Assembly: GCA_016793245.1 (NCBI GenBank) | Contig: JAEUHW010000057.1 | Location: 112,709 to 176,708, forward strand | DNA length: 64,000 nt | DNA from: Planctomycetota bacterium | GTDB lineage: Bacteria > Planctomycetota > UBA1135 > JADKAF01 | Direction of reading: 5' to 3' | Shown here: one piece after another, positions 1 to 64,000 of the stretch | How positions within the stretch are numbered: the stretch's first letter is position 1 | Layout: every line of letters begins with the position of its first letter | The notes under the pieces: generated by a model | The model's input: the letters and a program-made list of their open reading frames with translations, nothing else | Told to the model about the DNA's origin: nothing | The model's database searches: none | Translations under genes and position numbers: made by a program

Positions 1-981
1 CAGGATCTGCTCGCCCAGTCTCCCGAGCGCGAGATCGCGCGCGCCGTCGAGCGAGAGCTTCTTGTCCTTCGCGGCCTCGTCGGCGAGATCATCCGCGGCC
101 TTGTACCAGAGCTGCGTCACGCGATTGCGCGCCCAGGTCGCGCGCGCTGCGAGCACCAACTGGTTGCGGCGATCGAGCTCGGCCTTCTTCGGCGAAGTCG
201 GCCACTTCGCGAGGAAGTCCTCGCAGAGCTTCAGCGCTTCGTCGAAGCGGCTGCGGCGAGAGGCCTGCGCGACGGCGGCGAGCTGCACGTCCTGCTCGCG
301 CAGCTTGATCTTCTCCGGCAGGCGCGCGAGCGCCGTGGCGATCTCGCGCGAGGCGTACTCCGCGTCGAGAGAGCGCACCTGCAGGTAGTGCTTCTGCGCG
401 TTCTCGTAGTCGAGCACGATCTCGAGCAAGCGGGCGAGGCGCAGGTTCTCGACCTTGTCGCTCTCGAGCTTCGCCGCGCCGATCTCCGCGACCTTCGCCG
501 CGTAGATCTGATCCAGGGTGTAGACCTCGTTCGCCGGCACGCGGATCTTCAGGAGATCCTTCACGCGGCCGGGGGCGATGGGCTCGCGGGCTTCATCGAA
601 GGCCTGCACGTACCAGCGCTGCGGATCGGACTTGTCGACCGTGTGCGCCACGATCTGGCGGCCGTCGCGCAGGTTCACCTGGAAGGCGTCGACGAACACG
701 GCTTCGGAGGCCAGGTTCTCGAAGCCGAAGTCGACGCGCAGGCGCTTCGCATCGAGGGGGTTCACATCGCCCCAGCTCAAGCGGAAGGTGCCGCCGTTGT
801 CGTAGCGCTTGAAGGTGAAGCCGTCCTCGTCGGGCTCGGTCACCGCGCCCAGCAGCACGCGACCATCCTTCAAGCGCAGGATGTCGGCGTCGGCTGCCGA
901 AGCGGCTCCCGCCCACATCGAGAAGACGAGGAGGGCTCGGCGGATCCAGCGAGCCGGTCGAGCGGTGTCGAGCGCATGCAT
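1..981 (-). CDS. hypothetical secreted protein, 3' end outside window
   Basis: Not in the ORF track because no stop lies in the window. Hand translation of the minus strand from ATG 981-979 stays open for 327 codons to position 1, with G/C at almost every third position. The N-terminus MHALDTARPARWIRRALLVFSMWAGAASAAD looks like a signal peptide. Same strand as the pseudopilin operon and 73 bp downstream of it. Confidence 0.6.
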   Translation of the reverse strand, partial: MHALDTARPARWIRRALLVFSMWAGAASAADADILRLKDGRVLLGAVTEPDEDGFTFKRYDNGGTFRLSWGDVNPLDAKRLRVDFGFENLASEAVFVDAFQVNLRDGRQIVAHTVDKSDPQRWYVQAFDEAREPIAPGRVKDLLKIRVPANEVYTLDQIYAAKVAEIGAAKLESDKVENLRLARLLEIVLDYENAQKHYLQVRSLDAEYASREIATALARLPEKIKLREQDVQLAAVAQASRRSRFDEALKLCEDFLAKWPTSPKKAELDRRNQLVLAARATWARNRVTQLWYKAADDLADEAAKDKKLSLDGARDLALGRLGEQIL

Positions 982-1054
982 GATCGTGGCGACTCCGAAG
1001 GCGAGGGCTTAAGGCCGAAAGCGAGCGAGAGGCAGCGAGTGCGCGAGGGCGCGC

Positions 1055-1594
1055 TCAACGCGGGGCTTCGTAACGCAGCCCGCGCTCGAGCGCGCGCTGC
1101 ACCAGGGTCGGGCGGAGCTCGAAGACGCTCTTCAGCGTACGCGAAGAGGTCCGTCCCCGGATCCTCCAGTCGACGCGGATCTCCGTCAAATACTGGAACT
1201 CGCGCCCCGGGATACGGCGCGCCACGTAAGCGTAGCGCAGGTCGTCGAGTCCGGGGACGCGCAGCTCCTCCTTGTGGGAGAGCTCTTCGGGCAGAGAGCT
1301 CTGCTGGCCCTGGGCCGCTGCGAAGCCGAGCGCTTGATCGTTGAGGGCGCGCTGCACCGCATCGAAGAGGCGCCCTTCCACGTCGTCCAGTACGCGCGGC
1401 AGCGCGTCGCCGGCCTCGGCGCGCACGCGCGCGTCGCGGAGCTGGTCCAAGCCGACCGCGAAGAGGCCGATCACGGCGGTCATCCCCATCATGAGGAGCC
1501 CCATCGCGACCAGCATCTCGACCAAGGTGAAGCCGCGGTTCGCGGCGCCTCGCGCCGCGCGCGTGCTCCGTAGCCCTGCAACGCCGAGCTTCAT
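1055..1594 (-). CDS. minor pseudopilin, GspI-like (prepilin-type N-terminal motif), 179 aa
   Basis: Starts at an internal ATG of track ORF 1055..2404: MKLGVAGLRSTRAARGAANRG|FTLVEMLVAMGLLMMG. This has the G-FTLxE signature with Glu at +5 followed by a hydrophobic helix. ATGA overlap with the upstream stop at 1591-1594. Confidence 0.85.
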   Translation of the reverse strand: MKLGVAGLRSTRAARGAANRGFTLVEMLVAMGLLMMGMTAVIGLFAVGLDQLRDARVRAEAGDALPRVLDDVEGRLFDAVQRALNDQALGFAAAQGQQSSLPEELSHKEELRVPGLDDLRYAYVARRIPGREFQYLTEIRVDWRIRGRTSSRTLKSVFELRPTLVQRALERGLRYEAPR

Positions 1595-2793
1595 CGCTGC
1601 ATGCCTCCGCGCGCCGCGGGCACCCGCACGAAGAGATCGAGCTCGCTGCCGAACCAGATCGGCGTCCCCGGAGCATGCTCCTGCGCGGAGGTGCCGCGCG
1701 CGCCGCGCGCGGCGATCGTGAGGCGCCGTCCGCGCACCGCGGAGATCGCCACCCACTCGGAGCCGATCTTCGCGTAGGTGGCGGCGGTCGGCAGCGCGCG
1801 CGTCGCTCCGCCGACCACGAGGTCGTGCGGCTTGGCACCCCGGTGATCCGCGGCGCCGCTGGTCGCGAGCAAGGAGTCGTTCAAGCGCCACGGCCGGCTG
1901 CGCTCTTCCTCGGAGACGATGGAGATGCTGAGGCGCACGGCTTCGGGATAGACGTCGTTCCGCGCGTCTTGGTCGCCGCGCGTGGAGTCCCAGCCCAGGA
2001 TCGGCGCGCGCACCGCGGTCGACGGCTTCGCGTTGTCGTCGCTCCAGAAGGAGCCCAGGGCCTCGCTCCACTCCGTGAACGACACGCCGGCGCTCTCCCA
2101 ATCCCGCGTCCACTCCGAGCGGAAGAGCCACTCGACGTGCAGGAGCGAGCCCGCGACCTTGCGGAAGATCCCCGCTTCCTCCGTCGCCGGTCCGCCGGCG
2201 AGCGACTGCAAGAGCTCCGCGCGGCGCGGCGGCGCGCCGGCGCCCAAGGGGACCACCGCGCGGTACAGCGCGACCAGCGAGCCGTTCGCCGCGAGCGGAT
2301 CGGGACCGACGACGTAGGTCACGTAGGCCACGCCGCGCGAAGGGATCGCGTCGTACCAGGAGAAGGCCTCCGGCTCTTCGCCGCCCTGCGCCTGCTGCTC
2401 CCATTCGCGCCGCGCCTTGGAGTAGGCCTCCTCCCCCGCGGTGATGAGCGCGAGCGTGCCTTCGTCGAGATGGCCGCGGTAGCGCAGATCGTCGAGGGCG
2501 CGCTGCTGCTCGCCGCTCGAGAGCGAGCGCACGAACCCCATCTCACCGCTGCGGTCGTCGGCGTAGAGCATGCGCCCTTCGCCACCGACGATCGAGGAGA
2601 GGTCGCGCTCGAGGAACGACTTCACCGCGGCCTTCTGCTCCAGCACGTCGCGCGTCTCCTCGCCCTCCTTCCAGAGGTCGAGGCTCGTGTCGAAGAGGCG
2701 CACGACGAGGAGGCCCAGGATCGAGAGCAGCGCCATCGAGACCAGGAGCTCGATCAGCGTGAAGCCGTGTTGCCTCTGCTGCGGATCGCTCAT
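1591..2793 (-). CDS. minor pseudopilin, GspJ-like, enlarged (400 aa)
   Basis: Starts at an internal ATG of ORF 1591..3081: MSDPQQRQHG|FTLIELLVSMALLSILG. ATGA start-stop overlaps at both ends (2790-2793 and 1591-1594). Confidence 0.8.
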   Translation of the reverse strand: MSDPQQRQHGFTLIELLVSMALLSILGLLVVRLFDTSLDLWKEGEETRDVLEQKAAVKSFLERDLSSIVGGEGRMLYADDRSGEMGFVRSLSSGEQQRALDDLRYRGHLDEGTLALITAGEEAYSKARREWEQQAQGGEEPEAFSWYDAIPSRGVAYVTYVVGPDPLAANGSLVALYRAVVPLGAGAPPRRAELLQSLAGGPATEEAGIFRKVAGSLLHVEWLFRSEWTRDWESAGVSFTEWSEALGSFWSDDNAKPSTAVRAPILGWDSTRGDQDARNDVYPEAVRLSISIVSEEERSRPWRLNDSLLATSGAADHRGAKPHDLVVGGATRALPTAATYAKIGSEWVAISAVRGRRLTIAARGARGTSAQEHAPGTPIWFGSELDLFVRVPAARGGMQR

Positions 2794-5700
2794 GGCCGCG
2801 ACTCCCGGAAGAGCACCCGGCTCTCGCTCTGGTACTGCACGCCGATCTCCTCGACGTAGGGCGTTCGCTTCCAGGAGTTCGGCTTGGCACCCGCGACGCG
2901 GAAGCTGCCGGGGCGGTAGCGGAAGAAGATCTTCCCTTCGAGCAACGAACCCGGACGGTTCAGCGGCGAGAAGATCTTCGCCGCGCGATCCCCCTGCGTA
3001 TCGAGCAGCAGGAGATCGCGCGCGGCCTCGGGGTCCTCGATGAGTCGATGGTCCTCGACGCGCGTCGGGATCTCGTCCCACGCCACGCGCACGCCGCCTT
3101 CACCGCGGAGATCGCCGTCGATGCGCACCAGCGCCCAGACGTCGAGGTTCGGATCGCCCCAGACCTCCTCCTTCCAGTGCAGCGCCTGGAAGAAGCTGTC
3201 GCGCGCGGAGACGGCGAAGTGCAGCGCGCTGTTGCCGGCGAGGTCGGCGATGCGGAACTGCGTCTGCCCTTGGTCGGCGACATCGCCCGCGGCGGTGGTG
3301 AGCACCGTGCGATCCCAGTAGCGGAACGGCATGCGGTAGACCACGGAGCCGTTCGTGTGGCTCGCGATCGAGGTGCCGAAGCGCCCGCGATAGGCGCCGG
3401 CGACATAGCCGTTCGTGGAGCGATTGCGCGGGGCGCGGAAGGTGCGCGGCATCGCCAAGGTGGTTGGCGCGTTTGCGTAGGGCGTGTCGTTCCGCGTCGT
3501 GTGCACGAGCTCGTCGTCGATGAGCAAGGTCCCCTGAGTCCAGAAGCCCGCGCCGCTCTCGAGCTGCACCTGGTGGTCGCGCGTGCCGAGCGACTGCGTG
3601 AGCTCGGTCACCTCGAGCGCGGAGAGGAGATAGACCGGATCGCCCGTGCCGTGCGCGCGCGGCGTGGTGCCGAGGAAGCCGCGGCCGCGCGAGCGCGCCA
3701 GCGTGATGCGGAGCCCGTCCGAGCTCTCGTCGAGCTGGCTGTAGACCAGGAGCTCGTCGCCGATGCGCAGCACGCCCGCATCCTGCGGCCAAGCGCGCGA
3801 GGACGCGAGGAAGCCGTTGTTCGGATCGACGACCGTGCCGTAGCTCATCAAGAGCTGCGCGTGGCGCACGACGAGCTGGGTCCCGCCTTCGCTGAGCGGC
3901 TCCGCGAGCACGTAGGTCGCGAGGTTGTCCAAGCTGCCGGCGACGTTGGCCGGCCCGCGCGAGCCGAGGAGATCGAACTCGATCTCGTCGATGAAGCCGT
4001 TGAAGTTGCGGAGTCCCCCGCCGGTCTCGACGATGCCGCTGCCGAGGCGCACCTGTGTCGCGCCATCGGGCAGCTCGCCGCTCGGGAACTTCAGCAACAC
4101 GAGCTCGTCGCGCGAGTCGAGGATCGCCGGGCGGTTCTTCTGCAAGTTCGCAGGATAAGCCTGCTGCAGCGGCTCCTTCAGCGCGACTTCGTAGCGGCCC
4201 GAGCCATTCTCGATCCAGCCCCAGTTGATCGTGTAGCGCGCGAGCGGGGCATTGCCCGCGTTCTCCGGGCGGATCGAGATGCGATCGCCGCGTCCGGGGC
4301 GCGTGCCGGCCAAGGGCAAGCTGGCCCACTGATTGTTCGCCGGCGCCTGTGGATTGAAGGTCGGGAAGCCGGCGAAGGCGACGGCGAACACCGGGTTCAG
4401 ATTCGCGCCCGCGGTGTGGCGATGCTGGAAGGTCCCGTAGCGACCGCGGAACTGCAGCACGTCGTGGATGCGCTGGCTCGCGACGCTCCAGCTCTGCTGC
4501 GGCGGCGCACCGATCCAACCTTGCTGCGCTTGGGGCCAAGTGCCAGGAGACGTCACTTGGGGCCCGAAGTTGCCCACGGTGAAGTAGATCGCGGCCAAGC
4601 GCCCGGGCTCGGAGCGCACGAAGTGGTTCTGGTGGATCTCGTCGTACTCGATCCACTCCGTGTTGCCGTCTTGGCCGCTGGTGTAGATCTGCACGCGGCG
4701 CGAGTCGTTCTGGCCGGGATCGAGGTAGGACGTGGTGTCGGCTTGCGTCGCCTTCACCGAGAGCGGCACGATCCAGAGCCAATTGCGCGGGTCCTGATTC
4801 GGATCCGTGCCGTCGGGCAAGCGGTTCCACTCGGTGACGAACGCGCGCGCGCGCCCGAAGAGCGAATTGGGACCGGTGCCCTGCCCCTGCATGCGCTGGA
4901 GCTGCGTGTAGTTGCGCGTGACGCCGCTCAAGCGATTGCCGGAGCGCCCCGAGTAGCGAATGACCTCGGCGCCGAGCAGCGGCGTGCTCTGCGGCGGCGG
5001 CGTGGTGCCGGTCTCGATCTCGTAGGTCACCTGGTCGCGGTTCACCTGGACTTGGATCGGCCCGGGACCGCGCTGCACGAGCAACGCCAAGCCGCCGCCG
5101 GTCTGGAACGCGGCGAGCTCATCGCCCCCCGCTCCGGTCGGGGCGAGCTCGAGCTGCTGTCCGTCGGTCGCTTCGAGCCCCGTGCCGAGCGGGAACGGCG
5201 GCGCGGGCTGCGTCGGGTTCGTCGAGCTCGTCGGTTGTACGAGGATCTGGGTCGGCCCCTTCACCACGCGCACCACGCCGAACGGCCCGAGATCGCCGTC
5301 GAGCGTGCCGCCGCCGAGCGGGATGTCGGTCGTCGGCATCGACGCGTAGCCGTAGAGCTCGACCAGCGTGCCGACCTCGTGCGCGATGCCGGTGTACTTA
5401 CCGTCTTGGATGCGCAGGCGCACGTTGCGCCCGCCGGTCCAGGCGCTCTCCATCGGCGCGTCGCTGCGCTGCCAGCGACACTGGAACGCCTTGCCGCTGA
5501 TCGAGGTGTACTCGACCAGCTCGTCACCGACGCGCAGGACGCCGCTCGTCGGGAAGCCCTCCACGCTGTCGACGGCCAGACGTTCGTCCGTCGTACCGGC
5601 CGCCGAGGTGAGCCAGGTCACGGCGCGGGCCTTGCCGAGCGGGAAGCCATCGACGAGCACGACCAGGTCGCGCGGCTTCGCTCCGCGCGCGATCGCGCGG

Positions 5701-8174
5701 AAGTGGTACCAGGTGTTCTTCTCGAACACGAAGCGCTCGCCGACGGCCACGCGCACTTCGCAGGCCTCGACGATCGGCGTCACCGGGTCGTCGCCTTGCG
5801 AGTCATAGAGCCGGAAGACGAGCTCCGAGCCTTCGAGCGAGAGCCCGAGCCGACCGCGCTTCTCACCGGTCGCCGCGGACTCGACTTGGAAGAACGCTTG
5901 ATCGCCGACATCCGTCGGGCGGAACCAACCGCCGATCGAGAAGGGCCAGAGGCGCCCGTTCCTCGTCGCGATGCCGACGCGCTGATCGCTCGTCGCCACT
6001 TGCTGCGGGCCGATGCCATCGGAGCCGGTGTTGCGGCCCTCGACCTCGGGCTCGCGCTCGAAGTGCCAGATGCGATTCGTCTGGTAGGGATCCTCGATCG
6101 GCACGGCTTGGAGCTGCGCCCACGAGCGGATCTCGCCTTCCGCGTTCGCGGCGTAGGGATCGCTCTGCTCTTGCTCGCCCGCGCGCGGGATCTCGAAGGG
6201 ATACGAGCGCCCGGGCGGCTGCTGCGTGAGGAAGGGCTCCAGGCGCGACTCCGGCGAACGCGCGAGCAGGAGCGCCCAGCGCTGCGGGATCAGCCACTCC
6301 TGCACGTTGGGTCCGGTGACCATCCAGTGCGCGCCGCGGTTCAAGCGGAAGAGCTCCTCGAGATCGCGCTGATCGCCGAACCACTTGAAGCGCTCGCCGA
6401 CGGGTGCGGCCTGGAAGATCGAGAGCGTCGCTTCACTGCGCCGCGTGACCCCGGCGACGCTGTTGCTGGCCGAGCGCGAATGCGCGCGAAAGAGATCGCC
6501 CGAGTCGAACACGAACGGGACCGTCGCGGCCTCGAGCCCGCCGTCGATCGCGCTGGAGGCGTTCAAGTAGAGCGCGATGCGCTGCTCGGCTTCGATCTCC
6601 GGCCATTCGCCCGGAGCTTCGCTGATGCGCGCGAGCGGATCGAGGAAGCGCTCGACGTAATCGCGCATCGAGAGGAACGGAGCAGTGCTCTGTCGACCCG
6701 CCGAGGACGAGCGCAGCGCGAGGATGATGTCGGCGAGCTGCTCGGCGAGACCGGCGTCGATCGCCTCCGAGGGCTGCGCGAAGCGCCGCCGCACGCCTTG
6801 GAAGCAGGCGATCAGCACGTCGCGCGACGCCGTGTTCACATTCACCGGCGCGGGCACGAGGTAGCGCCCCACGGCACCGCCGTCGCCGTCGATGGTGCCG
6901 ACATCGGAGTGGAACACGATCGGGCCGCGCCCCGTGGCGTTCGCGACCAGGCTCATCTTCAAGTCCGCGGGATCGTCGGCGGCCCCGCGGCTCACCTGCA
7001 GCGTGGCGCCCGCGACGCCCAGGCTGGAATCGAGCTGCAGCGCCGCGGGCAGAGCCCCCGCCGCGCCGCCCGCGCGCAGATCGAGCCAGCGCGTCCACGT
7101 CCCCGCGACGCCGGTGTCGCCGAAGAAGGTGGTCAGCGGCTCCAAGCGGCGGATCAAGCTCGCCGGCAGCAAGCCCTCGGGATCGCCTTCGCCGATCTGC
7201 CGCAGGTCGTCCCACGACTGGAAGCGCCGCAGGAGGAGTCCGTCCTGCGTGCGCCAGCGACAGAGGCGCTGCACGCGATCGTCGAAGATCACCGTGCCCT
7301 GCGGATGCTCGCTCGCCGCGAGGAACGCGAAGCCGCCGACGGCGACGCCGCGCTCGCATTCGAGGAACGACGAGGCCTCGCGCTTCTTGTAGCGGATGAG
7401 CTCGCCGTTCAACCACAGCAGGCCCGCCGGTGGAAAGCCCTCGGTGGAGCTCACGTTCAGCGTGGGATCCTCGGCCTTCACGTCTTCGGCGAGCGTCGTG
7501 ATCCAACCGCGCGCGCCGTCGACGCGCCGGAAGAGATTCGCGAGCGCGAGCGGAGGTGCGGTGTTCAAGTCGAGCCGCGAGCGCTCGTCGGAGACCTCGG
7601 CGGCCCAGATCACCTGAGCGGGATTGCCGCGGTCGTAGAGCCTCTCGCGCTCCAGGCGCTGCTTCTCGTCGCGCGGATCACTGGCGCGCTCGTTCGCGTT
7701 CGGCGGGGAGAAGCGCGCGGCGAGCTCGCGCAGATCGTCCCAACGCGGGGTCTGGTCGCCGCGGCGGAGATGCACCGGATCCAACGGATCGGCGAGGTCG
7801 TCGGCCTCGGAAGCCAGAGCCCCCCTCGCATCTTCCTCAGCGGACTGCACCGCCGCGTTCGCGCGCGCGCTCTCGAAGCGATACGCCGAAGCCTCGGCCT
7901 GGCTGCGCACGGCGAACAGGAACGGCAGCGCCAACGTGAGCAACGTCGCCAACAACAAGATCACCAACACGATGGCATACCCGGATTCGCTCGGCGAAGA
8001 CGGGCAGCTCATACGGTCGCTTTCGCTCGGCGAAAGCGGGCAGCTCACGCGGTCGGATTCGCTCGGCGAAGACGGGCAGCTCCTACGGTCGCTTTCGTTC
8101 GGCGCCGACGGCCCGCGCACCTCGAGGTTCTCGCCCGGAGAGCCGCACCCGTTCCGTTCTTCGATGCCGCTCAT
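2790..8174 (-). CDS. giant GspK-like minor pseudopilin with LamG-like module (1794 aa)
   Basis: Full track ORF. The ATG at 8174 overlaps the upstream stop (ATGA). The hydrophobic N-terminal helix after Gly has no Glu at +5 (ESG|YAIVLVILLLATLLTLALPF), as in GspK. Two GspK-type xNxNTA helix-hairpin motifs are present (RLDLNTAPPLALANLF and VNVNTASRDVLIACFQGV). There is a LamG-like stretch (GGWFRP...LVFRLYD...NTWYHFRAIARG...LVVLVDG). An alternative start is the in-repeat ATG at 8015. Confidence 0.8.
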   Translation of the reverse strand: MSGIEERNGCGSPGENLEVRGPSAPNESDRRSCPSSPSESDRVSCPLSPSESDRMSCPSSPSESGYAIVLVILLLATLLTLALPFLFAVRSQAEASAYRFESARANAAVQSAEEDARGALASEADDLADPLDPVHLRRGDQTPRWDDLRELAARFSPPNANERASDPRDEKQRLERERLYDRGNPAQVIWAAEVSDERSRLDLNTAPPLALANLFRRVDGARGWITTLAEDVKAEDPTLNVSSTEGFPPAGLLWLNGELIRYKKREASSFLECERGVAVGGFAFLAASEHPQGTVIFDDRVQRLCRWRTQDGLLLRRFQSWDDLRQIGEGDPEGLLPASLIRRLEPLTTFFGDTGVAGTWTRWLDLRAGGAAGALPAALQLDSSLGVAGATLQVSRGAADDPADLKMSLVANATGRGPIVFHSDVGTIDGDGGAVGRYLVPAPVNVNTASRDVLIACFQGVRRRFAQPSEAIDAGLAEQLADIILALRSSSAGRQSTAPFLSMRDYVERFLDPLARISEAPGEWPEIEAEQRIALYLNASSAIDGGLEAATVPFVFDSGDLFRAHSRSASNSVAGVTRRSEATLSIFQAAPVGERFKWFGDQRDLEELFRLNRGAHWMVTGPNVQEWLIPQRWALLLARSPESRLEPFLTQQPPGRSYPFEIPRAGEQEQSDPYAANAEGEIRSWAQLQAVPIEDPYQTNRIWHFEREPEVEGRNTGSDGIGPQQVATSDQRVGIATRNGRLWPFSIGGWFRPTDVGDQAFFQVESAATGEKRGRLGLSLEGSELVFRLYDSQGDDPVTPIVEACEVRVAVGERFVFEKNTWYHFRAIARGAKPRDLVVLVDGFPLGKARAVTWLTSAAGTTDERLAVDSVEGFPTSGVLRVGDELVEYTSISGKAFQCRWQRSDAPMESAWTGGRNVRLRIQDGKYTGIAHEVGTLVELYGYASMPTTDIPLGGGTLDGDLGPFGVVRVVKGPTQILVQPTSSTNPTQPAPPFPLGTGLEATDGQQLELAPTGAGGDELAAFQTGGGLALLVQRGPGPIQVQVNRDQVTYEIETGTTPPPQSTPLLGAEVIRYSGRSGNRLSGVTRNYTQLQRMQGQGTGPNSLFGRARAFVTEWNRLPDGTDPNQDPRNWLWIVPLSVKATQADTTSYLDPGQNDSRRVQIYTSGQDGNTEWIEYDEIHQNHFVRSEPGRLAAIYFTVGNFGPQVTSPGTWPQAQQGWIGAPPQQSWSVASQRIHDVLQFRGRYGTFQHRHTAGANLNPVFAVAFAGFPTFNPQAPANNQWASLPLAGTRPGRGDRISIRPENAGNAPLARYTINWGWIENGSGRYEVALKEPLQQAYPANLQKNRPAILDSRDELVLLKFPSGELPDGATQVRLGSGIVETGGGLRNFNGFIDEIEFDLLGSRGPANVAGSLDNLATYVLAEPLSEGGTQLVVRHAQLLMSYGTVVDPNNGFLASSRAWPQDAGVLRIGDELLVYSQLDESSDGLRITLARSRGRGFLGTTPRAHGTGDPVYLLSALEVTELTQSLGTRDHQVQLESGAGFWTQGTLLIDDELVHTTRNDTPYANAPTTLAMPRTFRAPRNRSTNGYVAGAYRGRFGTSIASHTNGSVVYRMPFRYWDRTVLTTAAGDVADQGQTQFRIADLAGNSALHFAVSARDSFFQALHWKEEVWGDPNLDVWALVRIDGDLRGEGGVRVAWDEIPTRVEDHRLIEDPEAARDLLLLDTQGDRAAKIFSPLNRPGSLLEGKIFFRYRPGSFRVAGAKPNSWKRTPYVEEIGVQYQSESRVLFRESRP
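7983..8096 (-). repeat. 36-bp in-frame tandem repeat, about 3.2 copies, in the 5' end of the giant GspK-like gene
   Basis: Units at 7983-8018, 8019-8054 and 8055-8090, plus a degenerate continuation. Units 1 and 3 match at 35/36 positions and unit 2 matches unit 1 at 30/36. The repeat encodes ESDR[RVM]SCP[SL]SPS three times. Confidence 0.9.
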
Positions 8175-9331
8175 TCGACGACCTCTTGCACCGCGCCGAG
8201 GAGCCCGATCACGAAGGTTCTCTTGCGACCGCGTCCTTCGCCTTCGTCCTCGAAGAGTGCTACGCGAACCGGACGCCGATGGAGCAGGGGATCCAGAGAT
8301 CCGTCGGAGGCGAAGTGGATCGAGATCTCGGTGGCGGAGGTCGCATCGCCGCGCAGCTCCGAGAAAGCGAGGCCCTCGGGTAACTCGACGGGCCCGATGC
8401 TCGCGATGCGCCGGAGCGTGAGATCATCGAGGTCCCAGGCTTGGCTCATCCCCTCGCCGATCAAGAGATCGCTGCCGTCGTTCACGGCGAGGCGCGCGGG
8501 CGCGGAGAGGATCTCGCGCGCCACCACGCGACCGTCGACGAGCAGGCGCGCGACGCGCCCGTCGAAGTCGAGCTCGAGCCGGGTCCAGCGCCCGGGAACG
8601 ACGACGCCGGGGCCGCTCTTCAAGCTGAGATCGCCCGCGGCTCGTGAGGCGCTGCGCCCCTGCTCGTCCTCTTCGGAGCGCGAGGCGAGGAACACGCGGC
8701 CGGTCAGGCCGCCGCGCCGCGTGAGCGCGAGCTCGAAGGTCCGCGGTCGCAGAGCGAGGCGACCGCTGGCCCCTTCGGCGAGCCGGGCGCTCAACGCCAC
8801 ACCGAAGCCGTCGTCGGTCTGGAACGCGCGGCGCCCCGCGAGCGGCATCACGAGGCGTCCGCCGCTCTCGAGCGCCGCATAGCCTCCGGGGGCTCCGCCG
8901 CTCGGCTCCGCGCGCACTCCGCTCGCCTGCACCTCGATCCCCGCTCCCGAGTCGAAGCCCCAGAACGGCCCCGCGTTCGTCGGCGGCGAGCCCTGCGGAT
9001 CCGCGGTCCAGCCCTTCTCGAGCGGGCTCTCGAAATGCCACTGCCCGATGTCGAGGAAGTGGTAGCCCATCGCGCGACCGCGCACGGCGTCGAGCTCGAG
9101 GCGGGCAGGGAGCTGCGTGGTCACCGCCTGCTCCCGCGCCGCGCGCAGCAGCGTGCGCATCATCCCCATCGCACCGCGCGCGCCGACCGAGAGGCTCGAG
9201 AAGAGCCCCGTGCCCATGCCGAAGAGCATCGCCAGGACGGCCATCACGACCATCAGCTCGAGGAGCGTGAAGCCGCCCGCTCCGCGCACTGGCAGGGTCC
9301 TTCGCTCGGCAGCTCGCGCGCTCGTCAGCAT
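8171..9331 (-). CDS. GspH-like pseudopilin fused to a LamG/ConA-like domain (386 aa)
   Basis: Starts at internal ATG 9331 of ORF 8171..9442: MLTSARAAERRTLPVRGAGG|FTLLELMVVMAVLAML. The C-terminal half has a LamG-type pattern (PGRWTRLELDFDGRVARLLVDGRVV...LLIGEG...WDLDDLTL). ATGA overlap with the next gene at 8171-8174. Confidence 0.8.
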   Translation of the reverse strand: MLTSARAAERRTLPVRGAGGFTLLELMVVMAVLAMLFGMGTGLFSSLSVGARGAMGMMRTLLRAAREQAVTTQLPARLELDAVRGRAMGYHFLDIGQWHFESPLEKGWTADPQGSPPTNAGPFWGFDSGAGIEVQASGVRAEPSGGAPGGYAALESGGRLVMPLAGRRAFQTDDGFGVALSARLAEGASGRLALRPRTFELALTRRGGLTGRVFLASRSEEDEQGRSASRAAGDLSLKSGPGVVVPGRWTRLELDFDGRVARLLVDGRVVAREILSAPARLAVNDGSDLLIGEGMSQAWDLDDLTLRRIASIGPVELPEGLAFSELRGDATSATEISIHFASDGSLDPLLHRRPVRVALFEDEGEGRGRKRTFVIGLLGAVQEVVE

Positions 9332-9341
9332 CGAAGGTCTC

Positions 9342-10001
9342 TCACTCCTTGCCGAAGATCTGGAGGTCGTCGTCGTCGCCGAAGATCTCGTTCGCGCCCG
9401 CGCTGAGGAGCTGCCAGGAGCCGCGCGAGCGCCGGTCATCATCGACCTTGGTCACCGCGCGGACATAGTGCTCTTCGAAGCCGTCGCCTTCGGCCGAGCG
9501 CAGCTTGGTCTTCTGCCCCGCGTCATCGGTCAGCGTGCAGAGATAGACCAGCGGATTGCCCCACGCGTCGCAGTACTCGCGATAGCCGTCGCCGTCGGTG
9601 TCCTGCAGGAACTTCTCGTCGATGCCGGGGCTCTTCCCGAGCGACTCGAAGAGCAGGTAGAGGATCTCGCTGCCCGCATTCACTTCGCTGCCGCCGTCGA
9701 GCTGCTTGCCGTCCAGGCCGCGGAGACGCGTCGCGTGGGCGTTCGCGAACGAGCGGAACTTCCTCCAGTCGCCGGAGGGGAAGGAGCCCAGGTCGCGCTC
9801 TAGGTTGCCGAGCGAGACGCTGAGCTCGTTCAGCGTCGCCTGGGTCTGCGTCTCCTCCGCGGCGGTGAAGGCCTTCAACACGCCGGTCGTGAGCAGCGCC
9901 GTCGTCAGGATCGCGATGATCAACATCACCGCGAGCAGCTCGATCAGCGTGAACCCGGCCGCGGCGGAGCCGCGCGTCGAGCGATGGGTCGGCATGTGCA
10001 T
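9342..10001 (-). CDS. gspG: major pseudopilin, GspG-like (219 aa)
   Basis: ATG 10001 is preceded by GAGGTG. The N-terminus is MHMPTHRSTRGSAAAG|FTLIELLAVMLIIAILT. The C-terminal DAWGNPLVY...LLSAGANEIFGDDDD follows the GspG core pattern as I recall it. Confidence 0.85.
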   Translation of the reverse strand: MHMPTHRSTRGSAAAGFTLIELLAVMLIIAILTTALLTTGVLKAFTAAEETQTQATLNELSVSLGNLERDLGSFPSGDWRKFRSFANAHATRLRGLDGKQLDGGSEVNAGSEILYLLFESLGKSPGIDEKFLQDTDGDGYREYCDAWGNPLVYLCTLTDDAGQKTKLRSAEGDGFEEHYVRAVTKVDDDRRSRGSWQLLSAGANEIFGDDDDLQIFGKE

Positions 10002-10063
10002 GGGCTTCACCTCGACTGGCTCTTCGTTGTGTCGGCGCCTCGGAGCGGGGCGAGCGACGGATC

Positions 10064-12889
10064 CTAGTTGTCTCGGTACTGCACGCGGATGTTGTCGATG
10101 CGCAGATCCGCCGGCCGATCGGTGTCGCCCTCGGCGAAGAAGACGAGCTTCAAGCCGCCGCTGCCCGTTTGATCCTGCAGCGGACGCATGTCGATCCACT
10201 CCTCACCGGGGTGCACGCAGGCGCCCCCGATCGTGAGCCGCACTTCGGCGGTCGGACCGCTGCGTCCGCGGTAATGGCGCGCCTCCAAACGCACGCGCAC
10301 CGCTCGATCCGCGGGCCAGTCGAACGGCTTCTCGAGGAACGCCGGATCGGCGAGCCACTCCTGCCCCTGACCGCCGGCGGTCTTGATGTACTGCGTCATG
10401 CGCTGGTCGGTCGCTTCGTCGACGACGTTCGAGACGCCGAAGAGGAAGCTCGCATTCGCGAGGTCGGGGCCCTTTCCCGCGTCGAGCGGCATGCGCCCCA
10501 CGACGAGGCCGACGCGCGCTTTGTTGCTCGCCGGCACCCAGAGGTCGGCCTCGACGGAGAGGAAGTCCACGGGCCGCTCGATCAAGGTCTGCGTCCAGAA
10601 CGACGTGCGTCCGCGCTGCTTGAAGCGCCCGGAGAAGCGCAGGCCCGAGCCCATGAGCTGTGCGCCGTACTCGTTCGGCGCCGTGGCCGCTTCCCCCGCG
10701 GCCCAGCGGGCGAGGCGCGCCGGCACCCCTTCGGCCTCCACCGCGGGCTCCCACTCGTAGAGCGCGAGCGGTTGCTCGCGATCGAGCAGGTCCTCGAACT
10801 CGCGGGCGTTCCGCGCGCGATCGAGCTGCGTCACGAGATCGCGCACATAGCGCAGCAGCGGGCTCCTCAAGTCCTCGGTCTCGAGGCGCCTCGCGATTTC
10901 CTCCAGCGTATCGATCACCGCGCCGACATCGCCGCGATCGCGCAGCCGCTCGTAGCGCACCAGCGCCTGGCCGATGCGCGCCGCATGATGCAGCGGATCG
11001 AGGCGCAGCACGGTCTGGAAGCGCTGCTCGGCGCTCTCGAGGCGCTCGCGTCCGAGCTCGGAGAGCCCGGAGAGATAGCTGCCCTGCACGAAGCGCTCCT
11101 CGCCGCTCGCGACCCGGTCGAGCAGGGAACCCGCCCGCGCCGCGTCCTTCGAGAGCCACGCCTCGGCTCCGGCGAGGAACAGCGCGTCCTGCATCTCGGG
11201 CGCGCGTCGGAGCAGCGCCGCGAGCGCCGCCGCCGCCTGCGAAAGCTCTCCGCGCCGCAGCAGGATCGCTCCGCGCAGATAGAGCAGCCACGTGTCCTCG
11301 GGGTCGATCGCGAGTCCGGCCTCCGCTTCGACGTCGGCGAGCTGATCGTCGCCCGCGAGCAAGTACATCCACGCCAAGCCGCGATGGGCGCCGACGGTGT
11401 CCGCGGTGCCGCGCTCGGCGATCTCCTGCAGGCGATCGCGCAGCGCGAGCAACAGCGGGCGCACGGTCGTGAGCGCGCCTTCGCGCGCCTTCGCCAGCGC
11501 ATCGCGTCGCTCCGGAGCGGTGCCGCGATTGCCGATCTCGTCGGCGGCGCGCTCCGCCGCGAGCGTGTAGCAGCGCGCTGCCGCGAGCTCAGCGGCGACG
11601 GCGAGATCGAGCGCTCCCATTCCGAGGGAACGCGCATCCCCGCCGAGCTGCGCGAAGAACTCCGCGTGCGCGATCAGGGCCTCGACCGCATCGGCGCGCG
11701 GCTTCACCTGCGAGCTCCGCTCGAGGAAGGCCGCCAGCGCGCGTGCGTGCAACCACGCAGCGTCCTTGTCACCCGACGCCGCAGCGAGCGCGGTGGCCCC
11801 CGCAGCCGCGAGCTTCGCAAGCTCGGCGAGCTCACCGGCTCCGTAGGCCGCGCGCACGATCATCGCCCACGTGGCCGCTTCGATCGGCTGCGCGGGACGC
11901 GTCGCGAAGGCGACGGCGGCGCGCCCGCTCGCGCAGAGCCCTTCGGCCGCTTCGCGCCAGAGCGCCTGCGCTTCGGCCGCCACGAGCGGAACGGAGCCGA
12001 GGGCCTCGACCGCGCGCTGCAGATAGCTCGCGCCGTCGTCGCGGAGGCCCGTGCGCTGCAAGAAGCGGCCGTACGCGAGGAGGGAGCGCGGATCGCGGCC
12101 GTGCGGCCCCTCGCCTTGCGCGCCGATCAGCTTCTCGCGGAAGAAGAGGAACGCTTCATCCCAGCGCAGCGACTCGTCGAGCCAGCGCGCTCGACCGACG
12201 AGTCCCTGGAGGTCGTTCGGTGCGACCTCGAGCCAGCGCTCATAAGCGCCATCGATCCACTCGGGTCGGCCTTCGGCCCAACGCTGCTCCCAGACCTCGG
12301 CGATCGCGCGCGCGAGATCGGTCACGGCCATCCCCGCGAGGCGCGGTCCCTGCCAAGGCGCGTCCTGTGCCGACGACGCCGCGGGACGACTCTCGGAGCT
12401 TCCTTCGCTGGGCGCGCCTTCTTCGGCGGAGGCGCCTTCGGCTCCCGCGGAGGTCGCAGCGGTCTCTTCTGCCGGCGCGACGATCTCGGCCGGGAACGCC
12501 GCAGGCGTACCGCGCAGCAAGCTGCCCAGCAGCTTCCATGATCCATGCGGCGCCGGCGGCGGCGGCAAGAGCTCGAGCTCGTCGGCGAAGACCTGCGGCG
12601 GGACGAGATCGGGGAGCGCCAGGCGCACGCCGATGCGCGGCCGCGCGAAGGGATCTCGCTCGCGCAGGTCCACGAAGCGCCGCATGTCGTCGGGGTTCCT
12701 CACGCGATCGAGGCGATCGACGCGATGGACCGGCGCCACCTCCAAGTCGAGGAAGAGGTTCCGCGCGGCGATCTTCCCGCGCTCGCGCTGCACGACGCGC
12801 GCGGCTTCCGCGGGACGCTCACCTCCGAGGAAGTAGAGCCCGGCGACGAGCGCGGCGACCACACCGCAAGTGACCATCTCCTTGTTCAC
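10064..12889 (-). CDS. membrane-anchored TPR-repeat protein with C-terminal jelly-roll (ConA/LamG-like) domain
   Basis: Full track ORF with a GTG start. It has an N-terminal TM helix (VTCGVVAALVAGLYFLG), a long Ala/Leu-rich helical-repeat region, and a C-terminal beta-rich module ending LKLVFFAEGDTDRPADLRIDNIRVQYRDN. It sits inside the pseudopilin operon. Confidence 0.75.
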   Translation of the reverse strand: MNKEMVTCGVVAALVAGLYFLGGERPAEAARVVQRERGKIAARNLFLDLEVAPVHRVDRLDRVRNPDDMRRFVDLRERDPFARPRIGVRLALPDLVPPQVFADELELLPPPPAPHGSWKLLGSLLRGTPAAFPAEIVAPAEETAATSAGAEGASAEEGAPSEGSSESRPAASSAQDAPWQGPRLAGMAVTDLARAIAEVWEQRWAEGRPEWIDGAYERWLEVAPNDLQGLVGRARWLDESLRWDEAFLFFREKLIGAQGEGPHGRDPRSLLAYGRFLQRTGLRDDGASYLQRAVEALGSVPLVAAEAQALWREAAEGLCASGRAAVAFATRPAQPIEAATWAMIVRAAYGAGELAELAKLAAAGATALAAASGDKDAAWLHARALAAFLERSSQVKPRADAVEALIAHAEFFAQLGGDARSLGMGALDLAVAAELAAARCYTLAAERAADEIGNRGTAPERRDALAKAREGALTTVRPLLLALRDRLQEIAERGTADTVGAHRGLAWMYLLAGDDQLADVEAEAGLAIDPEDTWLLYLRGAILLRRGELSQAAAALAALLRRAPEMQDALFLAGAEAWLSKDAARAGSLLDRVASGEERFVQGSYLSGLSELGRERLESAEQRFQTVLRLDPLHHAARIGQALVRYERLRDRGDVGAVIDTLEEIARRLETEDLRSPLLRYVRDLVTQLDRARNAREFEDLLDREQPLALYEWEPAVEAEGVPARLARWAAGEAATAPNEYGAQLMGSGLRFSGRFKQRGRTSFWTQTLIERPVDFLSVEADLWVPASNKARVGLVVGRMPLDAGKGPDLANASFLFGVSNVVDEATDQRMTQYIKTAGGQGQEWLADPAFLEKPFDWPADRAVRVRLEARHYRGRSGPTAEVRLTIGGACVHPGEEWIDMRPLQDQTGSGGLKLVFFAEGDTDRPADLRIDNIRVQYRDN

Positions 12890-12923
12890 GGATCAGACCT
12901 TCAGTGCTGTTGCGGTGGGATGA

Positions 12924-13904
12924 TCAACGCTCGTCATCGGACGGCGCACTCGGAAGCTCGGAGAGCAGACGCGCGACCACGGTGAGCTGGAGCTCGACGT
13001 CGCCGTCCTTGTTCTCGCTGCTGGCCTCGAAGGCGAGGCTCGTCGGCGCTTCGGGCTGCAGCGGCCAGGGACGCCCTTCGCGGCGGAAGTACGCGTTCGC
13101 TCCGCTCTGCCCCTCGATCGGCACGCGATCCTCGCCATCGGCGTTCCGCGCGAGTGCTTCGCCGCCGCTGCCGAGCGCGTCGCTCAGGAAGAGCCGCACG
13201 TGGCGCGAAGAACCGCGCACGGCCAGCTCGACCGAGATCTCCGCCCCGAGGAGTTGCTTCTCATCGGGCGAGGAACGCCGCGTGGCACCGCTGCCCTTGT
13301 CTAGAGCCTTCACCTCGATGGTCAGCTTGTGGTGCGCCGCGAGGTGCAACACGCGATCGGCGAGATCGAGGGCGACGAGGAAGCGCTCGGGACGCGAGAG
13401 CTGCCCCTCGGTCGCCCCGTCCTTCGGATACTTCTCGAAGTGCTCGACGAAGCGCTTGCCGGTCCAGCGCGTCGCGAGCGCCGCGCGCCAGAACGCGTCG
13501 AGCGCGGCGGCGGCTTCCGAGCAGAGGAACGACGGCTGCGGCGTGCCCTTCGGCACCACGAAGGAGACGTCGCTCCGGAAGGGCCAGGTCGTGCGGCTCA
13601 CGAAGTGCGCGGCTTCGGCGTAGGCGCGGAACGCCTGCTCCTCGCGCTCGGCTTCGCGCGCGAGCGCGCGCCCCGCGTCCTCGGCATAGAGCCCGACCGG
13701 CGCGCGACGCGCGCCCGCGGGGCGCGGCTTCGGCGGCGGGCTCGTCACCGAAGTGCTCGAGCGTTGGATCGAAGCGCGGAGCTTCGCGGCCTGCTCCTCG
13801 GCGCCGCCGATCAACGTGCACTTCGCGAGCAGGAAGACGATCGCACTCGCGAGCACGCCGAGGATGAAGGTCTTGTGCGACTGCCAGATCTCGTTCAGGT
13901 CCAT
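12924..13904 (-). CDS. single-pass membrane protein in the GspM/PilO position
   Basis: Full track ORF. Short cytoplasmic N-terminus, a TM helix (TFILGVLASAIVFLLA), then a periplasmic domain. It lies 20 bp downstream of the PilM-PilN fusion. The assignment is mainly positional. Confidence 0.65.
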   Translation of the reverse strand: MDLNEIWQSHKTFILGVLASAIVFLLAKCTLIGGAEEQAAKLRASIQRSSTSVTSPPPKPRPAGARRAPVGLYAEDAGRALAREAEREEQAFRAYAEAAHFVSRTTWPFRSDVSFVVPKGTPQPSFLCSEAAAALDAFWRAALATRWTGKRFVEHFEKYPKDGATEGQLSRPERFLVALDLADRVLHLAAHHKLTIEVKALDKGSGATRRSSPDEKQLLGAEISVELAVRGSSRHVRLFLSDALGSGGEALARNADGEDRVPIEGQSGANAYFRREGRPWPLQPEAPTSLAFEASSENKDGDVELQLTVVARLLSELPSAPSDDER

Positions 13905-13923
13905 GAGGTTCGCGTGCGCGGGA

Positions 13924-15627
13924 TCACCGCGACTTCTCGCCCTCCGTCTCCGCCTCGGCGACTTCCGCGTCGGGCTCCACTTCGCGCGTCGGCGCGAAGG
14001 GATCGATCTCGAGCACCAGCGACGCGCGCTTCATCGCCTGCGGCACCTTCGCGCCTTCGAGCACGCGGCATTGCTGCGGCGAGAAGCGACCCGGCGCGAG
14101 GAGACCGTTCTCGTAGAAGGAGCGGCGATCGCGCGCCCAGTCGCCGCCTCGTTGCATGTAGTGGATGGCGATGTGCACGACCGGCCGTCCGTCGACGCCC
14201 GAGCCTCCGGCGCTCGAGACGCGCGCGAGCTGCGCACGCTCGATGGTGAAGTCCTCGGGCAGGACGCTCTGCACGGTCTCCAGCGCGCCGAGCAGCGCGG
14301 GAGCCGCTTGCAGCCACGGCTCGAGGTGCGCCGAGCGCCCCCAGAGCTCGGTGAAGGACTCCGCCGCGCGCGTCGCCTGCTGGTCGGCGGCGAGCAGCGC
14401 GCTCACGCGCGCGTTGTGCGTCTTCTGGTAGCGCTCGAGGATGCCCCGCGTCTCCGCTGCGCGATCGTAGGCCAGGATCAGGTACGCGATCGCGATCACT
14501 CCCGCGGCGACGAGGAAGCTCGTGCGCTGCAGCAGGTTTCGCCGCCGCGCGAGCGACGGCGGCACGATCTCGAGCTGATAGAGCTTGGCGTCGGCTTCCG
14601 CCAGCGCGTGCCCCAGCGCGACGACCGCTTCGAGGCGCTGCGCCTCGATAGCCTCGAAGACCTCGTCCGGGAGCTCGGAGAGATCGATGTCATCGAAGGG
14701 ATCGAAGAGCTCGACCGGGATGCCGGTCGTCGCGGCGAGATAGGCGCAGAGGCCGCCGGTCCGGGCGCCGCCGCCGCAGAGCAGGATGCGATCGACCTTC
14801 AGCTCGGAGATCTTCGCCTGCGTGCGCGCGAACATCTGCGCGCTCTGCAGCAGCGAGTTCAACTGGCCCGCGGGAGCGAGCAAGGCCTGCGTGACCTTCT
14901 CGGCCTTCGGGCTTGCGTAGCTGCCTTTCTTCGCCGGGTCGAGGTCGGCTTGGTCGCGGAGCATCGCGATCGCCTCCTCGCGCGAGACGCGCATCTTCTC
15001 GCGCAAGGTCTCGACGAAGAAGCGCGCGCCGCCCGAGAGGTTGCGGGCGAAGTAGAGGTCGGTGCCATTCGCGATGGCGACGTCGGTGTTCTCCTCGCCG
15101 ATCGAAGCGAGGAGCACCGTGCTGCCGCCTTCGGGGTTCGTGCGGACCCAGGCATCGAAGAGCGCGACCGCGTTCGGGGAGAAGCCCTTCGCGCGCAGCT
15201 TGGTCGAGGACTTGAGCTCGCTCGCGAGCTCCTCGAGGAGCGAGGCCTTGGTGAGCGCGATGCCGACGGTGACCTCGTCGGAGAGGCTCGGCGGGTGCAG
15301 GAGATTGAACCCACCCACGATGTCGCCGCCGGATTGCTCGTTCAGCTCCGAGATCTCGAAGCTCACGAACTTCTCGAGCTGCGCGTTCCCCGTATCGGGG
15401 ATCTGCAGGTAGCGGAACATCGCGTCGCGCCCCGTGACGCCGATGCGCGCCGCCCCCGGCTTCACGCGCGCGCCATCCAGCGCCGCGACCAGCGCCTCGG
15501 TGGCGGGCTCACCGCTCCGCGGCGCGCTCACGAAAGCGCTGAGCGTGAACACGCCTTTCTTGTCGTAGCCCTGGAGGATGCGCACCGCCGTGGTGCCGAC
15601 GTCGATCCCAGTCGCGAGCTTCGCCAC
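13924..15627 (-). CDS. PilM-PilN fusion protein (GspL-like architecture)
   Basis: Actin-fold ATPase motifs GIDVGTTAVRIL and ILLCGGGARTGGL are followed by a TM helix (TSFLVAAGVIAIAYLILAY) and a periplasmic PilN-like part. I set the start at GTG 15627, which is preceded by GAGGTGATC. GTG 15633 or ATG 15765 are also possible. Confidence 0.85.
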   Translation of the reverse strand: MAKLATGIDVGTTAVRILQGYDKKGVFTLSAFVSAPRSGEPATEALVAALDGARVKPGAARIGVTGRDAMFRYLQIPDTGNAQLEKFVSFEISELNEQSGGDIVGGFNLLHPPSLSDEVTVGIALTKASLLEELASELKSSTKLRAKGFSPNAVALFDAWVRTNPEGGSTVLLASIGEENTDVAIANGTDLYFARNLSGGARFFVETLREKMRVSREEAIAMLRDQADLDPAKKGSYASPKAEKVTQALLAPAGQLNSLLQSAQMFARTQAKISELKVDRILLCGGGARTGGLCAYLAATTGIPVELFDPFDDIDLSELPDEVFEAIEAQRLEAVVALGHALAEADAKLYQLEIVPPSLARRRNLLQRTSFLVAAGVIAIAYLILAYDRAAETRGILERYQKTHNARVSALLAADQQATRAAESFTELWGRSAHLEPWLQAAPALLGALETVQSVLPEDFTIERAQLARVSSAGGSGVDGRPVVHIAIHYMQRGGDWARDRRSFYENGLLAPGRFSPQQCRVLEGAKVPQAMKRASLVLEIDPFAPTREVEPDAEVAEAETEGEKSR

Positions 15628-15715
15628 GATCACCTCGAACAGGATGGCGCGAGGAACAGAACCAGCCGCCGCCCCAGCGCGGGCGCGGACGCGTGAACCA
15701 GAGCTGCGGAGGCGC

Positions 15716-18091
15716 TCATTGCGCGCGCGACCGCAAGTGCTCCGCCAGCGGCGAAGGAGAGGCATCGCCGCTCGCCGCGCGCCGTTGGCTCAGGTCGTCG
15801 GCGAGCTGCAGCAGCGCCGCGCGGCGCGGGTCGGAGACGGCGGCGGCTTCGAGGCCGGCGCGCAGATTCGCGCGGAGGCGGTCGATCTCCGGACCGTAGC
15901 TCGTCGCCTGGTAGATCTCGGCGAGGCCCTGCGTTTCCTCGATCTGCGTGAGCAGCGCGCGCAGCTCGTCGGGCGATCCCACGGCGAGCGCCTGCTCCGC
16001 GCGCCGGCGCACCGCATCGAAGCGCTGCACCGCCGAGGCCATCGACTCGCCGAGCTGCTTCACCAGCGGCCCGTATTGATTGCGCACCACGACTTCCACG
16101 TTCGTGCGCGCGCGCTTGGCGTTCGCGTTCGGCACGAGCACGGCGCGATCGAGCACGCCGCGCAGCGTGGCCACGGCGGCGCCGATGCGCCCGGCGGACG
16201 CGTGGCCTTGCGCGGTGCGCTTCGCCGTCTCCACCTCGAGATCGCTCGGCGCATCGATCGGACCGAGCGTCACCGAGAGGTTCTCCTCGGCGCCGAGCTC
16301 GGCCCAGAGCGAGACCAGGACGCCGCCGCGCACGCGGCGCGTCTCGGCGCGCACGGGGCGATCGAGGCGCAAGGCGCTGCGCAGCTCGAAGCTGCCGAAA
16401 CCGAGGCCGACGACGCCGTCCAGGACTTCGTCCGAGGCCCCGACCGCGGGATAGGCGTCGCCGCTGCGACGCGCCGCGGCGTCCTCGTCCAGGATCCAGT
16501 TGGCGACGAGCTCATCGCCGCCGAAGCGCGCCGTCGCTTCGTCCTCGCTGCCCCCGAGCAAGACGCCGGGGAGCACGAACGAGACGGGCGGCAGAGGTCC
16601 GGCTCCCGCGCGGCCGAGCTTCAACACCACGACGTGGCGCGATCCGCGCGGCGCCTTGGTCCAGCTCCAGCGCAGGTCGATCGGACCGGAGCCGTCGCGC
16701 AGATAGCTGGCCGGGATGCGCCGCGTCCCGCTCGCGCCGGCGGCGAGCAGCGGCGCGAAATTGGGGTCCATCCACAGCGGGCGCGCGGACTCGAGCGGCA
16801 CGAACACGAGATCGCGCACCAAGGCCAAGCGGCGCGACTCGCCGCGGTGGGACCAGCGACCGACGAGCGCGCTGCCCAAGCCGGACCAGACGAAGTGGAA
16901 CCGGCCGTCGCCGTCGAGCTCGACGCGCTCGGGCTGGGCGATCCCCTGGGTCGGCGCGGCGCTGCCCGGGGGCGGCAGAGCGACCGTCGCCCCGTCGAAA
17001 TGCACGTTCCCGCCGCGAGCGCTCCACGCGAGCAAGCCGAGGTCGAAGTTCGCTTCCCCCGCGGCTTCGTCGAGCTGCGCCACGCGGAGTGCCAGCTTCT
17101 TCCAGCCGGGCGCCTCCTCCGCGGCCGGGGCGTCCGCGAAGAGCGCCCCGCGGGTCACCGTCGCCGGCGAGGTCGGATCGTCGTCCACTTGGTAGCGGGC
17201 GGCGAAGGCAGCCCCGGCTTCGGCGTCGGCGCGTGCGAGCACCGTGAAGTCGAGAGCTTCTCCGGCGGCCAGACTAGGAATGCGGTTCTGGGCGAGGGCG
17301 ACGCCGACCGAGGGCACGTAGCGTTCTCCCAAGGCCGACGACAGCGCGACCTTGAGACAGCGCTGTCCTTCCGCCGCTCCGCTGGTGGTGCGGGTCGCTT
17401 CGCCGGAGCTCCCCGCGATGGTCTCCCAGGAGACCGCGGGGTCGCGCTCCTCGAGCTCGAAGCCAGCGTCGCTGCCGAGCGAGATGCGCGAGGGCAGAGG
17501 CGCATCGTCGGTCTCGCCGACCAGGCGTGCCGCGGGCGACTCGCCGCGCAGCACGAAGAACCCGAGGGCGAGCACGAGAGCAGCTCCCGCTCCGCCGATG
17601 GCCAACGCCTTCAGCTCTTCCGAGCGACCGCTCGACGCGCCCTCGTCGTCCGCGGACGCTGCCCGCGTCGAGGAAGCGCGCGCGGGCCCCGGAGCGGCCG
17701 AGGGCGAGGGCGAGCTCGCGACCGCGGCGGCGCTCTCGCTGGCGCGAGCCGCCGGCTCGGGTCGAGCGATCCCGACGCCCGTCTTGCCCGCGTCCCCGGC
17801 GCGATCGAGGCGCAACCGGATCTTGCCGATCTGGAAGCTTCCGCCGATCTCGACCCGGGCGTGCTCGACTCTTTCTCCGTCGACGAAGGTGCCGTTGGTG
17901 CTGCCCAGGTCCTCCACCTCGAGCACGATCCCTTCGAGCTTCAGGAGCGCGTGCTTGCTGGAGACCGAGCCGTCCTTCAGCAAGAGGTCGCTGCCGGGAG
18001 CGCGACCGATGGTCAGCCGGTTGGAGCGCAGCGCGAAGCGCTCGCCGTCGCGCTCGCCGCCCTCGATCACGAGAACCAGGTCGGACGCCAT
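15716..18091 (-). CDS. FHA-domain membrane protein with periplasmic CBM-like jelly-roll domain (791 aa)
   Basis: Starts at internal ATG 18091 (AGGTGAG upstream) of ORF 15716..18331. FHA signature: RLTIGRAPGSDLLLKDGSVSSKHALLKLEG...VEDLGSTNGTFVDGERV. This is followed by a Ser/Ala/Pro linker, a TM helix (ALAIGGAGAALVLALGFFVL) and a large periplasmic region. First gene of the operon. Confidence 0.85.
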   Translation of the reverse strand: MASDLVLVIEGGERDGERFALRSNRLTIGRAPGSDLLLKDGSVSSKHALLKLEGIVLEVEDLGSTNGTFVDGERVEHARVEIGGSFQIGKIRLRLDRAGDAGKTGVGIARPEPAARASESAAAVASSPSPSAAPGPARASSTRAASADDEGASSGRSEELKALAIGGAGAALVLALGFFVLRGESPAARLVGETDDAPLPSRISLGSDAGFELEERDPAVSWETIAGSSGEATRTTSGAAEGQRCLKVALSSALGERYVPSVGVALAQNRIPSLAAGEALDFTVLARADAEAGAAFAARYQVDDDPTSPATVTRGALFADAPAAEEAPGWKKLALRVAQLDEAAGEANFDLGLLAWSARGGNVHFDGATVALPPPGSAAPTQGIAQPERVELDGDGRFHFVWSGLGSALVGRWSHRGESRRLALVRDLVFVPLESARPLWMDPNFAPLLAAGASGTRRIPASYLRDGSGPIDLRWSWTKAPRGSRHVVVLKLGRAGAGPLPPVSFVLPGVLLGGSEDEATARFGGDELVANWILDEDAAARRSGDAYPAVGASDEVLDGVVGLGFGSFELRSALRLDRPVRAETRRVRGGVLVSLWAELGAEENLSVTLGPIDAPSDLEVETAKRTAQGHASAGRIGAAVATLRGVLDRAVLVPNANAKRARTNVEVVVRNQYGPLVKQLGESMASAVQRFDAVRRRAEQALAVGSPDELRALLTQIEETQGLAEIYQATSYGPEIDRLRANLRAGLEAAAVSDPRRAALLQLADDLSQRRAASGDASPSPLAEHLRSRAQ

Positions 18092-18438
18092 GCTCACCTG
18101 TGCTGCTGGGAACCTTGGATCGAGGAGGAGCCCGTCGCGGCCCGCGGAGGCGGGAGGTTCGCGAGACGGTGCTGCCGGGGAGAGGAGGAAAGCGCGAGTC
18201 GAGAAAGGGAGGACACAGCAGAGATCGCCGAGGGCCGCGGAGCTCCGCGCTCGAGGCGCCGCAGCTCGAAGAGCTCGTCTCCGCGTGCCGCTATCGCTCG
18301 CCGCGCCGTCGGTAACCAGCGACTCGGCCAACGGATGCGGCGCATGCTAGCGTTGCGCGACGGCGGCCGTCAAAGGCCGCGCCGACGCGAGCCGCGAGGC
18401 TCGCGCTCACGCGTTCCCGATACGACCGCGACTCACGA

Positions 18439-19158
18439 GTGCGCATCGTTCCCCTGGATTCCTTTCCCGACCGCGGTCGCGCGGTGGTGACCGGCGAAGA
18501 CGCGCAGCATTTCCTGCGCGCGCTGCGCGTGCGCGTCGGCGAGCTCTGGATCGCACAGGATCGCGAAGGACGCCGGCGCAGCGCGCGCGTCGCGGCCACC
18601 CGCAAACACGAAGTCGAGCTCGAGCTGCTCGAGGAACTGGCGCCGTTCCCGCGGAAGGCAGCACCCCTCTGGCTCGCCACCGCCGCACCGAAGGGCAAGC
18701 TCCTCGGGCAGCTCATCCGCGGCTGCACCGAAGCGGGCTGCGATCGCTTCCTCCCCACGCGCTTCGCGCGCTCGGTGCGCGATCTCGAGGAGCGCGCCGA
18801 AGAGCGCCTCCGCCGCTGCATGCACGAGGCCGTGAAGCAATGCGGCTTGCCCGAGACCCAGTCGATCGCGCCGCCGCTCGACGCAGCGGACCTTCCGGCC
18901 GCCCCCGAGGTCGAGCGCGTGCTCTTCGTTCCGGGCGCTGCGGCGCCTCCTTGGATCGAGCTCGCCCGCGCCTTGCCTCGCACGCGACCATGGCTGCTCG
19001 TCATCGGCCCCGAAGGCGGCTTCGAAACGCAGGAGATCGAGGCCCTCGGCGCTGCGCCGTCCCATCGGGCCTCGCTCGGCCCCCAGGTCCTGCGCCTCGA
19101 GACGGCGGCGATCGTCGCGACGGCGATCGCCGGCCAAGTGCTCTGGTCTCCCGGTTGA
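18439..19158 (+). CDS. rsmE: 16S rRNA (uracil1498-N3)-methyltransferase RsmE
   Basis: Full track ORF with a GTG start. Motifs LLVIGPEGGFETQEIE and LGPQVLRLETAAI are typical of RsmE. Confidence 0.85.
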   Translation: MRIVPLDSFPDRGRAVVTGEDAQHFLRALRVRVGELWIAQDREGRRRSARVAATRKHEVELELLEELAPFPRKAAPLWLATAAPKGKLLGQLIRGCTEAGCDRFLPTRFARSVRDLEERAEERLRRCMHEAVKQCGLPETQSIAPPLDAADLPAAPEVERVLFVPGAAAPPWIELARALPRTRPWLLVIGPEGGFETQEIEALGAAPSHRASLGPQVLRLETAAIVATAIAGQVLWSPG

Positions 19159-19270
19159 GAGGCTTAGCAGATAAGACCGCTCCGATCGTTGCTGGCGCAG
19201 CGCCCGACGTCGCTGCGGTGCGTTCGTGAGCGATTCTCGCTCGCTCTCGGAGCCCCGCTCGCGAGCGCGT

Positions 19271-20035
19271 TCACAGCCAGCCGTTCTCGAGGAACGAGAC
19301 ATAGCCTTCGCGCGCAATCACCACGTGATCGACGAGCGGGATGCCGAGGAGTTCTCCGGCGCGCTGCAAGCGCCGCGTGACTTCGTGGTCCGCGGGCGAG
19401 GGCCGCGGATCTCCGGAGGGATGGTTGTGGGCGACGAGGACCGCCGCGGCGCGCCAGCGCACCGCGGGCAGGAACACCTCGCGGGCATCCACGGGCGCCG
19501 CGACCAAGGTCCCCTCGACCACCACTTCCTCGCGAAAGATCCGATGACGCGCATCGAGCAGCAAGACGAGGAAGCACTCGCGCTCGAGCGCGGCGAGGCG
19601 CGCGCGATAGATGCGGTCCACCTCGGCGCCGCTCCGCACGCAAGCCCGCGGCGGCATCGGCGCCGAGAGCGCGCGACGCGCGAGCTCGAGCGCCGCGGCG
19701 AGCCGCGCGGCGCGCGCCGGACCGACGCCGCGCACCGCGGAGAGCTCGCGCGCGGAGCGCGCGAGCAGGCGCACGACATCGCCGGCATCGCGGAGCAGAG
19801 CGCGAGCGACCTCGCGCACGGGCTGACCGGCCACCCCCGAGCCGAGGACGAGGGAGAGCAGCTCTTCCTCGCTGAGCGCGCGCTCTCCCGCGAACAGGAG
19901 CTTCTCTCGCGGACCGCTGCGCCGCACGGGACGCGCGTCTCGCGACAGCGCCGCGGGCTCCTCGACGCGGCTCGGGGGCGACGGCGGGAGTTCTTCCGGA
20001 TCGTACATGGACAGGAACGCACGAGAGCCGCGCAC
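19271..20035 (-). CDS. radC: RadC-family JAMM protein
   Basis: HhH region (LSAVRGVGPARAARL) and JAMM motif (AVLVAHNHPSGDPRPSPADHEVT). The start is either 20035 or ATG 20008 (MYDPEEL). Confidence 0.9.
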   Translation of the reverse strand: MRGSRAFLSMYDPEELPPSPPSRVEEPAALSRDARPVRRSGPREKLLFAGERALSEEELLSLVLGSGVAGQPVREVARALLRDAGDVVRLLARSARELSAVRGVGPARAARLAAALELARRALSAPMPPRACVRSGAEVDRIYRARLAALERECFLVLLLDARHRIFREEVVVEGTLVAAPVDAREVFLPAVRWRAAAVLVAHNHPSGDPRPSPADHEVTRRLQRAGELLGIPLVDHVVIAREGYVSFLENGWL

Positions 20036-20102
20036 CGAGGGCTCTCGGCGCGCACCTCCGCGGATCGCAAAGGCGCCCCTCGACGCCGCGATCCGAAGGG
20101 CG

Positions 20103-21437
20103 TCACCGCCTTTCTGCTTCGCGCCTCACCTGCGCCGAGACCTGCTGCACCCAGGGCTCGAACTCGAGGCCGAAGACCTCGGTGAAGAGCAGCTCCGGAT
20201 CGATCTCCGCCTCGCTCTCCCCTGCATCCACCGCGGCGCGCGCACGCGCGAGGCGCTCCAGATAGTCGCGCAGCGCGAGGCGCCCGAAGCGCCGCTCGAG
20301 CTCGGCGGTCAGCACGTGGCCGGCGTCGTACGCCGCGCGCACGCGCCCCACATCGCCGAGGCCGAGGAACGGCCCGCGCAGATCGGCGAGCGCGGGGAAG
20401 CCCCCCGCCGCGAGACGCGCGCGCGCCGCGGCGACATCGCGGCCCTCCAGGATCTGCGCGAGCCCTTCGTCGAACCAGGTCGGCGGCGCGCCGCGAGCGA
20501 GATCGTGAGCGAACGCGTGCGCGAGCTCGTGGCGCAGCACGGGAGCCAGCTGCTCGCGCTCGGCCTGATAGCGATCGAGCGGCACGCGGATGCGCCCGTC
20601 GAAGAGCCCGCCGACCCAACCCTCGACCCGCGTCACGCGCTGGAACTCGCCGCGCGCGTACACGAGCACGTGGATGCGTTCGCGCGGCAGATGATCGAGG
20701 AAGTAGCGCTGGCAGGCGAGGAACGCGTTCTCGAGATCGCGCCCCAGCGACGGCGCTTCGCGTGCGACCTCGCTCTGCCCGAGATGGAAGTGGTAGGCGA
20801 AGTTCTGCGTGAGCTCGGTATAGAGCTCGGCCTCGAGCGCGGCCTCCGGACCGTAGCGCTCGAGCGCGGCGAGGAGTCCCGCGTGATCCGCCGCGCGCTC
20901 GAGACCGCGCTTCCAGGTCTCGACCGCGCCGCGCACGTCGAGCAAGCGCACTTGGCAGGAGCCGCGCGCGAGATAGGCCTCGGCTTCGGCGGGATGGCGC
21001 TCGATCACCGCGGCGAGGGCCTGCTCCGCTTCCTTCCAGCGTCCGCGACGATAGGGCACGAGCGCCGCGAGCAAGGCGAACGACGAGCGCTCGGGGGCGA
21101 GCTCGGCGGCGCGCTGATAGTCCGCGCGAGCGGCATCCCACTTGCGCCCCTCGAGCGATTGGTCGCCGCGGCGGCGCAGCGCTTCGGCGTAGTTCGCGGC
21201 GATGCCTGCTTCGGCGGGCGACGCGGCGTGGGCGCGCTCGAACGCTTGGAGCGCCTCGTCCAGGCGCCCCGACTCGAGAGCCTCCACCGCGCGGTTGTTC
21301 TCCTCGATCGCGCGAGCGCGTCGCCCCGCGTCCTCCACCGAGGGCTCCTGAGCCGCGAGCGGGCCGCACGCCGCGAGCCACGCGGCGAGCACGCAGGCTT
21401 TGAATCCGAACGAGCGGAATCCGAACGAGCGCGTCAT
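20103..21437 (-). CDS. TPR lipoprotein with HExxH metallopeptidase-like domain
   Basis: Starts at internal ATG 21437 of ORF 20103..22073. Lipobox in MTRSFGFRSFGFKACVLAAWLAAC|G, TPR-like helices, and a zinc motif in LAPVLRHELAHAF...WFDEGLAQ. ATGA overlap with the upstream stop at 21434-21437. Confidence 0.75.
   Translation of the reverse strand: MTRSFGFRSFGFKACVLAAWLAACGPLAAQEPSVEDAGRRARAIEENNRAVEALESGRLDEALQAFERAHAASPAEAGIAANYAEALRRRGDQSLEGRKWDAARADYQRAAELAPERSSFALLAALVPYRRGRWKEAEQALAAVIERHPAEAEAYLARGSCQVRLLDVRGAVETWKRGLERAADHAGLLAALERYGPEAALEAELYTELTQNFAYHFHLGQSEVAREAPSLGRDLENAFLACQRYFLDHLPRERIHVLVYARGEFQRVTRVEGWVGGLFDGRIRVPLDRYQAEREQLAPVLRHELAHAFAHDLARGAPPTWFDEGLAQILEGRDVAAARARLAAGGFPALADLRGPFLGLGDVGRVRAAYDAGHVLTAELERRFGRLALRDYLERLARARAAVDAGESEAEIDPELLFTEVFGLEFEPWVQQVSAQVRREAERR
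21402..21431 (-). repeat. perfect 15-bp tandem duplication inside the lipoprotein signal peptide
   Basis: gaatccgaacgagcg occurs twice (21402-21416 and 21417-21431). It encodes RSFGF-RSFGF in the n-region of the signal peptide. Confidence 0.9.
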
Positions 21438-22285
21438 CGACCTTCCTCGCTGCGGCGCTCCGCGGCGGCGACGGAGGGCGCGAGAGAGGCAGCCTCCGGC
21501 AGCTCGTTCACGAAGCGCCCGTAGGCGTAAGGGTAGCCGCTCGCGGCGCAGAGGGCTTGGAGCGCCGCATGGAAGCGCTCGTAGAGCGGCGGCCCGTCGT
21601 AGCCGGGATCGCAGAAGTAGATGCGACAGCCGAGCGGGCGCCCTTCGCGATGCGAGCAGCGCCCGCCCTTCCAGAAGGGACACAGCTTGCGCTCGCTCGG
21701 CGCCTGCGCCGCGGCCGGCGCGAGCGCGGGCCCCTGCGCTTGCGCCACGGCGACGGCGTAGTCCGTCTCGAGTCGCGTCGCATAAAGCACGTGATCGCTC
21801 TTCTCGAAGTCGCAGCAAACGCCGCGCAGATCGCAGCGCGGGTTCTTCTCGCCGATCTCGCGCTCGACTTCGGCGTAGAGCAGGCGCAGCGCGGCGAAGG
21901 CGCGCGCGCGCACGTCTTCCGGCACGCGCGGGCGCAAGCCCGGGCAGATCGCGAGCGCGCGCTCGTAGGCGGAGCCGCCCTCCAGGATCGCCGGCCAGTA
22001 CGGGAAGCTCGCGCATTGCGCCGGCCGCGCGGCGTACACCGTGCATTCGTTGGAACCCGCGAGGAGCGTGCAACGCCCACCGGGCGTCTTCAGCGAGCGC
22101 CCGTCACCGACTTGCACGACGTGCTCGGCGCGGAAGCGCTCGAGCGGGAGCTCCAGCAACGCGGCGAGCGCTTCTTCCTCGCCGGGCAGCAGCCAGACGC
22201 GCCCTTCGCCGTGCGTGCAGCAGCGGCCCGAACGCCGGCAGGTCCATTCGAACGGAGGAGCGCCAGCACCGCTCGCTTCGCTCAC
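21434..22285 (-). CDS. YkgJ-type Cys-cluster (CxxCxxCC-like) protein with two Cys-rich modules
   Basis: GTG 22285 overlaps the kinase stop (GTGA). The two modules are CRRSGRCCTHGEG...CTLL...CTVYAARPAQCASFPYW and CDLRGVCCDF...CPFWKGGRCSHREGRPLGCRIYFCD. Confidence 0.75.
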   Translation of the reverse strand: MSEASGAGAPPFEWTCRRSGRCCTHGEGRVWLLPGEEEALAALLELPLERFRAEHVVQVGDGRSLKTPGGRCTLLAGSNECTVYAARPAQCASFPYWPAILEGGSAYERALAICPGLRPRVPEDVRARAFAALRLLYAEVEREIGEKNPRCDLRGVCCDFEKSDHVLYATRLETDYAVAVAQAQGPALAPAAAQAPSERKLCPFWKGGRCSHREGRPLGCRIYFCDPGYDGPPLYERFHAALQALCAASGYPYAYGRFVNELPEAASLAPSVAAAERRSEEGR

Positions 22286-23433
22286 TGCGGTCTCCGCGTG
22301 CGTCCCGGTCGGCGCGACATCGGACGCGCGATCGGCGGTGCCGAGGGCGCGGCTCTTTGATCGAGGTCGGGGCGCAGGTCTCCATCGCCCTCGCGCGAAT
22401 ACTCGAGCGACTTCTTGCCGCGGATCTGCGCTTCGATGTCGAGGATCAGCTCGTGCGGGTCCTGGTACCGCAGCTCGCGTTCCTTGGCCATCATCTTCTC
22501 GATGAAGTAGTGCAGGTGCGGCGAGATCTTGCGGCCCTTCAAGTCGACGGCGGAGAGCGAATCCACGACCTGCTTCCGCAGCACCTCCTCGCTGCTCGCG
22601 CCTTCGAACGGGAGCTTGCCTAGCACGAGTTGGTAGAGGGTGGCGCCCAGCGCGTAGATGTCGCTGCGGATGTCGACATCGACGTTGCCGCGCGCGAGCT
22701 CGGGAGAAAGGTAGGCCGCCGTGCCGAGCGTGGTCTCGCTGGTCTCGTCGGGAGCCGTCGGCTCGCCTTCGGCGGAGCGCGCCGCGAAGCCGAGGTCGAT
22801 CAGCTTCACGCGCTCCCCCGAGGCCACCATGATGTTCCCCGGCTTCACGTCGCGGTGGACGATGCCCTGCTGGCGGAGATACTCGAGCGCTCGCGCTACC
22901 TGCAGGACCACGTAGAGCGCGCTGTCCTCGTCTAGCTGCGTCCGCGAGTCGAGGATCTCGAGCACGGTGCAGCCCTCGACGAGCTCCATGGCGAGGAAGT
23001 ACACGTCCTCGAAGCGCGCGAGGCGCAAGCCCTTCACGATGTTCGGGTGGTCGAGCTCGATCAGCAGCTTCGATTCGCGGAGGAAGCGGCGCTTCGACTC
23101 CGGCTTCGCGACCTCGAGCATCGAGAGGATCTTCAGCGCGACGCGCTTGCCCGTGCTCTCGTCGATCGCCTCGAAGACCTCGGCCGTCCCGCCGACGCCG
23201 AGCAGCTTGCCGACCTTGTAGCCGGGGAAGATCGGCTTCGCGCCGGCCTCGGTGCGCCGGATCCAGCGCCAGAGCTTCTCGCTGCAGTGGCCGCGCTCGA
23301 CGATCGTCCGATCGACGGGCTGCCCTTCGCGGAGTGCCGCGAGCGCCTCGCGGGCCGCGTCGGCGCCGAGGAATCCGCGGTGGACGCACCGAGCCAGGAA
23401 CTGGACTTCGTCGCGCTCCGCGCCTTCGCTCAT
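22282..23433 (-). CDS. Ser/Thr protein kinase (Hanks type)
   Basis: Full track ORF. Motifs GVGGTAEV, VALKIL, HRDVKPGNIM, IDLGFA and GTAAYLSPE. About 75 extra residues lie N-terminal to the kinase domain. Confidence 0.9.
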   Translation of the reverse strand: MSEGAERDEVQFLARCVHRGFLGADAAREALAALREGQPVDRTIVERGHCSEKLWRWIRRTEAGAKPIFPGYKVGKLLGVGGTAEVFEAIDESTGKRVALKILSMLEVAKPESKRRFLRESKLLIELDHPNIVKGLRLARFEDVYFLAMELVEGCTVLEILDSRTQLDEDSALYVVLQVARALEYLRQQGIVHRDVKPGNIMVASGERVKLIDLGFAARSAEGEPTAPDETSETTLGTAAYLSPELARGNVDVDIRSDIYALGATLYQLVLGKLPFEGASSEEVLRKQVVDSLSAVDLKGRKISPHLHYFIEKMMAKERELRYQDPHELILDIEAQIRGKKSLEYSREGDGDLRPDLDQRAAPSAPPIARPMSRRPGRTRRPQ

Positions 23434-23687
23434 GACCTCGCCGCCTCGATCGGGACCGAACCGCGCCTCCGTGCTCGGGAGGCCTCGCCGCAGTGTAGCG
23501 ACGATCGAGGCGCGCGACGAGTTCGCGGCGGCGACCTCCTCGGGGGCACGCGCGTTTTTCCTCGCGTCACGCTCGCTCGGCGCCCCGGTCGAAGTACCCC
23601 GCGTTGCCCCCTTCCCCCCACCCTTCGCCCGGCCCGCGCCTCCCTCTGGCGCGAGCGCCGGACCAGGGCCTTCGACGGAGACGACTC

Positions 23688-25001
23688 GTGGAGCGTCGCT
23701 CGCCCAGCGTCATCTACAAGTACTTCGACCTCAGCGACGAGTTCGTGCGCATCCGCCAGATCGCTCCGGCGGAGCTCGCGCGCGCGCTGGGATCGCCGGA
23801 CCGCCTCGACAAGGACGGCTATCGCCGCGCCGTCATCGGCGCCTGCGTGGTCGGTTGGAGCCACTGCCTGGAACCGGCCCTCGCCGCGCGCTCCGAGCTC
23901 GATCGCGGCGCCGCCGAAGAGCTCCTCTACCAGCTCTGCATCGATGTGAACCCGGCGCTCGAGATCCACCATGTCGGGCTGCCCGCCGACAGTGCCGAGT
24001 CCGAGAGCCGTGAGGCGTTGCCCGCGGCGCGGAGCGACGACTGGCGCGCGCGAGCCACCGACCTCGAAGCGCGACTGTCCCGCCGCATCGTCGGCCAGCG
24101 CCACGCGCTGCGCAGCCTCGCGCATCGGGTGCGCAAGCACGCCGCCGGGCTCGGGCGCAGCGATGGCCCGCTCGGGGCCTTCCTCCTGGTCGGGAACACC
24201 GGCGTCGGCAAGACCGCCCTCGCGAAGGCCCTCTCCGAGCTGCTCTGCGGGGATCGGAGTGCGCTGATCCGCGTCGATTGCTCGGAGTTCTCGGCCGGCC
24301 ACGAGTACTCGAAGCTGATCGGCGCCCCGCCGGGCTACGTGGGCCACGAAGAGGGCGGGCAACTCACCGAAGCGCTGCAATCCGCGGGCGGCAAGGTCGT
24401 GCTCTTCGACGAGGTCGAGAAAGCTCACCCCAAGCTCCACCAGGTGCTGCTCCAGGTCCTCGACGACGGACGGCTCACCGATGGCCGCGGGAAGACCGCC
24501 TCGTTCCGCGACACGCTGGTGCTCATGACCTCGAACGTCGGAACGCGCGAGCTGCACGAAGCCAGCGAGTCGGTCGGATTCGGAGGCGGGCGAGAGGTGA
24601 GCGCGCGCGAGCGGCAAGGCCTCGTCGAAGGAGCTCTGAAGAAGGTCTTCGCCCCCGAGTTCCTCGCACGCCTCGACGAGGTGCTGGTCTTCGACGACCT
24701 CGGCGTCGCGGACTGCGAGCGCATCGCGGCCCTCGAGATCGAGAAGCTGCGCGCGAAGATCCGCGGACTGGGTGTGGGCCTCCGCGTGCAGCGCGCCATC
24801 CTGCGCTGGATCGCCGAGAGCGCCTGGTCCCCGAAGCACGGCGCGCGCGAGGTCGCCCGCTGCGTCTCGCGCGAGCTCGAGGATCCCATCGCCGAGCTGC
24901 TCTTCGCCGCCGCACCGCGCCGGGGCGCGCGGATCGAGTGCACGCTGCACCGCGGTCGGCCGCGAGTTCAGCTCTCCGCCGCTCGGGCCGCCGCGCGTTG
25001 A
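23688..25001 (+). CDS. single-ring Clp/Hsp100-type AAA+ ATPase (D2-like) with uncharacterised N-terminal domain
   Basis: I chose GTG 23688 (GGAG 7 nt upstream) over the track start 23604. Walker A LLVGNTGVGKT, Walker B VVLFDEVEKAH, LVLMTSN, PEFLARLDEV and GAREVAR are present. Only one AAA module is present. Confidence 0.85.
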   Translation: MERRSPSVIYKYFDLSDEFVRIRQIAPAELARALGSPDRLDKDGYRRAVIGACVVGWSHCLEPALAARSELDRGAAEELLYQLCIDVNPALEIHHVGLPADSAESESREALPAARSDDWRARATDLEARLSRRIVGQRHALRSLAHRVRKHAAGLGRSDGPLGAFLLVGNTGVGKTALAKALSELLCGDRSALIRVDCSEFSAGHEYSKLIGAPPGYVGHEEGGQLTEALQSAGGKVVLFDEVEKAHPKLHQVLLQVLDDGRLTDGRGKTASFRDTLVLMTSNVGTRELHEASESVGFGGGREVSARERQGLVEGALKKVFAPEFLARLDEVLVFDDLGVADCERIAALEIEKLRAKIRGLGVGLRVQRAILRWIAESAWSPKHGAREVARCVSRELEDPIAELLFAAAPRRGARIECTLHRGRPRVQLSAARAAAR

Positions 25002-25038
25002 CGCCGGCGCCGGCGCGCGCCGACACTGAGCGCACCAC

Positions 25039-26385
25039 ATGCGCTCCTCCGCTCTGCTCTTCGTTCTCCTCTTCGGCGCTCCGTCCCTGGCTCAGACCGC
25101 TCGCGAAGCGACACCCGACGCGGTGGCCTTCCGCTTCGCGCGCGGCCAGATGAGCTATGCGGAGTTCGACGAATTCATCGGCCGCGTGCATCGGCGTTCG
25201 CCGCAGGGGCAGCGCGCGCTCGAGCATCTGGTGAAGCGCCACTTCGTCGAAGCGGAGGCGACGCGGCGCGGGATCGCGGTCAGCGCAGCCGAGTGGAGCG
25301 CGTTCCTCTCCCGCACTCGAGTGGAGCTCGAGAAGGCGAAGCAGGGCAAGCTCGAAGAATGGCTCGCGCGCGAAGGCATCGATCGCGCGAGCTTCGAGCG
25401 CTTGGCGCGAGTGGATCTGCTGCTCGAGAAGCTCGTCGCGCAAGATCTGGGCCTCGGGGCGAACGCGACCCCGACGCCGGCCCAGAGCCAGCTCTGGCTC
25501 GGAGACAAGACGAAGGCCGTCGCGAGCGCATCGGTCAGCGATCCTTCGCGCTTCGCGGCGCGCATCGAAGGCGAGGAGCTCACCGTCGCCGAGCTCGGCG
25601 GAGCCGTGCGCGATCTGCTGGATCGCCAAGCGCTGCTCGAGCTCGCGCGCGACGCCGCGGTCGAGGCCTCCGTCGCTCAGGAAGCGCGGCGGCGCGGCGT
25701 GCTCTTGGAAGCGCCCGAGCTCGATGCCGAGCTCGCGCGCATGCGGGCGGATCTCGCCGAGCACCCCCGACTCTCCGGTCTGCCCTTCGCGGAGTACCTC
25801 TCACAGCTCGGCCACGACGAAGCGAGCCTGCGCGTCGATCCGAACTTCCGCACGCGCGCCTGGCTGCACGCGCTGGTCGCCTCGCAGCGCGATGCCGCGG
25901 GTTGGCGGGAGCACTACTTGGCGCGACGCGGGGACTTCGACCGCGCGCTCGGCGAGCGTCGCTCGGTCGCCTGGATCCTCTGCCGCGGCGCCGCGGAAGG
26001 TAACCCGCTCGTCTCGCGGAAGCTCCCGGAGGCCCGCGCGATGCTCGTGGAGCTGCGCGCGCGCATCGGCAGGGAGCTCTCCTTCGGCGAAGCCGCGCGC
26101 TTGCATTCCGATCACGAGGCGAGCCGCGAGTTCGAGGGGCGCCTCGGATGGCTGACGCGCTTGTCCACGCGCGCCGAGAAGGCCGTCGTGGATGCGGCGT
26201 TCGCTCTGGCCCCCGAGAGCACCTCGGAGCCGCTGCCGACCCGCGATGGGTACGCGCTGCTCCGCGTGCTCGGCGTCGAGCCGCCGCCGGGCGAAGCGAC
26301 GATGATCGAGCGCGTCGTGGCTTACGAAGTCTCGCGCGAGCGCGCGGCGCTGCTCCAGCGCTTGAAGCTCGAGCCGCGCTTCTGA
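25039..26385 (+). CDS. SurA-like periplasmic chaperone / parvulin-type PPIase
   Basis: Signal peptide MRSSALLFVLLFGAPSLAQ, a helical SurA-N-like region, and a C-terminal parvulin-like segment (VAWIL...SFGEAARLHSDHEASREFEGRLGW...PLPTRDGYALLRV). Confidence 0.7.
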   Translation: MRSSALLFVLLFGAPSLAQTAREATPDAVAFRFARGQMSYAEFDEFIGRVHRRSPQGQRALEHLVKRHFVEAEATRRGIAVSAAEWSAFLSRTRVELEKAKQGKLEEWLAREGIDRASFERLARVDLLLEKLVAQDLGLGANATPTPAQSQLWLGDKTKAVASASVSDPSRFAARIEGEELTVAELGGAVRDLLDRQALLELARDAAVEASVAQEARRRGVLLEAPELDAELARMRADLAEHPRLSGLPFAEYLSQLGHDEASLRVDPNFRTRAWLHALVASQRDAAGWREHYLARRGDFDRALGERRSVAWILCRGAAEGNPLVSRKLPEARAMLVELRARIGRELSFGEAARLHSDHEASREFEGRLGWLTRLSTRAEKAVVDAAFALAPESTSEPLPTRDGYALLRVLGVEPPPGEATMIERVVAYEVSRERAALLQRLKLEPRF

Positions 26386-26388
26386 GGG

Positions 26389-27354
26389 CTAGGCCTTCGC
26401 GCTGAGCAGGCGCTGCCAGGCTTCCGCGCCGAGCTCGCCTCCGCAATCGACGGTCGAACGTGCGGCGATCGGCAGCGCGCGCGCGGCATCGCGGCCGCGG
26501 CCTTCGCTCGCCAACCAGCGCGCGATCTGATCGCAGCACTCGCCGACCCCGATCACGAAGCCCGCGGGACCCGCGAAGCCCACGCCGAGAGCGAAGCGCT
26601 CGAGGCGTTCGAGCGCCGCGGGTTCGTCCATGCGCTGCCGCAGGAACGCGCCGAGAGAGCGCGCCGCCAAGAGCTCTTGGCCCTCTTCGAGCAGCTCCTC
26701 CCAGAGCTCGATCGGCGCCGCGTCGCACTCGCCATCCACGACTTCGCGCGCGAGCGAGGTGAGCACGACGACGTCGAGGAAGATCTCCGCGGAGACGTGC
26801 TGCGCGGGACTGCTCGACAGCCAGCGGCGGAGATCCCAGAGGCCGCGCCACGCGTGCGAAGCGAGCGCGAGCCCCGTCGGCGAAGGCGTCGGGCGCAGCA
26901 CTTCGTCCACGATGACGACCAAGGCTTGCAGCAAGGTCGCCGGGTCGATCTGCACGTCGTCGCCGACGAACATCTCGGGATCGAAGACCACCTTGTCCGC
27001 GCCCCAGCCGCGCGAGAGCACTTGCAGGCGGGTCGGGATCCAGACCAGCGGAGCCGCGGTCTCGAAGTTCCCGAGATAGGCGTCGACGAGGTCGCAGAGA
27101 TCGCGATCGCCGAGGGCGATGTTCAGGGCCGAGGCGCAGCGATCCGTGCCGCCGCTCATGCGCATCTCGTCCTGCTGGACGGTGCAGAGCGCGACGGGAT
27201 CCGTGGCCAGGATGCTGCGCACCTTGGCCAAGCGCTCGTCGTCCTCGGCGAGATCCGTCCAGAGCAGCCAGCGCCCGCCCGCGACTTGCCGCAGGCCCTC
27301 GAGCGCTTCGCGGCCCCAGCACACGGCCGGACCGGCGAATTGATGCCGTGTCAT
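26389..27354 (-). CDS. hypothetical protein (321 aa), co-oriented downstream of PilZ
   Basis: Starts at internal ATG 27354 (GAGAGGTGGAG upstream) of ORF 26389..27597. High GC3. I recognised no family motif. Confidence 0.6.
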   Translation of the reverse strand: MTRHQFAGPAVCWGREALEGLRQVAGGRWLLWTDLAEDDERLAKVRSILATDPVALCTVQQDEMRMSGGTDRCASALNIALGDRDLCDLVDAYLGNFETAAPLVWIPTRLQVLSRGWGADKVVFDPEMFVGDDVQIDPATLLQALVVIVDEVLRPTPSPTGLALASHAWRGLWDLRRWLSSSPAQHVSAEIFLDVVVLTSLAREVVDGECDAAPIELWEELLEEGQELLAARSLGAFLRQRMDEPAALERLERFALGVGFAGPAGFVIGVGECCDQIARWLASEGRGRDAARALPIAARSTVDCGGELGAEAWQRLLSAKA

Positions 27355-27439
27355 CAGCTCCACCTCTCGTGCGATTCGCAGCGTGTGTGCTTCATCGTCG
27401 CCTTCGAAACGCCACCTGTAGGGCAGCGCGATGCCGTCC

Positions 27440-27862
27440 TCAGACCGAGTAACGAATGACGTGGTCGACCACGCGATCGCGATGCTCGAGCGTGATCTCC
27501 TGGAACGCCAAGCCCAGGTTGCAGCAGCCGCTCTGCTCCTCGACGTCCTGCATCCAGGCCACGCGGCAGATGGACCGCACCGTGTAGGGCGAGCCATCCG
27601 CTTGCGGGAGGTCGATCTCGACCCCGACGTTGAGGCGCCCGAGCAGCAGGTCGGCGAAGCTGGTTCCGGCCGGGAGCTGCGCCACGAGCAGGAGCCCGCC
27701 CGCCGAGAGATTGGTCGTCGTCCCGATCAGCATCTCCGGGCCGGGAACGCTGACCGCCGGGTGTGTCGGCAGGAAGCGATAGCGCACGGCGAGCTCGAGC
27801 TCGATGCGGCTGAACACACGGTGATTCGCGACGCCCAGGGCGCGCGGTACGGAGTCGGGCAT
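27440..27862 (-). CDS. PilZ-domain c-di-GMP receptor (140 aa)
   Basis: Starts at internal ATG 27862 (GAGG upstream). RxxxR motif (RVFSR) and, 31 residues later, N-x-S-x-x-G (NLSAGG). Confidence 0.8.
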   Translation of the reverse strand: MPDSVPRALGVANHRVFSRIELELAVRYRFLPTHPAVSVPGPEMLIGTTTNLSAGGLLLVAQLPAGTSFADLLLGRLNVGVEIDLPQADGSPYTVRSICRVAWMQDVEEQSGCCNLGLAFQEITLEHRDRVVDHVIRYSV

Positions 27863-27970
27863 GGCTGGCCTCGTTCGCCCGTCGTCTCGGGAGGGGTAGG
27901 ATGAAACGGAAGCTCTCCTCCCCCTCACCTCGCTCGACGCCTCAGGCATCGACCGCGCGCCTCGCGCGCC

Positions 27971-29151
<1,181 letters not shown>

Positions 29152-29155
<4 letters not shown>

Positions 29156-31137
29156 GGCTGCGCGCACCAGGGATCGCGATCGCCCTCCTCTCCGCCGCGC
29201 TCGGCGGCGCGGCGGCGCAGGAGCCGACGCCCGCCGACAGCGGACGCATCCGCGCCGCGCGTTGGAACGCGCCGCTGCTCGAGCTCGCCGATCGCTCGCG
29301 GCTCATGGTCATTCCGCGCGGCCAGACTCTGCTCGCGCAGACCTCGTTCGATCGCGGCGGCGGCAACGACGACGGCTTCAGCGGACGCTGGTCTCCGCTC
29401 CGTCGAGAAGCGAACGGCGAGCACGTGCTCTTCGATGAGCGCGGCGCCGGCGCGCTCACGCGACTGCATTTCGCGTTCTTCGACTCCATCCAACCGGGAC
29501 AGGGTCGTGAGGACTACGAGCTGCGCGCCTACTTCGAAGGCGAGAGCGCGCCGCGAATCGCGCTGCCGCTGAAGGAGCTCGTCTCCGGAACGCGCGCGCC
29601 GTTCCTCCATCCCCTCGCCGGAGATGATCGCGTCTCCCCCGGCGGTCCGTTCGTCTTCTATCCGCTGAACTTCCGGCGCGGGCTGAAGATCACCACGACC
29701 GGAGCACCGAACTTCTTCGCGTTCCAGGGCGTGCGCTATCGCGACGCGCGCGAGGCCTCGAGCCATGACCCGCGCTTCGACGATGTCTCCGCCGCCGTGG
29801 CGCGACTCTCGGAGGCCGCGCAAGCTCCGCGAGCGCGCCTCGGCGATCAGAGCCTACAGATCCGCGGCACCGCCGCACCGGGGCAGCCTCTCCTTCTCTT
29901 CGAGCACGCCGGAGGGGGAGTGATCGAGCGTCTCGTCTTCGAGCTCCCGCCGACACTCGCGCAAGGGCTGCGTCTCCGCGCGACCTGGGAGCGCGAGGCG
30001 ACCGCGGCGCTGGAGGCGCCCCTCGGATTCCTCTTCGGCAACGAGCTCGGCAGCGGTCCGGTGCAAGCGGCGCTCTTCGGCTTCGCGCCCGCGGATGCGA
30101 AGGGCTGGATCGATCTCCCGATGCCGTTCGCGCAGCACGCTCGCTTGGAGCTCTACGCCGAGCAGAGCGTCGACCTCGCGGTGCGCATCGATTGGCGCCC
30201 CGGAGCGCCGCCCGCGAGTTTCGGCCATCTGCGGGGCGAGCTGCGCGAGAACTTGGCACCTCGCAACGGCGAAGACGTGAACGTGCTGCGCGCGACCGGC
30301 CGCGGTCGCCTCGCCGCCGTGATCGCCTCCATGGGTTGGCGCACGAGCAATGCGCCGCCGCGGGGCCGACTCTTCCTCGAGGGCGATGAGCGCATCTACC
30401 TCGATGGGCGTCGCTCCCCCGCGCTGCACGGAACCGGTACCGAGGAGTTCTTCGACTGGGGTTGGTATGACACGGGCGTCGATCGCCCCTTCACGTTGCC
30501 CCTGCACGGCTACCCCGAGTGGAAGCTCGAGCTGCTGCGCGACGAGACCGCCTGCTATCGCTGCTTCCTGCACGCCCCGATCGCTTGGGAGCGCGAGGTC
30601 GCGATCGGCTTGGAGCACGGTCCGACGAACACGGAGTCGGCCGAGTACCGCACGCTCGCGCTGTTCTACGCCCAAAGCGCGCCGGGGATCGAGCGCAGCG
30701 ACTTGCTCGAGGTCGGCGATCTCGCGTCCGAGACGGCGCACGCCTGGAGCGATCCCAGCGGCGTGCTCCTGCCGCCGCTCGGCACGGAATTCGAAGGCGC
30801 CGGAACCGGAGCGGCGCACTCCGACGCGGGGCGCCGCGCCGTCGGCTCGCACGGCTTCCGGCTCGCGCTCCGCAGCGACAACGACGGCGTGCGCGTGCGC
30901 CGGCTCAGCGATCAGGCGCTCGCGCCGCAGCAGGCGGAGGTCTACGTCGACGGAGCGTACGTCGGGACGTGGTACCAAGCGCGCTCGAACCCGCTGCGGC
31001 GTTGGCTCGAGGACGAATTCGAGCTGCCTCCTGCGTTCACGCGCGGCAAGAGCTCCATCGACGTGCGACTCGAGCCGCGCGGAACGCGTTGGAACGCGTA
31101 TCGCTACGAAGCGTGGTCCTATCTGCCGGTGCCGTAG
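29152..31137 (+). CDS. secreted DUF2961/GH172-like protein (661 aa)
   Basis: Internal ATG 29152 overlaps the desulfurase stop (ATGA). Signal peptide MRLRAPGIAIALLSAALGGAAAQ. LFLEGDERIYLDG...LHGTGTEEFFDWGW resembles the DUF2961 core as I recall it. Confidence 0.7.
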
Positions 31138-31188
31138 CGCGACTCCGCCGCGCGAGCCCGGCCGCGACTCCGGCCGTCGGTGCGATCT

Positions 31189-33060
31189 TCACGATCGCGG
31201 ACGCAGCGCGTAGAGGCGCAGCTCGGGACCGCCGATCTCGGCGCCGCGATGGGCGCTGCCTTGCGTGACCAACTCGACGCGCGGGAGATCGCGCCGCAGC
31301 TCGCCCCCGGGTTCGACCTTCCAGAGCAGCTCGTTGCGCTCGATCAGCGCGAGGAAGCGCCGCACCTCGGGATAGGTCGTGGGCTCGAGATCGTCGAGCA
31401 CGCCATCGACGAAGCCGCTCCAGAGATAGCGATCGAGGCCCATCAAGAGCAGCGCATCGTAGAGCGCCTCCGCGTTCGGCAGCGCGAAGCCGGCGACCTC
31501 GCCTGGCGCGCGCTGGAGCCCGAGGGCTTGGAGCTGCGGCAGCAGCTCGGTCACCCTCTCGTTGCCTCGCACCGCCGCGTAGCGAGCGAGGAACTCATCC
31601 CAGAGCACGAGGGAGCCTGGCTGCAAGGTGCTCGCGAGGTTCAGCTCGAGAGCTTGCTCGTCGAGGCGCGGGTACTCGGGGTTGTGCAGGAAGGCGAGCT
31701 CGCCCGCGCCGCGTCGCGCGCGCAGGGTGATCAGGCCGCCGCCGATCCCCCCGTTCTCGGCGAGTCTTCGTGCGCCTTCGAAGCGCGTGTCGCCGCGACC
31801 GACCGCGCGCGCCTGCTCGAGTCCGGGCCAGAGCGACGAAACGACGCAGGCGAGGACGAGCCCGGCCCCGAGCAGAAGTCCGAAGGGCGCGCGCACGCGA
31901 GAAGCGAGCGCCTGCGCGAGAGACGCGATCCCGATCGCGAAGAGCGGCGCGAGCACCAGGAAGTAGCGCGTGTAGCGAATGGCGTTGCCGCTCGCGACGG
32001 CGAAGAACGCGAGCGCGAAGAGCCCTAGCCCCACGGCTTCGCGAGGTCTCCGCACGGCGAGGAGCACGGTCCCCGCGAGCGCGGCCAGCAGGGCGAAGAG
32101 CGACCCCGCGACATGCGGAAGGCTCGTCGCCAGATGGAAGCTCCGCGGCGGCGCCGCATCCTCGAAGCCGAACCAGACCCAATCCCGGGCCTCGAAGTGC
32201 GTGCGCAGCCAGGCTACATAGGCTTCGTGATTCGCCAGCAGATCCGGCATCCCCACCAGCAGACCGACACCAAAGCCCAGGGCGATCGCGGCCGCGCCGC
32301 GCAGGGCGTGGGCGGCGCTACCCCAGCGCGCCCGTGGTCCGGAGCGCCCCTGCACGGCCCAGGCCCACGCGACCGCGAGCCCCGCGAGTCCGCCGAGGTA
32401 CTTCGAAGCGACGGCGAGCGCCGTGGCGCACCCTGCGGCGAAGGCGACCGCGGGGCGCTTCTCTTCCAACAAGCGCAGCGCCAGCCAGAGCGCCGCCGTG
32501 GTCCAGAGCACGTGCGGCATCTCGGTGACCATGTAGCGCGCGTACTGCAGGGCCAGCGGACTCGACGCGAAGAGGAGAGCCGCGGCAGCTGCGGGTACGG
32601 GAGCGAGCACGCGCGCCGCGAGGCGATAGGCGAGCCACACCGCGAGGAGCGCGAGGGCCCAGCACAGGCCGCGCGCCGCGAAGAGCAGCGTCGTCGGACC
32701 CGCGTACCAACCCACGCGCAGCTCGGCGTAGAGGTCCTGCAGCGACGGCATCAAGCCGAAGCTGCGGCCCGCGAACCACTCGGCGCGCAGCAAGTGATAG
32801 CTGTGCGGAGGCCAGTTCGCCTCGGGCGGGAACGGCGCGCGCAGCTCGAGCGCGAGCGCCGTCGCGACCACCTGGGTCTCATCGACGAAGGGATACGCGT
32901 TCCGCGCCCACCAGGCGCCGAGCGTCGGCGCGAAGAAGGCCGCGAGCAGGATCAGTCGCACCAGCCAGGTGCGCTCCGGCGCGCCCGCGGAGCCGCCACT
33001 CGAAGGCGGCAAGTCGGGATCGTGTGGTTGCACACGGTCGGGATCGGCGGAGAAGGGCAC
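31189..33060 (-). CDS. GT-C fold membrane glycosyltransferase (PMT_2/ArnT-like)
   Basis: Full track ORF with a GTG start. At least 10 hydrophobic segments, an acidic first-loop motif (YPFVDETQ), and a soluble C-terminal domain. The start is uncertain: it is only 20 bp from the divergent ORF start at 33081, and in-frame GTG/TTG codons lie downstream. Confidence 0.7.
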   Translation of the reverse strand: MPFSADPDRVQPHDPDLPPSSGGSAGAPERTWLVRLILLAAFFAPTLGAWWARNAYPFVDETQVVATALALELRAPFPPEANWPPHSYHLLRAEWFAGRSFGLMPSLQDLYAELRVGWYAGPTTLLFAARGLCWALALLAVWLAYRLAARVLAPVPAAAAALLFASSPLALQYARYMVTEMPHVLWTTAALWLALRLLEEKRPAVAFAAGCATALAVASKYLGGLAGLAVAWAWAVQGRSGPRARWGSAAHALRGAAAIALGFGVGLLVGMPDLLANHEAYVAWLRTHFEARDWVWFGFEDAAPPRSFHLATSLPHVAGSLFALLAALAGTVLLAVRRPREAVGLGLFALAFFAVASGNAIRYTRYFLVLAPLFAIGIASLAQALASRVRAPFGLLLGAGLVLACVVSSLWPGLEQARAVGRGDTRFEGARRLAENGGIGGGLITLRARRGAGELAFLHNPEYPRLDEQALELNLASTLQPGSLVLWDEFLARYAAVRGNERVTELLPQLQALGLQRAPGEVAGFALPNAEALYDALLLMGLDRYLWSGFVDGVLDDLEPTTYPEVRRFLALIERNELLWKVEPGGELRRDLPRVELVTQGSAHRGAEIGGPELRLYALRPRS

Positions 33061-33080
33061 GTTCGTGAGCCGCGGTTGCG

Positions 33081-33596
33081 ATGCGCCTAGAAGCCGGTGA
33101 AGTCCTGCGCGTCAGGGCCGAAGGTCGCGGTGCGCGTCGGCACCACTTCGAGGAGGGATCGGGCACGAGCGTGGCCACGCTGGAGGTGGCGCGCGGCGGC
33201 GCCGCGATCTTCCGCGAGGGCGAAGATGCCTTTTTTCTGGAGCGGGGCAAAGGCTGGATCCGAAGCTACTTCCAGATGTGGGATGCCGAACGCGAGTGGC
33301 TCGGCGCCTCTTACCGCTGGAGCCCGTGGCGCCGGCGGATCGTCGTGCATGTGGCGAACGGCACCTACAACCTGGTTCCCTCGGCGAAGCTCGGGCGCGG
33401 ATTCCGCCTCGTCGACGCACGCGGAGACGTCGTGCTCGAGCTGCGCCCGGAACGCGCGTTCTCGCGCACTTGGCGACTCACCCCCCTCCGGCGGATCGAG
33501 CCGGCCGTCGTCGCGCTGGTATTCTTCCTCGCGCGTCGTCACGCTTTCGAGAGCCTGCTCCCCGGCGGGCGCGCCATCCCGGCGCGTCGCACCTGA
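33081..33596 (+). CDS. hypothetical small protein
   Basis: Track ORF with consistently high GC3 and non-repetitive composition. I recognised no family. The start is uncertain. Confidence 0.45.
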   Translation: MRLEAGEVLRVRAEGRGARRHHFEEGSGTSVATLEVARGGAAIFREGEDAFFLERGKGWIRSYFQMWDAEREWLGASYRWSPWRRRIVVHVANGTYNLVPSAKLGRGFRLVDARGDVVLELRPERAFSRTWRLTPLRRIEPAVVALVFFLARRHAFESLLPGGRAIPARRT

Positions 33597-33635
33597 GCTT
33601 CTGCTCGCTCACCCCAACGCCACGAAGCTCGATCG

Positions 33636-35045
33636 ATGACGAAGCGCGTGCTGGTCCTCGGCGGGGGAATCACCGGACTCACCGCGGCGATGCGCGCGGC
33701 GGAAGCGGGGCTCGCGGTGGAGCTCTTCGAAGCCACCCAGCGCACCGGCGGCATGGGCGGGTCGATGAACGAGCAGGGCTTCGTGCTCGACCACGGGATC
33801 CACGGGCTCTATTCGGCGCGGAAGGAGACGCAGCCGCTCGTCCGCGAGATGGTCGAGCGCTTCGGAGCCGACTTCCTCACCATCCAGAAGAAGACCTCCA
33901 TCCACTTCCGCGGGCGCTACCTGAAGTACCCGATGGGCATGAAGGAGCTCTTCCGCGCGTTGCCGCTCCTCACCTCGGCGCGCTGCGTGCTCGACTTCGT
34001 GCGCACGCGCGTCCGCGGGCGCTTGAAGGACATCGGTGTCGCCGAGTCCTTCGAGCACTGGGTCTCCGATCGCTTCGGGCACAGCCTCTACGAGATCTAC
34101 TTCGGTCCCTACGTCGAGAAGGTCTGGGGGTTGCCGGGCACCCGCATGTCCAGCGCGTGGCTGGCGCGGCGCATCTCCCAGATCAGCATCGCCACCGTGG
34201 TGCGGCGGGCGCTGAACGCGATCTTCACGCGTCGCCCCCCGGACGAGATGCACTCGCTCCAGCCGCAGACCTTCCTCTATCCGCGCCTCGGCTCGGGGCA
34301 ATTCGTGGATCGGGTCCGCGACGCCGCGCTCGGCGCGGGAGCGGTGCTCCATCACGGCTGGAGAGTTCGCGGGCTGCGCTGGAGCGACAACCAGTGGAAC
34401 GTCGAGCTCGATACGCCCACGGGCCCGCAGCGGAAGACCGCGGACGCGATCGTGAACTCGCTGCCGCTCCCCGTGCTGATCTCCCTGCTCGGCGAAACCG
34501 CTCCGGCGCCCGTGCGCGAAGCTGCTTCGAGCCTGCGCTTCCGCGCCATGACGATCGTGAACCTCTTCCTCGAGCGCGAGCGCGTCTACGGCGACCAGTG
34601 GGTCTACTACTCGTCGCCCGAGCTCCCGTTCAATCGCATCAACGAGTTCACCAACCTCGCACCCGGCTACTCTCCGCCGGGGCGCACCGCCTTGAACTGC
34701 GAGATCACCTGCTTCACGGGCGACGCGACGTGGACCAGCAGCGATGAAGCCCTGGCGGAGCGCTGCATCGCCAGTTTGGAGCGGCTCGGCCTGATCCGCC
34801 GGGCAGAAGTCTCGGGGCACTCCGTGGCGCGCTTGCCCAACGCCTATCCGATCTTCGATGTCGGATGCGAATCGAGGCTCGAGACGGTGCTGCGCTTCGT
34901 GCGCGAACAGCCGGGGCTGCACACGGCCGGCCGCCAAGGCCGCTTCGAATACATCAACATGGACGAGTGCATCTGGCACGCGACCGAGGCCATCGCGGCG
35001 ATCCGCGCCGGGGCCTCGCGGACCCAAGAAGGAGCGAGCGCATGA
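33636..35045 (+). CDS. FAD-dependent oxidoreductase (amine-oxidase / UDP-galactopyranose-mutase-like fold)
   Basis: N-terminal dinucleotide-binding motif KRVLVLGGGITGLTAAMRAAEAGLAVELFE. The stop overlaps the next start (ATGA at 35042-35045). Confidence 0.8.
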   Translation: MTKRVLVLGGGITGLTAAMRAAEAGLAVELFEATQRTGGMGGSMNEQGFVLDHGIHGLYSARKETQPLVREMVERFGADFLTIQKKTSIHFRGRYLKYPMGMKELFRALPLLTSARCVLDFVRTRVRGRLKDIGVAESFEHWVSDRFGHSLYEIYFGPYVEKVWGLPGTRMSSAWLARRISQISIATVVRRALNAIFTRRPPDEMHSLQPQTFLYPRLGSGQFVDRVRDAALGAGAVLHHGWRVRGLRWSDNQWNVELDTPTGPQRKTADAIVNSLPLPVLISLLGETAPAPVREAASSLRFRAMTIVNLFLERERVYGDQWVYYSSPELPFNRINEFTNLAPGYSPPGRTALNCEITCFTGDATWTSSDEALAERCIASLERLGLIRRAEVSGHSVARLPNAYPIFDVGCESRLETVLRFVREQPGLHTAGRQGRFEYINMDECIWHATEAIAAIRAGASRTQEGASA

Positions 35046-36694
35046 TCCCGGTCTTCCGCCCTGCCATCGGCGACGAGGAGATTCGCGCCGTCACCGAAGT
35101 CATGCGCTCCGGCTGGATCGGGCTCGGCCCGAAGACCGCCGAGTTCGAGAAGCGCTTCGCGGAGTGGGTCGGCGCTAAGCACGCGATCGGCGCCGCCTCC
35201 GGAACCGCGGCGCTCCACCTCGCGTTGGCGGCGCTCCGCATCGGCCCTGGCGACGAAGTCCTCGTGCCGACGGTGACCTTCGTCTCGACGGCGCACGTGG
35301 TCGAGTACGTGGGCGCGAAGCCGGTCTTCGTCGACGTCCACGAGGACACGCTCTGCATGGACGTGGCCGACGCGGAGAGCAAGATCACCGAGCGCACGAA
35401 GGCGATCATGCCCGTGCACTACGGGGGACGCCCCTGCGATCTGGACCACATCCATCGCCTCTGCGAGAAGCACGGGCTCTACCTGGTCGAGGACGCCGCG
35501 CACGCCTGCGGTGCGCGCTGGCGCGATCGCTGGATCGGCGCGGATTCGCGTCCGTTCACGTGCTTCTCCTTCCACGCGGTGAAGAACCTCACCACGGGCG
35601 AAGGCGGCATGGTGACGACGGACGACGATGCCCTCGCGCGCGAGCTGCGCGAGCTGCGCTGGATGGGGATCACCAAGGACACCTGGGATCGCAGCACGAA
35701 CGCGCAGGTCTACGCCTGGCAGTACTGGGTGAAGTCGCTCGGATGGAAGGCGCACCTCTCGGACATCGCCGCGGCGATCGGCATCGTCCAGCTCTCCAAG
35801 CTGGAGCGCTTGAACGAGCGGCGCCGCGAGCTGATCGCGCGCTACGACGAGAAGCTGAAGGGCCTCGATTGGCTCCAGACCCCCTCGCCGGAGACGGGTC
35901 CGGGGAAGAGCTCCTGGCACATCTATCACGTGCGCACCGAGCGCCGCGACGAGCTGATCGCGCAGCTCAAGAAACACGACATCGCACCGGGTGTGCACTA
36001 CTACCCGGCGCATCTGCATCCCTACTACGCGTCGCGAGGCGATGCGCGTTGCCCGGTCGCCGAGCGGGTCTGGAAGAAGATCCTGACTCTGCCGCTCTTC
36101 CCCGACCTCACCGAGCAGCAGGTGGACGACATCTGCGCGGCCGTTCGCAGCTTCGCCTCCTACTTGGAGTGGAAGCGCTCGCGCCTGGAAGGGCACGGCG
36201 TCGTCCTGCGCGAGGTGGAGAGCACGGATCTCGACCGGCTGCGGAGCTGGCGCAACCATCCCGAGGGTCGGCGCTGGTTCTTCACGCATCAGGAGATCAG
36301 CGCGGACATGCAGCTCGCCTGGTTCAATCGCTACCTGCGGGCCGGCAACGAGCTGCTCTACGTGATCGAGACGCCCGAAGGGCTACCCGTCGGGACGATC
36401 GGTCTCTGCGGCATCGATCGCGAGCAAGGCACGGCCGAGCTGGGGCGCATGCTGATCGGCGAGTTCTCGGAGCGGCGGCGCGGCTGGGGACGCAAAGCCG
36501 TGCGCCTGCTCCTCGAGTACGCCTTCCGCACCGCCGGTCTCTCCCGCGTCTTCCTCGAGGTCCAGGAGGAGAACGAGGCCGCTCGCTCCCTCTACCGCGA
36601 GTGCGGCTTCGAAGAGGAGGGCGTCCTCCGCGCCTCCTACGTGGACGAGTCGGGACAGCGCCGCAACAAGGTGCTGATGGCCGCCTTGCGCTGA
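35042..36694 (+). CDS. DegT/DnrJ/EryC1-type sugar aminotransferase fused to a PseH-like GNAT N-acetyltransferase
   Basis: Starts at internal ATG 35042 of ORF 34865..36694. The aminotransferase part has GAASGTAALHLAL and FSFHAVKNLTTGEGG (PLP Lys). The C-terminal ~170 aa has VVLREVESTDLDRLRSWRNHPEGRRWFF...GWGRKAV...LYRECGFEEEG, a GNAT pattern. Confidence 0.85.
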   Translation: MIPVFRPAIGDEEIRAVTEVMRSGWIGLGPKTAEFEKRFAEWVGAKHAIGAASGTAALHLALAALRIGPGDEVLVPTVTFVSTAHVVEYVGAKPVFVDVHEDTLCMDVADAESKITERTKAIMPVHYGGRPCDLDHIHRLCEKHGLYLVEDAAHACGARWRDRWIGADSRPFTCFSFHAVKNLTTGEGGMVTTDDDALARELRELRWMGITKDTWDRSTNAQVYAWQYWVKSLGWKAHLSDIAAAIGIVQLSKLERLNERRRELIARYDEKLKGLDWLQTPSPETGPGKSSWHIYHVRTERRDELIAQLKKHDIAPGVHYYPAHLHPYYASRGDARCPVAERVWKKILTLPLFPDLTEQQVDDICAAVRSFASYLEWKRSRLEGHGVVLREVESTDLDRLRSWRNHPEGRRWFFTHQEISADMQLAWFNRYLRAGNELLYVIETPEGLPVGTIGLCGIDREQGTAELGRMLIGEFSERRRGWGRKAVRLLLEYAFRTAGLSRVFLEVQEENEAARSLYRECGFEEEGVLRASYVDESGQRRNKVLMAALR

Positions 36695-36884
36695 GGCGGG
36701 TCGGAAACTTCCTCCCGATCCGGGGGCGATCGGCGCCTACGCCGAGCGGCGCGTTTCCGCCTGCCGCCCCGACCGGCTAAGTTCCTCTTCCAAGGATCGG
36801 GAAGACATTCCGGTCGGTCCCGTCCCAGGGCGCCGTTCCGCCTCCCCCGCTCGGGGTGCTGCCCCCTCGACCCCAAAGCCCACG

Positions 36885-39329
36885 ATGTCGAACTCTCGCA
36901 CTTGGCTGCCCCTGGTGGGCGCCTCCGCCGTCCTCGGATTGGCGGCATTGATCTTCTTCGTCCTCCTCCAGGAAGACGCGGACAAAGGCGCTCCCGCGGC
37001 GCTCGGCCTCTCGCAGAGCCGGGAGGAGCGACAAGCGCCGCCCTCCGAGCTCCAGGCGCCGGCGGTCCAACGCGACACCGCGCGGCAGAACCCGCAGGTC
37101 CTGAGCGAGCTAGGAACCGAGGACGGCAGCGCGTTCCGCAACAAGGTGCGCTTCTTCGTCACCTCGCCGGACGGCGTCGATCGCCTCGCCGCCGTCAAGG
37201 TCGAGCTGCGCGAGGTGCCGATGCCGTTCGCGTTCGCCGCGGCCCTCGGCGGAGGCGGCGCTTTGGGTGGAGTGATCCAGACCGGGGTCACCGACGCCAG
37301 CGGCTCCTTCGCCTTCTTCGATGTGCCGAAGCGCGAGGTGAAGTACGAGATCCGCGCGTTCCACCCGGACTACGCGCCCGCCTCCCTGGAGCTGGCGGAG
37401 ATCCCCGCGCAAGGCGAGACGCCGGAGTACGAGCTGCGCATGCGCGAGGGCTTCCGCCTTCACGGGCGCGTCCTCGCGAAGGGCACCGAGGTCCCCATCG
37501 ACGAAGCACGGCTCATCGTGCGCCGCGCGAACAACATGGCCGTCCTGCTCGGAGCGAGCTCCTCGGAGCCCGCCGAAAACGACTTGGTCGTGAACAGCGA
37601 CGCCGGCGGCTACTTCGACGTCAAGAACGCTCCCGTGGGCTCGGTCGAGATCGTGGTGAAGGCCAAGGGCTACGCCGAGATTCGCGCGACCGAGCTGCTG
37701 GACGAGACCTTGCTCCCGAATCGCGAGAAGGAAGTCACCTTCCACCTGGGCGTGGGGGGCGAAGTGTCCGGCCGCGTGGAAACGCAGGACGGCGCTCCGC
37801 TGCCGGGCGCCGAGGTCGTCGCGCGCCGTACGGAGAACAACCAGACCTCCGTCGTCACCGGCAAGTCCGGAGCGGATGGCAAGTTCCGTCTCGAGGGCCT
37901 GATCGAGAGCGAGGAGTACTTCCTCTCGGGTCAGAAGTCGGGCTTCATCGCTGAAGGCCAGACCAAGGCGAAGTCCGGCGACCAGGAGATCGTGATCCGC
38001 ATGACGCAGTCGGGGCGCGTCGTCGGGAAGGCATTGCGCGCCTCGAGCTCACGGCCGCTGCGCCAGTTCACGGCGACGATCGTCTCCTACCGCGAGGTGC
38101 CGAAGGAAGCACCGCAGCCGCAGCTCTCGGCGGACCAGAAGGCGTCCGCGGCGAACGCCGGTGAAGCCGTGACGATCTCGGGTGACGAGCAGAGCGGCGC
38201 AGGTGGGAAGAGCCTCGGGTTCGGCACCGTGCTCGAAGGCCAGGAAGCGCCCGCAGCGGCCTCGGCGGCACCGGCCCGCAATCCCTACGCGATCTACGGC
38301 AACTCGCCCGTCATCTACACCGAGCTGCGGCAGACCCAGCGCATCATCGAATCGCGCGACGGGAGCTTCGAGCTCGACGGCGTAGTCGCCCAGGGCACCT
38401 ACGTCGTGCGCATCGAAGCCTCCGGTCTGGCTCCTGCCGTGAGCCAGCCCTTCCAGTGCGAGAAGGGCGTCACCGTCAACGTAGGCGACATCCTGCTCGA
38501 TGCGGGCGGCGTGCTCGAAGGCACGGTCATCGACTCGCTGGGCGCGCCGGTCGCGAAGGCCCTCGTCAGCGTGAATTGCGCGGGCGCCGACCCCACCCAG
38601 AATCCCATCAACAAGATCCTGGGCCCCATCGGCCCGCAGCCGCTGCAGCGCAAGTCCGCGGTGACGGACGAGCAAGGGCGCTACCGCGTGGAGATGCTGA
38701 TCCCCACGCCGTCCGCGAACTTGGTCGTCACCAAGCTCGGCTTCGCCGACGGAGATCCGGTCGAGACGCCGGTGCTCGCCGGCCAGACCACCTCGATGCC
38801 GCCCATCATCCTGAAGTCGGGCGGGGGCATCTTCGGCGTGGTCCTGAAGGACGGAGTCGCCCCGATGTCCGGCATGAAGGTGAGCATTCGTCCTTCGGAG
38901 CAGCAAGGTGGCTCGCGCTTCTTCTCTCGTGACACCGTCACGGGCCACGACGGCAAGTTCGAGTTCGCGGGCATCCCCGCCGGCAAGTACAAGATCCACA
39001 CCGTCTCCAGCAACATGGACGGCGTGAACCCGTTCGGCACGATCATCCAGATCCGCCAGACCGAGCAAGAAGTCGAGGTCGAGGATGCGATGCGCCGTGA
39101 AGTGACCCTCAGCGTCCCCACGACGCCTGCCGTGCCGGGCGTGATGCCCACCTTCCCCCCGCCGGGTCAGGTGCCGGGTGCGCAAGGAGACAACAGCGCG
39201 GCTGCGGCCGAGAAGCTGCAGGCGCAGAACGAAGCGGAAGCTGCCCGCTTGAAGAAGAAGATGCAGGAGACTCAGCGCTCCGACGACGGGAGCAGCGGGG
39301 ACGGCACCGGGAGTGACGGCGGCGGCTAA
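36885..39329 (+). CDS. membrane-anchored protein with multiple CarboxypepD_reg-like beta-sandwich repeats (814 aa)
   Basis: N-terminal TM anchor (WLPLVGASAVLGLAALIFFVLL). Repeated G-x-V-x-D/x-G-x-P...T-D-x-x-G-x-F/Y pattern, for example GRVETQDGAPLPGAEVVARR...GKSGADGKFRLEGL and DTVTGHDGKFEFAGIPAGKYKI. Confidence 0.75.
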   Translation: MSNSRTWLPLVGASAVLGLAALIFFVLLQEDADKGAPAALGLSQSREERQAPPSELQAPAVQRDTARQNPQVLSELGTEDGSAFRNKVRFFVTSPDGVDRLAAVKVELREVPMPFAFAAALGGGGALGGVIQTGVTDASGSFAFFDVPKREVKYEIRAFHPDYAPASLELAEIPAQGETPEYELRMREGFRLHGRVLAKGTEVPIDEARLIVRRANNMAVLLGASSSEPAENDLVVNSDAGGYFDVKNAPVGSVEIVVKAKGYAEIRATELLDETLLPNREKEVTFHLGVGGEVSGRVETQDGAPLPGAEVVARRTENNQTSVVTGKSGADGKFRLEGLIESEEYFLSGQKSGFIAEGQTKAKSGDQEIVIRMTQSGRVVGKALRASSSRPLRQFTATIVSYREVPKEAPQPQLSADQKASAANAGEAVTISGDEQSGAGGKSLGFGTVLEGQEAPAAASAAPARNPYAIYGNSPVIYTELRQTQRIIESRDGSFELDGVVAQGTYVVRIEASGLAPAVSQPFQCEKGVTVNVGDILLDAGGVLEGTVIDSLGAPVAKALVSVNCAGADPTQNPINKILGPIGPQPLQRKSAVTDEQGRYRVEMLIPTPSANLVVTKLGFADGDPVETPVLAGQTTSMPPIILKSGGGIFGVVLKDGVAPMSGMKVSIRPSEQQGGSRFFSRDTVTGHDGKFEFAGIPAGKYKIHTVSSNMDGVNPFGTIIQIRQTEQEVEVEDAMRREVTLSVPTTPAVPGVMPTFPPPGQVPGAQGDNSAAAAEKLQAQNEAEAARLKKKMQETQRSDDGSSGDGTGSDGGG

Positions 39330-39390
39330 GCCGGCGCCCGTGGTGAGCGGGGTGCGAGCCGCACGGCGGCCTCGCGCCGCGGCGGGAGAA

Positions 39391-39447
39391 GCAGAGCTCC
39401 GAGCCCTCGACGGGTGCGACCCGTCGGTGGCTCGGAGCTCTGCATTT
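39391..39447 (+). terminator. strong intrinsic-terminator-like hairpin
   Basis: gcagagctccgagcc-ct-cgacgggt-gcg-acccgtcg-gt-ggctcggagctctgc forms 23 bp of stem with one 2x2 internal loop, followed by ATTT. It lies 62 nt after the stop at 39329. Confidence 0.6.
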
Positions 39448-39671
39448 GGGGCCTCGTCAGCGGCACCGGCTGCGCCGATCGATCGCCGAGGCAGAGCCAG
39501 TACGCCTGTGGCCAAGCCCGGGTCCGCCCCCCCGCATCGCGGCCCCTCGAGCTTCGAGCGCGCCGGGAGAACCCCGCAACCGGCTACGAAGTTGGCTCGA
39601 GCCCCGCGATCTCGTACCTTCTCGGGGCAAGGGCGTCGAAGGGTCGCGCCCCCGCCAAGAAGCGCAGCTCG

Positions 39672-40412
39672 ATGCGGAAACCCGAACATCGCCTGGAGAC
39701 GGAACGGCGCGCGCTGGAACGCGCGCTCTCGCGCCTCTCGAGCCTCCAAGTGGAACTCGCGTTCCACCGGGCGAGGGATCCCCTGGTGCGCTACCGCGCC
39801 TTTCGCAGCGGACGGTTGGAGCTGCGCATGCACGAGGCTCTGTCCAGCGCCCCGAGCGAAGTGCTGCACTCGCTGGTGGACTGGGTCCTGAAGCGCGGCG
39901 ATCGGGGCGAACGCCTGGATCGGCACCTCGATTCGCTCGCGGTGGAGCTGCGTCGCGACACGGCTCCACCGCCGATCCTCCTGCGCGGTGAAGTCCACGA
40001 TCTCGGCGAGATCAGTGGTGAAGTGCTGGAGCGGCACTTCACTCCGGGCCGCGCCCCGGCGCGCTCACCCCTCACTCTGCTCGCGCCGCGCCCTTCGTCC
40101 GCGATCACCTGGGGACCGCGCCGCACCGCTTCGGCGAAGGCGCGGAAGTCGATCCTCTTCGGGTCCTATGATCCCGTGCTCGACCTCGTGCGCGTGCATC
40201 CGCGCCTCGACCGCGGCGATGTGCCGAGGCGCTTCGTGGCCTTCGTGCTGTTCCACGAGCTGCTGCATGCGGCGATCCCGGCCCAGCGCGCGCCGAGCGG
40301 ACGCGTGGTTCATCACACGCCGACCTTTCGCCGCTACGAGCGCAACCACCCGGATTGGGAGTGGGCGGAGTCGTGGGAGCGCGAGAACATCCGCCGTTTG
40401 GCGAGCTCCTGA
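39672..40412 (+). CDS. SprT/DUF45-like HExxH metal-dependent hydrolase
   Basis: Starts at internal ATG 39672 of ORF 39414..40412. Motif FVAFVLFHELLHAAIP...HHTPTFRRYERNHPDW. Confidence 0.65.
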   Translation: MRKPEHRLETERRALERALSRLSSLQVELAFHRARDPLVRYRAFRSGRLELRMHEALSSAPSEVLHSLVDWVLKRGDRGERLDRHLDSLAVELRRDTAPPPILLRGEVHDLGEISGEVLERHFTPGRAPARSPLTLLAPRPSSAITWGPRRTASAKARKSILFGSYDPVLDLVRVHPRLDRGDVPRRFVAFVLFHELLHAAIPAQRAPSGRVVHHTPTFRRYERNHPDWEWAESWERENIRRLASS

Positions 40413-40443
40413 GCACCGCGCACTGCGGCTCCGGAGCTCCGGC

Positions 40444-41538
40444 TCAGGAGAGCTGCTCCCAGAACTCCTTCGGCATGTCGTGAGCGATCTTCAGCGCGCC
40501 GTTGGCTCCGCCGTACATCGGCTCCTCGGTGCGGATCACGCGCCCTCCACCTAGGCGAGTACGCATGTCTTGCTCAAGGGCGCGATCGAGCCCTTGGATC
40601 TGAGATCCGCCGCCCGCGAGCAGCACGCGGTTCCGCAGGCGATCCTGGAACTCCGGATCGAAGCTGCGCACGAGCGAGTGGATCGACTCCACCATCGGCG
40701 GGACGATCGACCGGCACGCCTTGCGCATGGCCTCCGTGATGTCGAAGGTCGTCGGCTTGCCGTCGACGGGCAGCTCCATCTCGATCCGATCCGCCGCATC
40801 ACCGACGAAGGAGTACTTCTCCTTCATGCGCTTCACCATGGGGCGCGAGAACGCAGCACCCGGGCACGCCTCGGCGAGATGGCGCTCGAGCTGCTCGTCG
40901 ATGTAGTCCCCTGCCGTGGGCAGCGTGATCTGGTCGCCCTCTTCCGGCATGGTGCCGTGCATGCGGCAGAGGTCGGTCGTTCCGGCGCCGATGTCGATCA
41001 CCAGCACGTCTTCGAGCCAATCCATGCCGTAGGCCACGGAGAAAGGCTGCGAGCAGAGCATCACCGCGTCCATCACTTCGCGGGCCGCTTCGATGATCGC
41101 CTTCTGATTGTGGATGCTGGCCTGCGCCGGTGCGCCGATCACGCCGTAGATCAGCTCGTCGGGGCGCGGCTGAGCCAAGCTCACGGCATGCCGAATGAGC
41201 GCGCGAGCCGCTTCCAAGTTCTCCTTGGCCTCGGGCGAGGTGAACTCGCCCTTCTCCGAGCCCTTGATGACCCCGCGCTCGAGCGGTCGGAACATCTTCA
41301 GCGAGAGCCGCTTCTCGAGTGCCTCTTCCCCGAAGAGGACATCACGCTTCAAGAGCTTCCGAGCCACATGGTCCTTCGGATAGCCGACGAGACTCGCGAC
41401 CGTGGCGCGCACGCCATTGGATGCGGAGATCGAGGTACGCGAAGTACCGAGGTCCACGCCGATGTAGAGCACCCCGTGCTCCTTCGACTTCTCCACGTTT
41501 GCTTCACCAGAGCCTGCCGGCCCTTGATTGCTGCCCAT
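40444..41538 (-). CDS. MamK-like bacterial actin (364 aa)
   Basis: Full track ORF. IGVDLGTSRT, LVGYPKD, VIGAPAQAS, SQPFSVAYG, VIDIGAGTTDLC, KEKYSFVG, LLAGGGSQIQGL and C-terminal PKEFWEQL are collinear with MamK as I recall it, and clearly closer to MamK than to MreB, FtsA or ParM. Confidence 0.85.
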   Translation of the reverse strand: MGSNQGPAGSGEANVEKSKEHGVLYIGVDLGTSRTSISASNGVRATVASLVGYPKDHVARKLLKRDVLFGEEALEKRLSLKMFRPLERGVIKGSEKGEFTSPEAKENLEAARALIRHAVSLAQPRPDELIYGVIGAPAQASIHNQKAIIEAAREVMDAVMLCSQPFSVAYGMDWLEDVLVIDIGAGTTDLCRMHGTMPEEGDQITLPTAGDYIDEQLERHLAEACPGAAFSRPMVKRMKEKYSFVGDAADRIEMELPVDGKPTTFDITEAMRKACRSIVPPMVESIHSLVRSFDPEFQDRLRNRVLLAGGGSQIQGLDRALEQDMRTRLGGGRVIRTEEPMYGGANGALKIAHDMPKEFWEQLS

Positions 41539-41554
41539 CTCGATCGCTCCTGGC

Positions 41555-42346
41555 CTACTCGGCCCCCTTCTGGATCTTCAGGTTGGCCTGGAAGATCACG
41601 TCCATCAAACCCTGCTTCTTCTTGAACTGCCCTGAGCTCTGGTCGAGCCCCTGGACACCTCGGTAGATCGAGGCGATGCCCGGCTCGACCTGGGCTCCCG
41701 ACAGGGTGCGGCTCAACTCGTCCTCGGCCTGCGCGAGGCGACTCTTGAGCTTCGCCATGCGGCGCTCGAGCTGCGCGATCTGCTCCCCTGCCGCGGGATC
41801 GACCTCGCGCACGACCTCGCGTTGGCGCTCCACGTAGCCGGAGACGAAGGCGATCAAGCGCGCGCTCAAGCGCTCGCTCTTCGCTCGATCCGCCTCGCCC
41901 AGAGCCTCGCTCACCAGGCGCTGCAGCCCCTGGTTCAGATCCTCGGGAGAAGCACCCATGGCGCCCGCGCGCACATCGCGCTGCGCCATCTCGAGCTCTT
42001 GGCCCGCGCGCTGCAATTCGAGCCGGAGCTCATCCACCCGGCGCTGGGAGAGCGCTGCTTCCTGCATCGTGCGCTCGCGCACGTGGGTGAGTTCGCGCAC
42101 TTCGCGCGTCAGCCGATCGAGCTCCTCGCGCGCCTCGGCGACGATGAACTCGCGCTCGCGCTCTTCGAGCTCGATGCGCCGAGACTCGATCACTCGATCG
42201 ACGGCGTCCTCGACGAGGCGCGCGATCTGATCCATGCCGATCACGCGCACCTTGCCGACACCGGCGCTCTTCAGCTTGTCGACCGAGGTCGTGCGGAAGA
42301 ACGCTGCGAGCTCGCCCCAGAGCGAGCGCCGATCCGCTCCGCTCAC
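41555..42346 (-). CDS. coiled-coil protein (263 aa)
   Basis: GTG 42346 overlaps the upstream stop (GTGA). Long Glu/Arg/Leu heptad-like stretches (ELEEREREFIVAEAREELDRLTREVRELTH..., QIAQLERRMAKLKSRLAQAEDEL). Confidence 0.7.
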   Translation of the reverse strand: MSGADRRSLWGELAAFFRTTSVDKLKSAGVGKVRVIGMDQIARLVEDAVDRVIESRRIELEEREREFIVAEAREELDRLTREVRELTHVRERTMQEAALSQRRVDELRLELQRAGQELEMAQRDVRAGAMGASPEDLNQGLQRLVSEALGEADRAKSERLSARLIAFVSGYVERQREVVREVDPAAGEQIAQLERRMAKLKSRLAQAEDELSRTLSGAQVEPGIASIYRGVQGLDQSSGQFKKKQGLMDVIFQANLKIQKGAE

Positions 42347-43104
42347 GCCCCGGATCCCGCCAGGTAGGAGCCTTGGTAGCCGACGCGGCGTCGTTCGGCC
42401 CGCGCTCCGACGAGGAAGATCCCGAGCAGATTCGCGCCGACGTTGCGGATCATCTCGATGGCGCGCTCCACGTCGCGCCGCGGCGTGTACTCCAGTCGCA
42501 CGACGAGCAACACGCCGTCGACGGCATGCGCCAGCACCGTCGCATCCGTGAGGTCCAGCACGGGCGGCGCGTCGATCAAGACGTAGTTGAAGTTCTCCTT
42601 CAAGGCGCTGATCAACACCGCGGCGCGGTCGGCAGCCACGAGCTCGGCGGGGTTGCTCGGAGTGGCTCCGGCTCCGATCAGGCTCAGATTGGGATGCGGA
42701 GTGCGCTGGATCGCGCGATCGGGCGCGTAACGCCCCGAGAGCACGTCCGCGAGTCCGCGACGGCGCTCCAGGCCGAGGAGCCGCTCCAAGGACGGGCGGC
42801 GGAGATCCGCGTCGAGCGCGATGACGCGCGTGTCGCGGAGCTCCCCCAACGCCATGCCCAGGTTCAAGCTGGTGATGCTCTTGCCCTCGCCGGCCATCGC
42901 CGAGGTTAGGACGACGCTGCGCGGCGCGCGCTCGCGGTTCATCGCCACGATCTGATTGCGCAGGCCGCGGTACTGCTCCGCCTCCTGGCTGTGGGGATCG
43001 TGGAACATCACGAGATGCGGATCCACGGCCTGATCGACGACGACCACGACGTCGTGGCCCTCGGGCTCGGCAGCAGCTTCGGCTTCGCGTCGGAAGAGGC
43101 CCAT
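42343..43104 (-). CDS. CpsD/CapB-type BY-kinase-like (MinD/ParA superfamily) ATPase, cytoplasmic module only
   Basis: PHSQEAEQYRGLRNQIV, Walker A TSAMAGEGKS, A' VIALDADLRRP, Walker B YVLIDAPPV, and a short C-terminal Tyr pair (VGYQGSYLAG). No transmembrane activator domain is present. Confidence 0.85.
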   Translation of the reverse strand: MGLFRREAEAAAEPEGHDVVVVVDQAVDPHLVMFHDPHSQEAEQYRGLRNQIVAMNRERAPRSVVLTSAMAGEGKSITSLNLGMALGELRDTRVIALDADLRRPSLERLLGLERRRGLADVLSGRYAPDRAIQRTPHPNLSLIGAGATPSNPAELVAADRAAVLISALKENFNYVLIDAPPVLDLTDATVLAHAVDGVLLVVRLEYTPRRDVERAIEMIRNVGANLLGIFLVGARAERRRVGYQGSYLAGSGA

Positions 43105-43303
43105 CGGGTGAGAGCTACGAGAACACAGGGAGCGAGGAAGGGAGTTCCAGCGGGACTATCGGCGCGCCATCCGCAGACTCCGTAGCTCATGCGGATGCGG
43201 AGGAAGGTCCCGCGCGATCGACAGAGTCCTCTGGCGCGGCGCAGCGGACGCGCAGGGGCGAGGCCTCGTGAGTTTGCGCCGTTTCCCGCCCCTTGGCGAA
43301 GCT

Positions 43304-45037
43304 TCAGCGACCGCCGCCTCCCTCGTAGGGATCCAAGTCGCGCAGCCGAGGTGGCGGAACGGGATCCACTCCCTCCGAGCGCAGCAATTGATCGCCGACG
43401 AGGATCCAGCCCATGCGATGCGCGAACGCCGCTGCGGACGCCTTCAGCCCCGGCTCGGAGAGACGCTGCGCCGCGAGCGCGCGAAACACGAGAGCACGCG
43501 GACCTTCGTGCACTCGCCGCTCGGGATCCACGCGCGCGAAGCTCACCGCGAGGCGATCGCCGATGGCGCTCGCCGAGGGATCGAGCGCCGCGCGACGGAG
43601 GAGCCCGGTCAACGCGCCGGAGACGCGCTCGAGCTCCGCCGATCGGAGATCCAGCTCCAGAGCGAGCTCTGCCAGCTCGGGCGCGGCTTCGACCGCCGAA
43701 CGCAACGCCGCGAAGTCATCTCGCGCCGAAAGCGCCGGCAAGCCGCGTTCCTCCAGAGACTCGAGCGCCAGCTCGCGGAGACGCGCGTCGGAGGGCTCTC
43801 GTCGCAGGGCGGGAAGCACCTCCCAACCCGCAACCTCGGCCCCGGCGCGCCGCAGACAGCGCGCGGCGAAGACGGCGTCGTCCGCGGCGCCATCTCGCAG
43901 AGCTGCGCGGAGCTGCGCTTCGCTGGCTTCGGGGCGCATCCAGGCGAGCAGGCGCCAGGCGAGCCTTCCGCGCTCGGTCGTCTCCTTCGAGATCGCGACG
44001 AGCCGCTCGCGCACCAGCGAACCGAGCGGCGCCTGGAGGCACCGACGCCACAGCGCTCGGAAGCGCAGGCGTAGCTCCGCAGACGGCGCCAGATCCGCGG
44101 GGAGATAGAGCTCGAGAGCCTCGACCTTCAGCGGAGACTCCAGGCCTCTCGGACCGGCGACGAGCAGGGTCGCGAGCAGCTCGGGTGCGGCCCCACTGCG
44201 GAGCGCCCGCATCTCGCACCAGTCATGCCAGCCGGGGATCCCCAGCGTCCCCAGAGCTTCGAACGCCGCGCGCCGTCGCGCGGCATCGTCGCTCGCCGCG
44301 CCGGCCAAGAGACCCTCCGCGAGATCTACGGGCGCCGGCCGATTCTGCGCATCGCTCGCCTGGATCCAGAGCGCTCCGGGAAAGGGCACCACGCGGAGCG
44401 AACAGGCGGCGGCGGCGTCCCGGAGCATCTGATCCCCACGCAGCCCACGACCTGCCGAGGACAGGACGGGGGGAAGAGTCGCCTGCCCCAGCGAAGCCGC
44501 CTCGGGATCGACGACCAGGGGCAACTTCGCTCCGCCGAGCTGTGCCAGATCGCGCGCCAGATCGACGAGAGAGCGCGCTTCCGTCGGCGCCCAGAGCTCG
44601 GGCGGGAACTGGGCGATCAGAGGTCGCAGGTCTTCCTGGATCTGCGTGCCGCCGGCGATCGTGTCGCTGACGAACTCGAGCGCTCGGTCACGAGCGGCCC
44701 GTGAGTCGTGGACCAGCCACGCCTCGTAGACCCAGGGGATCAAGTCCGCGCGAGCGTTGCACAGGCGAAGCCAGAACCCGTCGGCGGTCTCGCCGACTCG
44801 AAGCATGCCAGCGCTCTGCCGGAGCATGGGCTCGAGCTGTTGGGCGTCGAGCGCGCCGAGCAACTCGTGCAGCGCCGCGTCGCGTTCCTTGGCGTTGGGT
44901 GCGGCCGTCGCGGCGCGAAGCAGCGTCTCCGCGCGCTCCGCCGAAAGTCCGGCGGGAACCTGCGCCTCGCCTCGAGACCCGAGGAGCGCCAGGGCGGATA
45001 GGAACCAGCGCGAAGGGCGCGACAACGCTCGGGCCAT
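43304..45037 (-). CDS. hypothetical secreted helical-repeat protein (577 aa)
   Basis: Full track ORF. Signal peptide MARALSRPSRWFLSALALLGSRGEAQ. Ala/Leu/Arg-rich, helix-rich sequence with no recognised motif. Confidence 0.65.
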   Translation of the reverse strand: MARALSRPSRWFLSALALLGSRGEAQVPAGLSAERAETLLRAATAAPNAKERDAALHELLGALDAQQLEPMLRQSAGMLRVGETADGFWLRLCNARADLIPWVYEAWLVHDSRAARDRALEFVSDTIAGGTQIQEDLRPLIAQFPPELWAPTEARSLVDLARDLAQLGGAKLPLVVDPEAASLGQATLPPVLSSAGRGLRGDQMLRDAAAACSLRVVPFPGALWIQASDAQNRPAPVDLAEGLLAGAASDDAARRRAAFEALGTLGIPGWHDWCEMRALRSGAAPELLATLLVAGPRGLESPLKVEALELYLPADLAPSAELRLRFRALWRRCLQAPLGSLVRERLVAISKETTERGRLAWRLLAWMRPEASEAQLRAALRDGAADDAVFAARCLRRAGAEVAGWEVLPALRREPSDARLRELALESLEERGLPALSARDDFAALRSAVEAAPELAELALELDLRSAELERVSGALTGLLRRAALDPSASAIGDRLAVSFARVDPERRVHEGPRALVFRALAAQRLSEPGLKASAAAFAHRMGWILVGDQLLRSEGVDPVPPPRLRDLDPYEGGGGR

Positions 45038-45137
45038 GGCGGTGCTAGCGACTCGGATCGCGCAAGTGCAATGATCGCGGATCGCAGCTACGGCGGCCCT
45101 TGCGGCGCCATCCTCGATCCGACGACGTATCAGCCTC

Positions 45138-45165
45138 GCTCCGACGACGCGAGCGTCGTCGGAGC
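45138..45165 (-). terminator. hairpin downstream of rpmH
   Basis: gctccgacgacg-cgag-cgtcgtcggagc forms a perfect 12-bp stem with a 4-nt loop, 43 nt after the rpmH stop. There is no U-tract. Confidence 0.4.
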
Positions 45166-45207
45166 ACCGGAACGCGGCTCTCCGAGAAGACTCCGAGAGC
45201 CGCGCTC

Positions 45208-45342
45208 CTAGCCGACGCGGAACTTACCGCTCTTCTGGCGCTTCCTGCGGATGACCTTGCGGCCGCCCACCGTCTTCGAGCGCGTGCGGAAACCGACCTT
45301 CTTCTCGCGCTTCGATTTCGAGCGCCGGATGTTGACCTTCAC
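45208..45342 (-). CDS. rpmH: 50S ribosomal protein L34
   Basis: Too short for the ORF track; found by hand. GTG start with GGGGAG upstream. It encodes MKVNIRRSKSKREKKVGFRTRSKTVGGRKVIRRKRQKSGKFRVG (44 aa), which carries the L34 core GFR-x-R-x-x-T-x-x-GR-x-V-[IL]-x-x-[RK]R-x-K. Confidence 0.85.
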   Translation of the reverse strand: MKVNIRRSKSKREKKVGFRTRSKTVGGRKVIRRKRQKSGKFRVG

Positions 45343-45608
45343 GTTGACTGAACTCCCCAGCCGGGAAAAGGGCGGGGGATTCCACCGAACGGCCGAGCCT
45401 TCGTCAAGCGCAGAACTACGAGCTCTCGTTGGCGACGGGTGAATGAGCAGTGAAAGTCCACGCGCGATCTAGGCGCCGGAGTGCTCGTCGACCAGACTCT
45501 TCCGCGACCGCGGTTCCGAGAGCCACGCCAGCCAAGAGCCCATCCAGAGGCCTTGCGTCGGCCTTTCACGGCTCCGACCGCGGCACCGACACGACCCCGG
45601 AGATCCCC

Positions 45609-47840
45609 ATGCCTCGCTTCCCCATGGTCGCCGCCGCGCTGGCCATCGGCCTCTGCAGCGCCGAAAGTTCCGCCCAGCGTTTGACCTCGCGCTCCCTCGA
45701 TGTCGCGAACGGGCGCCTCCTCGTTTCGTTCGCGATCGAGGCGGCTCCCCCGCAGACGCAGTTCACTCTCGCCATCGGCGGAGGTAATCGCATCACCTCC
45801 ACCGCGCCGACCCTGGTCGTCACCGACGCGCGAGGCTTCGCTCGCGCCGTGGTGAACTTCGGCAGCTCGGTCGCCCAATGCCCCCCGGAGAGCTTTCTCG
45901 TCTCCTTCACGGCGGGCTCGACGGTGCTGACCCGCGAGCTCCTCCTACAGTGCACCGCGGGCCGAGTGCATTCGGCGTTCCCGGACTACGTGCAGCTCGC
46001 CGGCGCCTTCTGCAATCCCGCGGCATCGGCGTCCAACCACCTGCAGATCCAGCGCTCGCTGGATCTCGACGGCGACGGCCGCTACGGCGATCTCGAGATC
46101 GAAGGCGTCGCGGGCACCCCGGATCGCCTGGACTTCCCGAACGAGGTCGAGCAAGACGTGAACGCCTGCGCCGCGGGCCCCGGCGTCTATCAGCCCGGTT
46201 CGGTCACGCGCGCGGTCGCCTGGGCGACCGACAACCGCGTCGTGAACACCTGCTCGGGCTCCTGCAACTTCACCACGCAGACGAACTTCTTGCAGGACAT
46301 GGCCTTCGTCCCGAGCTTCCCCGGCGGCGGGCCGGCGCTGTTCTCGACGAGCGACTCGTTCGACACGGTGATCGTGCTGCGCGACGCGAACAACGACGGG
46401 CGCATCGGCAACGCGGAGTTCGTGACCTACTTCGATCCGAAGGCGCTGGTCAACAACGAGAACTACTCTCCGGACGGCGTGGCGGTCGATCCCTCGGGCC
46501 TGAACCGCAGCTTCTGGATCACGGACAAGACGGGAACGACGGCGAGCCAGACCAACGTGGGGCTCTACCGACTCGTGGACCTCAATGCCGATGGCGTGAT
46601 CGGCGCGGGCGAGTTCACCGCCTCCTGGACCGGGACGAGCGGCGTGGTGGTGGTCGAGACGCAGAACGTCGACCATTCCGAGTTCGAGGGCGTCCACTGC
46701 GATAGCACCGGCGCGGTCTACCTGAACTCCAGCTCGGCCGGGACCATCTTCCGCTGGGTCGATGCCAATTCCGACGGCGTCGCGCAGACGGGCGAAGTCA
46801 CCAACTGGCTGACGTACAACACGACCAGCGCTCTGTCGGTCAGCGCGGACTTCAACAACCCCGTTCTGAACTTCCCATTGTTCACCGGCTTCCGCTTCTC
46901 GATGAACCTGATCGAATCGATCGGCGGCCTGGGCACCGCGGGACGAGAGCTCGTCTTCGTGGGCACCGACGAGATCACCGCCGCGACGCGCGGATCGATC
47001 TTCCGCTGCGACGACATCAATGGCGACGGCGACGTGAACGATGCCGGAGAGGTCGTGCTCTTCGTGCGCGGCAACCAAGTGAACGACCCGCTCGGCGCTC
47101 CGCCGGTCAACCAATCCGGTCTCGACGTCATCGGCATCGACTTCGACGGCAACGGCAGCGTGACGAACCGCGAGGTCTGCGTGTACGTCGCGAGTCCGAA
47201 CGGCGGTCCGATCCCGACCACCGGCTTCACCTTCGTGGACCTCGCCAACTGGCGCTATCGCGACATCGACGGCGATGGCACGGCGCTCACCACGGCCGAT
47301 GAAGCGGTGCGCGTCGCGATCGATCCCACGGGGCACTTCAATCGCGGTCTCGAGCTCGTCTCGCGCGCGGAGCTCGGCGGCTTCCGCCCCAACTTCTACT
47401 CGCGCTCCGGCCTCGTCACCGTGACGCCGGCCTCGTGCACTTCGAGCAACGGCCAGTACCTCACGATCGACTTCTCGCGCGAGAAGAACGAGGACGGCAC
47501 GCAGGGAACGCCCTTCTACGGCAATCAGCGCTTCGAGTTCCTGGTCGAGGGCTGCCTCGCCGGACAAGGCCCTGTCGCCGGGCTCTTCATCGGCCCCGTC
47601 CTGCCGTTCCAGGTGCCGATCCCGCCGTGCACGCTGGGCGTCGACATCTCGAACTTCATCACGCTCCCGCTCGGCGGAGGGCTCGCCACTCCGGATGCGA
47701 ACGGCCTCGCCGAGATCGCCTTCGGCATTCCGAACCTCGCGCTCCTCGAAGGGCTCGCGATCGGCGTCCAGTCCTTCCAAGTCGACGTGACCACGCTCAC
47801 CTTGATCCTGGGCGAAGTCGCCGAAGTTCGCGTGTTCTGA
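45609..47840 (+). CDS. secreted protein with seven EF-hand-type Ca-binding loops (possible 7-bladed propeller), 743 aa
   Basis: Starts at internal ATG 45609 (GGAG upstream). Signal peptide MPRFPMVAAALAIGLCSAESSAQ. The loops are DLDGDGRYGDLE, DANNDGRIGNAE, DLNADGVIGAGE, DANSDGVAQTGE, DINGDGDVNDAGE, DFDGNGSVTNRE and DIDGDGTALTTADE. Confidence 0.75.
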   Translation: MPRFPMVAAALAIGLCSAESSAQRLTSRSLDVANGRLLVSFAIEAAPPQTQFTLAIGGGNRITSTAPTLVVTDARGFARAVVNFGSSVAQCPPESFLVSFTAGSTVLTRELLLQCTAGRVHSAFPDYVQLAGAFCNPAASASNHLQIQRSLDLDGDGRYGDLEIEGVAGTPDRLDFPNEVEQDVNACAAGPGVYQPGSVTRAVAWATDNRVVNTCSGSCNFTTQTNFLQDMAFVPSFPGGGPALFSTSDSFDTVIVLRDANNDGRIGNAEFVTYFDPKALVNNENYSPDGVAVDPSGLNRSFWITDKTGTTASQTNVGLYRLVDLNADGVIGAGEFTASWTGTSGVVVVETQNVDHSEFEGVHCDSTGAVYLNSSSAGTIFRWVDANSDGVAQTGEVTNWLTYNTTSALSVSADFNNPVLNFPLFTGFRFSMNLIESIGGLGTAGRELVFVGTDEITAATRGSIFRCDDINGDGDVNDAGEVVLFVRGNQVNDPLGAPPVNQSGLDVIGIDFDGNGSVTNREVCVYVASPNGGPIPTTGFTFVDLANWRYRDIDGDGTALTTADEAVRVAIDPTGHFNRGLELVSRAELGGFRPNFYSRSGLVTVTPASCTSSNGQYLTIDFSREKNEDGTQGTPFYGNQRFEFLVEGCLAGQGPVAGLFIGPVLPFQVPIPPCTLGVDISNFITLPLGGGLATPDANGLAEIAFGIPNLALLEGLAIGVQSFQVDVTTLTLILGEVAEVRVF

Positions 47841-47868
47841 TCGCCTCTCGATCCTGAAGCGCAGACCA

Positions 47869-47943
47869 CCGGCGCCTCCGCTCTCGCGTTTCGAGCTTTC
47901 GAGCCTTGCTCGGAGCTTCGATTCGAGAGAGAAGAGGCGCCGG
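47869..47943 (+). terminator. long imperfect hairpin after the secreted-protein gene
   Basis: ccggcgcctc (47869-47878) pairs with gaggcgccgg (47934-47943), and further pairing is possible inside. It is followed by ctgtcgTTTcc and begins 29 nt after the stop. Confidence 0.4.
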
Positions 47944-47997
47944 CTGTCGTTTCCATGGACTGCGCCTGCGCGCGTCCAGGCCGAAGTTGGAGCTCGC

Positions 47998-48696
47998 TTG
48001 CCCGTGAAGTCGCTGCCCGTTTCCGCGATGGAGCTCCGGAGCTTCCCGCTCCTGAAGCCCTTGCGAGAGGAGATGCTCACGGAGCTGGCATCGACCGCGC
48101 GCGCCTTGGAGTTCGCCGGGAACGAGGTCGTGTTCCGCGCCGGAGAGCCTGCAGCTGCCCTCTACGGCGTGCTCAGCGGCTCGGTCGTGCTCTATCGCTC
48201 GAGTGCCGACGGGCGAGAGCAAGTGGTGCACGACACCGGCGCCGGGCGCACCATCGCCGAAGCCGCGGTGTTCCAGTACGGCTCCTTCCCCGTGCATGCG
48301 CGAGCCGGGACCCGCGGGGCGCGCCTCGCTCAGGTCGAGGGAGCTCGTTTCCTCGCGATCCTCGATCGCGATCCCGCCGCGATGCACAGCGTGCTCGCGG
48401 CGCTCTGCCGCCGCTTGCACGAGCTCGTCGACCGCGTGGAGATCTTGAGCCTCCCCGATGCGGGGCAGCGCCTCGCGCGCTTCTTGCTGCGTCTCCCGGC
48501 CGAAGGACGCGCCGGGAGCTTCCGGGTCCGATTGCCCGTGGCGAAGAAGGACCTCGCAGCTCAGCTCGCGATGACCCCGGAGACGCTCTCGCGGGTCCTG
48601 AAGCGGTGGCGCGAGCAGGCGTGGGCCGTCGTCCTGGATGACGAGATCGAGCTCTTGGATGCCGCCGCTCTGGAGCAGATCGCGGCGGAGTCTTGA
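47998..48696 (+). CDS. Crp/Fnr-family transcriptional regulator
   Basis: cNMP-binding fold (FPLLKPL...VVFRAGEPAAALYGVLSGSVVLYR...GRTIAEAAVF) and a C-terminal HTH (KKDLAAQLAMTPETLSRVLKRW). The track start is TTG 47998. ATG 48028 (MELRSFPLL) is plausible. Confidence 0.85.
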   Translation: MPVKSLPVSAMELRSFPLLKPLREEMLTELASTARALEFAGNEVVFRAGEPAAALYGVLSGSVVLYRSSADGREQVVHDTGAGRTIAEAAVFQYGSFPVHARAGTRGARLAQVEGARFLAILDRDPAAMHSVLAALCRRLHELVDRVEILSLPDAGQRLARFLLRLPAEGRAGSFRVRLPVAKKDLAAQLAMTPETLSRVLKRWREQAWAVVLDDEIELLDAAALEQIAAES

Positions 48697-48901
48697 TCGC
48701 GCGCATCTCGCGAAGGAAGAGGCGATCCGTCGTCCGCTCGGGTACGCGATCCGCTCGCGCATCGCGCGATCGAGCCCGGCGCGAGAGCCGAGCTGCGCAC
48801 GAAGCGCGACGAGGTCGGCGGTTGCAGCCATCGACCGCCGTCGCGCGCGGAGTCGAGAGCGGCGAGTCCCGCGGGAAGCGGCGCAGCGCGCCGCTCGTGG
48901 A

Positions 48902-50374
48902 TCAAGCGTCGCCGATCACGCCGACGGTGTGGATCCGCACCGAGTTCGTCGCTCCGGAGACGTTCGTGGCGCCGGAGACGAGCACGATCCGCTCGCCCAT
49001 GTGCAACGCACCGCGAGCGCGCAGCACGCCCTCGGCCGTCTCGACCATCTCTTCGACGCTCTTCGCTCCGTCCGTGAGCACGGGCTCGATGCCGTGGTAG
49101 AGCGCCATGCGCCGCCAGGTCTCAGGGAAGTGCGTGAACGCGTAGATCGGGATGCGCAGGCGGCGCGACGAGAGCAGGCGCGCGGTGCGCCCCGAGTCGG
49201 TGAAGATCGCGACGGCCGCCGCGTCCAGCTCTTCGGCGCAATGCGCGGCAGCGCCGACGGTCGCCTCTTCGACGGCCACAGGCACGTGCTCGCCGCGAGC
49301 GCCGCGACGACGACGACGCTCGATCGCGCGACGGAAGAGCTCCTCTTCGGCGCGAATGGCGATCTTCTGCATCACTTCCACGCACTCGACGGGAAAACGC
49401 CCCGCCGCCGTCTCGCCCGAGAGCATGACGGCGTCGGTGCCGTCGAGGATCGCGTTCGCGACGTCGCTGGCTTCCGCGCGCGTCGGGCGCGGGTTCTCGA
49501 TCATCGACTCCATCATCTGCGTCGCGGTGATCACCGGGACGCGCGCCTCCATCGCCTTCGCGATGATGCGCTTCTGGAGCACGGGGATGTTCTCGACGCC
49601 GACTTCGACGCCGAGGTCGCCGCGCGCGACCATCACCGCATCGACTTCGGCGAGGATCGCGTCGAGATTGGCGAGCGCCTCGGGCCGCTCGATCTTCGCG
49701 CAGAGATGCGCGCGACTCCCCAAGTGGGACATCGCGCGGCGCGCCATGCGCACGTCATCGACGCTGCGCACGAACGAGAGCGCGATGTAATCGACGCCCA
49801 TCTTGGCCGCGAACGCGAGGTCCGCGAGGTCCTTCTCCCCCAGCGCGGGCGCCGAGACGCGCGAGCCCGGCAGGTTGATGCCCTTGTACGAAGTCAGCAT
49901 CCCGCCGTACACGACTTCGCACTCGACGTCCTTGCCCCGGATCGCCTTCGCCTTCAGCTCGAGGGCGCCATCGGCGATCAGCACGCGATCTTCGGGACTC
50001 ACGTCGCGCGAGAACGCGGGATAGCTCACCGGGATCCGCGTCTCGTCGACGTTCTCCTCACAAGAGAGGATGACGGTCTCACCGCGGCGGATGTGGATCG
50101 GCGAGCGCTCGCCGAGGTTACCGATGCGGATGCGCGGCCCGCGGAGGTCGGCGAGGATCGCCGCCGGACGGCGCAGGTTCTCGCGCAGCTTCGCGATGCG
50201 CGCGACGACGGCGCCGTGCGAGGCGTGATCGCCGTGCGAGAAGTTGAGCCGAAAGACATCGACTCCCGCGAGCAGCAGCCGCTCGATCAGGCTCTCGTCG
50301 GCAGATGCCGGGCCGAGCGTCGCGACGATCTTGGTGCGGTGGAACTCACGAGGGCGCGCGTGGGCGTGGCTCAA
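48902..50374 (-). CDS. pyk: pyruvate kinase
   Basis: TKIVATLGPAS, RLNFSHGDH, MVARGDLGVEVG, TQMMESM and SGETAAGRFP. Confidence 0.95.
   Translation of the reverse strand: MSHAHARPREFHRTKIVATLGPASADESLIERLLLAGVDVFRLNFSHGDHASHGAVVARIAKLRENLRRPAAILADLRGPRIRIGNLGERSPIHIRRGETVILSCEENVDETRIPVSYPAFSRDVSPEDRVLIADGALELKAKAIRGKDVECEVVYGGMLTSYKGINLPGSRVSAPALGEKDLADLAFAAKMGVDYIALSFVRSVDDVRMARRAMSHLGSRAHLCAKIERPEALANLDAILAEVDAVMVARGDLGVEVGVENIPVLQKRIIAKAMEARVPVITATQMMESMIENPRPTRAEASDVANAILDGTDAVMLSGETAAGRFPVECVEVMQKIAIRAEEELFRRAIERRRRRGARGEHVPVAVEEATVGAAAHCAEELDAAAVAIFTDSGRTARLLSSRRLRIPIYAFTHFPETWRRMALYHGIEPVLTDGAKSVEEMVETAEGVLRARGALHMGERIVLVSGATNVSGATNSVRIHTVGVIGDA
48944..48979 (-). repeat. 18-bp in-frame tandem duplication near the 3' end of pyk
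   Basis: gttcgtcgctccggagac / gttcgtggcgccggagac match at 16/18 positions. The repeat encodes VSGATN-VSGATN. Confidence 0.85.
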
Positions 50375-50439
50375 GGCAGTGCGGGGCGATCTCGGGGAGG
50401 GATGCGAAGAAGCAACGAGCGGAGCACCATATCACGACT

Positions 50440-51576
50440 TCAACTGCCCAGCACCTTGTCGCGATTCGCGCTCCACCACTTCTCCCAAGCGGCCTTCGCT
50501 TCGGCCCGCTGCTCGCGCGAAGCATGCGTGTCGAAGCGCAGGTTCTGGCGCGTGATCTTGCGGAGCGCGGTGTAGGCGCCTTCGCGCACCCACGACTCCT
50601 CGTCGCCGAGGGCCTGGATGAGCTGCTCCACGGCCTCCTTCGCGTTCAGGTCCCCGAGGAGCGTCATCGCCTGGTGGCGCACGAAGGGGTCCGAGTGGCT
50701 CAGCGTGGGGATCACGTAGGGAATGACCCGCGGATCCGGCATGTTGCCGAGCTCGGTGAGGGCGGCCCAGACCTTCGAGGCATCGGCGTCCTTCAGCAAC
50801 TCGACCTGCTTCGAGATCGCCGCCGGCAGGTCCTTCAGGGCAACGGCTTCGGCGGAACCGGAGCCGCCGGGTGCCGGAGCCGCGACGGGGCCGCTCTCCG
50901 CGGCCCGGCCGGCCAGCATGTCGACGCGCCCTGCGAGGCGCGCCAGCTCATTGCGCAGTCCTTGGGCCTCGGACGAGGACTTCGCGACCGACGCCTCGAC
51001 GCGGACCGCCTGGGTCCGGAGGGGTTCCAAGCCCTGTCCCAGCGTCTTGGCGAAACCCGCCTCGAGCTCGAGCTTCCGGCCCTCCCAGAGCTTCGTCTCC
51101 GCATCCAGCTCGCGCCGGAGCACGTCGATCGCATCCAGCGCTCGGCGAGCTTTCTCGAGCTCGGTCTCGTGAGCTTCGAAGCGCCGCTCCTCCTCACCGA
51201 CGCGCAGCCTGGTGCGGGCCTCGGCATCGGCGAGCTCCTGGATCAGGACGGTGATGCTCTTCGAGCTCTCCCTGAGCTCGCGCCGCTGCTCTTCGGACTC
51301 CTGGCGCAGGGAGAACCCCAAAGCGAGCGCCCCAGCTCCCAAGCCACAACCCAACAACGCCAGCAAGCCCGCGGCTCGCGAACCTGCGGCGCGGACAGGC
51401 GGCTTGCCGACGACGAGCGGAGCGGGGACGGCGCCGACCGCCTCCTCCGAGGCGGGAGCCGCCACCGGGAGGCACTTCGGGCAGATCACCTTCCCCTTCA
51501 CCGTGCTGATCTGCCCCTCCTGGACCAGCTTGACCGGGATGCTCTCGTTGCAAACGTCGCAGAAGAAGATCTTCAT
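50440..51576 (-). CDS. zinc-ribbon / TM / coiled-coil / HEAT-repeat protein (378 aa)
   Basis: Starts at internal ATG 51576. MKIFFCDVCNESIP...VICPKCL has two CxxC pairs. It is followed by a TM helix (AAGLLALLGCGLGAGALALGF), coiled coil, and C-terminal HEAT-like repeats (VIPTLSHSDPFVRHQAMTLLGDL...ALGDEESWVREGAYTAL). Confidence 0.7.
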   Translation of the reverse strand: MKIFFCDVCNESIPVKLVQEGQISTVKGKVICPKCLPVAAPASEEAVGAVPAPLVVGKPPVRAAGSRAAGLLALLGCGLGAGALALGFSLRQESEEQRRELRESSKSITVLIQELADAEARTRLRVGEEERRFEAHETELEKARRALDAIDVLRRELDAETKLWEGRKLELEAGFAKTLGQGLEPLRTQAVRVEASVAKSSSEAQGLRNELARLAGRVDMLAGRAAESGPVAAPAPGGSGSAEAVALKDLPAAISKQVELLKDADASKVWAALTELGNMPDPRVIPYVIPTLSHSDPFVRHQAMTLLGDLNAKEAVEQLIQALGDEESWVREGAYTALRKITRQNLRFDTHASREQRAEAKAAWEKWWSANRDKVLGS

Positions 51577-51761
51577 CGCGCAGGAGTCCTCGACCGGCGG
51601 CCGATGGTAGGAGGCGCGAACGCGCGGGTCAGTTCTTGACTCGAACGCTCGCTGACCCACCTTATACGGAGCTTCCCCGTGTCGTACTACACGGGGGTGG
51701 CCCCTCGAGTCGCACGTGCGACCGCGGCCCACGGAGCTCCGGAGACCTCGTTGAGGGACGC

Positions 51762-52148
51762 ATGCCCAATCAGCTCAGCCAACGCCTGCGCTCGATCGGA
51801 CAGGACTTCAGTCTCGAGATCCTCGAAGGCGAAGTCGCTCGTCATCCCGAGAACCTCGAAGCGCTCCGCGAGCTCGCCAGCGAGCTCACCTCCGCGGGGC
51901 GCCTGCGCGAGGGCCTGGCCATCGACCAGAAGCTGACCCAGCTCCTGCCGGACGAGCCCGAGGTGCACTACAACTTGGCGTGCTCCCTCGCGCTCATCGG
52001 GAACGCCGATCAGGCCTTCCGAGCGCTGCTGCGAGCTGCCGAGCTCGGCTACGACGACCTCGCGCATCTCGAGCGAGATCGCGACCTCGACGCCCTGCGA
52101 GGAGATCCTCGCTTCGAGATCGTGCGCCGCGCCATCGGCCGCACCTGA
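51762..52148 (+). CDS. small TPR-like protein (128 aa)
   Basis: Starts at internal ATG 51762 (GAGGGA upstream). TPR-like helices (HPENLEALRELASELTSAGRLREGLAI...HYNLACSLALIGNADQAFRALLRAAELGY). Confidence 0.6.
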   Translation: MPNQLSQRLRSIGQDFSLEILEGEVARHPENLEALRELASELTSAGRLREGLAIDQKLTQLLPDEPEVHYNLACSLALIGNADQAFRALLRAAELGYDDLAHLERDRDLDALRGDPRFEIVRRAIGRT

Positions 52149-52270
52149 TCGAGCCCCTTCGCTTCCGACTTGGGCTGGCCCGAGCGCCTGGCGCTCGACG
52201 GAGCGGGGTTTCGAAGTTCGAGCGGCACGGTTCGGCAGGAACCGACTCGGCGACCGCACCGCCGGGAGAA

Positions 52271-52321
52271 CGGACCGCCGCAGCCAGCGGACCGCCACAG
52301 TCCACGGACTGCCATAGCCAA
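52271..52321. repeat. degenerate 17-bp tandem repeat, 3 copies, in a convergent intergenic region
   Basis: cggaccgccgcagccag / cggaccgccacagtcca / cggactgccatagccaa. Neighbouring units match at 13/17 positions. Confidence 0.7.
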
Positions 52322-52339
52322 CGCGGCCTCGAGGCCGCG
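52322..52339. terminator. palindromic GC hairpin between convergent genes
   Basis: cgcggcc-tcga-ggccgcg, a 7-bp stem with a 4-nt loop, lies between the stops at 52148 (+) and 52362 (-). It could act in both directions. Confidence 0.35.
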
Positions 52340-52361
52340 ATCCCGAGCGCGAGTCAGGTCT

Positions 52362-52595
52362 TCAGCGCATGCGCCAGGCGACCCAGCACAGGGCCGCGGC
52401 GGCGAGCACGAGGCCGAGATGCGCCGCCCAGGCCAAGGCGGTGTCGATGCGCGAACGCCGCGGCAGATCGATGCGGTCCTCGAGCAAGCGCACGCTGCCT
52501 TCGTAGGAGCCACAGCTCGCGCAGTAATCCGCCTGGAAGGGCAGCACCGCGTCGCAGAGCCGGCAGAACTTCACTTGCTCGGAGCTCAAGCTCAC
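52362..52595 (-). CDS. small zinc-ribbon membrane protein (about 77 aa)
   Basis: This is the C-terminal part of ORF 52362..52802. FCRLCDAVLPFQADYCASCG has two CxxC pairs, followed by a TM helix (ALAWAAHLGLVLAAAALCWVAW). High GC3. The start is uncertain: GTG 52595 and TTG 52589 follow AGGGGG, and ATG 52652 is also in frame. Confidence 0.5.
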   Translation of the reverse strand: MSLSSEQVKFCRLCDAVLPFQADYCASCGSYEGSVRLLEDRIDLPRRSRIDTALAWAAHLGLVLAAAALCWVAWRMR

Positions 52596-52835
52596 CCCCC
52601 TGGTGCAACGGGGCCTGCGCGGCGCGTCGGTGCGCATCCGCACGGAGAGCATGCCAGGCGACCGCGTCGGCGCGAAGCGCCTGCTCGCGATCGCCGCTCG
52701 GCGAGAGTTCGGACGCACGGATACCCGAGCGAGAGAGAGCTTCGATGCCGCAGCGGGAGACGCCGGAGGCCGTTCCCGTCGGCGATGGCAGCGGAGGCTC
52801 ACTCGCGCGGCGAGTTCCCCGCCGCGAGCTCGGCA

Positions 52836-53426
52836 TCAATCGCGCGGCAGGCGCTGCGCCCAATCCCGCCACTTGGCGACCGCGACCACGCGCTCGGGGG
52901 CCGGCCCATCGGGCTCGTAGCCGAAGTCCTCGCGGGTCTGCTCCTTCAGGAAACGCGCGCAGAGCGCGCGCACGTAGCGGCTGTCGTCCTCGAGCCCCTC
53001 GACCAAGATGTCGACGCGGCTGAGATCGCCAAGGCGCGCCATGCCCCGCGCCGCCTCGTAGCGCACGCTCTGATCGGGATCGTCCGAGAGCGGCTCGATG
53101 TACGGCAGCACGCGACGATCCTTGTTGAGGCACAGGATGTTCAACGCGAGCGCGCGCATCTTGGGGGTCGGGCTCGCGAGCTGCTCGATCAGCGGCTCGT
53201 AGGCCGTCTCTCCGCGTTGACCGAGCCAGTAGAGCGCATCGATCAGCTCCGTTCCTCCGAGGTAGGGCAGGTCGGAGATCCGGCGCGCGATCTGCTCCTT
53301 CATCAGCATCGAGGGTTGCAGGAACTCGCTCTGCGGTCCGAAGTCCTCTTCGCCCTCGGTCACGCAGGCGGCGAGCAGCAGCGGGATGAGCGGGGCAACG
53401 CGCGAGTACGGTACGTGGCGCAGCAT
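52836..53426 (-). CDS. HEAT-repeat lipoprotein
   Basis: Lipobox PLLLAAC|V and HEAT-like repeats (LASPTPKMRALALNIL, LSDDPDQSVRYEAARGMARLGD, LEDDSRYVRALCARFL). Confidence 0.7.
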   Translation of the reverse strand: MLRHVPYSRVAPLIPLLLAACVTEGEEDFGPQSEFLQPSMLMKEQIARRISDLPYLGGTELIDALYWLGQRGETAYEPLIEQLASPTPKMRALALNILCLNKDRRVLPYIEPLSDDPDQSVRYEAARGMARLGDLSRVDILVEGLEDDSRYVRALCARFLKEQTREDFGYEPDGPAPERVVAVAKWRDWAQRLPRD

Positions 53427-53483
53427 GTCGGGTTCCTCGTCATGGCGGCGAGTGGTTTGCGGACCTCGCCCGCGCGACTTCGG

Positions 53484-55817
53484 TCAGTCCGCGCCGCGAC
53501 TTGACCTGCGACCCCAGCGAAGTGCCGCGCCGAGCAGCAGCACCAAGGCCACGCCGATCCACGGCGAGCTCGGAGCGAGCGACTCGTCGCGGCTCATGCG
53601 GCGCTCGGAACCCGCTCGACCGCGGAAGGCCCACCGCGGCGCGAACGGCGAGAGCTCTTCGGAGAGCGCTTCGGGCCAACTGCGACGGGCCACGCCACGG
53701 ACCTCGAGCGTTCCCCCTCCCGTCGCCCTCGAGCTCGCTTGGAAGTTGCGCGGTCCCGCGCGCAAGAGCTCGAACGTCCGCGGAGGGGCGCCGACGGCCG
53801 TCCAAACGGCGCTCACGGCCCCCTGCGATTCCGCGAGGCTCGCCGCGCGGGGAAAGCGAAGATCGACTCGGTGCCGAGCTCCGCGGCCGATGTCCCAGCG
53901 CGGACCGAGTGCCTCCCCGGCGGTCCAGCGGGCGAGCGCTTCCACGAGCGCCCCATCCGCGAAGTCGTCCGAGCCTCCGCCCAGCGTCGTCGCGACCCAC
54001 GCGACGCGGCCGGCACCCGCAGCGCGCAGCGCGACGAGCGGGAAGCCGTCCGCGGTCGCGAAAGGAGCCGCCGCTCCGGGCTCGAGTCGCGCGCGCCGAT
54101 GAGCGGCGAAGGGCGAGAGCGCCGCGGGGAATCCGGCCGGCAGCTCTCCGGCGATCGCGCGGATCGACGTCCGGACGATGCGCTCGGAAGCGGCGCTCGC
54201 GAGCAGCGCGCTCGCGATCGAGTCGACGCCCTCGACGCGCTGCACCGTTCCGAGCCGACCGGCGGCGACGAGCGCCTCGAGCCAAGCGCGGTCCGCACCC
54301 GCTCCGATCGCCAGTGCATGCACGCGCACGCCGAGGCTCTCCGCCAGCGCCGCGAGAGCGCGCGCCGAAGCGACGGGATCCTCGATCTCGGGATCCTCTT
54401 CGCGCCCGTCGGTGAGCACGATCACCGCACGACGGCTCGAGGCCCCGGCCTCGAGCGTGGCCCGCAAGGCGCGAGCGAGATGCGTCGCCCCGCGAGGCTC
54501 CACCGCGCCGAACAGCGCTTGCGCCGAGGCCGCTTCCGCCGCGCCGCGCGCCTTCAGCTCGCTCCAAGTACCCACCTCCGTGGCGAAGCACGCCGCGCGG
54601 ACCTGCCGCCCCGCCCCCCAGCGATCTCGCAGCGCATCGAGCCCGAGCAGGGCCTCTTCGAAGCGCTCGCCATCCATGGAACCGGAGGCATCGATCAGGA
54701 CCGCGATCTCTTCCAGCCCATCCTCGAGCTCGGGGGCGACGGGCAGGAGCTCGCGCCATGGGGATCGATCGTATCCGCCGCTCTCGAGCTGTCGTTCGAG
54801 ACCGGAGACGACGAGCCCTCCTCCTTCCGCGACGAAGCGGGCGAGAGCTTCGGCGGGAAGCTCCGCCGCATCCTGCTCTTCGATCCAGACGACATCGAAG
54901 GTTCCAAGCGCGGACGCGAGGGCGCTCGACGGCATGCGCTCCAACGCGAGCCCAGCCCGCCGACTCGGCTCCTCGGTCGCTCCCACCCACGCGACGCGAG
55001 GAACGCCCTCGATCGCGATCTCGCGCTCCGCGCGATCGTTCTCCGCGCAGTCGTCGCCGCGCAAGTCATGACGAACCTCGAGGCGGAGCGTCCCGGTGCT
55101 CGGCGCTTGGAGCTCGATCGAGATCGTCCCGCGCGCCGGCGCCGTCGCGGCCACCGGATGCCGCGCCACCCTCGCCCCTTCTTGCAGGACTTCGATCGCG
55201 AGGGGCCGCTCTCGGCATGCGCCGCGACGCGCGTAGCGCAGTCCCAAGCGAAACGGAGCGCCGGGGGCAACGAACGCCGGAGGATCCTCGAACTCGACGG
55301 CCGCGTCGTCGATCGGGCGCCCTTCGAGCTCCGCCCAAGTCCACGGCGGGCCGGAGAGCGGGAGTTCCGCGGGAGCAGCCAGCTCCCCGTCGCTGAGGAC
55401 GCGCACCTCCTCGAGACGGGAATTTCGCGCGAGGTGCGCGACCAGCGCTGCCGCTCGCGCGTCGAGGCGCGTGTCGGCCGCGAGTTGCGGGCGAGGCTGC
55501 GCGAGCGCGCGCTCCAGCGCATCGAAGTCGATCGCGGCGGGATCGGTGGGCCCGAGCAAGAGCTCGACTCCCTGCCCGAAGACCGCGACGCTCGCACGCT
55601 CGCCAGGATGGCGCCGAGCGCACTCGGCTTCGAGGCGCCAGCGCTGCGCTCGCGCGAGCGATAGCGGCTCTCGCCCCATCGAGGCCGATCCGTCCACGAG
55701 GAAGAGCACGACGCCGGGCTCCGGCGTGGCGCTCGGCCAGAGCGCCGCCGCGAGGAGTGCCAGTGCCGGAAGCACATCCGCCAAACGGCGCCCCCAGACA
55801 CTCTTCCGGCTCTGCAT
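53484..55817 (-). CDS. double-VWA-domain membrane protein (Bat-like), 777 aa
   Basis: Starts at internal ATG 55817 (AAGGGGGG upstream). N-terminal TM helix, two MIDAS-type motifs (VVLFLVDGSASMG and IAVLIDASGSMDG), and a C-terminal TM helix (WIGVALVLLLGAAL). Confidence 0.8.
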   Translation of the reverse strand: MQSRKSVWGRRLADVLPALALLAAALWPSATPEPGVVLFLVDGSASMGREPLSLARAQRWRLEAECARRHPGERASVAVFGQGVELLLGPTDPAAIDFDALERALAQPRPQLAADTRLDARAAALVAHLARNSRLEEVRVLSDGELAAPAELPLSGPPWTWAELEGRPIDDAAVEFEDPPAFVAPGAPFRLGLRYARRGACRERPLAIEVLQEGARVARHPVAATAPARGTISIELQAPSTGTLRLEVRHDLRGDDCAENDRAEREIAIEGVPRVAWVGATEEPSRRAGLALERMPSSALASALGTFDVVWIEEQDAAELPAEALARFVAEGGGLVVSGLERQLESGGYDRSPWRELLPVAPELEDGLEEIAVLIDASGSMDGERFEEALLGLDALRDRWGAGRQVRAACFATEVGTWSELKARGAAEAASAQALFGAVEPRGATHLARALRATLEAGASSRRAVIVLTDGREEDPEIEDPVASARALAALAESLGVRVHALAIGAGADRAWLEALVAAGRLGTVQRVEGVDSIASALLASAASERIVRTSIRAIAGELPAGFPAALSPFAAHRRARLEPGAAAPFATADGFPLVALRAAGAGRVAWVATTLGGGSDDFADGALVEALARWTAGEALGPRWDIGRGARHRVDLRFPRAASLAESQGAVSAVWTAVGAPPRTFELLRAGPRNFQASSRATGGGTLEVRGVARRSWPEALSEELSPFAPRWAFRGRAGSERRMSRDESLAPSSPWIGVALVLLLGAALRWGRRSSRGAD

Positions 55818-55966
55818 CGCGCCCCCCTTGGCGGAGCCTCCGTCGGGTTCGCTCGTTGCGGAGGGCTTTTGGCCTGACCTAGAATGCCGCCCTTTTGGTT
55901 CCACGCCGCTGGCCCGCTGGCGATCCGCTCCGTCGGGTCGCCTCATCGTCCCGCATCGGAGGGAAA

Positions 55967-56248
55967 GTGAACAAGACGCAGCTGATCGATGAAGTCCACC
56001 GCATCCTCGGACCGAGCGTTCCCCGCTCGGCCGCAGAGAAGGCGCTCCAGAGCGTGCTCGACGCGCTGGAGAACGGCGTCGCCAACGATGGCTCCGTCCA
56101 GATCGTCGGCTTCGGCACCTTCACGGTCAAGGCGCGCCCCGCCCGCATGGGCCGCAACCCGCGCACCAAGGAACCCGTGGAGATCAAGGCCTCGAAGAAC
56201 GTGGCCTTCAAGGCCGGCACGAGCCTGAAGAAGCGCCTCGAAGGCTGA
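55967..56248 (+). CDS. hup: HU-family DNA-binding protein
   Basis: GTG 55967 is preceded by GGAGGGAAA. M-NKTQLIDEV..., GFGTFTVKARPARMGRNPRTKEPVEIKASK. Confidence 0.9.
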   Translation: MNKTQLIDEVHRILGPSVPRSAAEKALQSVLDALENGVANDGSVQIVGFGTFTVKARPARMGRNPRTKEPVEIKASKNVAFKAGTSLKKRLEG

Positions 56249-56259
56249 GCACCCGCAGC

Positions 56260-56292
56260 GCAGAGCCGTGCGCCCACAAGCGCCGGCTCTGC
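56260..56292 (+). terminator. hairpin after hup
   Basis: gcagagccg (56260-56268) pairs with cggctctgc (56284-56292) across a 15-nt loop, 12 nt after the hup stop. There is no U-tract. Confidence 0.35.
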
Positions 56293-56403
56293 GTCACCCG
56301 CTCGCGATCCGCGAGCGCCAAGCGTCGCGAGTTCCTCGCGTTCGCTCGTGAAGGGCGCCGACCGCACACCGCGGCACGCAGCACCCAGACCGCAGACCGA
56401 GCT

Positions 56404-56451
56404 GTCAGCAGGCGCGGCCGTCAGCAGACGCGGCCGTCAGCAGACGCGGTG
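56404..56451. repeat. 16-bp tandem repeat, 3 copies, abutting the mnmA stop codon
   Basis: gtcagcaggcgcggcc / gtcagcagacgcggcc / gtcagcagacgcggtg match at 15/16 and 14/16 positions. The repeat ends 1 nt before the mnmA stop triplet at 56453-56455. Confidence 0.8.
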
Positions 56452-56452
56452 A

Positions 56453-57676
56453 TCAGAGCGCAGAAGCAGTCGCCGCAACCGTGCGCCGCAGTTCGATCCA
56501 GCCTCCGCCGAGGCAGCGATCACCGTCGTAGAGCACGGCGCCCTGACCAGGTGTCACCGCGAGCTGCTCTTCTTCGAACGAGACTTCGAAGACGGAGTTC
56601 GCCGTGGCTCGGACCCTCGCCGCCGCCGCGCTCCCGCGCGAGCGGATCTGCACCGCGCACACCAGCTCTTCCCCCTCCCGCGGCGGATCGATGCCGATCC
56701 AGTTCGCGTCCCGGAGCAGGAAGCCCGCCGAGCCGAGCTCCTCGCGCGTGCCGATCACCACCTCGCCCGTCTCCGGCCGGATCTCCAGCACGTAGAGCGG
56801 CTCCCCCGCGGCGAGACCGAGCCCTCGCCGCTGCCCGATGGTGAAGAGCTCGATGCCTTCGTGCGGCCCCCAGTCCTTGCCGCGCCGATCGATGAAGCGC
56901 CCCGGTCGCAAGACCGCCCCTCTGCTGCGCAGCACGTCGCGGTAGTCGCCGCTCGGCACGAAGCAGATCTCCTGCGAATCGGGCTTGTCCTGCGTGCGCA
57001 GTCCGAGCTCGCGCGCCAGCGCGCGCACCTCGCTCTTCGGCAGGTGCCCCACGGGAAACTCGCAGCGCGCGAGCGCGCGCTCGGCGACGGGGAAGAGAAC
57101 GTACGACTGGTCCTTCTGTGCGTCGCGCCCCCGCCGCAGAGCGACCCGCCCCCCCGCCGTGCGCTCGAGCTGCACGTAGTGCCCCGTCGCGACGCGCTCG
57201 ATCCCGAGCTCGTCGGCGAGCTGCAGGAGACGGCCGAACTTGAGGTCGCGGTTGCAGACGGCACAGGGATTCGGCGTGCGCCCGAGCGAGTACTCGCGAG
57301 CGAAGTAGTCGATCAGGCTGCCGAACTCGTGCTCCAGATCGAAGACCTGGAAGGGCACGGCCAGGGACGCCGCCACGAGGCGCGCGTCCCGCGCGTCGTC
57401 GATCCCACAGCAGCCCTGCTTCAGGCGGCGTGGCGCCGCAGGAGCGCACGCGTCGCCCTCCGCCGCTCGGACGGGCGCCGGGACGGCCGGCTTCACGCCG
57501 TTCCGCATGAAGACGCCGACGACGGAGTGGCCCGCGTTCTTCAGGAGCGCCGCGGCGACGCTGGAATCGACGCCGCCGGACATGGCGACGAGCACGGTGG
57601 CCAAGGGTTCCTCGGAGTGTGGGTAGCGGGCGAACGCCGCGAGTCTAGCGGCGGAACGAGGCGGAGAGGAAAGCAC
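56453..57676 (-). CDS. mnmA: tRNA-specific 2-thiouridylase MnmA
   Basis: VLVAMSGGVDSSVAA (PP-loop), NPCAVCNRDLKFG, ATGHY and KDQSYVL. The N-terminal extent is uncertain. Confidence 0.9.
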   Translation of the reverse strand: MLSSPPRSAARLAAFARYPHSEEPLATVLVAMSGGVDSSVAAALLKNAGHSVVGVFMRNGVKPAVPAPVRAAEGDACAPAAPRRLKQGCCGIDDARDARLVAASLAVPFQVFDLEHEFGSLIDYFAREYSLGRTPNPCAVCNRDLKFGRLLQLADELGIERVATGHYVQLERTAGGRVALRRGRDAQKDQSYVLFPVAERALARCEFPVGHLPKSEVRALARELGLRTQDKPDSQEICFVPSGDYRDVLRSRGAVLRPGRFIDRRGKDWGPHEGIELFTIGQRRGLGLAAGEPLYVLEIRPETGEVVIGTREELGSAGFLLRDANWIGIDPPREGEELVCAVQIRSRGSAAAARVRATANSVFEVSFEEEQLAVTPGQGAVLYDGDRCLGGGWIELRRTVAATASAL

Positions 57677-57771
57677 TCGCCTCGCGAAAGCGCTTGCTGC
57701 GCCGCGTCGGCTCCCTAGACTCCTCGGCCCCCATTTTCGATCCAGAGCCCGTTTCGCGGGACCCGCAGCAC

Positions 57772-58239
57772 ATGCTCCTACCTCACTGGCTCGCGCTCGC
57801 GAGCGCCCAGGGCGACGCCGCCCAGACGAATCCCGGCGCCGGCTCCCCGCCCGCGCCGACGCCGAATGACACCACCAGCACCACGAGCCCCTCGGGCCAG
57901 CCGCAGCAGGCCGCGCCCCAAGGCGGCGACCTGATGAGCACGCTGGTCCTCTTCGGCGGGATGTTCCTGCTGCTCTGGCTCTTCTTGCTCGGCCCCGAAC
58001 GCCGCAAGCGCAAGCAGCACGAGCAGCGCCTCGCCCAACTGAAGGAGAAGGACGAGGTGATGACCCTCGGCGGCATCTTCGGAACCGTGGTGATGCTCCG
58101 CGGCGACCAGATCACCATCCGCGTCGACGAGAAACGCGGCACCACGCTCCGCATCGCGCGCAGCTCGATCGCGACGATCCTGCCGCGCGAGAACGGCGCG
58201 AAGGAGAAGGACAAGGAGAGCGACGCCGAAGCCGAGTGA
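57772..58239 (+). CDS. yajC: preprotein translocase subunit YajC
   Basis: TM helix (TLVLFGGMFLLLWLFLL), then KRKQHEQRLAQLKEKDEVMTLGGIFGTVVMLRGDQITIRV. I prefer ATG 57772 over the track start 57694. Confidence 0.85.
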   Translation: MLLPHWLALASAQGDAAQTNPGAGSPPAPTPNDTTSTTSPSGQPQQAAPQGGDLMSTLVLFGGMFLLLWLFLLGPERRKRKQHEQRLAQLKEKDEVMTLGGIFGTVVMLRGDQITIRVDEKRGTTLRIARSSIATILPRENGAKEKDKESDAEAE

Positions 58240-58290
58240 CCGCGAGCTTCGTCGCGCGTCGAGCGGGCTCTCTTGCTCCGCGAGGCGACG

Positions 58291-58809
58291 ATGAAGCAGC
58301 TCTTCTCCTGGCTCGGCGTTCTCCTGCGTCGCCGTTCGCGGCTGGCGCGCGTCGCGGCGAAGGATGCGCGCCACGAGCTCGGCCATCGAGGCGAGGAGCT
58401 GGCCGCGGCGCACTACCGAGCCGAAGGCTACCGCGTGCTCGAACGACGCTGGCGCTCCTCGTGTGGCGAGGTCGACCTCGTGCTCGAGCGAGCAAGGCGC
58501 GGTGAACGTCGCGTGCTGGTCGCGGTCGAGGTGAAGACGCGCCGCGCGCGGCGCCGCGACGGCCTCGACGATCCGGTCGCCGAGACGCGCGCGACACAAC
58601 TCGCGCGCGTCGAGCGCGCGCTCCTCTCGCACCCCCGCGCGCGACGCCGCAGGCTCGCCGATGGCGCGCACGGCCCCCTCCTCCGGGTAGACCTCGCCGC
58701 CGTGCTCGCTCGGACCGATGGAATCCTCGAGCTACGCGTGAGCGCAGGACGCCCCTTCGAACGGCTGGAGCCTCGAAGCCGGCCGGATCGCGGCGCGAGC
58801 AGAAGCTGA
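58291..58809 (+). CDS. yraN: YraN-family (UPF0102) endonuclease-like protein
   Basis: ATG 58291 has GAGG 6 nt upstream. GHRGEELAAAHYRAEGYRVLERRWRSSCGEVDLV...VAVEVKTR. Confidence 0.8.
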   Translation: MKQLFSWLGVLLRRRSRLARVAAKDARHELGHRGEELAAAHYRAEGYRVLERRWRSSCGEVDLVLERARRGERRVLVAVEVKTRRARRRDGLDDPVAETRATQLARVERALLSHPRARRRRLADGAHGPLLRVDLAAVLARTDGILELRVSAGRPFERLEPRSRPDRGASRS

Positions 58810-58869
58810 GCCCCTCCAGCGCCGATAGTCCCCTCGACCAGGTCAGCGCGCCCTCGCGCGAGACCCCGC

Positions 58870-60342
58870 ATGATCCGGATCTTCCGCTACTACATCTCCT
58901 ACCGCATGGTCCTGCTGGTGGTCTCCGAGACCATCTTGCTGGCCCTCGCGGTGATGCTCGGCACTTCGGCGCATCTCCTGTTCGCCGAGGCCGGAGCACG
59001 TCTGGCCGGAGACGTGCGGAACGCCGTGACTAGCTCGCTCTTCATCGCCCTGCTCTGCCAGGTCGCGATGGGCTTCAACGAGCTCTACGAATGGCGCGTC
59101 TCGACGAACCCGCGCGAGCGCTCGTGGAAGCTCGCGGTCGCCTGCGGCGCGTCGCTGATCTCGCTCGCCGGACTGATCGGGATCCTGCGCCTGCTCGGCT
59201 GGGAGGAGCTGCTCGGCTTCGCTCCCGTGAGCGGCACCTGGAGCCTCACCGAGCGCGTGATCCTCTCCATCGCCGCCGGCTTCGCGCTGCTCTGGCCGTA
59301 TCGCTGGCTCTTCCATTGGCTCGTCGTCCGCTGGAAGTTCGGCGAGCGCCTGTTGATCCTCGGCGGCGGAGCGCAGGCGCAGGAGATCGCGCAAGCGCTC
59401 ATGGATCGCCCCGACTCGGGCTATGAGTTCCTCTCGCTGGTCTACCCCGCGCCGCCCTACGTGCCGTTCGACGGCTCTCCGGCCGCCGCACCCGGCACCG
59501 CGATCCTGCCCGCAGTCTTCGCCGATGTCGGCGAGCTCTACGACATGGCGATGCTGCTGCGCGTGAACCGCGTCGTGATCGCGATGGAGGACCGCCGTGG
59601 AAACCTCCCCACGGGCGAGCTCCTGAAGATCCGCATGGCCGGAGTGAAGATCGAGGAGCGCGAGGAGCTCTACGAGCGCATCACCGGCAAGATCTCGGTG
59701 TCGAGCCTGCGACCGTCCTATCTCATCTTCTCGCGCGGCTTCGAGCGCAGCCGCCTCACCTTCGCCAGCAAGCGCTTCCTCGACATCGCGGTCGCGTCCG
59801 TGGGCCTCGTGCTCGCGCTGCCGGTGATGCTCATCACGGCGCTCGCGGTGAAGCTGGATTCGCGCGGCCCGATCTTCTTCCGCCAGGAGCGCTGCGGTAA
59901 GGACGGGCGACCGTTCGCGCTCTACAAGTTCCGCTCGATGCGCGTCGATGCCGAGCTGACCTCGGGCCCGGTCTGGGCGCGCACCGGGGATTCGCGCGTG
60001 ACGCGCATCGGCCGGTTCATCCGGCGGACGCGCATCGACGAGATCCCGCAGATGTACAACGTCCTGCGCGGCGACATGTCCTTCGTCGGTCCGCGCCCGG
60101 AACGCCCGTTCTTCGTGCGCGAGCTCGCCGAGGCGATCCCCTACTACAAGCAGCGCCTCACGGTGAAGCCCGGGATCACCGGCTGGGCGCAGATCTGCTA
60201 TCCCTACGGATCTTCGGTCGAGGACGCGGTCCAGAAGCTCCAGTACGATCTCTACTACATCAAGAACCTCTCGATCCTCTTCGACCTTTCGATCATCATG
60301 CGCACGATCAAGGTCGTGGTCCTGCGGAAGGGCGCCGTCTGA
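58870..60342 (+). CDS. polyprenyl-phosphate glycosyl-1-phosphate transferase (WbaP/EpsB-type initiating sugar transferase)
   Basis: N-terminal MIRIFRYYISY and 4-5 TM helices, typical of EpsB-type proteins. Catalytic C-terminus: KRFLDI, PIFFRQERCGKDGRPFALYKFRSM, DEIPQ, GDMSFVGPRPE. Confidence 0.9.
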   Translation: MIRIFRYYISYRMVLLVVSETILLALAVMLGTSAHLLFAEAGARLAGDVRNAVTSSLFIALLCQVAMGFNELYEWRVSTNPRERSWKLAVACGASLISLAGLIGILRLLGWEELLGFAPVSGTWSLTERVILSIAAGFALLWPYRWLFHWLVVRWKFGERLLILGGGAQAQEIAQALMDRPDSGYEFLSLVYPAPPYVPFDGSPAAAPGTAILPAVFADVGELYDMAMLLRVNRVVIAMEDRRGNLPTGELLKIRMAGVKIEEREELYERITGKISVSSLRPSYLIFSRGFERSRLTFASKRFLDIAVASVGLVLALPVMLITALAVKLDSRGPIFFRQERCGKDGRPFALYKFRSMRVDAELTSGPVWARTGDSRVTRIGRFIRRTRIDEIPQMYNVLRGDMSFVGPRPERPFFVRELAEAIPYYKQRLTVKPGITGWAQICYPYGSSVEDAVQKLQYDLYYIKNLSILFDLSIIMRTIKVVVLRKGAV

Positions 60343-60426
60343 GCGCTGCGCCGGCGCGGGCGCCACGACGCTCCTCGCCTCGATCCTTCCCGCTCACGCA
60401 GCCTCGATCCGCTGCGCCCACGGCCC

Positions 60427-62067
60427 ATGTCCGCACCCGCCCCCGCGGCGCACGCTTCGGAAGCGTCCGCGCTGCTCCCGTCCCGCGTCCTCGTCTGCGA
60501 CGGCATCGATGAGCAAGCCTGCGGCGTGCTGCGCTCCGCGGGGCTCGTCGTCGAGATCTGCGATGGCGATCGCGCCGCGCTGCTGCGCGCTCTCGCCGAA
60601 GCCGATGCGCTGCTCGTGCGCTCGAAGACGAAGGTCGACGCGGCCCTGATCGCCGCGGCTCCGCGGCTGCGCTTGGTAGGTCGCGCCGGCGTCGGTGTCG
60701 ACAACATCGATGTCGCGACGGCGACGCGCGCCGGCATCGTCGTCGTCAACGCCCCCGAAGGAAACACCGTCACCACCGCCGAGCTCGCGATCACCTTGAT
60801 CTGCGCGCTGGCGCGACATGTACCCGCGGCGGATCGCTCGGTGCGCGCCGGGCGCTGGGAGAAGACGAAGTTCCAAGGCACCGAGCTCGAAGGGAAGGTG
60901 CTGGGCGTCGTGGGTCTCGGCCGCATCGGCAAGGTCGTCGCCGATCGAGCGCAAGGCTTGAAGATGCGCGTCATCGCCTACGACCCGTTCTTGGCGCCCG
61001 CCACGGGTGGGGCCGGTGGTATCGACGGCGTGCAGATCGTCGACCTCGACGAGCTCGTCTCGCGCGCGGACTTCCTCACCATCCACACGCCGCTCACGGA
61101 GCAGACGCGCTCGCTCTTCGACGCGGCGCGCCTCGCGCGGATGAAGCGCGGCGCGCGCTTGGTGTGCGCGGCGCGCGGCGGCATCGTCGACGAGCAAGCG
61201 CTCGTGGAGGCGCTGCGCAGCGGTCACCTCGCGGGTGCCGCACTCGACGTGTTCTCCGAGGAGCCGCTCCCGGCGGGTCATCCCCTGCGCGAGATGGAGA
61301 ACGCGATCCTGACGCCGCATCTCGGCGCTTCGACCGAGGAAGCACAGCAGCGCGTCGCGCTGCAGGTGGCGCAGCAGGTGGTCGACTTCTTGCGCGAAGG
61401 CGTCGCGGCGCACGCGGTGAACGCGCCGCGCCTCTCGCACGACGCACTGCGCGAAGTCGGGCCCTACCTCGCGCTCGCGCGGCGCCTCGCTTCGATCGCG
61501 GTCCAGCTCCTCGGCGCGGAGGCCACCGAGCGCCTCGAGGTCGAGCTCCAAGGCCCCGAGCCGGCGCGCCACCGCGAAGCGCTGCGGTTGGCGATCCTCG
61601 TCGGCGCGCTCGAGCCGCATCGCTCGACGGCGCTGAACTTCGTGAACGCGCCGGTCCTGGCGAGCGAGCGCGGGCTGCGCGTCCTCGAGCACGCGGATCC
61701 ACAAGTGCGCGACTACGTGAACAGCATCCAGGTGCGCGCTCATGGTCGCGACGGCGCGAGTTCTCGCGTCACAGGCACCGTGTTCCTGCGCACCCCGCGC
61801 CTCGTGCGCTTCGACGACTTGCCCCTCGACGCCGATCCCTCCGGCCATCTGCTCATCACGCGTCACAGCGATCGCCCGGGCGTGATCGGACGCATCGGAA
61901 CGATCCTGGGCGAAGCGCGGATCAACATCTCGCGCTTGCAGCTCGGCCAAGCCGGTCACGATGGCGCGGTCGGCATCCTCAATATCGACGAAGCCGTGCC
62001 CGACGAGGTGCTCGCGCGCATCCGCGCCCTCGACTTCGTCCAGCAGGTCTTCCTGGTCAAACCGTGA
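60427..62067 (+). CDS. serA: D-3-phosphoglycerate dehydrogenase (long form with ASB and ACT domains)
   Basis: GRAGVGVDNIDV, VGLGRIGKVVA, AARGGIVDE, LTPHLGAST, and a C-terminal ACT-like HSDRPGVIGRIGTILGEARINI. Confidence 0.95.
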   Translation: MSAPAPAAHASEASALLPSRVLVCDGIDEQACGVLRSAGLVVEICDGDRAALLRALAEADALLVRSKTKVDAALIAAAPRLRLVGRAGVGVDNIDVATATRAGIVVVNAPEGNTVTTAELAITLICALARHVPAADRSVRAGRWEKTKFQGTELEGKVLGVVGLGRIGKVVADRAQGLKMRVIAYDPFLAPATGGAGGIDGVQIVDLDELVSRADFLTIHTPLTEQTRSLFDAARLARMKRGARLVCAARGGIVDEQALVEALRSGHLAGAALDVFSEEPLPAGHPLREMENAILTPHLGASTEEAQQRVALQVAQQVVDFLREGVAAHAVNAPRLSHDALREVGPYLALARRLASIAVQLLGAEATERLEVELQGPEPARHREALRLAILVGALEPHRSTALNFVNAPVLASERGLRVLEHADPQVRDYVNSIQVRAHGRDGASSRVTGTVFLRTPRLVRFDDLPLDADPSGHLLITRHSDRPGVIGRIGTILGEARINISRLQLGQAGHDGAVGILNIDEAVPDEVLARIRALDFVQQVFLVKP

Positions 62068-62777
62068 CCGCCGCGCCAGAGCACGGAGCCCCGCCGCCGT
62101 TCGCGCACATCGTCTTCGACTGCGATTCCACGCTGAGCGCGATCGAGGGCATCGACGAGCTCGCGCGCGCGCAGCGCGCGGAGATCGCGCGCCTCACCGA
62201 GCGCGCGATGGCGGGCGAGCTCCGGCTCGAAGAAGTCTACGGTCGGCGCCTCGAGCTCGCGCAGCCGACGGCCGCCCGCATCGCCGCGCTCGGCAGACAG
62301 TACGTCGAGACCTGCGTTCCCGGCGCGCGCGAGACCGTTCGAGTGCTGCAGCAGCTCGGGAAGCGCGTCTCGATCCTCTCCGGTGGACTTCGCCCCGCCG
62401 TGATGGTGCTCGCGCGCCACCTCGGCATCCCCGGCGAAGAGGTCTTCGCCGTCGAGGTCTTCCACGACGAGAGCGGCGCCTACGATGGCTACGATGTGCT
62501 CTCGGCGCTGACGCGCGACGACGGGAAGCCCCGCGTCCTCGCGGGCTTCGGTGCGCCGCGCACGATCGCGCTCGTCGGCGACGGCGCGACCGATCTGCGC
62601 TGCGCGCCCTCCATCGGCCGCTTCGTAGCCTTCGCCGGCGTCGTCGCCCGAGCGAAGGTCGTCGAGGGTTCCGCGCACGTCGTGCGCGAGAACGACCTGC
62701 GCGCGACGCTGCCCTTCCTGCTCTCCCCCGCGGAGCGTACGCTCGTCGCGACGCTCCCTACTTCCGCCCGCCCATGA
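62064..62777 (+). CDS. serB: HAD-family phosphoserine phosphatase (SerB-like)
   Basis: GTG 62064 overlaps the serA stop (GTGA). Motifs: motif I FDCDSTLSAIEGIDELA, SGG, and VGDGATD. Confidence 0.8.
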   Translation: MTAAPEHGAPPPFAHIVFDCDSTLSAIEGIDELARAQRAEIARLTERAMAGELRLEEVYGRRLELAQPTAARIAALGRQYVETCVPGARETVRVLQQLGKRVSILSGGLRPAVMVLARHLGIPGEEVFAVEVFHDESGAYDGYDVLSALTRDDGKPRVLAGFGAPRTIALVGDGATDLRCAPSIGRFVAFAGVVARAKVVEGSAHVVRENDLRATLPFLLSPAERTLVATLPTSARP

Positions 62778-63868
62778 CGCATCTCGAGCTCTGGATCCCC
62801 GGTCCGACCGAAGTCTCCGCTCCTGTCCTGGCCGCGGCCGCTTCCCCCGCCATCGGCCATCGCACGAAGGAGATGTGCGCGCTCTACGACGCGCTCGTCC
62901 CGGGCTGCCGCGAGATGTTCGGCTGCGAGCGCGGGGTCGTGCTCTTCGGCACGCACTCGGCCACGGGCTTCATGGAGGCCTTCACGCGGAACGGCATCGC
63001 GCGCCGCGCGCTGCACATCGTGAATGGCGCCTTCGCCGAGCGCTGGAAGCTGATCAGCGATGCGTGCGAGAAGTCGAACGCCGTGCTCGAGATCCCCTGG
63101 GGTCGCGCCGCGACGCCGCAGGAGCTCGACGCGTTCTTGGATCGCGATAACGACTTCGACGCCGTGGCGCTCGTGCACAACGAGACGTCGACCGGCGCGC
63201 TGGCTCCTCTCGAGCAGCTCGCCGCGGTGGTGCGGCGCCGCTTGCCCGACGCGATGCTGCTCGTCGATGCGGTGACTTCCGCCGCCGCGACGCCGATCCG
63301 TTTCGATGACTGCGGCCTGGATGGCGTCTTCACCGGCTCGCAGAAAGCGCTCGCCCTGCCCCCCGGCCTGGCGCTCGCCGCAGTGAGCAAGCGCCTGCTC
63401 GAGAAAGCGCAGGCGCTCCCCGGACGCGGCTATTACTTCGATCTCGTCGATCTCGCGAAGAACGGCGCGAAGAGCCAGACGCCGACGACACCGGCGTTGC
63501 CGCAGCTCAACGCGCTGAAGGTACAGCTCGAGCGCATCGCCGCTTCCGGCGGTTTCGCCGCGCGCTATGCGCGTCATGCGGCGCTCGCCGCGCGCACGCG
63601 CGCCTACTGCGAGGAGCGCGGCTTCCCGTCGTTCACCGCGCCCGAGTTCCTCTCGCCCACGGTCGCGTGTCGCGAGAACGGCGGCCTCGACGTCGCCGCC
63701 TGGGTGAAGGGCCTGCGCGCAAAGGGCTACCTCATGAGCGAAGGCTACGGCGATCTGAAGGCGCGCACCTTCCGCATCGGCCACATGGGCGATCACGAGC
63801 TCGCCGGCCTGGAGCGCTTGCTCGCCGCGAGCGATGCGGTCTTGCGCGATCTCGGCTGGAAGCGATGA
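62774..63868 (+). CDS. class V aminotransferase (serine-pyruvate / phosphoserine aminotransferase-like)
   Basis: ATG 62774 overlaps the serB stop (ATGA). PGPTEV, HNETSTG, and the PLP Lys in TGSQKALALPPGLA. Confidence 0.85.
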   Translation: MTHLELWIPGPTEVSAPVLAAAASPAIGHRTKEMCALYDALVPGCREMFGCERGVVLFGTHSATGFMEAFTRNGIARRALHIVNGAFAERWKLISDACEKSNAVLEIPWGRAATPQELDAFLDRDNDFDAVALVHNETSTGALAPLEQLAAVVRRRLPDAMLLVDAVTSAAATPIRFDDCGLDGVFTGSQKALALPPGLALAAVSKRLLEKAQALPGRGYYFDLVDLAKNGAKSQTPTTPALPQLNALKVQLERIAASGGFAARYARHAALAARTRAYCEERGFPSFTAPEFLSPTVACRENGGLDVAAWVKGLRAKGYLMSEGYGDLKARTFRIGHMGDHELAGLERLLAASDAVLRDLGWKR

Positions 63869-64000
63869 ACGCGCGCGCGGTGCTGCTCGGCGCGGCGAAG
63901 GTCTCGGCCCTCGCCCTCCTCGCGCTGCTCTTCACCGCGAGCTTCCATCATCGCGTCGCGTTCGGTCCGCAGACCTTCGCCCTCGCGGGCACGCTGGGCG
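63865..64000 (+). CDS. hypothetical membrane protein, 5' fragment (runs off window)
   Basis: ATG 63865 overlaps the preceding stop (ATGA). MNARAVLLGAAKVSALALLALLFTASF... is hydrophobic. Only 45 codons are visible. Confidence 0.4.
   Translation, partial: MNARAVLLGAAKVSALALLALLFTASFHHRVAFGPQTFALAGTLG

What the first reader, a model, noticed from the sequence alone, without database searches (positions are those of the whole stretch)
1055..18091. FHA-headed T2SS/T4P-like pseudopilus operon with no motor, platform, secretin or peptidase in cis
Nine co-directional, tightly spaced genes (three ATGA overlaps, gaps of 90 bp or less) run in this order:
- an FHA-TM-jelly-roll protein
- a PilM-PilN fusion (GspL-like)
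- a single-TM protein in the GspM/PilO position
- a 941-aa TM-TPR-jelly-roll protein
- five pseudopilins: four with the prepilin signature G|FTL[IVL]E[LM]L (GspG-like 219 aa, GspH-like 386 aa, GspJ-like 400 aa, GspI-like 179 aa) and a 1794-aa GspK-like protein with a hydrophobic helix lacking Glu+5

The order L-M-x-G-H-K-J-I is not the canonical gspC-O order. Every minor pseudopilin looks clearly larger than the family norm as I recall it, with the GspK-like protein about 5x. No GspE/PilB ATPase, GspF/PilC platform, secretin or prepilin peptidase is adjacent: upstream is a divergent rsmE, and downstream is only a secreted hypothetical protein. Lectin-like jelly-roll modules (LamG/ConA/CBM type) occur in four of the nine proteins. 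That points to a glycan-binding fibre or surface-attachment apparatus rather than a textbook T2SS.
Basis: partly seen in the sequence, partly recalled or inferred. Interest (0 to 1): 0.85.

Follow-up and report, generated by a model that had tools for sequence, protein, structure and literature searches.

The report
Motor-less pilus operon, giant tip protein
This is a real, strongly conserved gene cluster of an understudied group of Planctomycetota that encodes the membrane platform and subunits of a pilus-like fibre capped by an unusually large, probably sugar-binding tip protein, while the motor, pore and processing enzyme must be supplied from elsewhere in the genome.

Summary
Nine co-directional minus-strand genes (18091 to 1055) encode:
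- an FHA-TM protein
- a PilM-TM-PilN-like fusion
- a PilO-like protein
- a TM-TPR protein
- four prepilins with G|FTLxE
- a 1794-aa GspK-like protein without Glu5

The same order and sizes recur in about 60-84 species-level Planctomycetota genomes at 25-30% identity. One is the cultured Engelhardtia mirabilis. So this is a functional unit, not chance.

Corrections:
- The unit is at least ten genes. The "secreted hypothetical" downstream (window 1-981, cut by the window edge) is a conserved member.
- In most genomes a PpiC-type rotamase and ScpB follow tightly.
- Lectin-like modules are supported in three proteins, not four.

No GspE/PilB-type ATPase lies in the 64-kb window or within 10 kb in 83 related loci. 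A preprint lists PilB, PilC, PilD, PilQ and PilT for E. mirabilis at another locus.

Best reading: a T2SS-type pilin set and GspL/M-like platform that builds a fibre tipped by a fused "GspK plus adhesin" giant, powered in trans and probably gated through FHA. I could not find it described.

Verdict: a new variant of a known kind, of moderate to good interest.

The parts
18344..18373 (-). Sigma-70-like promoter match (TTGACG-18-TAGCAT) about 250 nt upstream of gene A
   Evidence: It is the only such match in 1-19500 (0.5 expected from shuffles), and no better-than-chance terminators lie inside the cluster. This is a consensus match only, not evidence of function.
15716..18091 (-). A: cytoplasmic FHA domain, one TM helix (aa 163-181), a periplasmic CBM4/22-like beta-sandwich and a long helical C-terminal part (791 aa)
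   Evidence: FHA and Yop-YscD_cpl hit in the window copy and in 41/41 orthologues. A profile of the periplasmic domain hits phage fibre gp20 at 9.5e-6, a hyaluronate lyase CBM and an endoglucanase at 3e-4, and xylanase/laminarinase CBM4.
13924..15627 (-). B: PilM-like actin-fold domain, TM helix (aa 369-387) and a periplasmic tail of about 180 aa. This is a GspL-like PilM-PilN-type fusion (567 aa).
   Evidence: Pfam PilM_2 3.4e-12, TIGR01175 pilM 4e-15, NCBIfam Amuc_1101_fam 1.1e-24 (87 bits, cut-off 650). TM. 70 close homologues of 540-570 aa all carry PF11104. The PilN fold of the tail was not tested.
12924..13904 (-). C: bitopic protein (TM aa 14-32) in the PilO/GspM position (326 aa; about 267 aa in relatives)
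   Evidence: No Pfam or NCBIfam hit. A profile of 48 orthologues has M. xanthus PilO (3jc8 chain Oa) as top PDB hit, E 0.0034. The position between B and D is conserved in 63 loci.
10064..12889 (-). D: N-terminal TM anchor, proline-rich linker, TPR array and a beta-rich C-terminal domain of about 250 aa with unassigned fold (941 aa)
   Evidence: TPR hits are weak in the window copy and strong in 39/41 orthologues. TM. The C-terminal domain has no informative PDB hit. hhalign against the LamG of F gives only 23% probability.
9342..10001 (-). E: GspG-like major (pseudo)pilin with an insertion (219 aa)
   Evidence: N_methyl hit. G|FTLIE with Glu5 in 68/68 orthologues with the motif. Pfam T2SSG in 14/50 orthologues, best 5e-6. 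The family profile hits the GspG 5wda N-terminus at 6e-14. The consensus C-terminus D.WG.P.AYF...LLSAG.DG.FGTDDDI is.
8171..9331 (-). F: GspH-position modular pilin carrying a LamG (concanavalin-A-like) module (386 aa)
   Evidence: N_methyl 5e-6 and weak Laminin_G_3. The family profile hits laminin alpha1 LG4-5 at 1.3e-8, plus neurexin and SHBG. Laminin_G_3 is recorded for orthologues in L003 and L088. Glu5 in 72/73.
2790..8174 (-). G: giant GspK-like cap protein (1794 aa). It has a prepilin-like hydrophobic N-terminus without Glu5, HhH motifs, a LamG-like module, about 5 copies of a 60-aa module, and a conserved extreme C-terminus.
   Evidence: T2SS_GspK in 22/25 family members (1.4e-10) and T2SSK in 7/25. 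The motif PVNVNTAS aligns to XcpX 5vtm. No Glu5 in 74 orthologues. Foldseek gives LamG/neurexin top hits for the AF2 model of aa 61-1000. ATGA coupling to F and H is conserved in at least 80% of loci. Only 423 clusters (50% identity) in 1.84 billion match aa 620-1794.
1591..2793 (-). H: GspJ-like minor pilin with one C-terminal copy of the 60-aa module found in G (400 aa)
   Evidence: N_methyl 2.7e-9. Among orthologues, 11/42 hit Verru_Chthon cassette protein C (1.2e-8) and 6/42 hit gspJ. Glu5 in 66/66.
1055..1594 (-). I: GspI-like small minor pilin (179 aa)
   Evidence: N_methyl 4e-7. Verru_Chthon cassette protein B 8e-7 (29 bits, cut-off 51). XpsI and PilV hits are weak. Glu5 in 72/72 orthologues.
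1..981 (-). J: tenth conserved gene, truncated by the window edge (327 of about 533 aa visible). It has a signal-peptide-like N-terminus, a helical/TPR-like middle and, in full-length relatives, a C-terminal CxxCxGxG...CxxCxG zinc-finger motif.
   Evidence: Present directly after I in 73-74 loci with a median gap of 7 nt. The cysteines are invariant in 40 orthologues. DnaJ_CXXCXGXG hits 2/40 and TPR hits a few.

Best explanation
**What it is**
The cluster is the cis-encoded half of a type IV filament machine. It is specific to a Planctomycetota lineage that includes Engelhardtia mirabilis.

**Shown**
- It encodes an inner-membrane assembly platform: B (PilM-TM-PilN-type fusion, GspL-like) and C (PilO/GspM-like).
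- It encodes two further bitopic envelope proteins: A (FHA, TM, CBM-like domain, helical part) and D (TM, TPR).
- It encodes a full T2SS-style pilin set: GspG-like major subunit E, and H-, J- and I-like minor pilins F, H and I.
- It encodes G, a GspK-like subunit of about 1800 aa that lacks Glu5.

**Inferred mechanism**
1. A PilD-type peptidase encoded elsewhere cleaves E, F, H, I and probably G after the conserved Gly.
2. I, H, G and F form the tip (initiation) complex. G sits at the apex because it lacks Glu5.
3. G acts as a fused 'minor pilin K plus tip adhesin'. This is analogous to PilX+PilY1 in T4aP, or to CpaL in Tad pili. Its LamG module and five 60-aa modules are exposed at the tip. 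Its conserved extreme C-terminus possibly returns to complete the pilin-like domain.
4. E polymerises beneath the tip on the B/C platform. Polymerisation is driven by a PilB/GspE-type ATPase and a PilC/GspF platform protein encoded in trans. The fibre leaves through a trans-encoded secretin.
5. A, and perhaps the co-directional Ser/Thr kinase upstream, couples assembly to phospho-threonine signalling. A's periplasmic part and D bridge the platform to the wall and outer membrane. They take the place of the GspC/PilP that is missing.
6. J (zinc-finger motif) and the rotamase that follows it in relatives may help fold or export the very large G.

**Likely output**
A surface fibre that binds glycans or surfaces, rather than a secretion piston.
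For: - Gene content, topology and family matches.
- Class III signal peptides are conserved, with Glu5 in E, F, H and I and never in G.
- Synteny, gene sizes and translational coupling are conserved in about 60-84 species-level genomes at 25-30% identity. These include a cultured strain. The flanks are housekeeping genes (rsmE, ScpB), which indicates vertical inheritance.
- No GspE-type Walker A motif occurs in 83 loci or in the window.
- E. mirabilis, which carries the operon (L017), is reported to encode PilA, PilB, PilC, PilD, PilT/U, PilQ, PilO and PilM in a different cluster (10.1101/817700, Tables S2/S3).
- Literature framework:
  - HIJK tip complexes are capped by K, which lacks Glu5, and modular pilins can carry lectin modules (PMC9934059).
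  - K-family proteins or tip adhesins supply a C-terminal beta-strand, and CpaL has the layout pilin-like N-terminus, large middle, C-terminal strand (PMC12918778).
- The G family is discrete and constant in size, 1.6-2.0 kaa.
Against: - No ATPase, platform protein, secretin or peptidase could be assigned to this system. Their existence in trans comes from a preprint about one relative, not from this genome.
- Sharing an ATPase between two filament systems is not an established rule.
- The GspK fold of G's N-terminal part was not recovered by Foldseek. Both AF2 models are poor (pLDDT 55 and 60). The last 850 aa have no structural match.
- The PilO assignment of C is weak (E 0.0034).
- The PilN fold of B's tail and the fold of D's C-terminus are untested or inconclusive.
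- Glycan binding, fibre formation, surface exposure, FHA-kinase coupling and a single transcript are all untested.
- The CBM-like module of A is predicted to be periplasmic. It may bind the cell's own wall rather than external glycans.
Confidence: 0.55

Rival explanations
1. It is an ordinary type II secretion system whose genes are split between loci. This operon gives C-like/L/M/G/H/I/J/K, and gspD, gspE, gspF and gspO lie elsewhere. The short periplasmic pseudopilus pushes folded exoproteins through a secretin, and the large modules on the minor pseudopilins recognise substrates.
For: - The pilin set is T2SS-like: T2SSG in 14/50 E orthologues, T2SS_GspK in 22/25 G members, gspJ-type hits for H.
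- B has GspL-like fused topology.
- Split T2SS loci with a shared PilD are documented in Legionella (PMC6617341).
Against: - A cap protein of 1600-2000 aa with five or more extra modules is about six times the size of GspK. It resembles tip adhesins of surface pili (PilY1, CpaL) more than a piston tip.
- No GspC (HR/PDZ) homologue was detected.
- All equivalog cut-offs for Gsp families are missed by a wide margin.
- No gspD/E/F was seen within 10 kb in any of 83 loci. This neither supports nor excludes the idea.
Confidence: 0.2
2. It is an accessory module of the canonical T4aP machine. It supplies an alternative tip complex and alternative alignment proteins, which re-programme the existing PilB/PilC/PilQ machine to build a different, adhesive pilus. 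This would resemble the several minor-pilin/PilY1 clusters of Myxococcus xanthus.
For: - E. mirabilis is reported to have one T4aP locus with PilB/C/D/Q/T.
- This operon has no motor of its own.
- Alternative minor-pilin/PilY1 sets are an established concept (cited in PMC9934059 and PMC12918778).
Against: - The operon carries its own major pilin (E) and its own PilM-N/PilO-like pair. It also has two extra envelope proteins (A, D). This looks like a separate basal body rather than a swap-in tip set.
- The pilins are GspG/K-like, not PilA/PilX-like.
Confidence: 0.15
3. The genes are not one functional unit. The arrangement is a chance or lineage-frozen juxtaposition of pilin-like and membrane proteins, or the large ORFs are artefacts of a 70% GC genome.
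For: - High GC produces many long spurious ORFs.
- C, D and G have no above-threshold Pfam hits in the window copy.
Against: - GC3 of 0.83-0.90 in the called frames.
- The same order, lengths and start/stop overlaps occur in 60-84 genomes at 25-30% protein identity.
- Motifs are invariant across orthologues.
Confidence: 0.02

Closest known systems
Type II secretion system: GspG-K pseudopilus with the GspL/GspM assembly platform
   Same: - GspG-like major subunit.
- H-, I- and J-like minor subunits with G|FTLxE.
- K-like cap without Glu5, with the (P)VNVNTA helix-hairpin-helix motif.
- A fused cytoplasmic actin-like domain, TM and periplasmic domain, as in GspL.
- A bitopic PilO/GspM-like partner.
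   Different: - Gene order is L-M-x-G-H-K-J-I.
- Every pilin is 1.6-5.8 times the model length.
- There is no GspC.
- FHA-TM and TM-TPR proteins are added, and a tenth zinc-finger protein.
- D/E/F/O are not in cis in any of 83 loci.
- All NCBIfam equivalog cut-offs are missed.
T4aP tip complex: minor pilins PilV/W/X (PilI/J/K) plus the non-pilin adhesin PilY1/PilC (P. aeruginosa, N. gonorrhoeae, M. xanthus)
   Same: - An I-J-K initiation complex topped by a very large adhesive protein.
- Operons of minor pilins are often separate from pilB/C/D.
   Different: - Here the large protein is itself the K-type pilin, a fusion-like design.
- No PilY1 beta-propeller family hit was found (Pfam).
- The major pilin and the PilM/N/O-like genes sit in the same operon.
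Tad pilus CpaL/TadG (PMC12918778)
   Same: - A pilin-like N-terminal domain lacking the usual features.
- A large middle region.
- A conserved extreme C-terminus proposed to complete the pilin domain.
- The protein acts at the tip.
   Different: - CpaL is about 600 aa, while G is about 1800 aa.
- The surrounding machinery is T2SS/T4aP-like, not Tad.
- The strand-complementation role of G's C-terminus is only an inference here.
Modular pilins of Streptococcus sanguinis (PilC with a concanavalin-A-like lectin module, PilB with vWA; PMC9934059, PMC8179133)
   Same: F, and G too, is a pilin with a grafted LamG/ConA-like module that would be displayed at the fibre tip.
   Different: - The host is a diderm.
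- The modules sit on H- and K-type subunits.
- There are several additional unknown modules.
- Glycan binding is untested.
Verru_Chthon cassette (TIGR02596, TIGR02598, TIGR02599, TIGR02600), an uncharacterised pilin-like cassette of Verrucomicrobia/Chthoniobacter
   Same: - H orthologues hit cassette protein C (11/42, best 1.2e-8).
- I hits protein B (8e-7).
- F hits protein D weakly.
- From memory of the TIGRFAMs description, that cassette also pairs three prepilin-like proteins with one very large protein.
   Different: - All scores are far below the family cut-offs.
- No G member hits TIGR02600.
- From memory of the TIGRFAMs description, that cassette has no PilM/N/O-like, FHA or TPR genes.
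Akkermansia Amuc_1098-1102 pilus-like cluster (NCBIfam Amuc_1101 family, PilM-like protein)
   Same: The best NCBIfam match of B is the roughly 600-aa PilM-like fusion family of this other PVC bacterium (1.1e-24, aa 46-456).
   Different: - The score is 87 bits against a cut-off of 650.
- C does not hit Amuc_1100 structures.
- D is not a secretin.
- The pilin complement is different.
Legionella pneumophila lsp genes (T2SS split over five loci, PilD shared with T4P; PMC6617341)
   Same: It is a precedent for a filament system whose pseudopilin/L/M genes are unlinked from the ATPase, secretin and peptidase genes.
   Different: Legionella proteins are canonical in size and family membership, and all its parts are identified.

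Membership tests
Type II secretion system (Gsp) | Major pseudopilin of the GspG family | tested here: inconclusive
   The window E scores 30.6 bits on TIGR01710 (cut-off 88.85, N-terminus only). Pfam T2SSG is matched by 14/50 orthologues, best 5e-6. The consensus has a GspG-like C-terminal motif.
Type II secretion system (Gsp) | Minor pseudopilins H, I, J and a K subunit lacking Glu5 | tested here: met
   N_methyl is above cut-off in F, H and I. Glu5 is conserved in them and absent in G. T2SS_GspK hits 22/25 G members at up to 1.4e-10. All are below equivalog cut-offs, so they are K/J/I-like in kind, not orthologues of Gsp proteins.
Type II secretion system (Gsp) | GspL and GspM inner-membrane platform | tested here: inconclusive
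   B has GspL-like topology (PilM-like domain, TM, periplasmic tail) but matches PilM models, not GspL. The C family's top PDB hit is PilO at E 0.0034.
Type II secretion system (Gsp) | GspE ATPase, GspF platform, GspD secretin, GspO peptidase and GspC in the system | tested here: not met
   None is in the 64-kb window. No GspE-type Walker A occurs in 83 related loci with 10-kb flanks. No Pfam hits to these families appear among called neighbours. Presence elsewhere in this genome could not be tested.
Type IVa pilus (Pil) | PilM, PilN, PilO, PilP alignment complex with PilQ secretin | tested here: inconclusive
   The PilM domain is met (TIGR01175 4e-15, below the cut-off of 133). PilN is fused and untested. 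The PilO-like assignment is weak. No PilP and no PilQ were found.
Type IVa pilus (Pil) | PilB/PilT ATPases and PilC platform; PilY1 beta-propeller tip adhesin | tested here: not met
   They are absent in cis. No PilY1/Neisseria_PilC Pfam hit occurs in G or its 24 homologues. In E. mirabilis PilB/C/T are reported at another locus.
Verru_Chthon cassette (TIGR02596/8/9/600) | Scores above the TIGRFAM cut-offs for proteins A-D | tested here: not met
   I scores 29.3 against 51.4, H 24.3 against 256.5 and F 17.3 against 70. No G member hits TIGR02600.
Amuc_1101 family PilM-like pilus complex protein | Score above the NCBIfam equivalog cut-off (650 bits) | tested here: not met
   87.3 bits.
Modular type IV pilins (pilin moiety plus grafted functional module) | Class III signal peptide followed by a pilin moiety and an identifiable extra domain | tested here: met
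   F has N_methyl plus LamG. G has a K-like N-terminus plus a LamG-like module and repeated 60-aa modules. H has N_methyl plus one 60-aa module.
K-family tip proteins with C-terminal beta-strand complementation (GspK, CpaL) | The extreme C-terminal strand inserts into the N-terminal pilin-like beta-sheet | not testable with these tools
   G exceeds the 1200-aa limit for structure prediction, and chimeric constructs cannot be submitted. Only conservation of the C-terminus (W1768, K1769, Y1753 invariant) is shown.

The most novel reading that the evidence does not exclude
This operon defines a distinct, so far unnamed family of type IV filament machines. The family is restricted to the Engelhardtia/Saltatorellus-related Planctomycetota.

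Its features would be:
- an FHA-gated basal body (A-B-C-D) with no GspC/PilP
- a single-polypeptide 'K plus adhesin' tip of about 190 kDa
- dedicated folding helpers (a zinc-finger protein and a rotamase)
- either a hijacked T4aP motor or a non-canonical energy source

Because it is core and vertically inherited in a lineage described as shape-shifting and forming trunk-like protrusions, it might underlie those surface behaviours.
Probability: 0.15. Interest if true: 0.8.

Novelty: new variant of a known kind. Interest (0 to 1): 0.55.

Why it matters
- **A natural fusion.** Type IV filaments are among the most widespread bacterial surface machines. How their tip complexes start assembly and carry adhesins is an active question. 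Here evolution has apparently fused the capping minor pilin (K) to a giant multi-module adhesin, and has hung lectin-type modules on other tip subunits.
- **A direct test.** This offers a natural test of the 'C-terminal strand licenses assembly' model and of the modular-pilin concept in a diderm.
- **How machines can be partitioned.** A complete pilin and platform set can be kept as a core, vertically inherited operon for a long time without its own motor, pore or peptidase. That bears on how such machines are partitioned and shared.
- **It can be tested in the laboratory.** A cultured carrier, Engelhardtia mirabilis Pla133, exists.
- **Regulation.** The FHA-headed membrane component next to a Ser/Thr kinase suggests a phosphorylation switch for fibre assembly. 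Few such switches are known.

Tried and rejected
**Led nowhere or gave little**
- An exact look-up of G in the assembly index found nothing on record.
- A literature search for 'Verru_Chthon cassette' gave 0 papers. Searches combining Planctomycetes with pili, FHA or T2SS terms found no description of this operon.
- A PDB profile search with full-length G gave only a 19-residue HhH match to XcpX, E 0.47.
- AF2 of G in two halves gave low confidence, pLDDT 54.8 and 60.0:
  - Foldseek on the N-terminal half recovered only the LamG module, not a GspK fold.
  - Foldseek on the C-terminal half gave no credible match.
- For the C-terminal domain of D there was no informative PDB hit. hhalign gave 23% against the LamG of F and 4% against the CBM of A. 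The fourth 'jelly roll' is therefore unconfirmed.
- Rfam found nothing in the window.

**Considered and rejected**
- D as a TPR-secretin like Amuc_1098. Only the TPR part matches, at E 0.09, and there is no Secretin domain.
- G as a member of TIGR02600. There is no hit.
- The conserved Clp-type AAA+ upstream as the motor. It is a ClpB-D2-type AAA_2 protein, transcribed divergently, and absent from the upstream flank of L006 (its flank in L005 is fragmented).
- A mobile island. The flanks are housekeeping genes (rsmE, RadC, rotamase, ScpB) and are conserved.

**Not attempted or not possible**
- No query available to me could have targeted the motor genes of this particular genome.

Full report
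**1. What is in the sequence**

The window is about 70% GC, so long spurious ORFs abound. They translate into the proteins described.

| Gene | Coordinates | Length |
|---|---|---|
| A | 15716-18091 | 791 aa |
| B | 13924-15627 | 567 aa |
| C | 12924-13904 | 326 aa |
| D | 10064-12889 | 941 aa |
| E | 9342-10001 | 219 aa |
| F | 8171-9331 | 386 aa |
| G | 2790-8174 | 1794 aa |
| H | 1591-2793 | 400 aa |
| I | 1055-1594 | 179 aa |

Intergenic gaps are 88, 19, 34, 62 and 10 nt. F/G, G/H and H/I overlap by ATGA.

**2. Family assignments**

- **A.** It has an N-terminal FHA domain (Pfam FHA 5e-15, Yop-YscD_cpl 7e-17) and one TM helix at aa 163-181. It also has a periplasmic domain whose family profile hits carbohydrate-binding beta-sandwiches. 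These are a phage central fibre at 9.5e-6, a hyaluronate lyase CBM and an endoglucanase at about 3e-4, and xylanase and laminarinase CBM4 modules.
- **B.** It matches PilM (PilM_2 3.4e-12, TIGR01175 4e-15). Its best NCBIfam match is the PVC-specific fused PilM-like family Amuc_1101, at 87 bits, far below the cut-off. A TM helix at aa 369-387 and a tail of about 180 aa give it GspL-like topology.
- **C.** It has no library hit. A profile of 48 orthologues has M. xanthus PilO as its top PDB match, E 0.0034.
- **D.** It is a membrane-anchored TPR protein. TPR hits are strong in 39/41 orthologues. The fold of its C-terminal domain stays unassigned.
- **E, F, H, I.** All pass Pfam's N_methyl threshold. 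The motif G|F-T-L-x-E was found in 68, 73, 66 and 72 orthologues of E, F, H and I. Glu5 follows it in all of them except one F sequence.
- **E.** It is GspG-like. T2SSG hits 14/50 orthologues, and the consensus has the motif D.WG.P.Y...S.G.DG..GT.DDI.
- **F.** It carries a LamG domain (family profile against laminin LG4-5, 1.3e-8).
- **H.** It is J-like. It is also related to the Verrucomicrobial 'cassette protein C'.
- **I.** It is I-like and related to 'cassette protein B'.
- **G.** Its hydrophobic N-terminus follows a conserved Gly, and position +5 is A, I, T, S, L or M, never Glu.
  - 22/25 family members hit NCBIfam T2SS_GspK (best 1.4e-10), and 7/25 hit Pfam T2SSK.
  - Its PVNVNTAS motif aligns with the helix-hairpin-helix of XcpX.

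**3. The giant protein G**

- A word-indexed search found only 24 homologues, all 1717-1757 aa.
- An exhaustive phmmer of aa 620-1794 against 1.84 billion representatives found 423 clusters with E up to 0.001. The best 150 are either 1.6-2.0 kaa or fragments.
- So G belongs to a discrete, rare family of constant size.
- AF2 models of the two halves are of low confidence.
  - The N-terminal half contains a beta-sandwich whose Foldseek neighbours are uniformly LamG/neurexin LNS domains. This agrees with the Laminin_G_3 hit to one of the 25 family members, and with a Laminin_G_3 mark on record for one homologue in each.
  - The C-terminal half has no credible neighbour.
- An HMM built from the C-terminal 75 aa of H finds a module of about 60 aa in G. 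Its consensus is FP..G.LRIG.ELIRY....GN.L.GL.RG..GT.A..H..G..V.
  - It occurs on average 4.5 times per G orthologue.
  - In the window protein the copies lie at aa 239-295, 866-900, 1055-1088, 1456-1522 and 1537-1613.
  - It resembles a domain of GTA and phage tail-tip proteins only faintly.
- The extreme C-terminus of G is conserved (invariant W1768, K1769 and Y1753).

**4. Conservation and true extent**

- The closest relative (93% identity) lies on a 7.06-Mb contig of a Planctomycetota MAG.
- One scan of species-representative genomes found 161 genomes with a G relative. The 80 loci fetched are nearly all labelled Planctomycetota, apart from a few unclassified or gammaproteobacterial-labelled MAG records. 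They include the cultured Engelhardtia mirabilis Pla133.
- tblastn and all-against-all ORF clustering were run on these loci. The results:
  - The same order A to I recurs with near-identical gene lengths.
  - Median gaps are 12 nt or less.
  - ATGA-type F/G and G/H overlaps occur in at least 80% of loci.
- A tenth gene J follows I in 73-74 loci. In the window it is the ORF running from about 981 to position 1, cut by the window edge.
  - J has a signal-peptide-like N-terminus, a helical middle and invariant CxxCxGxG...CxxCxG cysteines.
- A PpiC-type rotamase (64 loci) and ScpB (59 loci) follow co-directionally. In L088 their start and stop codons overlap.
- rsmE is divergent upstream in at least 38 loci.
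- These housekeeping flanks argue for an old, vertically inherited core operon, not an island.
- A single sigma-70-like match lies upstream of A, and there is no convincing internal terminator. This is compatible with one transcript but does not prove it.

**5. What is missing**

- The rest of the window encodes the following:
  - RadC, a TPR protein, a Ser/Thr kinase and a Clp-type AAA+ protein
  - a SurA-like rotamase, NifS, a PMT-type glycosyltransferase and an amine oxidase
  - DegT-GNAT, a CarboxypepD_reg repeat protein and an MreB/actin-like protein
  - a ParA-like protein, pyruvate kinase, HU, YajC, a sugar transferase and SerA
- The only credible P-loop in all six frames is the Clp-type AAA+.
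- No G[PSA]TGSGK[ST]T motif occurs in any ORF of 83 related loci with 10-kb flanks.
- No T2SSE, T2SSF, Secretin or Peptidase_A24 annotation appears among called neighbours.
- The absence of motor, platform, secretin and peptidase in cis is thus a conserved property.
- I could not search the rest of this genome.
- For E. mirabilis, the Saltatorellota preprint lists PilA-like, PilC-like, PilB, PilU-like, PilD-like, PilQ, PilO and PilM at Pla133_38790-39050, and says the strains also encode PilT. That region has different neighbours (L21/L27, Rne, HPr). The preprint does not list the present operon (10.1101/817700).
- So at least one carrier has all the missing functions in trans, together with a second, canonical PilM/O set.

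**6. Mechanism proposed**

Shown: the parts list, the topology, the conservation, and the Glu5 pattern.

Inferred from established knowledge of type IV filaments:
- HIJK complexes initiate assembly and sit at the tip, and K caps them because it lacks Glu5 (PMC9934059).
- K-family proteins or tip adhesins supply a C-terminal strand that licenses assembly, and CpaL has the layout pilin-like N-terminus, large middle, C-terminal strand (PMC12918778).

The proposal:
1. I, H, G and F form a tip complex in which G is a fused K-plus-adhesin.
2. E polymerises beneath it on the B/C platform.
3. The ATPase, platform protein, secretin and PilD act in trans.
4. A and D replace the missing GspC/PilP-type connectors. 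The FHA domain of A gives a phospho-threonine input. The kinase two genes further upstream is a candidate partner, and the same kinase and AAA+ pair is seen in L003 and L004.
5. J and the rotamase are candidate periplasmic folding helpers for the 190-kDa cap.

The LamG modules make glycan or surface binding the most likely output. This is not shown.

**7. Rivals**

- **A split but otherwise ordinary T2SS.** This is the main alternative. Split loci have a precedent in Legionella (PMC6617341), and the pilins are Gsp-like. The size and modularity of the cap argue for a surface adhesive fibre instead.
- **A swap-in module for the canonical T4aP machine.** This is possible, but it does not explain the operon's own major pilin and its own PilM-N/PilO pair.
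- **A chance arrangement.** The synteny excludes this.

**8. Comparison and novelty**

- The system works like a T2SS/T4P hybrid. It is not a member of any curated family: every equivalog or subfamily cut-off is missed.
- The nearest named relatives are the uncharacterised Verru_Chthon cassette pilins and the Amuc_1101 PilM-like family of other PVC bacteria.
- The ingredients are known individually: modular pilins, giant tip proteins, unlinked motors and FHA-headed membrane components.
- I could not find the combination described. That combination is:
  - a K subunit of about 1800 aa
  - an FHA-TM-CBM protein
  - a TM-TPR protein
  - a zinc-finger tenth gene
  - a conserved lack of a motor in cis
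- It is conserved in at least 161 species-level genomes.
- I rate it a new variant of a known kind. Interest is moderate to good. It is helped by the existence of a cultured carrier. It is limited by poor structural models and by the unresolved source of the motor.

Noticed in passing
window 7986-8111 (minus-strand gene G, codons about 22-63): A 36-bp tandem repeat (3.5 copies, 82% matches) encodes SCPSSPSESDR-type repeats. They give G a leader of about 65 aa before the conserved Gly. The median leader in orthologues is about 16 aa, and the 93%-identical MAG copy was called 42 aa shorter.
   Followed up: partly
window G aa 239-295, 866-900, 1055-1088, 1456-1522, 1537-1613; H aa 331-395: A module of about 60 aa is shared by G (about 4.5 copies per orthologue) and the C-terminus of H. 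It resembles only faintly a GTA/phage tail-tip domain (Pfam Rcc01698_C E 0.0025; PDB 8rk3 tip attachment protein J E 0.056). Its fold and role are unknown.
   Followed up: partly
window 22282-23709 (-) and 23700-25001 (+); L003 1068-3703: A Ser/Thr protein kinase runs co-directional with the operon, and a divergent single-domain Clp-type AAA+ (AAA_2 + ClpB_D2-small) lies next to it. The pair sits upstream both here and in a distant relative. The kinase is a candidate partner for the FHA domain of A.
   Followed up: partly
L087 1-470 (-): In a divergent variant of the operon, where G is 2042 aa, the gene upstream and divergent is an FHA-domain sigma-54 activator (FHA + Sigma54_activat + HTH_8). 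This hints at phospho-threonine-dependent transcriptional control.
   Followed up: no
L090 3481-9219: A 1912-aa protein shares only the C-terminal part of G (query aa 615-1171 of the 1175-aa slice). It lies outside any pilin operon, between an HtrA-like protease and EF-P. So the C-terminal modules of G also occur in other contexts.
   Followed up: no
window 40444-41577 (-): An MreB/actin-like ATPase gene (Pfam MreB_Mbl 2.7e-17, Actin 4.9e-10). The Saltatorellota preprint describes a MamK-like actin ('saltatorellin') in this lineage. Whether this is that gene was not checked.
   Followed up: no
L088 16225-19270; L007 17074-19684: Downstream of J, a PpiC-type rotamase and then ScpB follow with overlapping or nearly abutting start and stop codons in many genomes. 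The transcription unit may therefore reach 11-12 genes and include a chromosome-segregation gene.
   Followed up: partly
window 10999-11099 (-): ARAGORN calls a 101-nt tRNA-Gly(TCC) inside the coding sequence of gene D. Rfam finds nothing there, so it is most likely a false positive.
   Followed up: partly
window 31189-43155 and 58810-60342: A group of envelope-glycan genes lies further upstream: a PMT_2 glycosyltransferase, an amine oxidase, a DegT aminotransferase-GNAT fusion, a CarboxypepD_reg repeat protein, a ParA/tyrosine-kinase-like P-loop protein and a Bac_transf sugar transferase. No link to the operon was tested.
   Followed up: no

What the first reader, a model, noticed from the sequence alone, without database searches (positions are those of the whole stretch)
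2790..8174. 1794-aa GspK-like tip pseudopilin, about five times the normal size
As I recall it, characterised GspK is roughly 300-350 aa. This protein keeps the GspK hallmarks. It has a hydrophobic helix after Gly with no Glu at +5 (SG|YAIVLVILLLATLL). It also has two xNxNTA helix-hairpin motifs (RLDLNTAPPLALANLF near residue 205 and VNVNTASRDVLIACFQGV near residue 470). On top of this it adds more than 1300 residues, including a LamG-like segment (GGWFRP...LVFRLYD...NTWYHFRAIARG...LVVLVDG) and long Gly/Thr/Pro-rich regions that look beta-rich. GspK caps the pseudopilus tip, so this would place a lectin-like module of more than 150 kDa at the fibre tip, functionally closer to an adhesin such as PilY1 than to a secretion piston.
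Basis: partly seen in the sequence, partly recalled or inferred. Interest (0 to 1): 0.75.

Follow-up and report, generated by a model that had tools for sequence, protein, structure and literature searches.

The report
Giant lectin-bearing GspK-like tip pilin
This is a real, conserved ~1,730-residue protein of planctomycete bacteria: its front end is a very divergent version of the small cap subunit (GspK/PilK) of type IV filaments, and about 1,200 extra residues of sugar-binding-like and phage-tail-like beta domains are fused to it, so it is most likely a built-in giant adhesin at the fibre tip.

Summary
ORF 2790-8174 (-) is one genuine gene. GC3 is about 0.9 along its whole length, and full-length homologues occur in at least 161 species.

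The GspK reading is supported only by sensitive methods:
- Pfam and NCBIfam thresholds are failed.
- A profile-profile comparison with 34 canonical GspKs gives 96.6% probability (E=5e-10). The match is collinear across GspK, and both Asn motifs align.
- Pfam T2SSK hits 15 of 25 family members weakly.
- The N-terminus is a prepilin-type signal without Glu5, whereas all four flanking pseudopilins have G|FTLxE.

The C-terminal 1,114 residues model confidently (pLDDT 86, pTM 0.83) as an all-beta body. It contains a LamG/ConA-like jelly roll and repeated small barrels homologous to phage baseplate modules.

The gene sits in a 10-gene operon (FHA protein, PilM-like protein, pseudopilins and others) that was syntenic in 48 of 48 full loci. 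No ATPase, platform or secretin lies nearby.

Verdict: a new, unannotated variant of a known kind, namely a modular minor pilin or tip adhesin, about twice the largest modular pilin singled out in a 2021 survey. Tip location, ligand and filament type are inferred, not shown.

The parts
2790..8174 (-). Whole ORF as given (1794 codons plus stop). The probable real CDS is 2790-8012 (start at M55).
   Evidence: (GC3 0.90)
7986..8111 (-). 36-bp x 3.5 tandem repeat encoding (S)CPSSPSESDR copies. It is a duplicated leader-coding segment and makes the start codon ambiguous.
   Evidence: alignment of N-termini
7794..8012 (-). Prepilin-type (class III) signal and long N-terminal helix, residues 55-127. 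The leader is MSCPSSPSESG, followed by the predicted cleavage G64|Y65, a hydrophobic alpha1N, no Glu at +5, and invariant P84.
   Evidence: helix at A2 positions 10-73; 0 of 84 relatives have Glu at +5
6390..7982 (-). Divergent GspK/PilK-type minor-pilin module (residues 65-595). It is collinear with the whole of GspK but carries two large insertions.
   Evidence: hhalign with controls; Pfam T2SSK in 15 of 25 members; NCBIfam GspK sub-threshold; XcpX is the best PDB sequence hit, E=0.11
7530..7589 (-). First GspK motif block, DERSRLDLNTAPPLALANLF (residues 196-215). It aligns to GspK D99/N105/N107.
7275..7502 (-). Insertion 1: small beta-barrel module, copy 1 (residues ~225-300, motif G.L.L.GELIRY...ERG). 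It is homologous to phage baseplate-wedge and virion structural modules.
   Evidence: PHROGs phrog_2885 E=1.2e-11 and phrog_708 E=3.1e-11; AF2 confident block plus Foldseek to tailspike N-terminal barrels
6870..7127 (-). Insertion 2: second beta-rich insert in the GspK scaffold (residues ~350-435).
   Evidence: gap in the hhalign alignment; strands in the AF2 model, low confidence
6789..6854 (-). Second GspK motif block, PAPVNVNTASRDVLIACFQGVR (residues 441-462), followed by a helical domain. P443-V444-N445, N447, T448 and A449 are invariant in the family.
5565..6017 (-). LamG / concanavalin-A-like jelly-roll domain (residues ~720-870).
   Evidence: AF2 pLDDT ~85-95; Foldseek PDB matches to TeNT/BoNT Hc, laminin LG, agrin LG and CBM40; Laminin_G_3 in 2 of 25 members, E=1e-5; 4qvs_A E=0.0013
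5325..5588 (-). Barrel module, copy 2 (residues ~863-950, EGFPTSGVLRVGDELVEY).
   Evidence: hmmsearch with the copy-1 profile, i-E=3.3e-6
4830..5027 (-). Barrel module, copy 3 (residues ~1050-1115).
   Evidence: i-E=8.4e-5
3600..3797 (-). Barrel module, copy 4 (residues ~1460-1525, GVLRIGDELLVY...RGRGFLGTTPRAHGTGDPV).
   Evidence: phrog_7578 E=1.3e-4 and phrog_1101 E=2.4e-4
3300..3587 (-). Barrel module, copy 5 (residues ~1530-1625).
   Evidence: i-E=0.024 here, 2.5e-4 in P0003
2829..3227 (-). C-terminal beta-sandwich with very long strands (residues ~1650-1782).
   Evidence: AF2 DSSP, strands at model positions 971-1102
2793..2828 (-). Conserved extreme C-terminal tail (residues 1783-1794; family consensus xxR[VI][LF]xExVTAR). 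All homologues end at the same column. It is not confidently placed in the C-only model. It is a candidate in-cis terminal beta-strand.
   Evidence: 97-98% occupancy to the last residues; pLDDT below 50 for the last 6 residues; the idea comes from PMC13533445
1591..2793 (-). Downstream 400-aa pseudopilin (G|FTLIE), tentatively GspJ-like. Its start overlaps the giant gene's stop (ATGA). Its C-terminus carries the same barrel module.
   Evidence: phrog_1101 E=4.7e-5; 43 of 48 loci
1055..1594 (-). Downstream 179-aa pseudopilin (G|FTLVE), tentatively GspI/PilV-like.
   Evidence: Verru_Chthon cassette protein B 8e-7, XpsI 3.6e-4
8171..9331 (-). Upstream ~385-aa pseudopilin (G|FTLLE), tentatively GspH-like, with a weak LamG-like segment.
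9342..10001 (-). Upstream 219-aa GspG-like pseudopilin (G|FTLIE), the candidate major subunit.
   Evidence: TIGR01710 E=7e-7; 47 of 48 loci
10064..18331 (-). Upstream operon genes: TPR protein (10064-12889), 326-aa membrane protein (12924-13904), PilM/GspL-like protein (13924-15765) and FHA-domain protein (15716-18331).
1..1008 (-). N-terminal part of a conserved ~533-aa protein of unknown family. It is the last gene of the conserved cluster and is cut by the window edge.
   Evidence: (48 of 48 loci)

Best explanation
The gene encodes a giant modular minor pilin of the GspK/PilK (tip or 'cap') class, belonging to a Planctomycetota-specific type IV filament system.

**Proposed mechanism.**
1. 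The protein is made with a prepilin-type signal and is cut after Gly64. It is anchored by its hydrophobic alpha1 helix, which lacks Glu5 as expected for the top-most subunit.
2. It then nucleates a tip complex with the GspJ-like (400 aa) and GspI-like (179 aa) pseudopilins. These are translationally coupled to it.
3. The GspH-like and GspG-like subunits polymerise below this complex.
4. The GspK scaffold carries two inserted beta domains and a ~1,200-residue all-beta body (132 kDa). That body contains a LamG/ConA-like lectin domain and four more copies of a small barrel shared with phage baseplate and tail proteins.
5. The body is thereby displayed at the distal end as a built-in adhesin, most plausibly glycan-binding. 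It does in cis what PilY1/PilC/MshQ do in trans.

**Shown here:** the reality of the gene, family conservation, remote GspK homology, the signal type, the domain folds and operon synteny.

**Inferred:** cleavage, incorporation into a filament, tip position, surface exposure, the ligand, and whether the filament is pilus-like or pseudopilus-like.
For: - **Coding and conservation:**
- **GspK homology:** hhalign Prob 96.6%, E=5.3e-10, collinear over nearly all of GspK. Helix-free blocks score E=4e-5 to 1.7e-6, against reversed controls of 0.03-0.4. Pfam T2SSK hits 15 of 25 members, best 8.8e-5. The only NCBIfam hit is GspK. The best PDB sequence hit is XcpX, at the NVNTAS motif.
- **Signal:** G|hydrophobic with no Glu5 in 84 of 84 scorable relatives. 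All four neighbouring pseudopilins have G|FTLxE.
- **Context:** the gene sits between pseudopilin genes with ATGA overlaps. The cluster is syntenic in 48 of 48 full loci.
- **C-terminal body:** AF2 pLDDT 86.2, pTM 0.83. Foldseek finds LamG/ConA-like matches. Viral structures with ConA-like and FCCH-type barrels match. PHROGs baseplate-wedge hits reach 1e-11.
- **Precedents:** modular pilins with lectin modules (PMC8179133, PMC9934059). Large tip proteins joined to PilK-type pilins in trans or in cis, namely PilY1, MshQ and CpaL (PMC13533445).
Against: - The window protein fails every curated GspK/T2SSK threshold.
- The N-terminal AF2 model is poor (pLDDT 57.6), and Foldseek did not recover GspK structures. 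The GspK fold is therefore not confirmed structurally.
- No assembly ATPase, platform protein, prepilin peptidase or secretin lies within about 10 kb in the window or in two related contigs.
- Gene order (G-H-K-J-I) differs from the canonical G-H-I-J-K.
- The GspI/J/H assignments of the neighbours rest mostly on their N-terminal helices.
- A 189-kDa cap is large relative to known secretin channels.
- There is no expression, localisation or binding data.
Confidence: 0.68

Rival explanations
1. The protein is the same kind of GspK-type cap, but of a short periplasmic T2SS-style pseudopilus. The giant lectin-like head would then not be surface-exposed. It would engage cargo (for example glycosylated exoproteins or polysaccharide) in the enlarged planctomycetal periplasm and push it out, or handle imported polymers.
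For: - Sequence links are to T2SS GspK rather than to T4P PilX/PilK models.
- The candidate major subunit is GspG-like.
- A PilM-like protein of ~570-610 aa followed by a small membrane protein next to the pseudopilin genes resembles GspL/GspM placement in gsp operons.
- A 189-kDa cap may be too bulky for a secretin.
Against: - No GspC/D/E/F/O genes lie in or near the cluster.
- The LamG domain plus phage receptor-binding-type barrels are typical of outward-facing binding proteins.
- Modular lectin pilins studied so far are adhesins (PMC9934059).
- Known T2SS caps are small.
Confidence: 0.17
2. The protein is not a filament subunit at all. The N-terminal hydrophobic helix would act as an uncleaved signal anchor, and the protein would be a membrane-tethered periplasmic or cell-surface lectin/scaffold that only descends from a GspK-like ancestor.
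For: - Curated GspK thresholds are failed.
- The N-terminal fold is not confirmed.
- Machinery genes are absent nearby.
- The extreme size and two insertions in the pilin module might be incompatible with assembly.
Against: - Gly at -1 is nearly invariant. Glu5 is absent in the giant family, while the four neighbouring pseudopilins of this window all keep G|FTLxE.
- The gene is translationally coupled to pseudopilin genes and strictly syntenic with them.
- The GspK core blocks are conserved.
- Large insertions in functional pilins are known, namely ComZ, CofB and CpaL (PMC8179133, PMC13533445).
Confidence: 0.12
3. The long ORF is an artefact: a chance ORF in GC-rich DNA, or several genes fused by a frameshift or assembly error.
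For: Long spurious ORFs do occur here. The antisense 1944-aa ORF 3048..8882 is one.
Against: - GC3 is 0.84-0.95 in every block.
- Full-length collinear homologues of the same length occur in at least 161 species, including a complete genome of a cultured strain.
- The AF2 model of the C-terminal 1114 residues is confident.
Confidence: 0.01

Closest known systems
GspK / XcpX / EpsK (T2SS minor pseudopilin; Pfam PF21687 + PF03934; structures 3CI0, 5VTM)
   Same: - Prepilin-type signal without Glu5.
- Collinear profile-profile match over almost the whole of GspK, including both invariant Asn motifs.
- Encoded among pseudopilin genes.
   Different: - 1,730 mature residues against 286-393.
- Two beta inserts inside the scaffold and a 1,200-residue C-terminal body.
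- Fails curated thresholds.
- No gspCDEF nearby.
- Gene order is G-H-K-J-I.
Modular type IV pilins, e.g. Streptococcus sanguinis PilC (ConA-like lectin module) and PilB (vWA) (PMC8179133, PMC9934059)
   Same: A pilin module carries grafted binding modules. A ConA/LamG-type lectin is the commonest graft. These pilins are predicted to be tip-located.
   Different: - Those are bimodular pilins of a few hundred residues. The extreme case highlighted in the 2021 survey was 860 aa.
- Here the carrier is a GspK-type cap, with at least 8 extra domains.
- The family has no database signature, so such surveys miss it.
PilY1/PilC and MshQ (large non-pilin tip adhesins that donate a C-terminal beta-strand to PilK-type pilins) and CpaL/TadG (minor-pilin-like N-domain, large middle region and a C-terminal strand in cis) (PMC13533445, PMC7541494)
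   Same: - A large (600-1,500 aa) binding protein physically joined to the PilK-type cap.
- CpaL shows that the cis arrangement exists.
- The giant family has a strictly fixed, conserved C-terminal tail.
   Different: - No PilY1 beta-propeller and no vWA domain were detected.
- Return of the C-terminal strand to the pilin sheet is untested here.
- The protein is about three times the size of CpaL.
Verru_Chthon cassette (TIGR02596/02598/02599/02600) of Verrucomicrobiota. My recollection is that this is a four-gene cassette with one very large protein A plus three prepilin-type proteins B, C and D.
   Same: The three neighbouring pseudopilins give their best or near-best NCBIfam hits to cassette proteins B (8e-7), C (2e-5) and D (4e-3). 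Both belong to the same PVC superphylum.
   Different: The giant protein itself does not hit protein A at E<=0.1. All the neighbour hits are far below the cut-offs. The nature of protein A is recalled from memory and was not tested.
Phage baseplate-wedge, tailspike and tail-fibre structural proteins (phrog_2885, phrog_708, phrog_1101; N-terminal barrels of AP22 gp54 and phi297 gp61)
   Same: The repeated ~60-90-residue barrel (G.L.IG.E.I.Y ... RG..GT..H..G) is a sequence-level homologue (E down to 1e-11). ConA-like domains also co-occur in those proteins.
   Different: Only domain types are shared (TM-scores 0.06-0.12). The host protein here is a pilin, not a virion component, and there is no phage context in the window.

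Membership tests
GspK / T2SSK minor pseudopilin | Scores above the curated thresholds of Pfam PF03934/PF21687 or NCBIfam NF037980 | tested here: not met
   No Pfam hit at E<=0.01, nor at E<=10 on segments. NF037980 gives 21-24 bits against a cut-off of 130, covering the N-terminal 72 profile positions only.
GspK / T2SSK minor pseudopilin | Homology to the family detectable across the whole domain, including the conserved D..NLN and INxNTA blocks | tested here: met
   hhalign gives 96.6%, E=5.3e-10, collinear over GspK 4-300 of 330. Helix-free blocks score E=4e-5, 1.7e-6 and 7e-6, and reversed controls 0.03-0.4. Pfam T2SSK hits 15 of 25 members, best 8.8e-5.
GspK / T2SSK minor pseudopilin | Class III (prepilin) signal with Gly at -1, a hydrophobic alpha1N and no Glu at +5 | tested here: met
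   The sequence is SG|YAIVL. G65(-1) is conserved in at least 90% of members. 0 of 84 relatives have Glu5, whereas the four neighbours all have G|FTLxE. Cleavage itself was not tested.
GspK / T2SSK minor pseudopilin | Pilin fold with an inserted alpha-domain (as in 3CI0 and 5VTM) | tested here: inconclusive
   The N-terminal AF2 model has pLDDT 57.6 and pTM 0.58. Helices follow the NVNTAS motif and a beta-hairpin follows them, but Foldseek returned no GspK chain among 50 listed hits.
GspK / T2SSK minor pseudopilin | Encoded in a gsp/T2SS operon with GspD, GspE and GspF, next to GspI and GspJ | tested here: not met
   Pseudopilin neighbours are present, but there is no secretin, ATPase or platform gene within about 10 kb in the window, L001 or L002.
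Modular type IV pilins (sensu Raynaud et al. 2021, PMC8179133) | N-terminal pilin module with a class III signal, plus at least one extra module not specific to type IV filament biology | tested here: met
   Pilin/GspK module. LamG/ConA-like domain. Phage-type barrels.
PilY1 / PilC tip adhesins | C-terminal PilY1/PilC beta-propeller domain (IPR008707) | tested here: not met
   There is no Pfam or NCBIfam hit. The Foldseek PDB hits of the confident C-terminal model are all jelly rolls, with no propeller.
PilY1/MshQ/CpaL-type beta-strand addition to a PilK-type pilin | The extreme C-terminal ~6-10 residues complete the beta-sheet of the PilK-type module | not testable with these tools
Laminin G / concanavalin A-like lectin superfamily | Jelly-roll beta-sandwich fold of LamG type | tested here: met
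   Foldseek PDB gives 45 hits at E<=1e-3. These include TeNT/BoNT Hc, laminin LG4-5, agrin LG (prob 0.99) and CBM40 (prob 0.98). PF13385 is found in 2 of 25 members at 1e-5. The PDB profile hit 4qvs_A scores E=0.0013. Carbohydrate binding was not tested.
Verru_Chthon cassette protein A (TIGR02600) | Match to the NCBIfam/TIGRFAM model | tested here: not met
   The model was not reported at E<=0.1 for the whole protein or its halves. I assume the model is in the library because models B, C and D are.

The most novel reading that the evidence does not exclude
The family could be a cis-fused equivalent of a PilK-type cap plus a PilY1/MshQ-type adhesin. In this reading the strictly conserved extreme C-terminal strand folds back to complete the pilin sheet and so licenses assembly. 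This would produce a closed-loop ~190-kDa lectin 'grapple' on a retractile, Planctomycetota-specific filament that is regulated through the FHA protein. Such a fibre could be the long-sought device by which planctomycetes catch polysaccharides or other cells, for example for whole-polymer uptake, or for the cell-cell contacts and fusion described in the Saltatorellus clade. Its binding modules would have been exchanged with phage baseplate proteins.
Probability: 0.15. Interest if true: 0.8.

Novelty: new variant of a known kind. Interest (0 to 1): 0.58.

Why it matters
- **Position and size.** GspK/PilK-type subunits sit at the very tip of type IV filaments and control their initiation. This family shows that the cap itself can be expanded five-fold into a multi-domain binding machine. 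It is about twice the size of the largest modular pilin singled out in the 2021 survey (860 aa).
- **Invisible to annotation.** The family is conserved with a fixed 10-gene operon in at least 161 planctomycete species, yet every source name seen for it reads 'hypothetical protein', and none of the 25 aligned members has a Pfam hit above threshold apart from a Laminin_G_3 domain in P0003.
- **A testable case.** It offers a natural test of the cis-versus-trans beta-strand-addition model of tip licensing.
- **A candidate function.** It gives a concrete candidate for surface or glycan capture in a phylum whose fibres and uptake mechanisms are poorly understood.
- **A cultured host.** Engelhardtia mirabilis Pla133, which has a complete genome, carries the family and could be used for experiments.
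- **A phage link.** The sequence-level sharing of barrel modules with phage baseplate proteins hints at module exchange between phage receptor-binding proteins and bacterial pili.

Tried and rejected
- **Direct Pfam, NCBIfam and PDB sequence searches of the window protein.** They gave nothing significant except a sub-threshold GspK hit and the XcpX NVNTAS motif. Alone they were not decisive.
- **Word-indexed homologue search, run twice.** It found only 24 clusters and suggested a rare family. The exhaustive HMMER search overturned this, with 1904 hits at E<=1e-3 and 332 at <=1e-30.
- **Foldseek on the low-confidence N-terminal model.** It found only the inserted barrel (tailspike N-domains, F1-ATPase and UBA1 barrels) and not GspK. 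I treat this as inconclusive, not as evidence against.
- **Chance ORF or gene fusion.** Rejected.
- **The plus-strand 1944-aa ORF as the real gene.** Rejected.
- **A PilY1-like propeller.** Rejected.
- **ATPase, secretin or platform genes.** I looked in the rest of the window and in L001 and L002 and found none.
- **The conserved 533-aa protein.** Searches against PDB and NCBIfam gave no informative hit.
- **Literature searches for this cluster in Planctomycetota or for the Verru_Chthon cassette.** They found no description.
- **An alignment of 113 sequences for AF2.** It was too large and was reduced to 46.
Full report

The window has about 70% G+C, so long ORFs occur on both strands. The region carries a 1794-codon ORF on the minus strand (2790..8174) and a 1944-codon ORF on the plus strand (3048..8882).

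The minus-strand ORF has the coding signature of this genome. GC at codon position 3 is 0.90 overall and 0.84-0.95 in every 100-codon block. The plus-strand ORF has GC3 0.70 and an Arg/Ala-rich nonsense-like translation.

The word-indexed protein search found 24 clusters, all 1717-1757 aa. One is 93% identical (a Planctomycetes MAG with a 7-Mb contig). The rest are 25-30% identical over 64-98% of the query's length.

The exhaustive HMMER search with the N-terminal profile found many more: 1904 representatives at E<=1e-3 and 332 at E<=1e-30. Of the 149 best, 102 are 1500-2100 aa with a median of 1723.5; shorter ones are contig fragments.

The ORF is therefore one gene, with no frameshift or fusion, and its length is a conserved family trait. 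Canonical GspKs collected here are 286-393 aa, so 'five times the normal size' is accurate.

One correction concerns the start codon. A 36-bp x 3.5 tandem repeat (7986-8111) duplicates the leader-coding segment. The 93% homologue starts 42 codons downstream, and the median family leader is 15 aa. The start is therefore more likely M55 (8012) or V43 than M1. However, M1 overlaps the upstream stop as ATGA, so it cannot be excluded. From Tyr65 the mature protein is 1730 aa and 189 kDa.

**2. What is the N-terminal part?**

- Pfam gives no hit.
- NCBIfam's only hit is GspK, at 21-24 bits against a cut-off of 130, on the first 72 profile positions.
- The best PDB sequence match of the family profile is P. 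aeruginosa XcpX (GspK), but only over PVNVNTAS..VLaa (E=0.11-0.47).

I therefore built a reference alignment of 34 diverse bona fide GspKs, starting from E. coli K-12 GspK; all carry PF21687 and most also PF03934. I compared it with the N-terminal family alignment (residues 55-700).

- hhalign gives 96.6% probability, E=5.3e-10.
- With a permissive alignment threshold the match is collinear over GspK columns 4-300 of 330. The leader and hydrophobic helix align. The block D196..LDLNTA aligns with GspK's invariant D99/N105/N107. A 'SWDDLRQIGE' segment aligns with GspK's S-ELR-v-G-t. PVNVNTAS..A..LA..I..LR aligns with GspK's L-INxNTA block (N217/N219) and the following helices.
- Blocks that exclude the hydrophobic helix still hit the correct GspK positions, with E=4e-5, 1.7e-6 and 7e-6. 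The same queries against the reversed GspK alignment give E=0.03-0.4.
- Independently, Pfam T2SSK matches 15 of the 25 family members at weak E-values, best 8.8e-5.

The N-terminus reads leader-Gly|Tyr-Ala-Ile-Val-Leu. Gly at -1 is conserved in at least 90% of members, and none of 84 scorable relatives has Glu at +5. All four flanking pseudopilins have the canonical G|FTL(I/L/V)E. Lack of Glu5 is the known hallmark of GspK-type caps; this last point is my own knowledge.

I conclude that residues ~65-595 descend from a GspK/PilK-type minor pilin. Two insertions are absent from GspK, at ~225-300 and ~350-435.

The fold itself is not confirmed. The AF2 model of this part was poor (pLDDT 57.6), and Foldseek recovered only the inserted barrel.

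**3. What is the rest?**

An AF2 model of residues 681-1794, built on 46 diverse homologues, is confident (mean pLDDT 86.2, pTM 0.83) and almost entirely beta.

- Foldseek against the PDB gives 45 matches at E<=1e-3. All are LamG/ConA-type jelly rolls: tetanus and botulinum toxin Hc, laminin LG4-5, agrin LG, Gas6 LG, and sialidase CBM40.
- Sequence support is weak but consistent. PF13385 is found in 2 of 25 members at 1e-5. An S-layer LamG-like chain, 4qvs_A, scores E=0.0013.
- No PilY1-type propeller appears.

A second, repeated element is a 60-90-residue barrel with the motif G.L.IG.E.I.Y....L....RG..GT..H..G.
- A profile of copy 1, which is insertion 1 of the GspK module, finds further copies at ~863, ~1052, ~1465 and ~1533.
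- PHROGs matches copy 1 to phage baseplate-wedge and virion structural families at E=1e-11 to 1e-8. Copy 4 matches phage tail families.
- Foldseek links the barrel to tailspike N-terminal domains and E1-FCCH-like barrels.
- Low TM-scores (0.06-0.12) show shared domain types, not shared architecture.

The protein ends in a beta-sandwich with unusually long strands and a 12-residue tail. The tail is conserved (consensus xxR[VI][LF]xExVTAR), terminates at the same column in about 98% of 113 homologues, and is the one part of the C-terminal model that is not confidently placed.

**4. Context**

The gene is the seventh of a minus-strand operon. In order, the genes are:
1. an FHA-domain protein;
2. 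a PilM-like protein of ~570-610 aa (weakly Amuc_1101-family);
3. a 326-aa membrane protein;
4. a ~940-aa TPR protein;
5. a GspG-like pseudopilin (219 aa);
6. a ~385-aa pseudopilin with a weak LamG-like segment;
7. the giant protein;
8. a 400-aa pseudopilin ending in the same phage-type barrel;
9. a 179-aa GspI/PilV-like pseudopilin;
10. a 533-aa protein of unknown family.

The giant gene's stop, and its first ATG if M1 is used, overlap the neighbouring genes as ATGA.

A scan of one genome per GTDB species found 161 species with a relative. Nearly all are Planctomycetota MAGs, plus the cultured Engelhardtia mirabilis Pla133.

In the 48 loci with full flanks, conservation in the same order was as follows:
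- FHA protein, PilM-like protein, the giant protein and the 533-aa protein: 48 of 48.
- GspG-like pseudopilin: 47.
- 400-aa pseudopilin: 43.
- 179-aa pseudopilin: 38.

No ATPase, platform protein, peptidase or secretin lies in the window or within 10 kb in two related contigs. They must be encoded elsewhere if the system is functional.

**5. Most likely mechanism**

Shown: a conserved gene; a prepilin-type, Glu5-less, GspK-derived N-terminal module; a confident all-beta body with a LamG-type lectin fold and phage-type barrels; and tight operon linkage to four canonical pseudopilins.

Inferred: the protein is processed like a prepilin and forms the top of an initiation complex with the two downstream pseudopilins. 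It is then followed by the upstream ones, so the ~132-kDa body is presented at the filament end as an adhesin, probably for glycans.

This is the logic of modular pilins (S. sanguinis PilB/PilC; PMC8179133, PMC9934059) and of PilY1/PilC/MshQ. The recent beta-strand-addition model is especially relevant (PMC13533445). In that model PilK-type caps obtain their last strand in trans from PilY1/PilC/MshQ, or in cis in GspK and in the ~600-residue CpaL. The fixed, conserved C-terminal tail makes an in-cis version plausible here, but I could not test it.

Rival explanations:
- A periplasmic T2SS-type pseudopilus cap. This would be the same molecule with a different location and role.
- A membrane-anchored protein that is not part of a filament.
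- An artefact, which is excluded.

**6. Comparison and novelty**

The protein works like a GspK/PilK cap fused to a tip adhesin. As a family member it fails the curated GspK thresholds, the size criterion and the operon criterion, but it passes remote-homology, motif and signal tests.

It meets the definition of a modular pilin. It is not a PilY1. The neighbours weakly resemble Verru_Chthon cassette proteins B, C and D, but the giant protein does not match protein A.

Wherever a source gives the family a name, that name is 'hypothetical protein', and I found no description of it in the literature searched. I rate it a new variant of a known kind. It is notable for its size, which is about twice the largest modular pilin highlighted in 2021. 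It is also notable for placing the expansion on the cap subunit itself, for its strict operon, and for sharing modules with phage baseplates.

Interest is moderate to high for type IV filament and planctomycete specialists. It is tempered by the absence of any functional data and by the concept being already established.

Noticed in passing
window 7986-8111 (-): A 36-bp x 3.5 tandem repeat (82% matches) duplicates the leader-peptide-coding segment of the giant gene, giving (R)SCPSSPSESD(R) copies. The 93% homologue has fewer copies. This may be a variable-number repeat at the 5' end or upstream region.
   Followed up: partly
window 3048-8882 (+): A 1944-aa ATG-to-stop ORF lies antisense to the giant gene. 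With GC3 0.70 and an Arg/Ala-rich translation, it is a shadow ORF and not a gene.
   Followed up: yes
window 1591-2793 (-) and 8171-9331 (-): The flanking pseudopilins are themselves modular. The 400-aa one ends in the same phage-tail-type barrel (phrog_1101 E=4.7e-5). The ~385-aa one has a weak Laminin_G_3 segment (E=0.013). The whole tip set therefore seems decorated.
   Followed up: partly
window 1-1008 (-); L001 17053-18654: A ~533-aa protein follows the pseudopilins in 48 of 48 full loci. It matches no Pfam, NCBIfam or PDB family, apart from a weak Leptospira LA_0442 N-terminal domain hit (2.4e-5). It is an unknown obligatory partner of the system.
   Followed up: partly
window 15716-18331 (-) and 22282-23709 (-): The operon is headed by a large FHA-domain protein (also YscD-cytoplasmic-domain-like), and a Ser/Thr protein kinase gene lies about 4 kb upstream. 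This hints at phospho-dependent control of the filament system.
   Followed up: no
window 40444-41577 (-): An actin/MreB-like gene scores only modestly against the MreB_Mbl model (2.7e-17). It could correspond to the MamK-like 'saltatorellin' described for Saltatorellus-clade planctomycetes (bioRxiv 10.1101/817700), the clade of the one cultured carrier of the giant family.
   Followed up: no
protein P0145: A 5123-aa representative protein contains 12 stretches matching the barrel region (profile positions 132-206). The barrel is therefore a mobile repeat module that also builds other giant proteins.
   Followed up: no
window 36678-39329 (+): An 883-aa protein carries four CarboxypepD_reg-like domains (E=3.6e-42). 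It lies next to sugar-modifying genes, namely a DegT aminotransferase-GNAT fusion at 34748-36694 and a sugar transferase at 58810-60342. This looks like a cell-surface glycan region.
   Followed up: no

What the first reader, a model, noticed from the sequence alone, without database searches (positions are those of the whole stretch)
40444..43104. MamK-like actin in an operon with a coiled-coil protein and a BY-kinase/MinD-type ATPase, outside any magnetosome context
The 364-aa actin-fold protein is collinear with the magnetosome actin MamK (sequence recalled from memory). It shares LVGYPKD, VIGAPAQAS, SQPFSVAYG, VIDIGAGTTDLC, KEKYSFVG, LLAGGGSQIQGL and C-terminal PKEFWEQL (MamK has PPQYWRQL). 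It is clearly less like MreB, FtsA or ParM. No other magnetosome gene is in the window.

Instead it is the last gene of a three-gene unit. A cytoplasmic CpsD/CapB-type ATPase (Walker A/A'/B and a short Tyr tail, but no membrane activator domain) overlaps by GTGA a 263-aa coiled-coil protein, and the actin follows 16 bp later. A SIMIBI-class ATPase, a coiled-coil adaptor and an actin filament together look like a positioning or scaffolding system for some cellular structure. The cargo could be a polysaccharide-export machine, given the BY-kinase ancestry and the EpsB-type transferase at 58.9 kb. I do not know this triad as a described system.
Basis: partly seen in the sequence, partly recalled or inferred. 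Interest (0 to 1): 0.8.

Follow-up and report, generated by a model that had tools for sequence, protein, structure and literature searches.

The report
MamK-like actin with conserved adaptor
A planctomycete operon encodes a MamK-related actin (already named 'saltatorellin') that is always paired with an upstream protein ending in an undescribed 75-residue module, joined here by a soluble tyrosine-kinase-type ATPase; the unit is conserved, has no tested function and shows no link to magnetosomes.

Summary
Three tightly packed minus-strand genes encode a BY-kinase-fold ATPase (42343-43104), a 263-aa coiled-coil protein (41555-42346) and a 364-aa actin (40444-41538).

The actin itself is not new. 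It is 66% identical to 'saltatorellin' of Saltatorellus ferox, which forms filaments in heterologous hosts (bioRxiv 10.1101/817700). Saltatorellin-type actins form their own Planctomycetota clade (99/100 bootstraps), sister to genuine magnetosome MamK (100/100). The window has no mam genes.

The context appears undescribed in the literature I could search.
- 51 of 80 genome loci carry the same ATPase, coiled-coil, actin order.
- The constant partner is only the last ~75 residues of the upstream protein (…LERRIAKL…GIASIYRxVQGL…KxxLMxxIFxANLxLQK). It sits directly upstream of the actin in 78 of 79 assessable loci, and degenerate in the 79th.
- The same module ends 654 protein clusters with varied N-termini, including degenerate GGDEF domains and, in two loci, the ATPase fused directly.

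My inference is a modular filament-docking adaptor that recruits a nucleotide-switch ATPase. Binding is untested. The proposed polysaccharide-export cargo is unsupported, and the ATPase lacks a tyrosine cluster.

The parts
42343..43104 (-). Soluble BY-kinase-fold P-loop ATPase (253 aa), named 'CpsD/CapB family tyrosine-protein kinase' (MBL8896813.1) in NCBI
   Evidence: TIGR01007 scores 137.2 bits against a cutoff of 108. Nearest solved structures are BceF, CapB, VpsO, Etk and Wzc at 1e-30 to 1e-21, with MinD only at 1e-13. Walker A, A' and B are conserved in 52 orthologues, but the tail has a single conserved Tyr (RLAY) and no cluster.
42343..42346 (-). GTGA stop/start overlap between the ATPase and the adaptor gene (translational coupling)
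   Evidence: Sequence read. In most orthologous loci the ATPase stop and the adaptor start overlap by 4 nt or are at most ~7 nt apart; larger values in that table come from over-extended ORF starts.
41555..42346 (-). 263-aa all-helical coiled-coil adaptor, annotated as a hypothetical protein (MBL8896812.1)
   Evidence: No Pfam or NCBIfam family. The AF2 model is all helices, pLDDT 76.5. No PDB fold match at E<=1e-3. A full-length orthologue lies between ATPase and actin in 51 loci. Public name.
42182..42289 (-). Conserved N-terminal motif of the adaptor (residues ~20-55, TSVDKLKSAGVGKVRVIGMDQIARLVEDAVDRVI)
   Evidence: Conserved columns in alignment A2. Also present in adaptors that have no adjacent ATPase. 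Its role is unknown.
41561..41785 (-). C-terminal ~75-aa module of the adaptor (residues ~188-262), the constant partner element of saltatorellin-type actins and the inferred filament-docking domain
   Evidence: Profile-HMM hit in the window at 5.6e-28. Present directly upstream of the actin in 78 of 79 assessable loci, with a degenerate copy in L079. Found in 654 representative clusters, almost always at the extreme C-terminus. Near-invariant polar residues are R195, R196, K199, E208, G223, S226, Y228, Q232, G233, K244 and N255. No Pfam family.
41539..41554 (-). 16-nt spacer with an AGGAG ribosome-binding site before the actin start
   Evidence: Sequence read. In most orthologous loci the spacer is about 15-100 nt.
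40444..41538 (-). Saltatorellin-type (MamK-sister) actin, 364 aa
   Evidence: NCBIfam MamK scores 418.5 bits against a cutoff of 400. MamK PDB hit at 3e-80. AF2 pLDDT is 91.4 and the best fold match is the MamK filament subunit 5ljv_A, TM 0.94 and 1.9 A. 66% identical to the cloned S. ferox saltatorellin gene at L075:5947-7029. Clade support is 99/100.

Best explanation
This is a chromosomal cytoskeletal module found almost only in Planctomycetota. It is not a magnetosome component.

Shown or well supported:
- The last gene encodes a saltatorellin-type actin. This clade is sister to magnetosome MamK, and its S. ferox member forms filaments in E. coli and Magnetospirillum (shown by others).
- The gene directly upstream always encodes a protein ending in a conserved ~75-residue module: a helix with LERRIAKL, a loop reading GIASIYRxVQGL, and a terminal helix reading KxxLMxxIFxANLxLQK.

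Inferred:
- The module is the element that docks its carrier onto the actin filament or monomer.
- The variable N-terminal part decides what is brought to the filament.
- In the window's sub-clade the carrier is a dimer-prone coiled coil. A translationally coupled, soluble BY-kinase-fold ATPase binds it and acts as a nucleotide-dependent switch. The switch could work by ATP-driven oligomerisation, by phosphorylation of its single conserved tail tyrosine, or both.
- The switch would control adaptor clustering, and through it filament nucleation, bundling or anchoring.

The cargo or cellular process is unknown. Shape change or division in these FtsZ-less bacteria is the leading guess.
For: Actin identity:
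- MamK HMM above cutoff, MamK in the PDB at 3e-80, and fold TM 0.94 to the MamK filament subunit.
- Separate clade at 99/100 bootstraps, sister to a monophyletic magnetotactic MamK clade at 100/100.
- 66% identity to the exact gene cloned by Wiegand et al., confirmed by primer matches.

Pairing with the module:
- A tblastn hit to the module lies within 400 nt upstream of the actin in 76 of 80 loci, whatever the rest of the upstream protein looks like.
- A profile HMM raises this to 78 of 79 assessable loci, and the last one (L079) has a degenerate copy.
- 654 representative clusters carry it C-terminally on different N-termini. GGDEF is on 19 of 113.
- Invariant polar residues argue for a specific interface.
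- The most conserved loop is the only low-confidence stretch outside the N-terminus in the monomer model, as expected for a fold-on-binding motif.

ATPase-adaptor link:
- 51 of 80 loci have the same order, with overlaps or gaps of a few nucleotides.
- Two loci fuse the ATPase domain directly to the module in one ORF (L027:4728-5870 and L036:4769-5872).
- There is precedent for soluble BY-kinases using cytosolic scaffolds or activators: MinD and SalA for PtkA (PMC4205851 and PMC5035731).
Against: - No interaction was tested.
- The module could instead bind membrane, DNA or another protein, or could mediate oligomerisation.
- Strict adjacency proves co-inheritance and probably co-expression, not binding.
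- The fused ATPase variants have lost the Walker A lysine (AGTT, AGTS). At least there, catalysis is dispensable and the domain may be purely structural.
- Four loci have a full-length adaptor without an adjacent ATPase.
- The tail has one conserved Tyr, not a cluster, so tyrosine autokinase activity is uncertain.
- No conserved cargo gene was found.
Confidence: 0.55

Rival explanations
1. The C-terminal module does not bind actin. It is a membrane-targeting or self-assembly element, like the C-terminal amphipathic helices of MinD and FtsA. The adaptor would tether something to the membrane, or form its own scaffold, and be co-expressed with the actin.
For: The last helix (residues 241-262) is amphipathic and flanked by lysines. 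C-terminal amphipathic helices are the classic membrane anchors of MinD and FtsA (general knowledge). The module begins with a heptad-like helix that could dimerise.
Against: Membrane-targeting helices conserve amphipathicity, not sequence. Here polar residues (K244, N255, Q232, S226, R195, R196) are 97-100% invariant across 113 representatives taken from 50%-identity clusters. The calculated hydrophobic moment is modest at 0.82, with mean hydropathy -0.41. The module's near-exclusive position directly upstream of one specific actin clade is better explained by a direct partnership. The two readings can coexist, with the loop binding actin and the helix binding membrane.
Confidence: 0.2
2. One reading: the triad positions or regulates a polysaccharide synthesis and export machine, with the ATPase acting as a genuine BY-kinase of the Wzc/CapB type.
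For: The ATPase passes the BY-kinase domain model, and its nearest solved structures are BceF, CapB, VpsO and Wzc. The window contains glycan-related genes: a DegT-GNAT aminotransferase at 34865-36694, a PMT-type glycosyltransferase at 31189-33060 and Bac_transf at 58870-60342.
Against: No Wza, Wzx, Wzy or PCP gene and no membrane activator lies adjacent. None of the glycan genes is co-conserved with the triad in other loci. The defining C-terminal Tyr cluster is absent. The same actin-plus-module pair occurs with GGDEF-like or short partners and no ATPase at all.
Confidence: 0.08
3. It is a type II (ParMRC/Alp-like) DNA-segregation cassette, with the actin as motor and the upstream protein as the centromere-binding adaptor.
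For: An actin gene paired with one small adaptor gene is the architecture of ParM/ParR and AlfA/AlfB (general knowledge). ParR contacts ParM through its C-terminal helix (general knowledge).
Against: The adaptor has no detectable DNA-binding domain. There are no iteron or centromere-like repeat arrays around the operon. The locus is chromosomal among housekeeping genes. The actin is MamK-clade, not ParM/Alp. Adaptor N-termini include GGDEF-like and ATPase domains.
Confidence: 0.05
4. It is an ordinary MamK paralogue belonging to a magnetosome gene island elsewhere in the genome.
For: The NCBIfam MamK subfamily model is passed, at 418.5 bits against a cutoff of 400. Magnetosome clusters have been reported in a few Planctomycetota MAGs (PMC7602337, listed; not read here).
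Against: The actin falls in a separate clade with 99/100 support, outside all sampled magnetotactic MamKs. The family is very large, with more than 3,385 90%-identity clusters, almost all Planctomycetota. It includes cultured S. ferox, which its description does not report as magnetotactic. No mam gene lies in the window or among the gene clusters that recur in the 80 loci.
Confidence: 0.03

Closest known systems
Saltatorellin, the MamK-like actin of Saltatorellus ferox Poly30 (Wiegand et al. 2019, bioRxiv 10.1101/817700)
   Same: Same protein family: 66% identity and the same clade at 99/100 bootstraps. Same phylum. Also preceded by a gene carrying the C-terminal module (L075:5485-5715).
   Different: In S. 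ferox the upstream partner is a short protein with an N-terminal RGGNVVHRIDL motif, and there is no adjacent ATPase. The preprint does not discuss gene neighbourhood. The window's actin has Gln instead of the catalytic Glu.
MamK, the magnetosome actin (PDB 5ljv, 5ljw, 5jyg), with its partners MamJ and MamY or the coiled-coil Mad proteins (PMC12748827)
   Same: Closest characterised actin: 39-40% identity, TM 0.94, collinear including the C-terminal xxxYWxQL helix. Conceptually similar in that an actin filament works with coiled-coil partner proteins.
   Different: Separate sister clade. No magnetosome genes nearby. The partner module was not matched to any Pfam or NCBIfam family. Homology to Mad, MamJ or MamY was not tested directly.
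BeeR, the three-stranded tubular actin of Verrucomicrobiota (PMC11929497, PDB 8r2n)
   Same: Another MamK-related actin of the PVC group in non-magnetotactic bacteria with unknown function. Detectable similarity: 199 bits on NCBIfam BeeR and 8e-39 in the PDB.
   Different: BeeR falls outside the saltatorellin+MamK group, and the score is far below the BeeR cutoff of 530. The window's actin has only about 20 disordered N-terminal residues, fewer than BeeR's 30-50 residue extension.
Firmicute-type BY-kinases (CapB, PtkA) with separate modulators, including the cytosolic modulators MinD and SalA
   Same: A soluble catalytic domain with Walker A, A' and B, encoded next to a separate partner protein. 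There is precedent for cytosolic scaffolds or activators of such kinases.
   Different: No transmembrane modulator and no polysaccharide locus. The Tyr cluster is reduced to one conserved Tyr. The partner is a coiled-coil protein tied to an actin.
ParM/ParR and other actin-plus-adaptor pairs
   Same: The logic is the same: one actin gene plus one adaptor gene, with the adaptor's C-terminal end as the likely contact (general knowledge).
   Different: No DNA-binding domain and no centromere repeats, a chromosomal housekeeping context, and a different actin clade.

Membership tests
MamK (magnetosome actin) | Sequence passes the curated family model (NCBIfam NF040964) | tested here: met
   418.5 bits against a cutoff of 400. 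This is narrowly above the cutoff.
MamK (magnetosome actin) | Falls inside the clade of MamKs from magnetotactic bacteria | tested here: not met
   NJ tree of 53 sequences over 344 columns. Saltatorellin-type actins are monophyletic at 99/100, magnetotactic MamKs at 100/100, and the two are sisters at 75/100. Mean identity between the clades is 40%, against 55% within MamK.
MamK (magnetosome actin) | Encoded within a magnetosome gene cluster (mam, mms or mad neighbours) | tested here: not met
   No Mam family among 25 window proteins scanned, and none among the gene clusters recurring in 80 related loci. The rest of the genome was not searchable.
MamK (magnetosome actin) | MamK-like actin fold and nucleotide-binding motifs | tested here: met
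   AF2 pLDDT 91.4. Match to 5ljv_A with TM 0.94 and rmsd 1.9 A. DxGT, DxGxGTxD and GGGS are present. The catalytic Glu143 equivalent is Gln164.
Saltatorellin (Wiegand et al. 2019) | Orthology to the S. ferox Poly30 gene that was cloned and shown to form filaments | tested here: met
   The published primers match L075:5947 and L075:7029 exactly. 66% identity over 345 aa. Same clade at 99/100.
Saltatorellin (Wiegand et al. 2019) | Forms filaments | not testable with these tools
   Reported for the S. ferox orthologue in E. coli and M. gryphiswaldense. Not tested for this protein.
BeeR | Passes the NCBIfam BeeR equivalog model and has the 30-50 residue disordered N-terminal extension | tested here: not met
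   199 bits against a cutoff of 530. BeeR lies outside the clade in the tree.
MreB/Mbl | Passes MreB family models and falls in the MreB clade | tested here: not met
   NCBIfam MreB models score 57.5 and 46.2 bits against cutoffs of 293 and 366. Identity to T. maritima MreB is 29%. Only the generic Pfam MreB_Mbl model is passed, at 63 bits.
BY-kinase (Wzc, CapB, PtkA) | Walker A, A' and B motifs and the catalytic-domain model | tested here: met
   TIGR01007 scores 137.2 bits against a cutoff of 108. The motifs are conserved in 52 orthologues. The nearest PDB entries are BY-kinases.
BY-kinase (Wzc, CapB, PtkA) | C-terminal tyrosine cluster as the autophosphorylation site | tested here: not met
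   The window tail has 2 Tyr. 41 of 52 orthologues have exactly one Tyr in the last 20 residues (consensus RLAY[ED]), 8 have two, 1 has three and 2 have none.
BY-kinase (Wzc, CapB, PtkA) | Transmembrane activator (PCP domain or CapA/TkmA-type partner) and linkage to polysaccharide export genes | tested here: not met
   The ATPase is 253 aa and matches only catalytic-domain models, with no match to a PCP or membrane domain. The neighbours are the coiled-coil protein and an unrelated 577-aa protein. No export genes are co-conserved.
BY-kinase (Wzc, CapB, PtkA) | Tyrosine autokinase activity | not testable with these tools
   Requires an in vitro phosphorylation assay.
MinD/ParA (deviant Walker A ATPases) | Passes the MinD or ParA models and has the signature lysine of the deviant Walker A (KGGxxK[ST]) | tested here: not met
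   MinD scores 68.9 bits against a cutoff of 212.9, and ParA 20.8 against 180. The P-loop reads SAMAGEGKS with no signature Lys.
ParMRC-type partition cassette | Adaptor with a DNA-binding fold and a centromere repeat array | tested here: not met
   No DNA-binding family hit. Only short chance repeats were found, inside coding sequence.
WH2 actin-binding motif (for the adaptor's terminal helix) | Match to Pfam WH2 (PF02205) | tested here: not met
   No WH2 hit even at E<=10 for five module sequences. The resemblance came from memory only.

The most novel reading that the evidence does not exclude
Planctomycetota of the Saltatorellus lineage may possess a modular actin-adaptor system that has not been described. 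A portable ~75-residue C-terminal docking domain, present in at least 654 protein clusters, would recruit different nucleotide-switch proteins to a MamK-sister actin cytoskeleton. Those proteins include a soluble BY-kinase-type ATPase via a coiled coil, degenerate GGDEF domains and degenerate P-loop domains. In bacteria that lack FtsZ and can change shape, this would be a regulated actin network with dedicated actin-binding proteins, analogous in logic to eukaryotic actin-binding-domain families. It could underlie division or shape change.
Probability: 0.35. Interest if true: 0.78.

Novelty: new variant of a known kind. Interest (0 to 1): 0.58.

Why it matters
Bacterial actins are understood through their partners: ParR for ParM, RodZ for MreB, MamJ and MamY for MamK. 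Saltatorellin was proposed to drive the amoeba-like shape changes of Saltatorellus, but no partner or regulator has been named.

This analysis supplies concrete candidates.
- A C-terminal module sits directly upstream of the actin in 78 of 79 assessable loci, with a degenerate copy in the last.
- The same module ends hundreds of other proteins.
- In the largest sub-clade a tyrosine-kinase-type ATPase is coupled to it.

That turns a vague idea into testable experiments: module-actin binding, ATPase-adaptor binding and Tyr phosphorylation. It also bears on how FtsZ-less Planctomycetota organise and divide their cells. For annotation, 'CpsD/CapB tyrosine kinase' and 'MamK' or 'rod shape-determining protein' are misleading labels for these genes.

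Tried and rejected
1. WH2 idea. The adaptor's last helix (KKxLMxxIFQANLxLQK) reminded me of WH2 (LLxxIxxGxxLKKV). A Pfam scan of five module sequences at E<=10 gave no WH2 or other actin-binding hit, so I dropped it.
No complex prediction was possible.
3. A fold search with the adaptor model returned only generic coiled coils (SMC, Vipp1, chemoreceptors), none at E<=1e-3.
4. Pfam and NCBIfam on the adaptor gave nothing except a sub-threshold GAS coiled-coil hit.
5. Sigma-70 promoter and intrinsic-terminator scans over 40200-43400 found no sites. This is uninformative for a planctomycete.
6. A search for centromere-like repeats found only short chance repeats within coding sequence.
7. A search for a fourth co-conserved gene found HAD hydrolase, a secretin-like protein, ExbD x2 and ExbB recurring downstream on the opposite strand. 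They occur in only 18-36 loci of one sub-clade and not in the window, so this is lineage synteny and not part of the unit.
8. My first guess that the conserved ~75-aa piece was the adaptor's N-terminus was wrong. Query coordinates show it is the C-terminus.


Full report
**1. What is in the sequence.**

Three minus-strand ORFs occupy 40444-43104:
- a 253-aa ATPase at 42343-43104;
- a 263-aa protein at 41555-42346;
- a 364-aa actin-fold protein at 40444-41538.

All three have the codon-position GC signature of real genes in this ~70% GC DNA, with GC3 of 0.84-0.87. The ATPase stop and the next start overlap as GTGA. The actin ATG follows a 16-nt spacer containing AGGAG. Consensus sigma-70 and terminator scans found nothing, which says little for a planctomycete.

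**2. The actin.**

The best family match is NCBIfam 'MamK family actin-like protein', at 418.5 bits against a cutoff of 400. It is far ahead of BeeR (199 against 530), MreB (57 against 293) and FtsA. Against solved structures, MamK scores E 3e-80, BeeR 8e-39 and T. maritima MreB 5e-15. An AlphaFold model built from 45 homologues is confident (pLDDT 91.4). Its best PDB match is the MamK filament subunit 5ljv_A (TM 0.94 normalised to MamK, rmsd 1.9 A, 39% identity), then BeeR and MreB at about 0.80.

The database search returned more than 3,385 relatives at 90% clustering. Where named, almost all are Planctomycetota, annotated either 'rod shape-determining protein' or 'MamK family actin-like protein'. 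A scan of one genome per species gave 183 confirmed loci, of which 80 were kept. One is the cultured Saltatorellus ferox Poly30 (L075).

**3. It is the published 'saltatorellin'.**

Wiegand et al. (bioRxiv 10.1101/817700) described a MamK-like actin in Saltatorellus and named it saltatorellin. They showed that an mCherry fusion of the Poly30 gene forms filaments in E. coli and in a Magnetospirillum mamK mutant. Their cloning primers match L075 exactly at 5947 and 7029, so L075:5947-7029 is that gene. The window's actin is 66% identical to it.

I built a bootstrapped NJ tree from 33 saltatorellin-type sequences, 18 MamKs from magnetotactic Alpha-, Gamma- and Deltaproteobacteria, Magnetococcales and Nitrospinota, plus BeeR and MreB.
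- The saltatorellin group is monophyletic in 99/100 replicates.
- The magnetotactic MamKs are monophyletic in 100/100.
- The two are sisters in 75/100, with BeeR outside.
- Mean identities are 70% within saltatorellins, 55% within MamK and 40% between them.

So the actin passes the MamK sequence model narrowly but is not a member of the magnetosome clade.

**4. No magnetosome context.**

Pfam and NCBIfam scans of 25 window proteins show only housekeeping and envelope genes:
- a DegT aminotransferase-GNAT fusion;
- a PMT-type glycosyltransferase;
- a CarboxypepD_reg repeat protein;
- a Crp regulator, pyruvate kinase and HEAT-repeat proteins;
- HU, MnmA, YajC, a Bac_transf sugar transferase and SerA.

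I could not scan the rest of the genome. However, the family's size, its presence in S. ferox, which its description does not report as magnetotactic, and the absence of mam genes from all recurrent neighbour clusters make the 'paralogue of a hidden magnetosome island' reading very unlikely.

**5. Is the triad conserved?**

Yes, in the largest sub-clade. tblastn of the three proteins against the 80 loci finds ATPase, full-length coiled-coil protein and actin, in that order on one strand, in 51 loci. In most of these loci the ATPase/adaptor junction is a 4-nt overlap or a gap of at most ~7 nt (larger values in that table come from over-extended ORF starts), and the adaptor/actin spacers are mostly about 15-100 nt.

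Flanking genes are not conserved with the triad. The exceptions are the near-identical relative L001 and some lineage synteny on the far side: HAD hydrolase, a secretin-like protein, ExbD x2 and ExbB in 18-36 loci, none of them in the window.

**6. The real constant: a C-terminal module.**

In the remaining loci only residues ~189-260 of the window's coiled-coil protein are matched, always just upstream of the actin. The upstream proteins fall into classes.

| Class | Upstream arrangement | Loci |
|---|---|---|
| A | Separate ATPase plus a ~263-aa coiled coil | 51 of 80, including the window's close relative L001 |
| B | ATPase domain fused directly to the module in one ORF | L027:4728-5870, L036:4769-5872 |
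| C | ~350-aa proteins with a degenerate GGDEF domain, a coiled coil and the module | L054, L057, L062, L069-L074 |
| D | ~160-aa proteins with an N-terminal RGGNVVHRIDL motif and the module | S. ferox L075, L055, L076, L039 |
| E | Coiled coil without an adjacent ATPase | L048, L063, L065, L077, L080 |

A profile HMM of the module hits directly upstream of the actin in 78 of 80 loci. L068 has only 33 nt of upstream sequence. L079 has a divergent class-D partner that retains the terminal helix. Five loci, S. ferox among them, carry a second module-bearing gene 3-7 kb downstream. These context classes track sub-clades of the actin tree.

An exhaustive phmmer search of 1.84 billion representatives with the 81-residue module found 654 clusters at E<=1e-3. 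The module is nearly always at the extreme C-terminus of proteins 84-507 aa long. Pfam recognises no family for it, and the commonest co-domain is GGDEF, in 19 of 113 members.

Conservation is striking for representatives drawn from 50%-identity clusters. R195, R196, K199, E208, G223, S226, Y228, Q232, G233, L234, K244, F252 and N255 are 89-100% conserved.

**7. The adaptor's structure.**

AlphaFold with 52 homologues predicts an all-helical protein, pLDDT 76.5. The long helices are 62-130, 134-149, 154-179 and 184-217, followed by the terminal helix 241-262. The most conserved stretch (219-232, GIASIYRGVQGL) is the only low-confidence stretch outside the N-terminus, with pLDDT below 50. That is typical of a motif that orders on binding a partner. 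Foldseek against the PDB gave only generic coiled coils and nothing at E<=1e-3. NCBI annotates the exact protein as hypothetical (MBL8896812.1).

**8. The ATPase.**

It passes the BY-kinase catalytic-domain model TIGR01007, at 137 bits against a cutoff of 108. NCBI names it 'CpsD/CapB family tyrosine-protein kinase'. The nearest solved structures are BceF, CapB, VpsO, Etk and Wzc at 1e-30 to 1e-21, with MinD and FleN at 1e-13 or weaker. Walker A, A' and B are conserved in 52 orthologues.

Two defining BY-kinase features fail.
- There is no tyrosine cluster. The family consensus tail is RGxDPxSDxRLAY[ED] with a single Tyr, and the window has two.
- There is no membrane activator or polysaccharide-export linkage.

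It also lacks the MinD/ParA signature lysine. In the two natural fusions the Walker A lysine is lost (AGTT, AGTS). Soluble BY-kinases are known to use cytosolic partners: MinD scaffolds and modulates B. subtilis PtkA, and SalA activates it (PMC4205851 and PMC5035731).

**9. How it most likely works.**

Shown:
- the gene order, coupling and conservation;
- the actin's clade and fold;
- the ubiquity and modularity of the C-terminal module;
- the ATPase's fold class;
- filament formation by the S. ferox orthologue (by others).

Inferred:
- The module is the docking element that attaches its carrier to saltatorellin. The basis is invariable adjacency, portability across unrelated N-termini, invariant polar residues and disorder in isolation.
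- The ATPase binds the adaptor. The basis is translational coupling and the Rosetta-stone fusions.
- The ATPase is a nucleotide or phospho-tyrosine switch that governs adaptor oligomerisation, and through it filament nucleation, bundling or anchoring.

The process served is unknown. Wiegand et al. speculated on shape-shifting and pseudopodium-like extension. A role in division of these FtsZ-less cells is equally open.

**10. Rivals.**

- The module could be a membrane-targeting or self-assembly element, since it ends in an amphipathic helix. The invariant polar positions argue for a protein interface, and the two readings are compatible.
- The polysaccharide-export cargo proposal lacks any neighbourhood support.
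- A ParMRC-like partition cassette is disfavoured: there is no DNA-binding domain and no repeat array, and the locus sits among chromosomal housekeeping genes.
- An ordinary MamK paralogue is disfavoured by phylogeny and distribution.

**11. Novelty.**

The actin is known from a 2019 preprint, which one later paper in the searchable library cites. MamK-related actins of unknown function in the PVC group have a structural precedent in BeeR. I found no description of three things in the searchable literature:
- the conserved ATPase, adaptor, actin operon;
- the C-terminal module as the universal genomic partner of this actin clade;
- the coupling of a BY-kinase-fold ATPase to a bacterial actin.

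The library is incomplete, so prior description elsewhere cannot be excluded. I classify the finding as a new variant of a known kind, namely a bacterial actin plus an adaptor.

**12. Verdict.**

Interest is moderate to high. It is more informative than a bare triad, because the comparative data single out a specific, testable candidate actin-binding module and a candidate regulator.

Noticed in passing
window 41047-41049 (actin residue Gln164): The residue aligned with MamK's catalytic Glu143 (SEPF) is Gln (SQPF) in the window, L001, P0001 and P0002 only. 191 other saltatorellin-type sequences and the 84 MamKs scored by the motif search keep Glu. Eukaryotic actin has Gln137 at this position (from memory). 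This may mean slower ATP hydrolysis and more stable filaments in this sub-lineage.
   Followed up: partly
L054:4259-5407, L057:4830-5873, L069-L074; P0133, P0135: In many genomes the protein directly upstream of the actin is a ~350-aa GGDEF-family domain whose GG[DE]EF active-site motif is degenerate (for example LVQDG or MYNDR). A coiled coil and the C-terminal module follow it. It could be a c-di-GMP or GTP sensor docked to the actin.
   Followed up: partly
L027:4728-5870 and L036:4769-5872: These are natural fusions of the BY-kinase-like domain to the C-terminal module. Both have lost the Walker A lysine (SAEARAGTT, SAEPRAGTS) and have altered Walker A' residues. The domain is probably catalytically dead there.
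   Followed up: partly
L075 ~5200-5739 (S. ferox), L055, L076, L039, L079; P0134: Short (~160 aa) partners share a second conserved motif near the N-terminus, F(K/R)SPxRGGN(V/I)VHR(I/L)(D/E)L. Its function is unknown and it has no family assignment.
   Followed up: no
L038:9090-9326, L064:12827-13045, L075:12824-13021, L076:12806-13009, L078:9170-9400: Genomes of the S. ferox sub-clade carry a second module-bearing gene 3-7 kb downstream of the actin on the same strand; it is GGDEF-like in L038, L064 and L078, the copies whose ORFs were read. One actin may therefore serve several adaptors.
   Followed up: partly
window 43304-45037 (-): A 577-aa ORF lies upstream of the ATPase and starts with what looks like a signal peptide (read by eye, no prediction run). 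It has no Pfam or NCBIfam hit. It is only 58% identical in the close relative L001, where neighbouring genes are 83-94% identical, so it is evolving fast. It is not conserved with the triad elsewhere.
   Followed up: no
window 39414-40412 (+): A convergent 332-aa ORF with an HExxH-type motif (FVLFHELLHA) and no family hit. It recurs close to the actin gene in L001 and L049, and ~3.7 kb downstream of it in L002, so it may be an uncharacterised metallopeptidase.
   Followed up: no
L003:8325-12195, L004:7158-12983 and ~30 other class-A loci: Recurrent convergent genes lie downstream of the actin in one sub-clade: a HAD hydrolase, an 850-930-aa secretin-like protein, two ExbD and one ExbB/TolQ-like gene (identified by eye from motifs, not scanned). 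They are absent from the window.
   Followed up: partly
window 40444-41538: The exact 364-aa actin translation is not in the 15-billion-protein collection, although the two upstream proteins are (MBL8896812.1 and MBL8896813.1). The public record probably uses a different start codon or lacks the call.
   Followed up: no
window 41224-41265 (actin residues ~92-105): Relative to MamK, the actin has two small insertions totalling 9 residues (GSEKGEFTSPEAKEN region). The AF2 model shows this region as a loop (residues 84-101) running into the start of helix 102-120. It might alter inter-strand or partner contacts.
   Followed up: no
window 40420-40453: A 34-nt imperfect palindrome overlaps the actin stop codon (40444-40446) and extends into the 31-nt gap before the convergent ORF. 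It may be a bidirectional terminator hairpin, but it has no T-tract.
   Followed up: no
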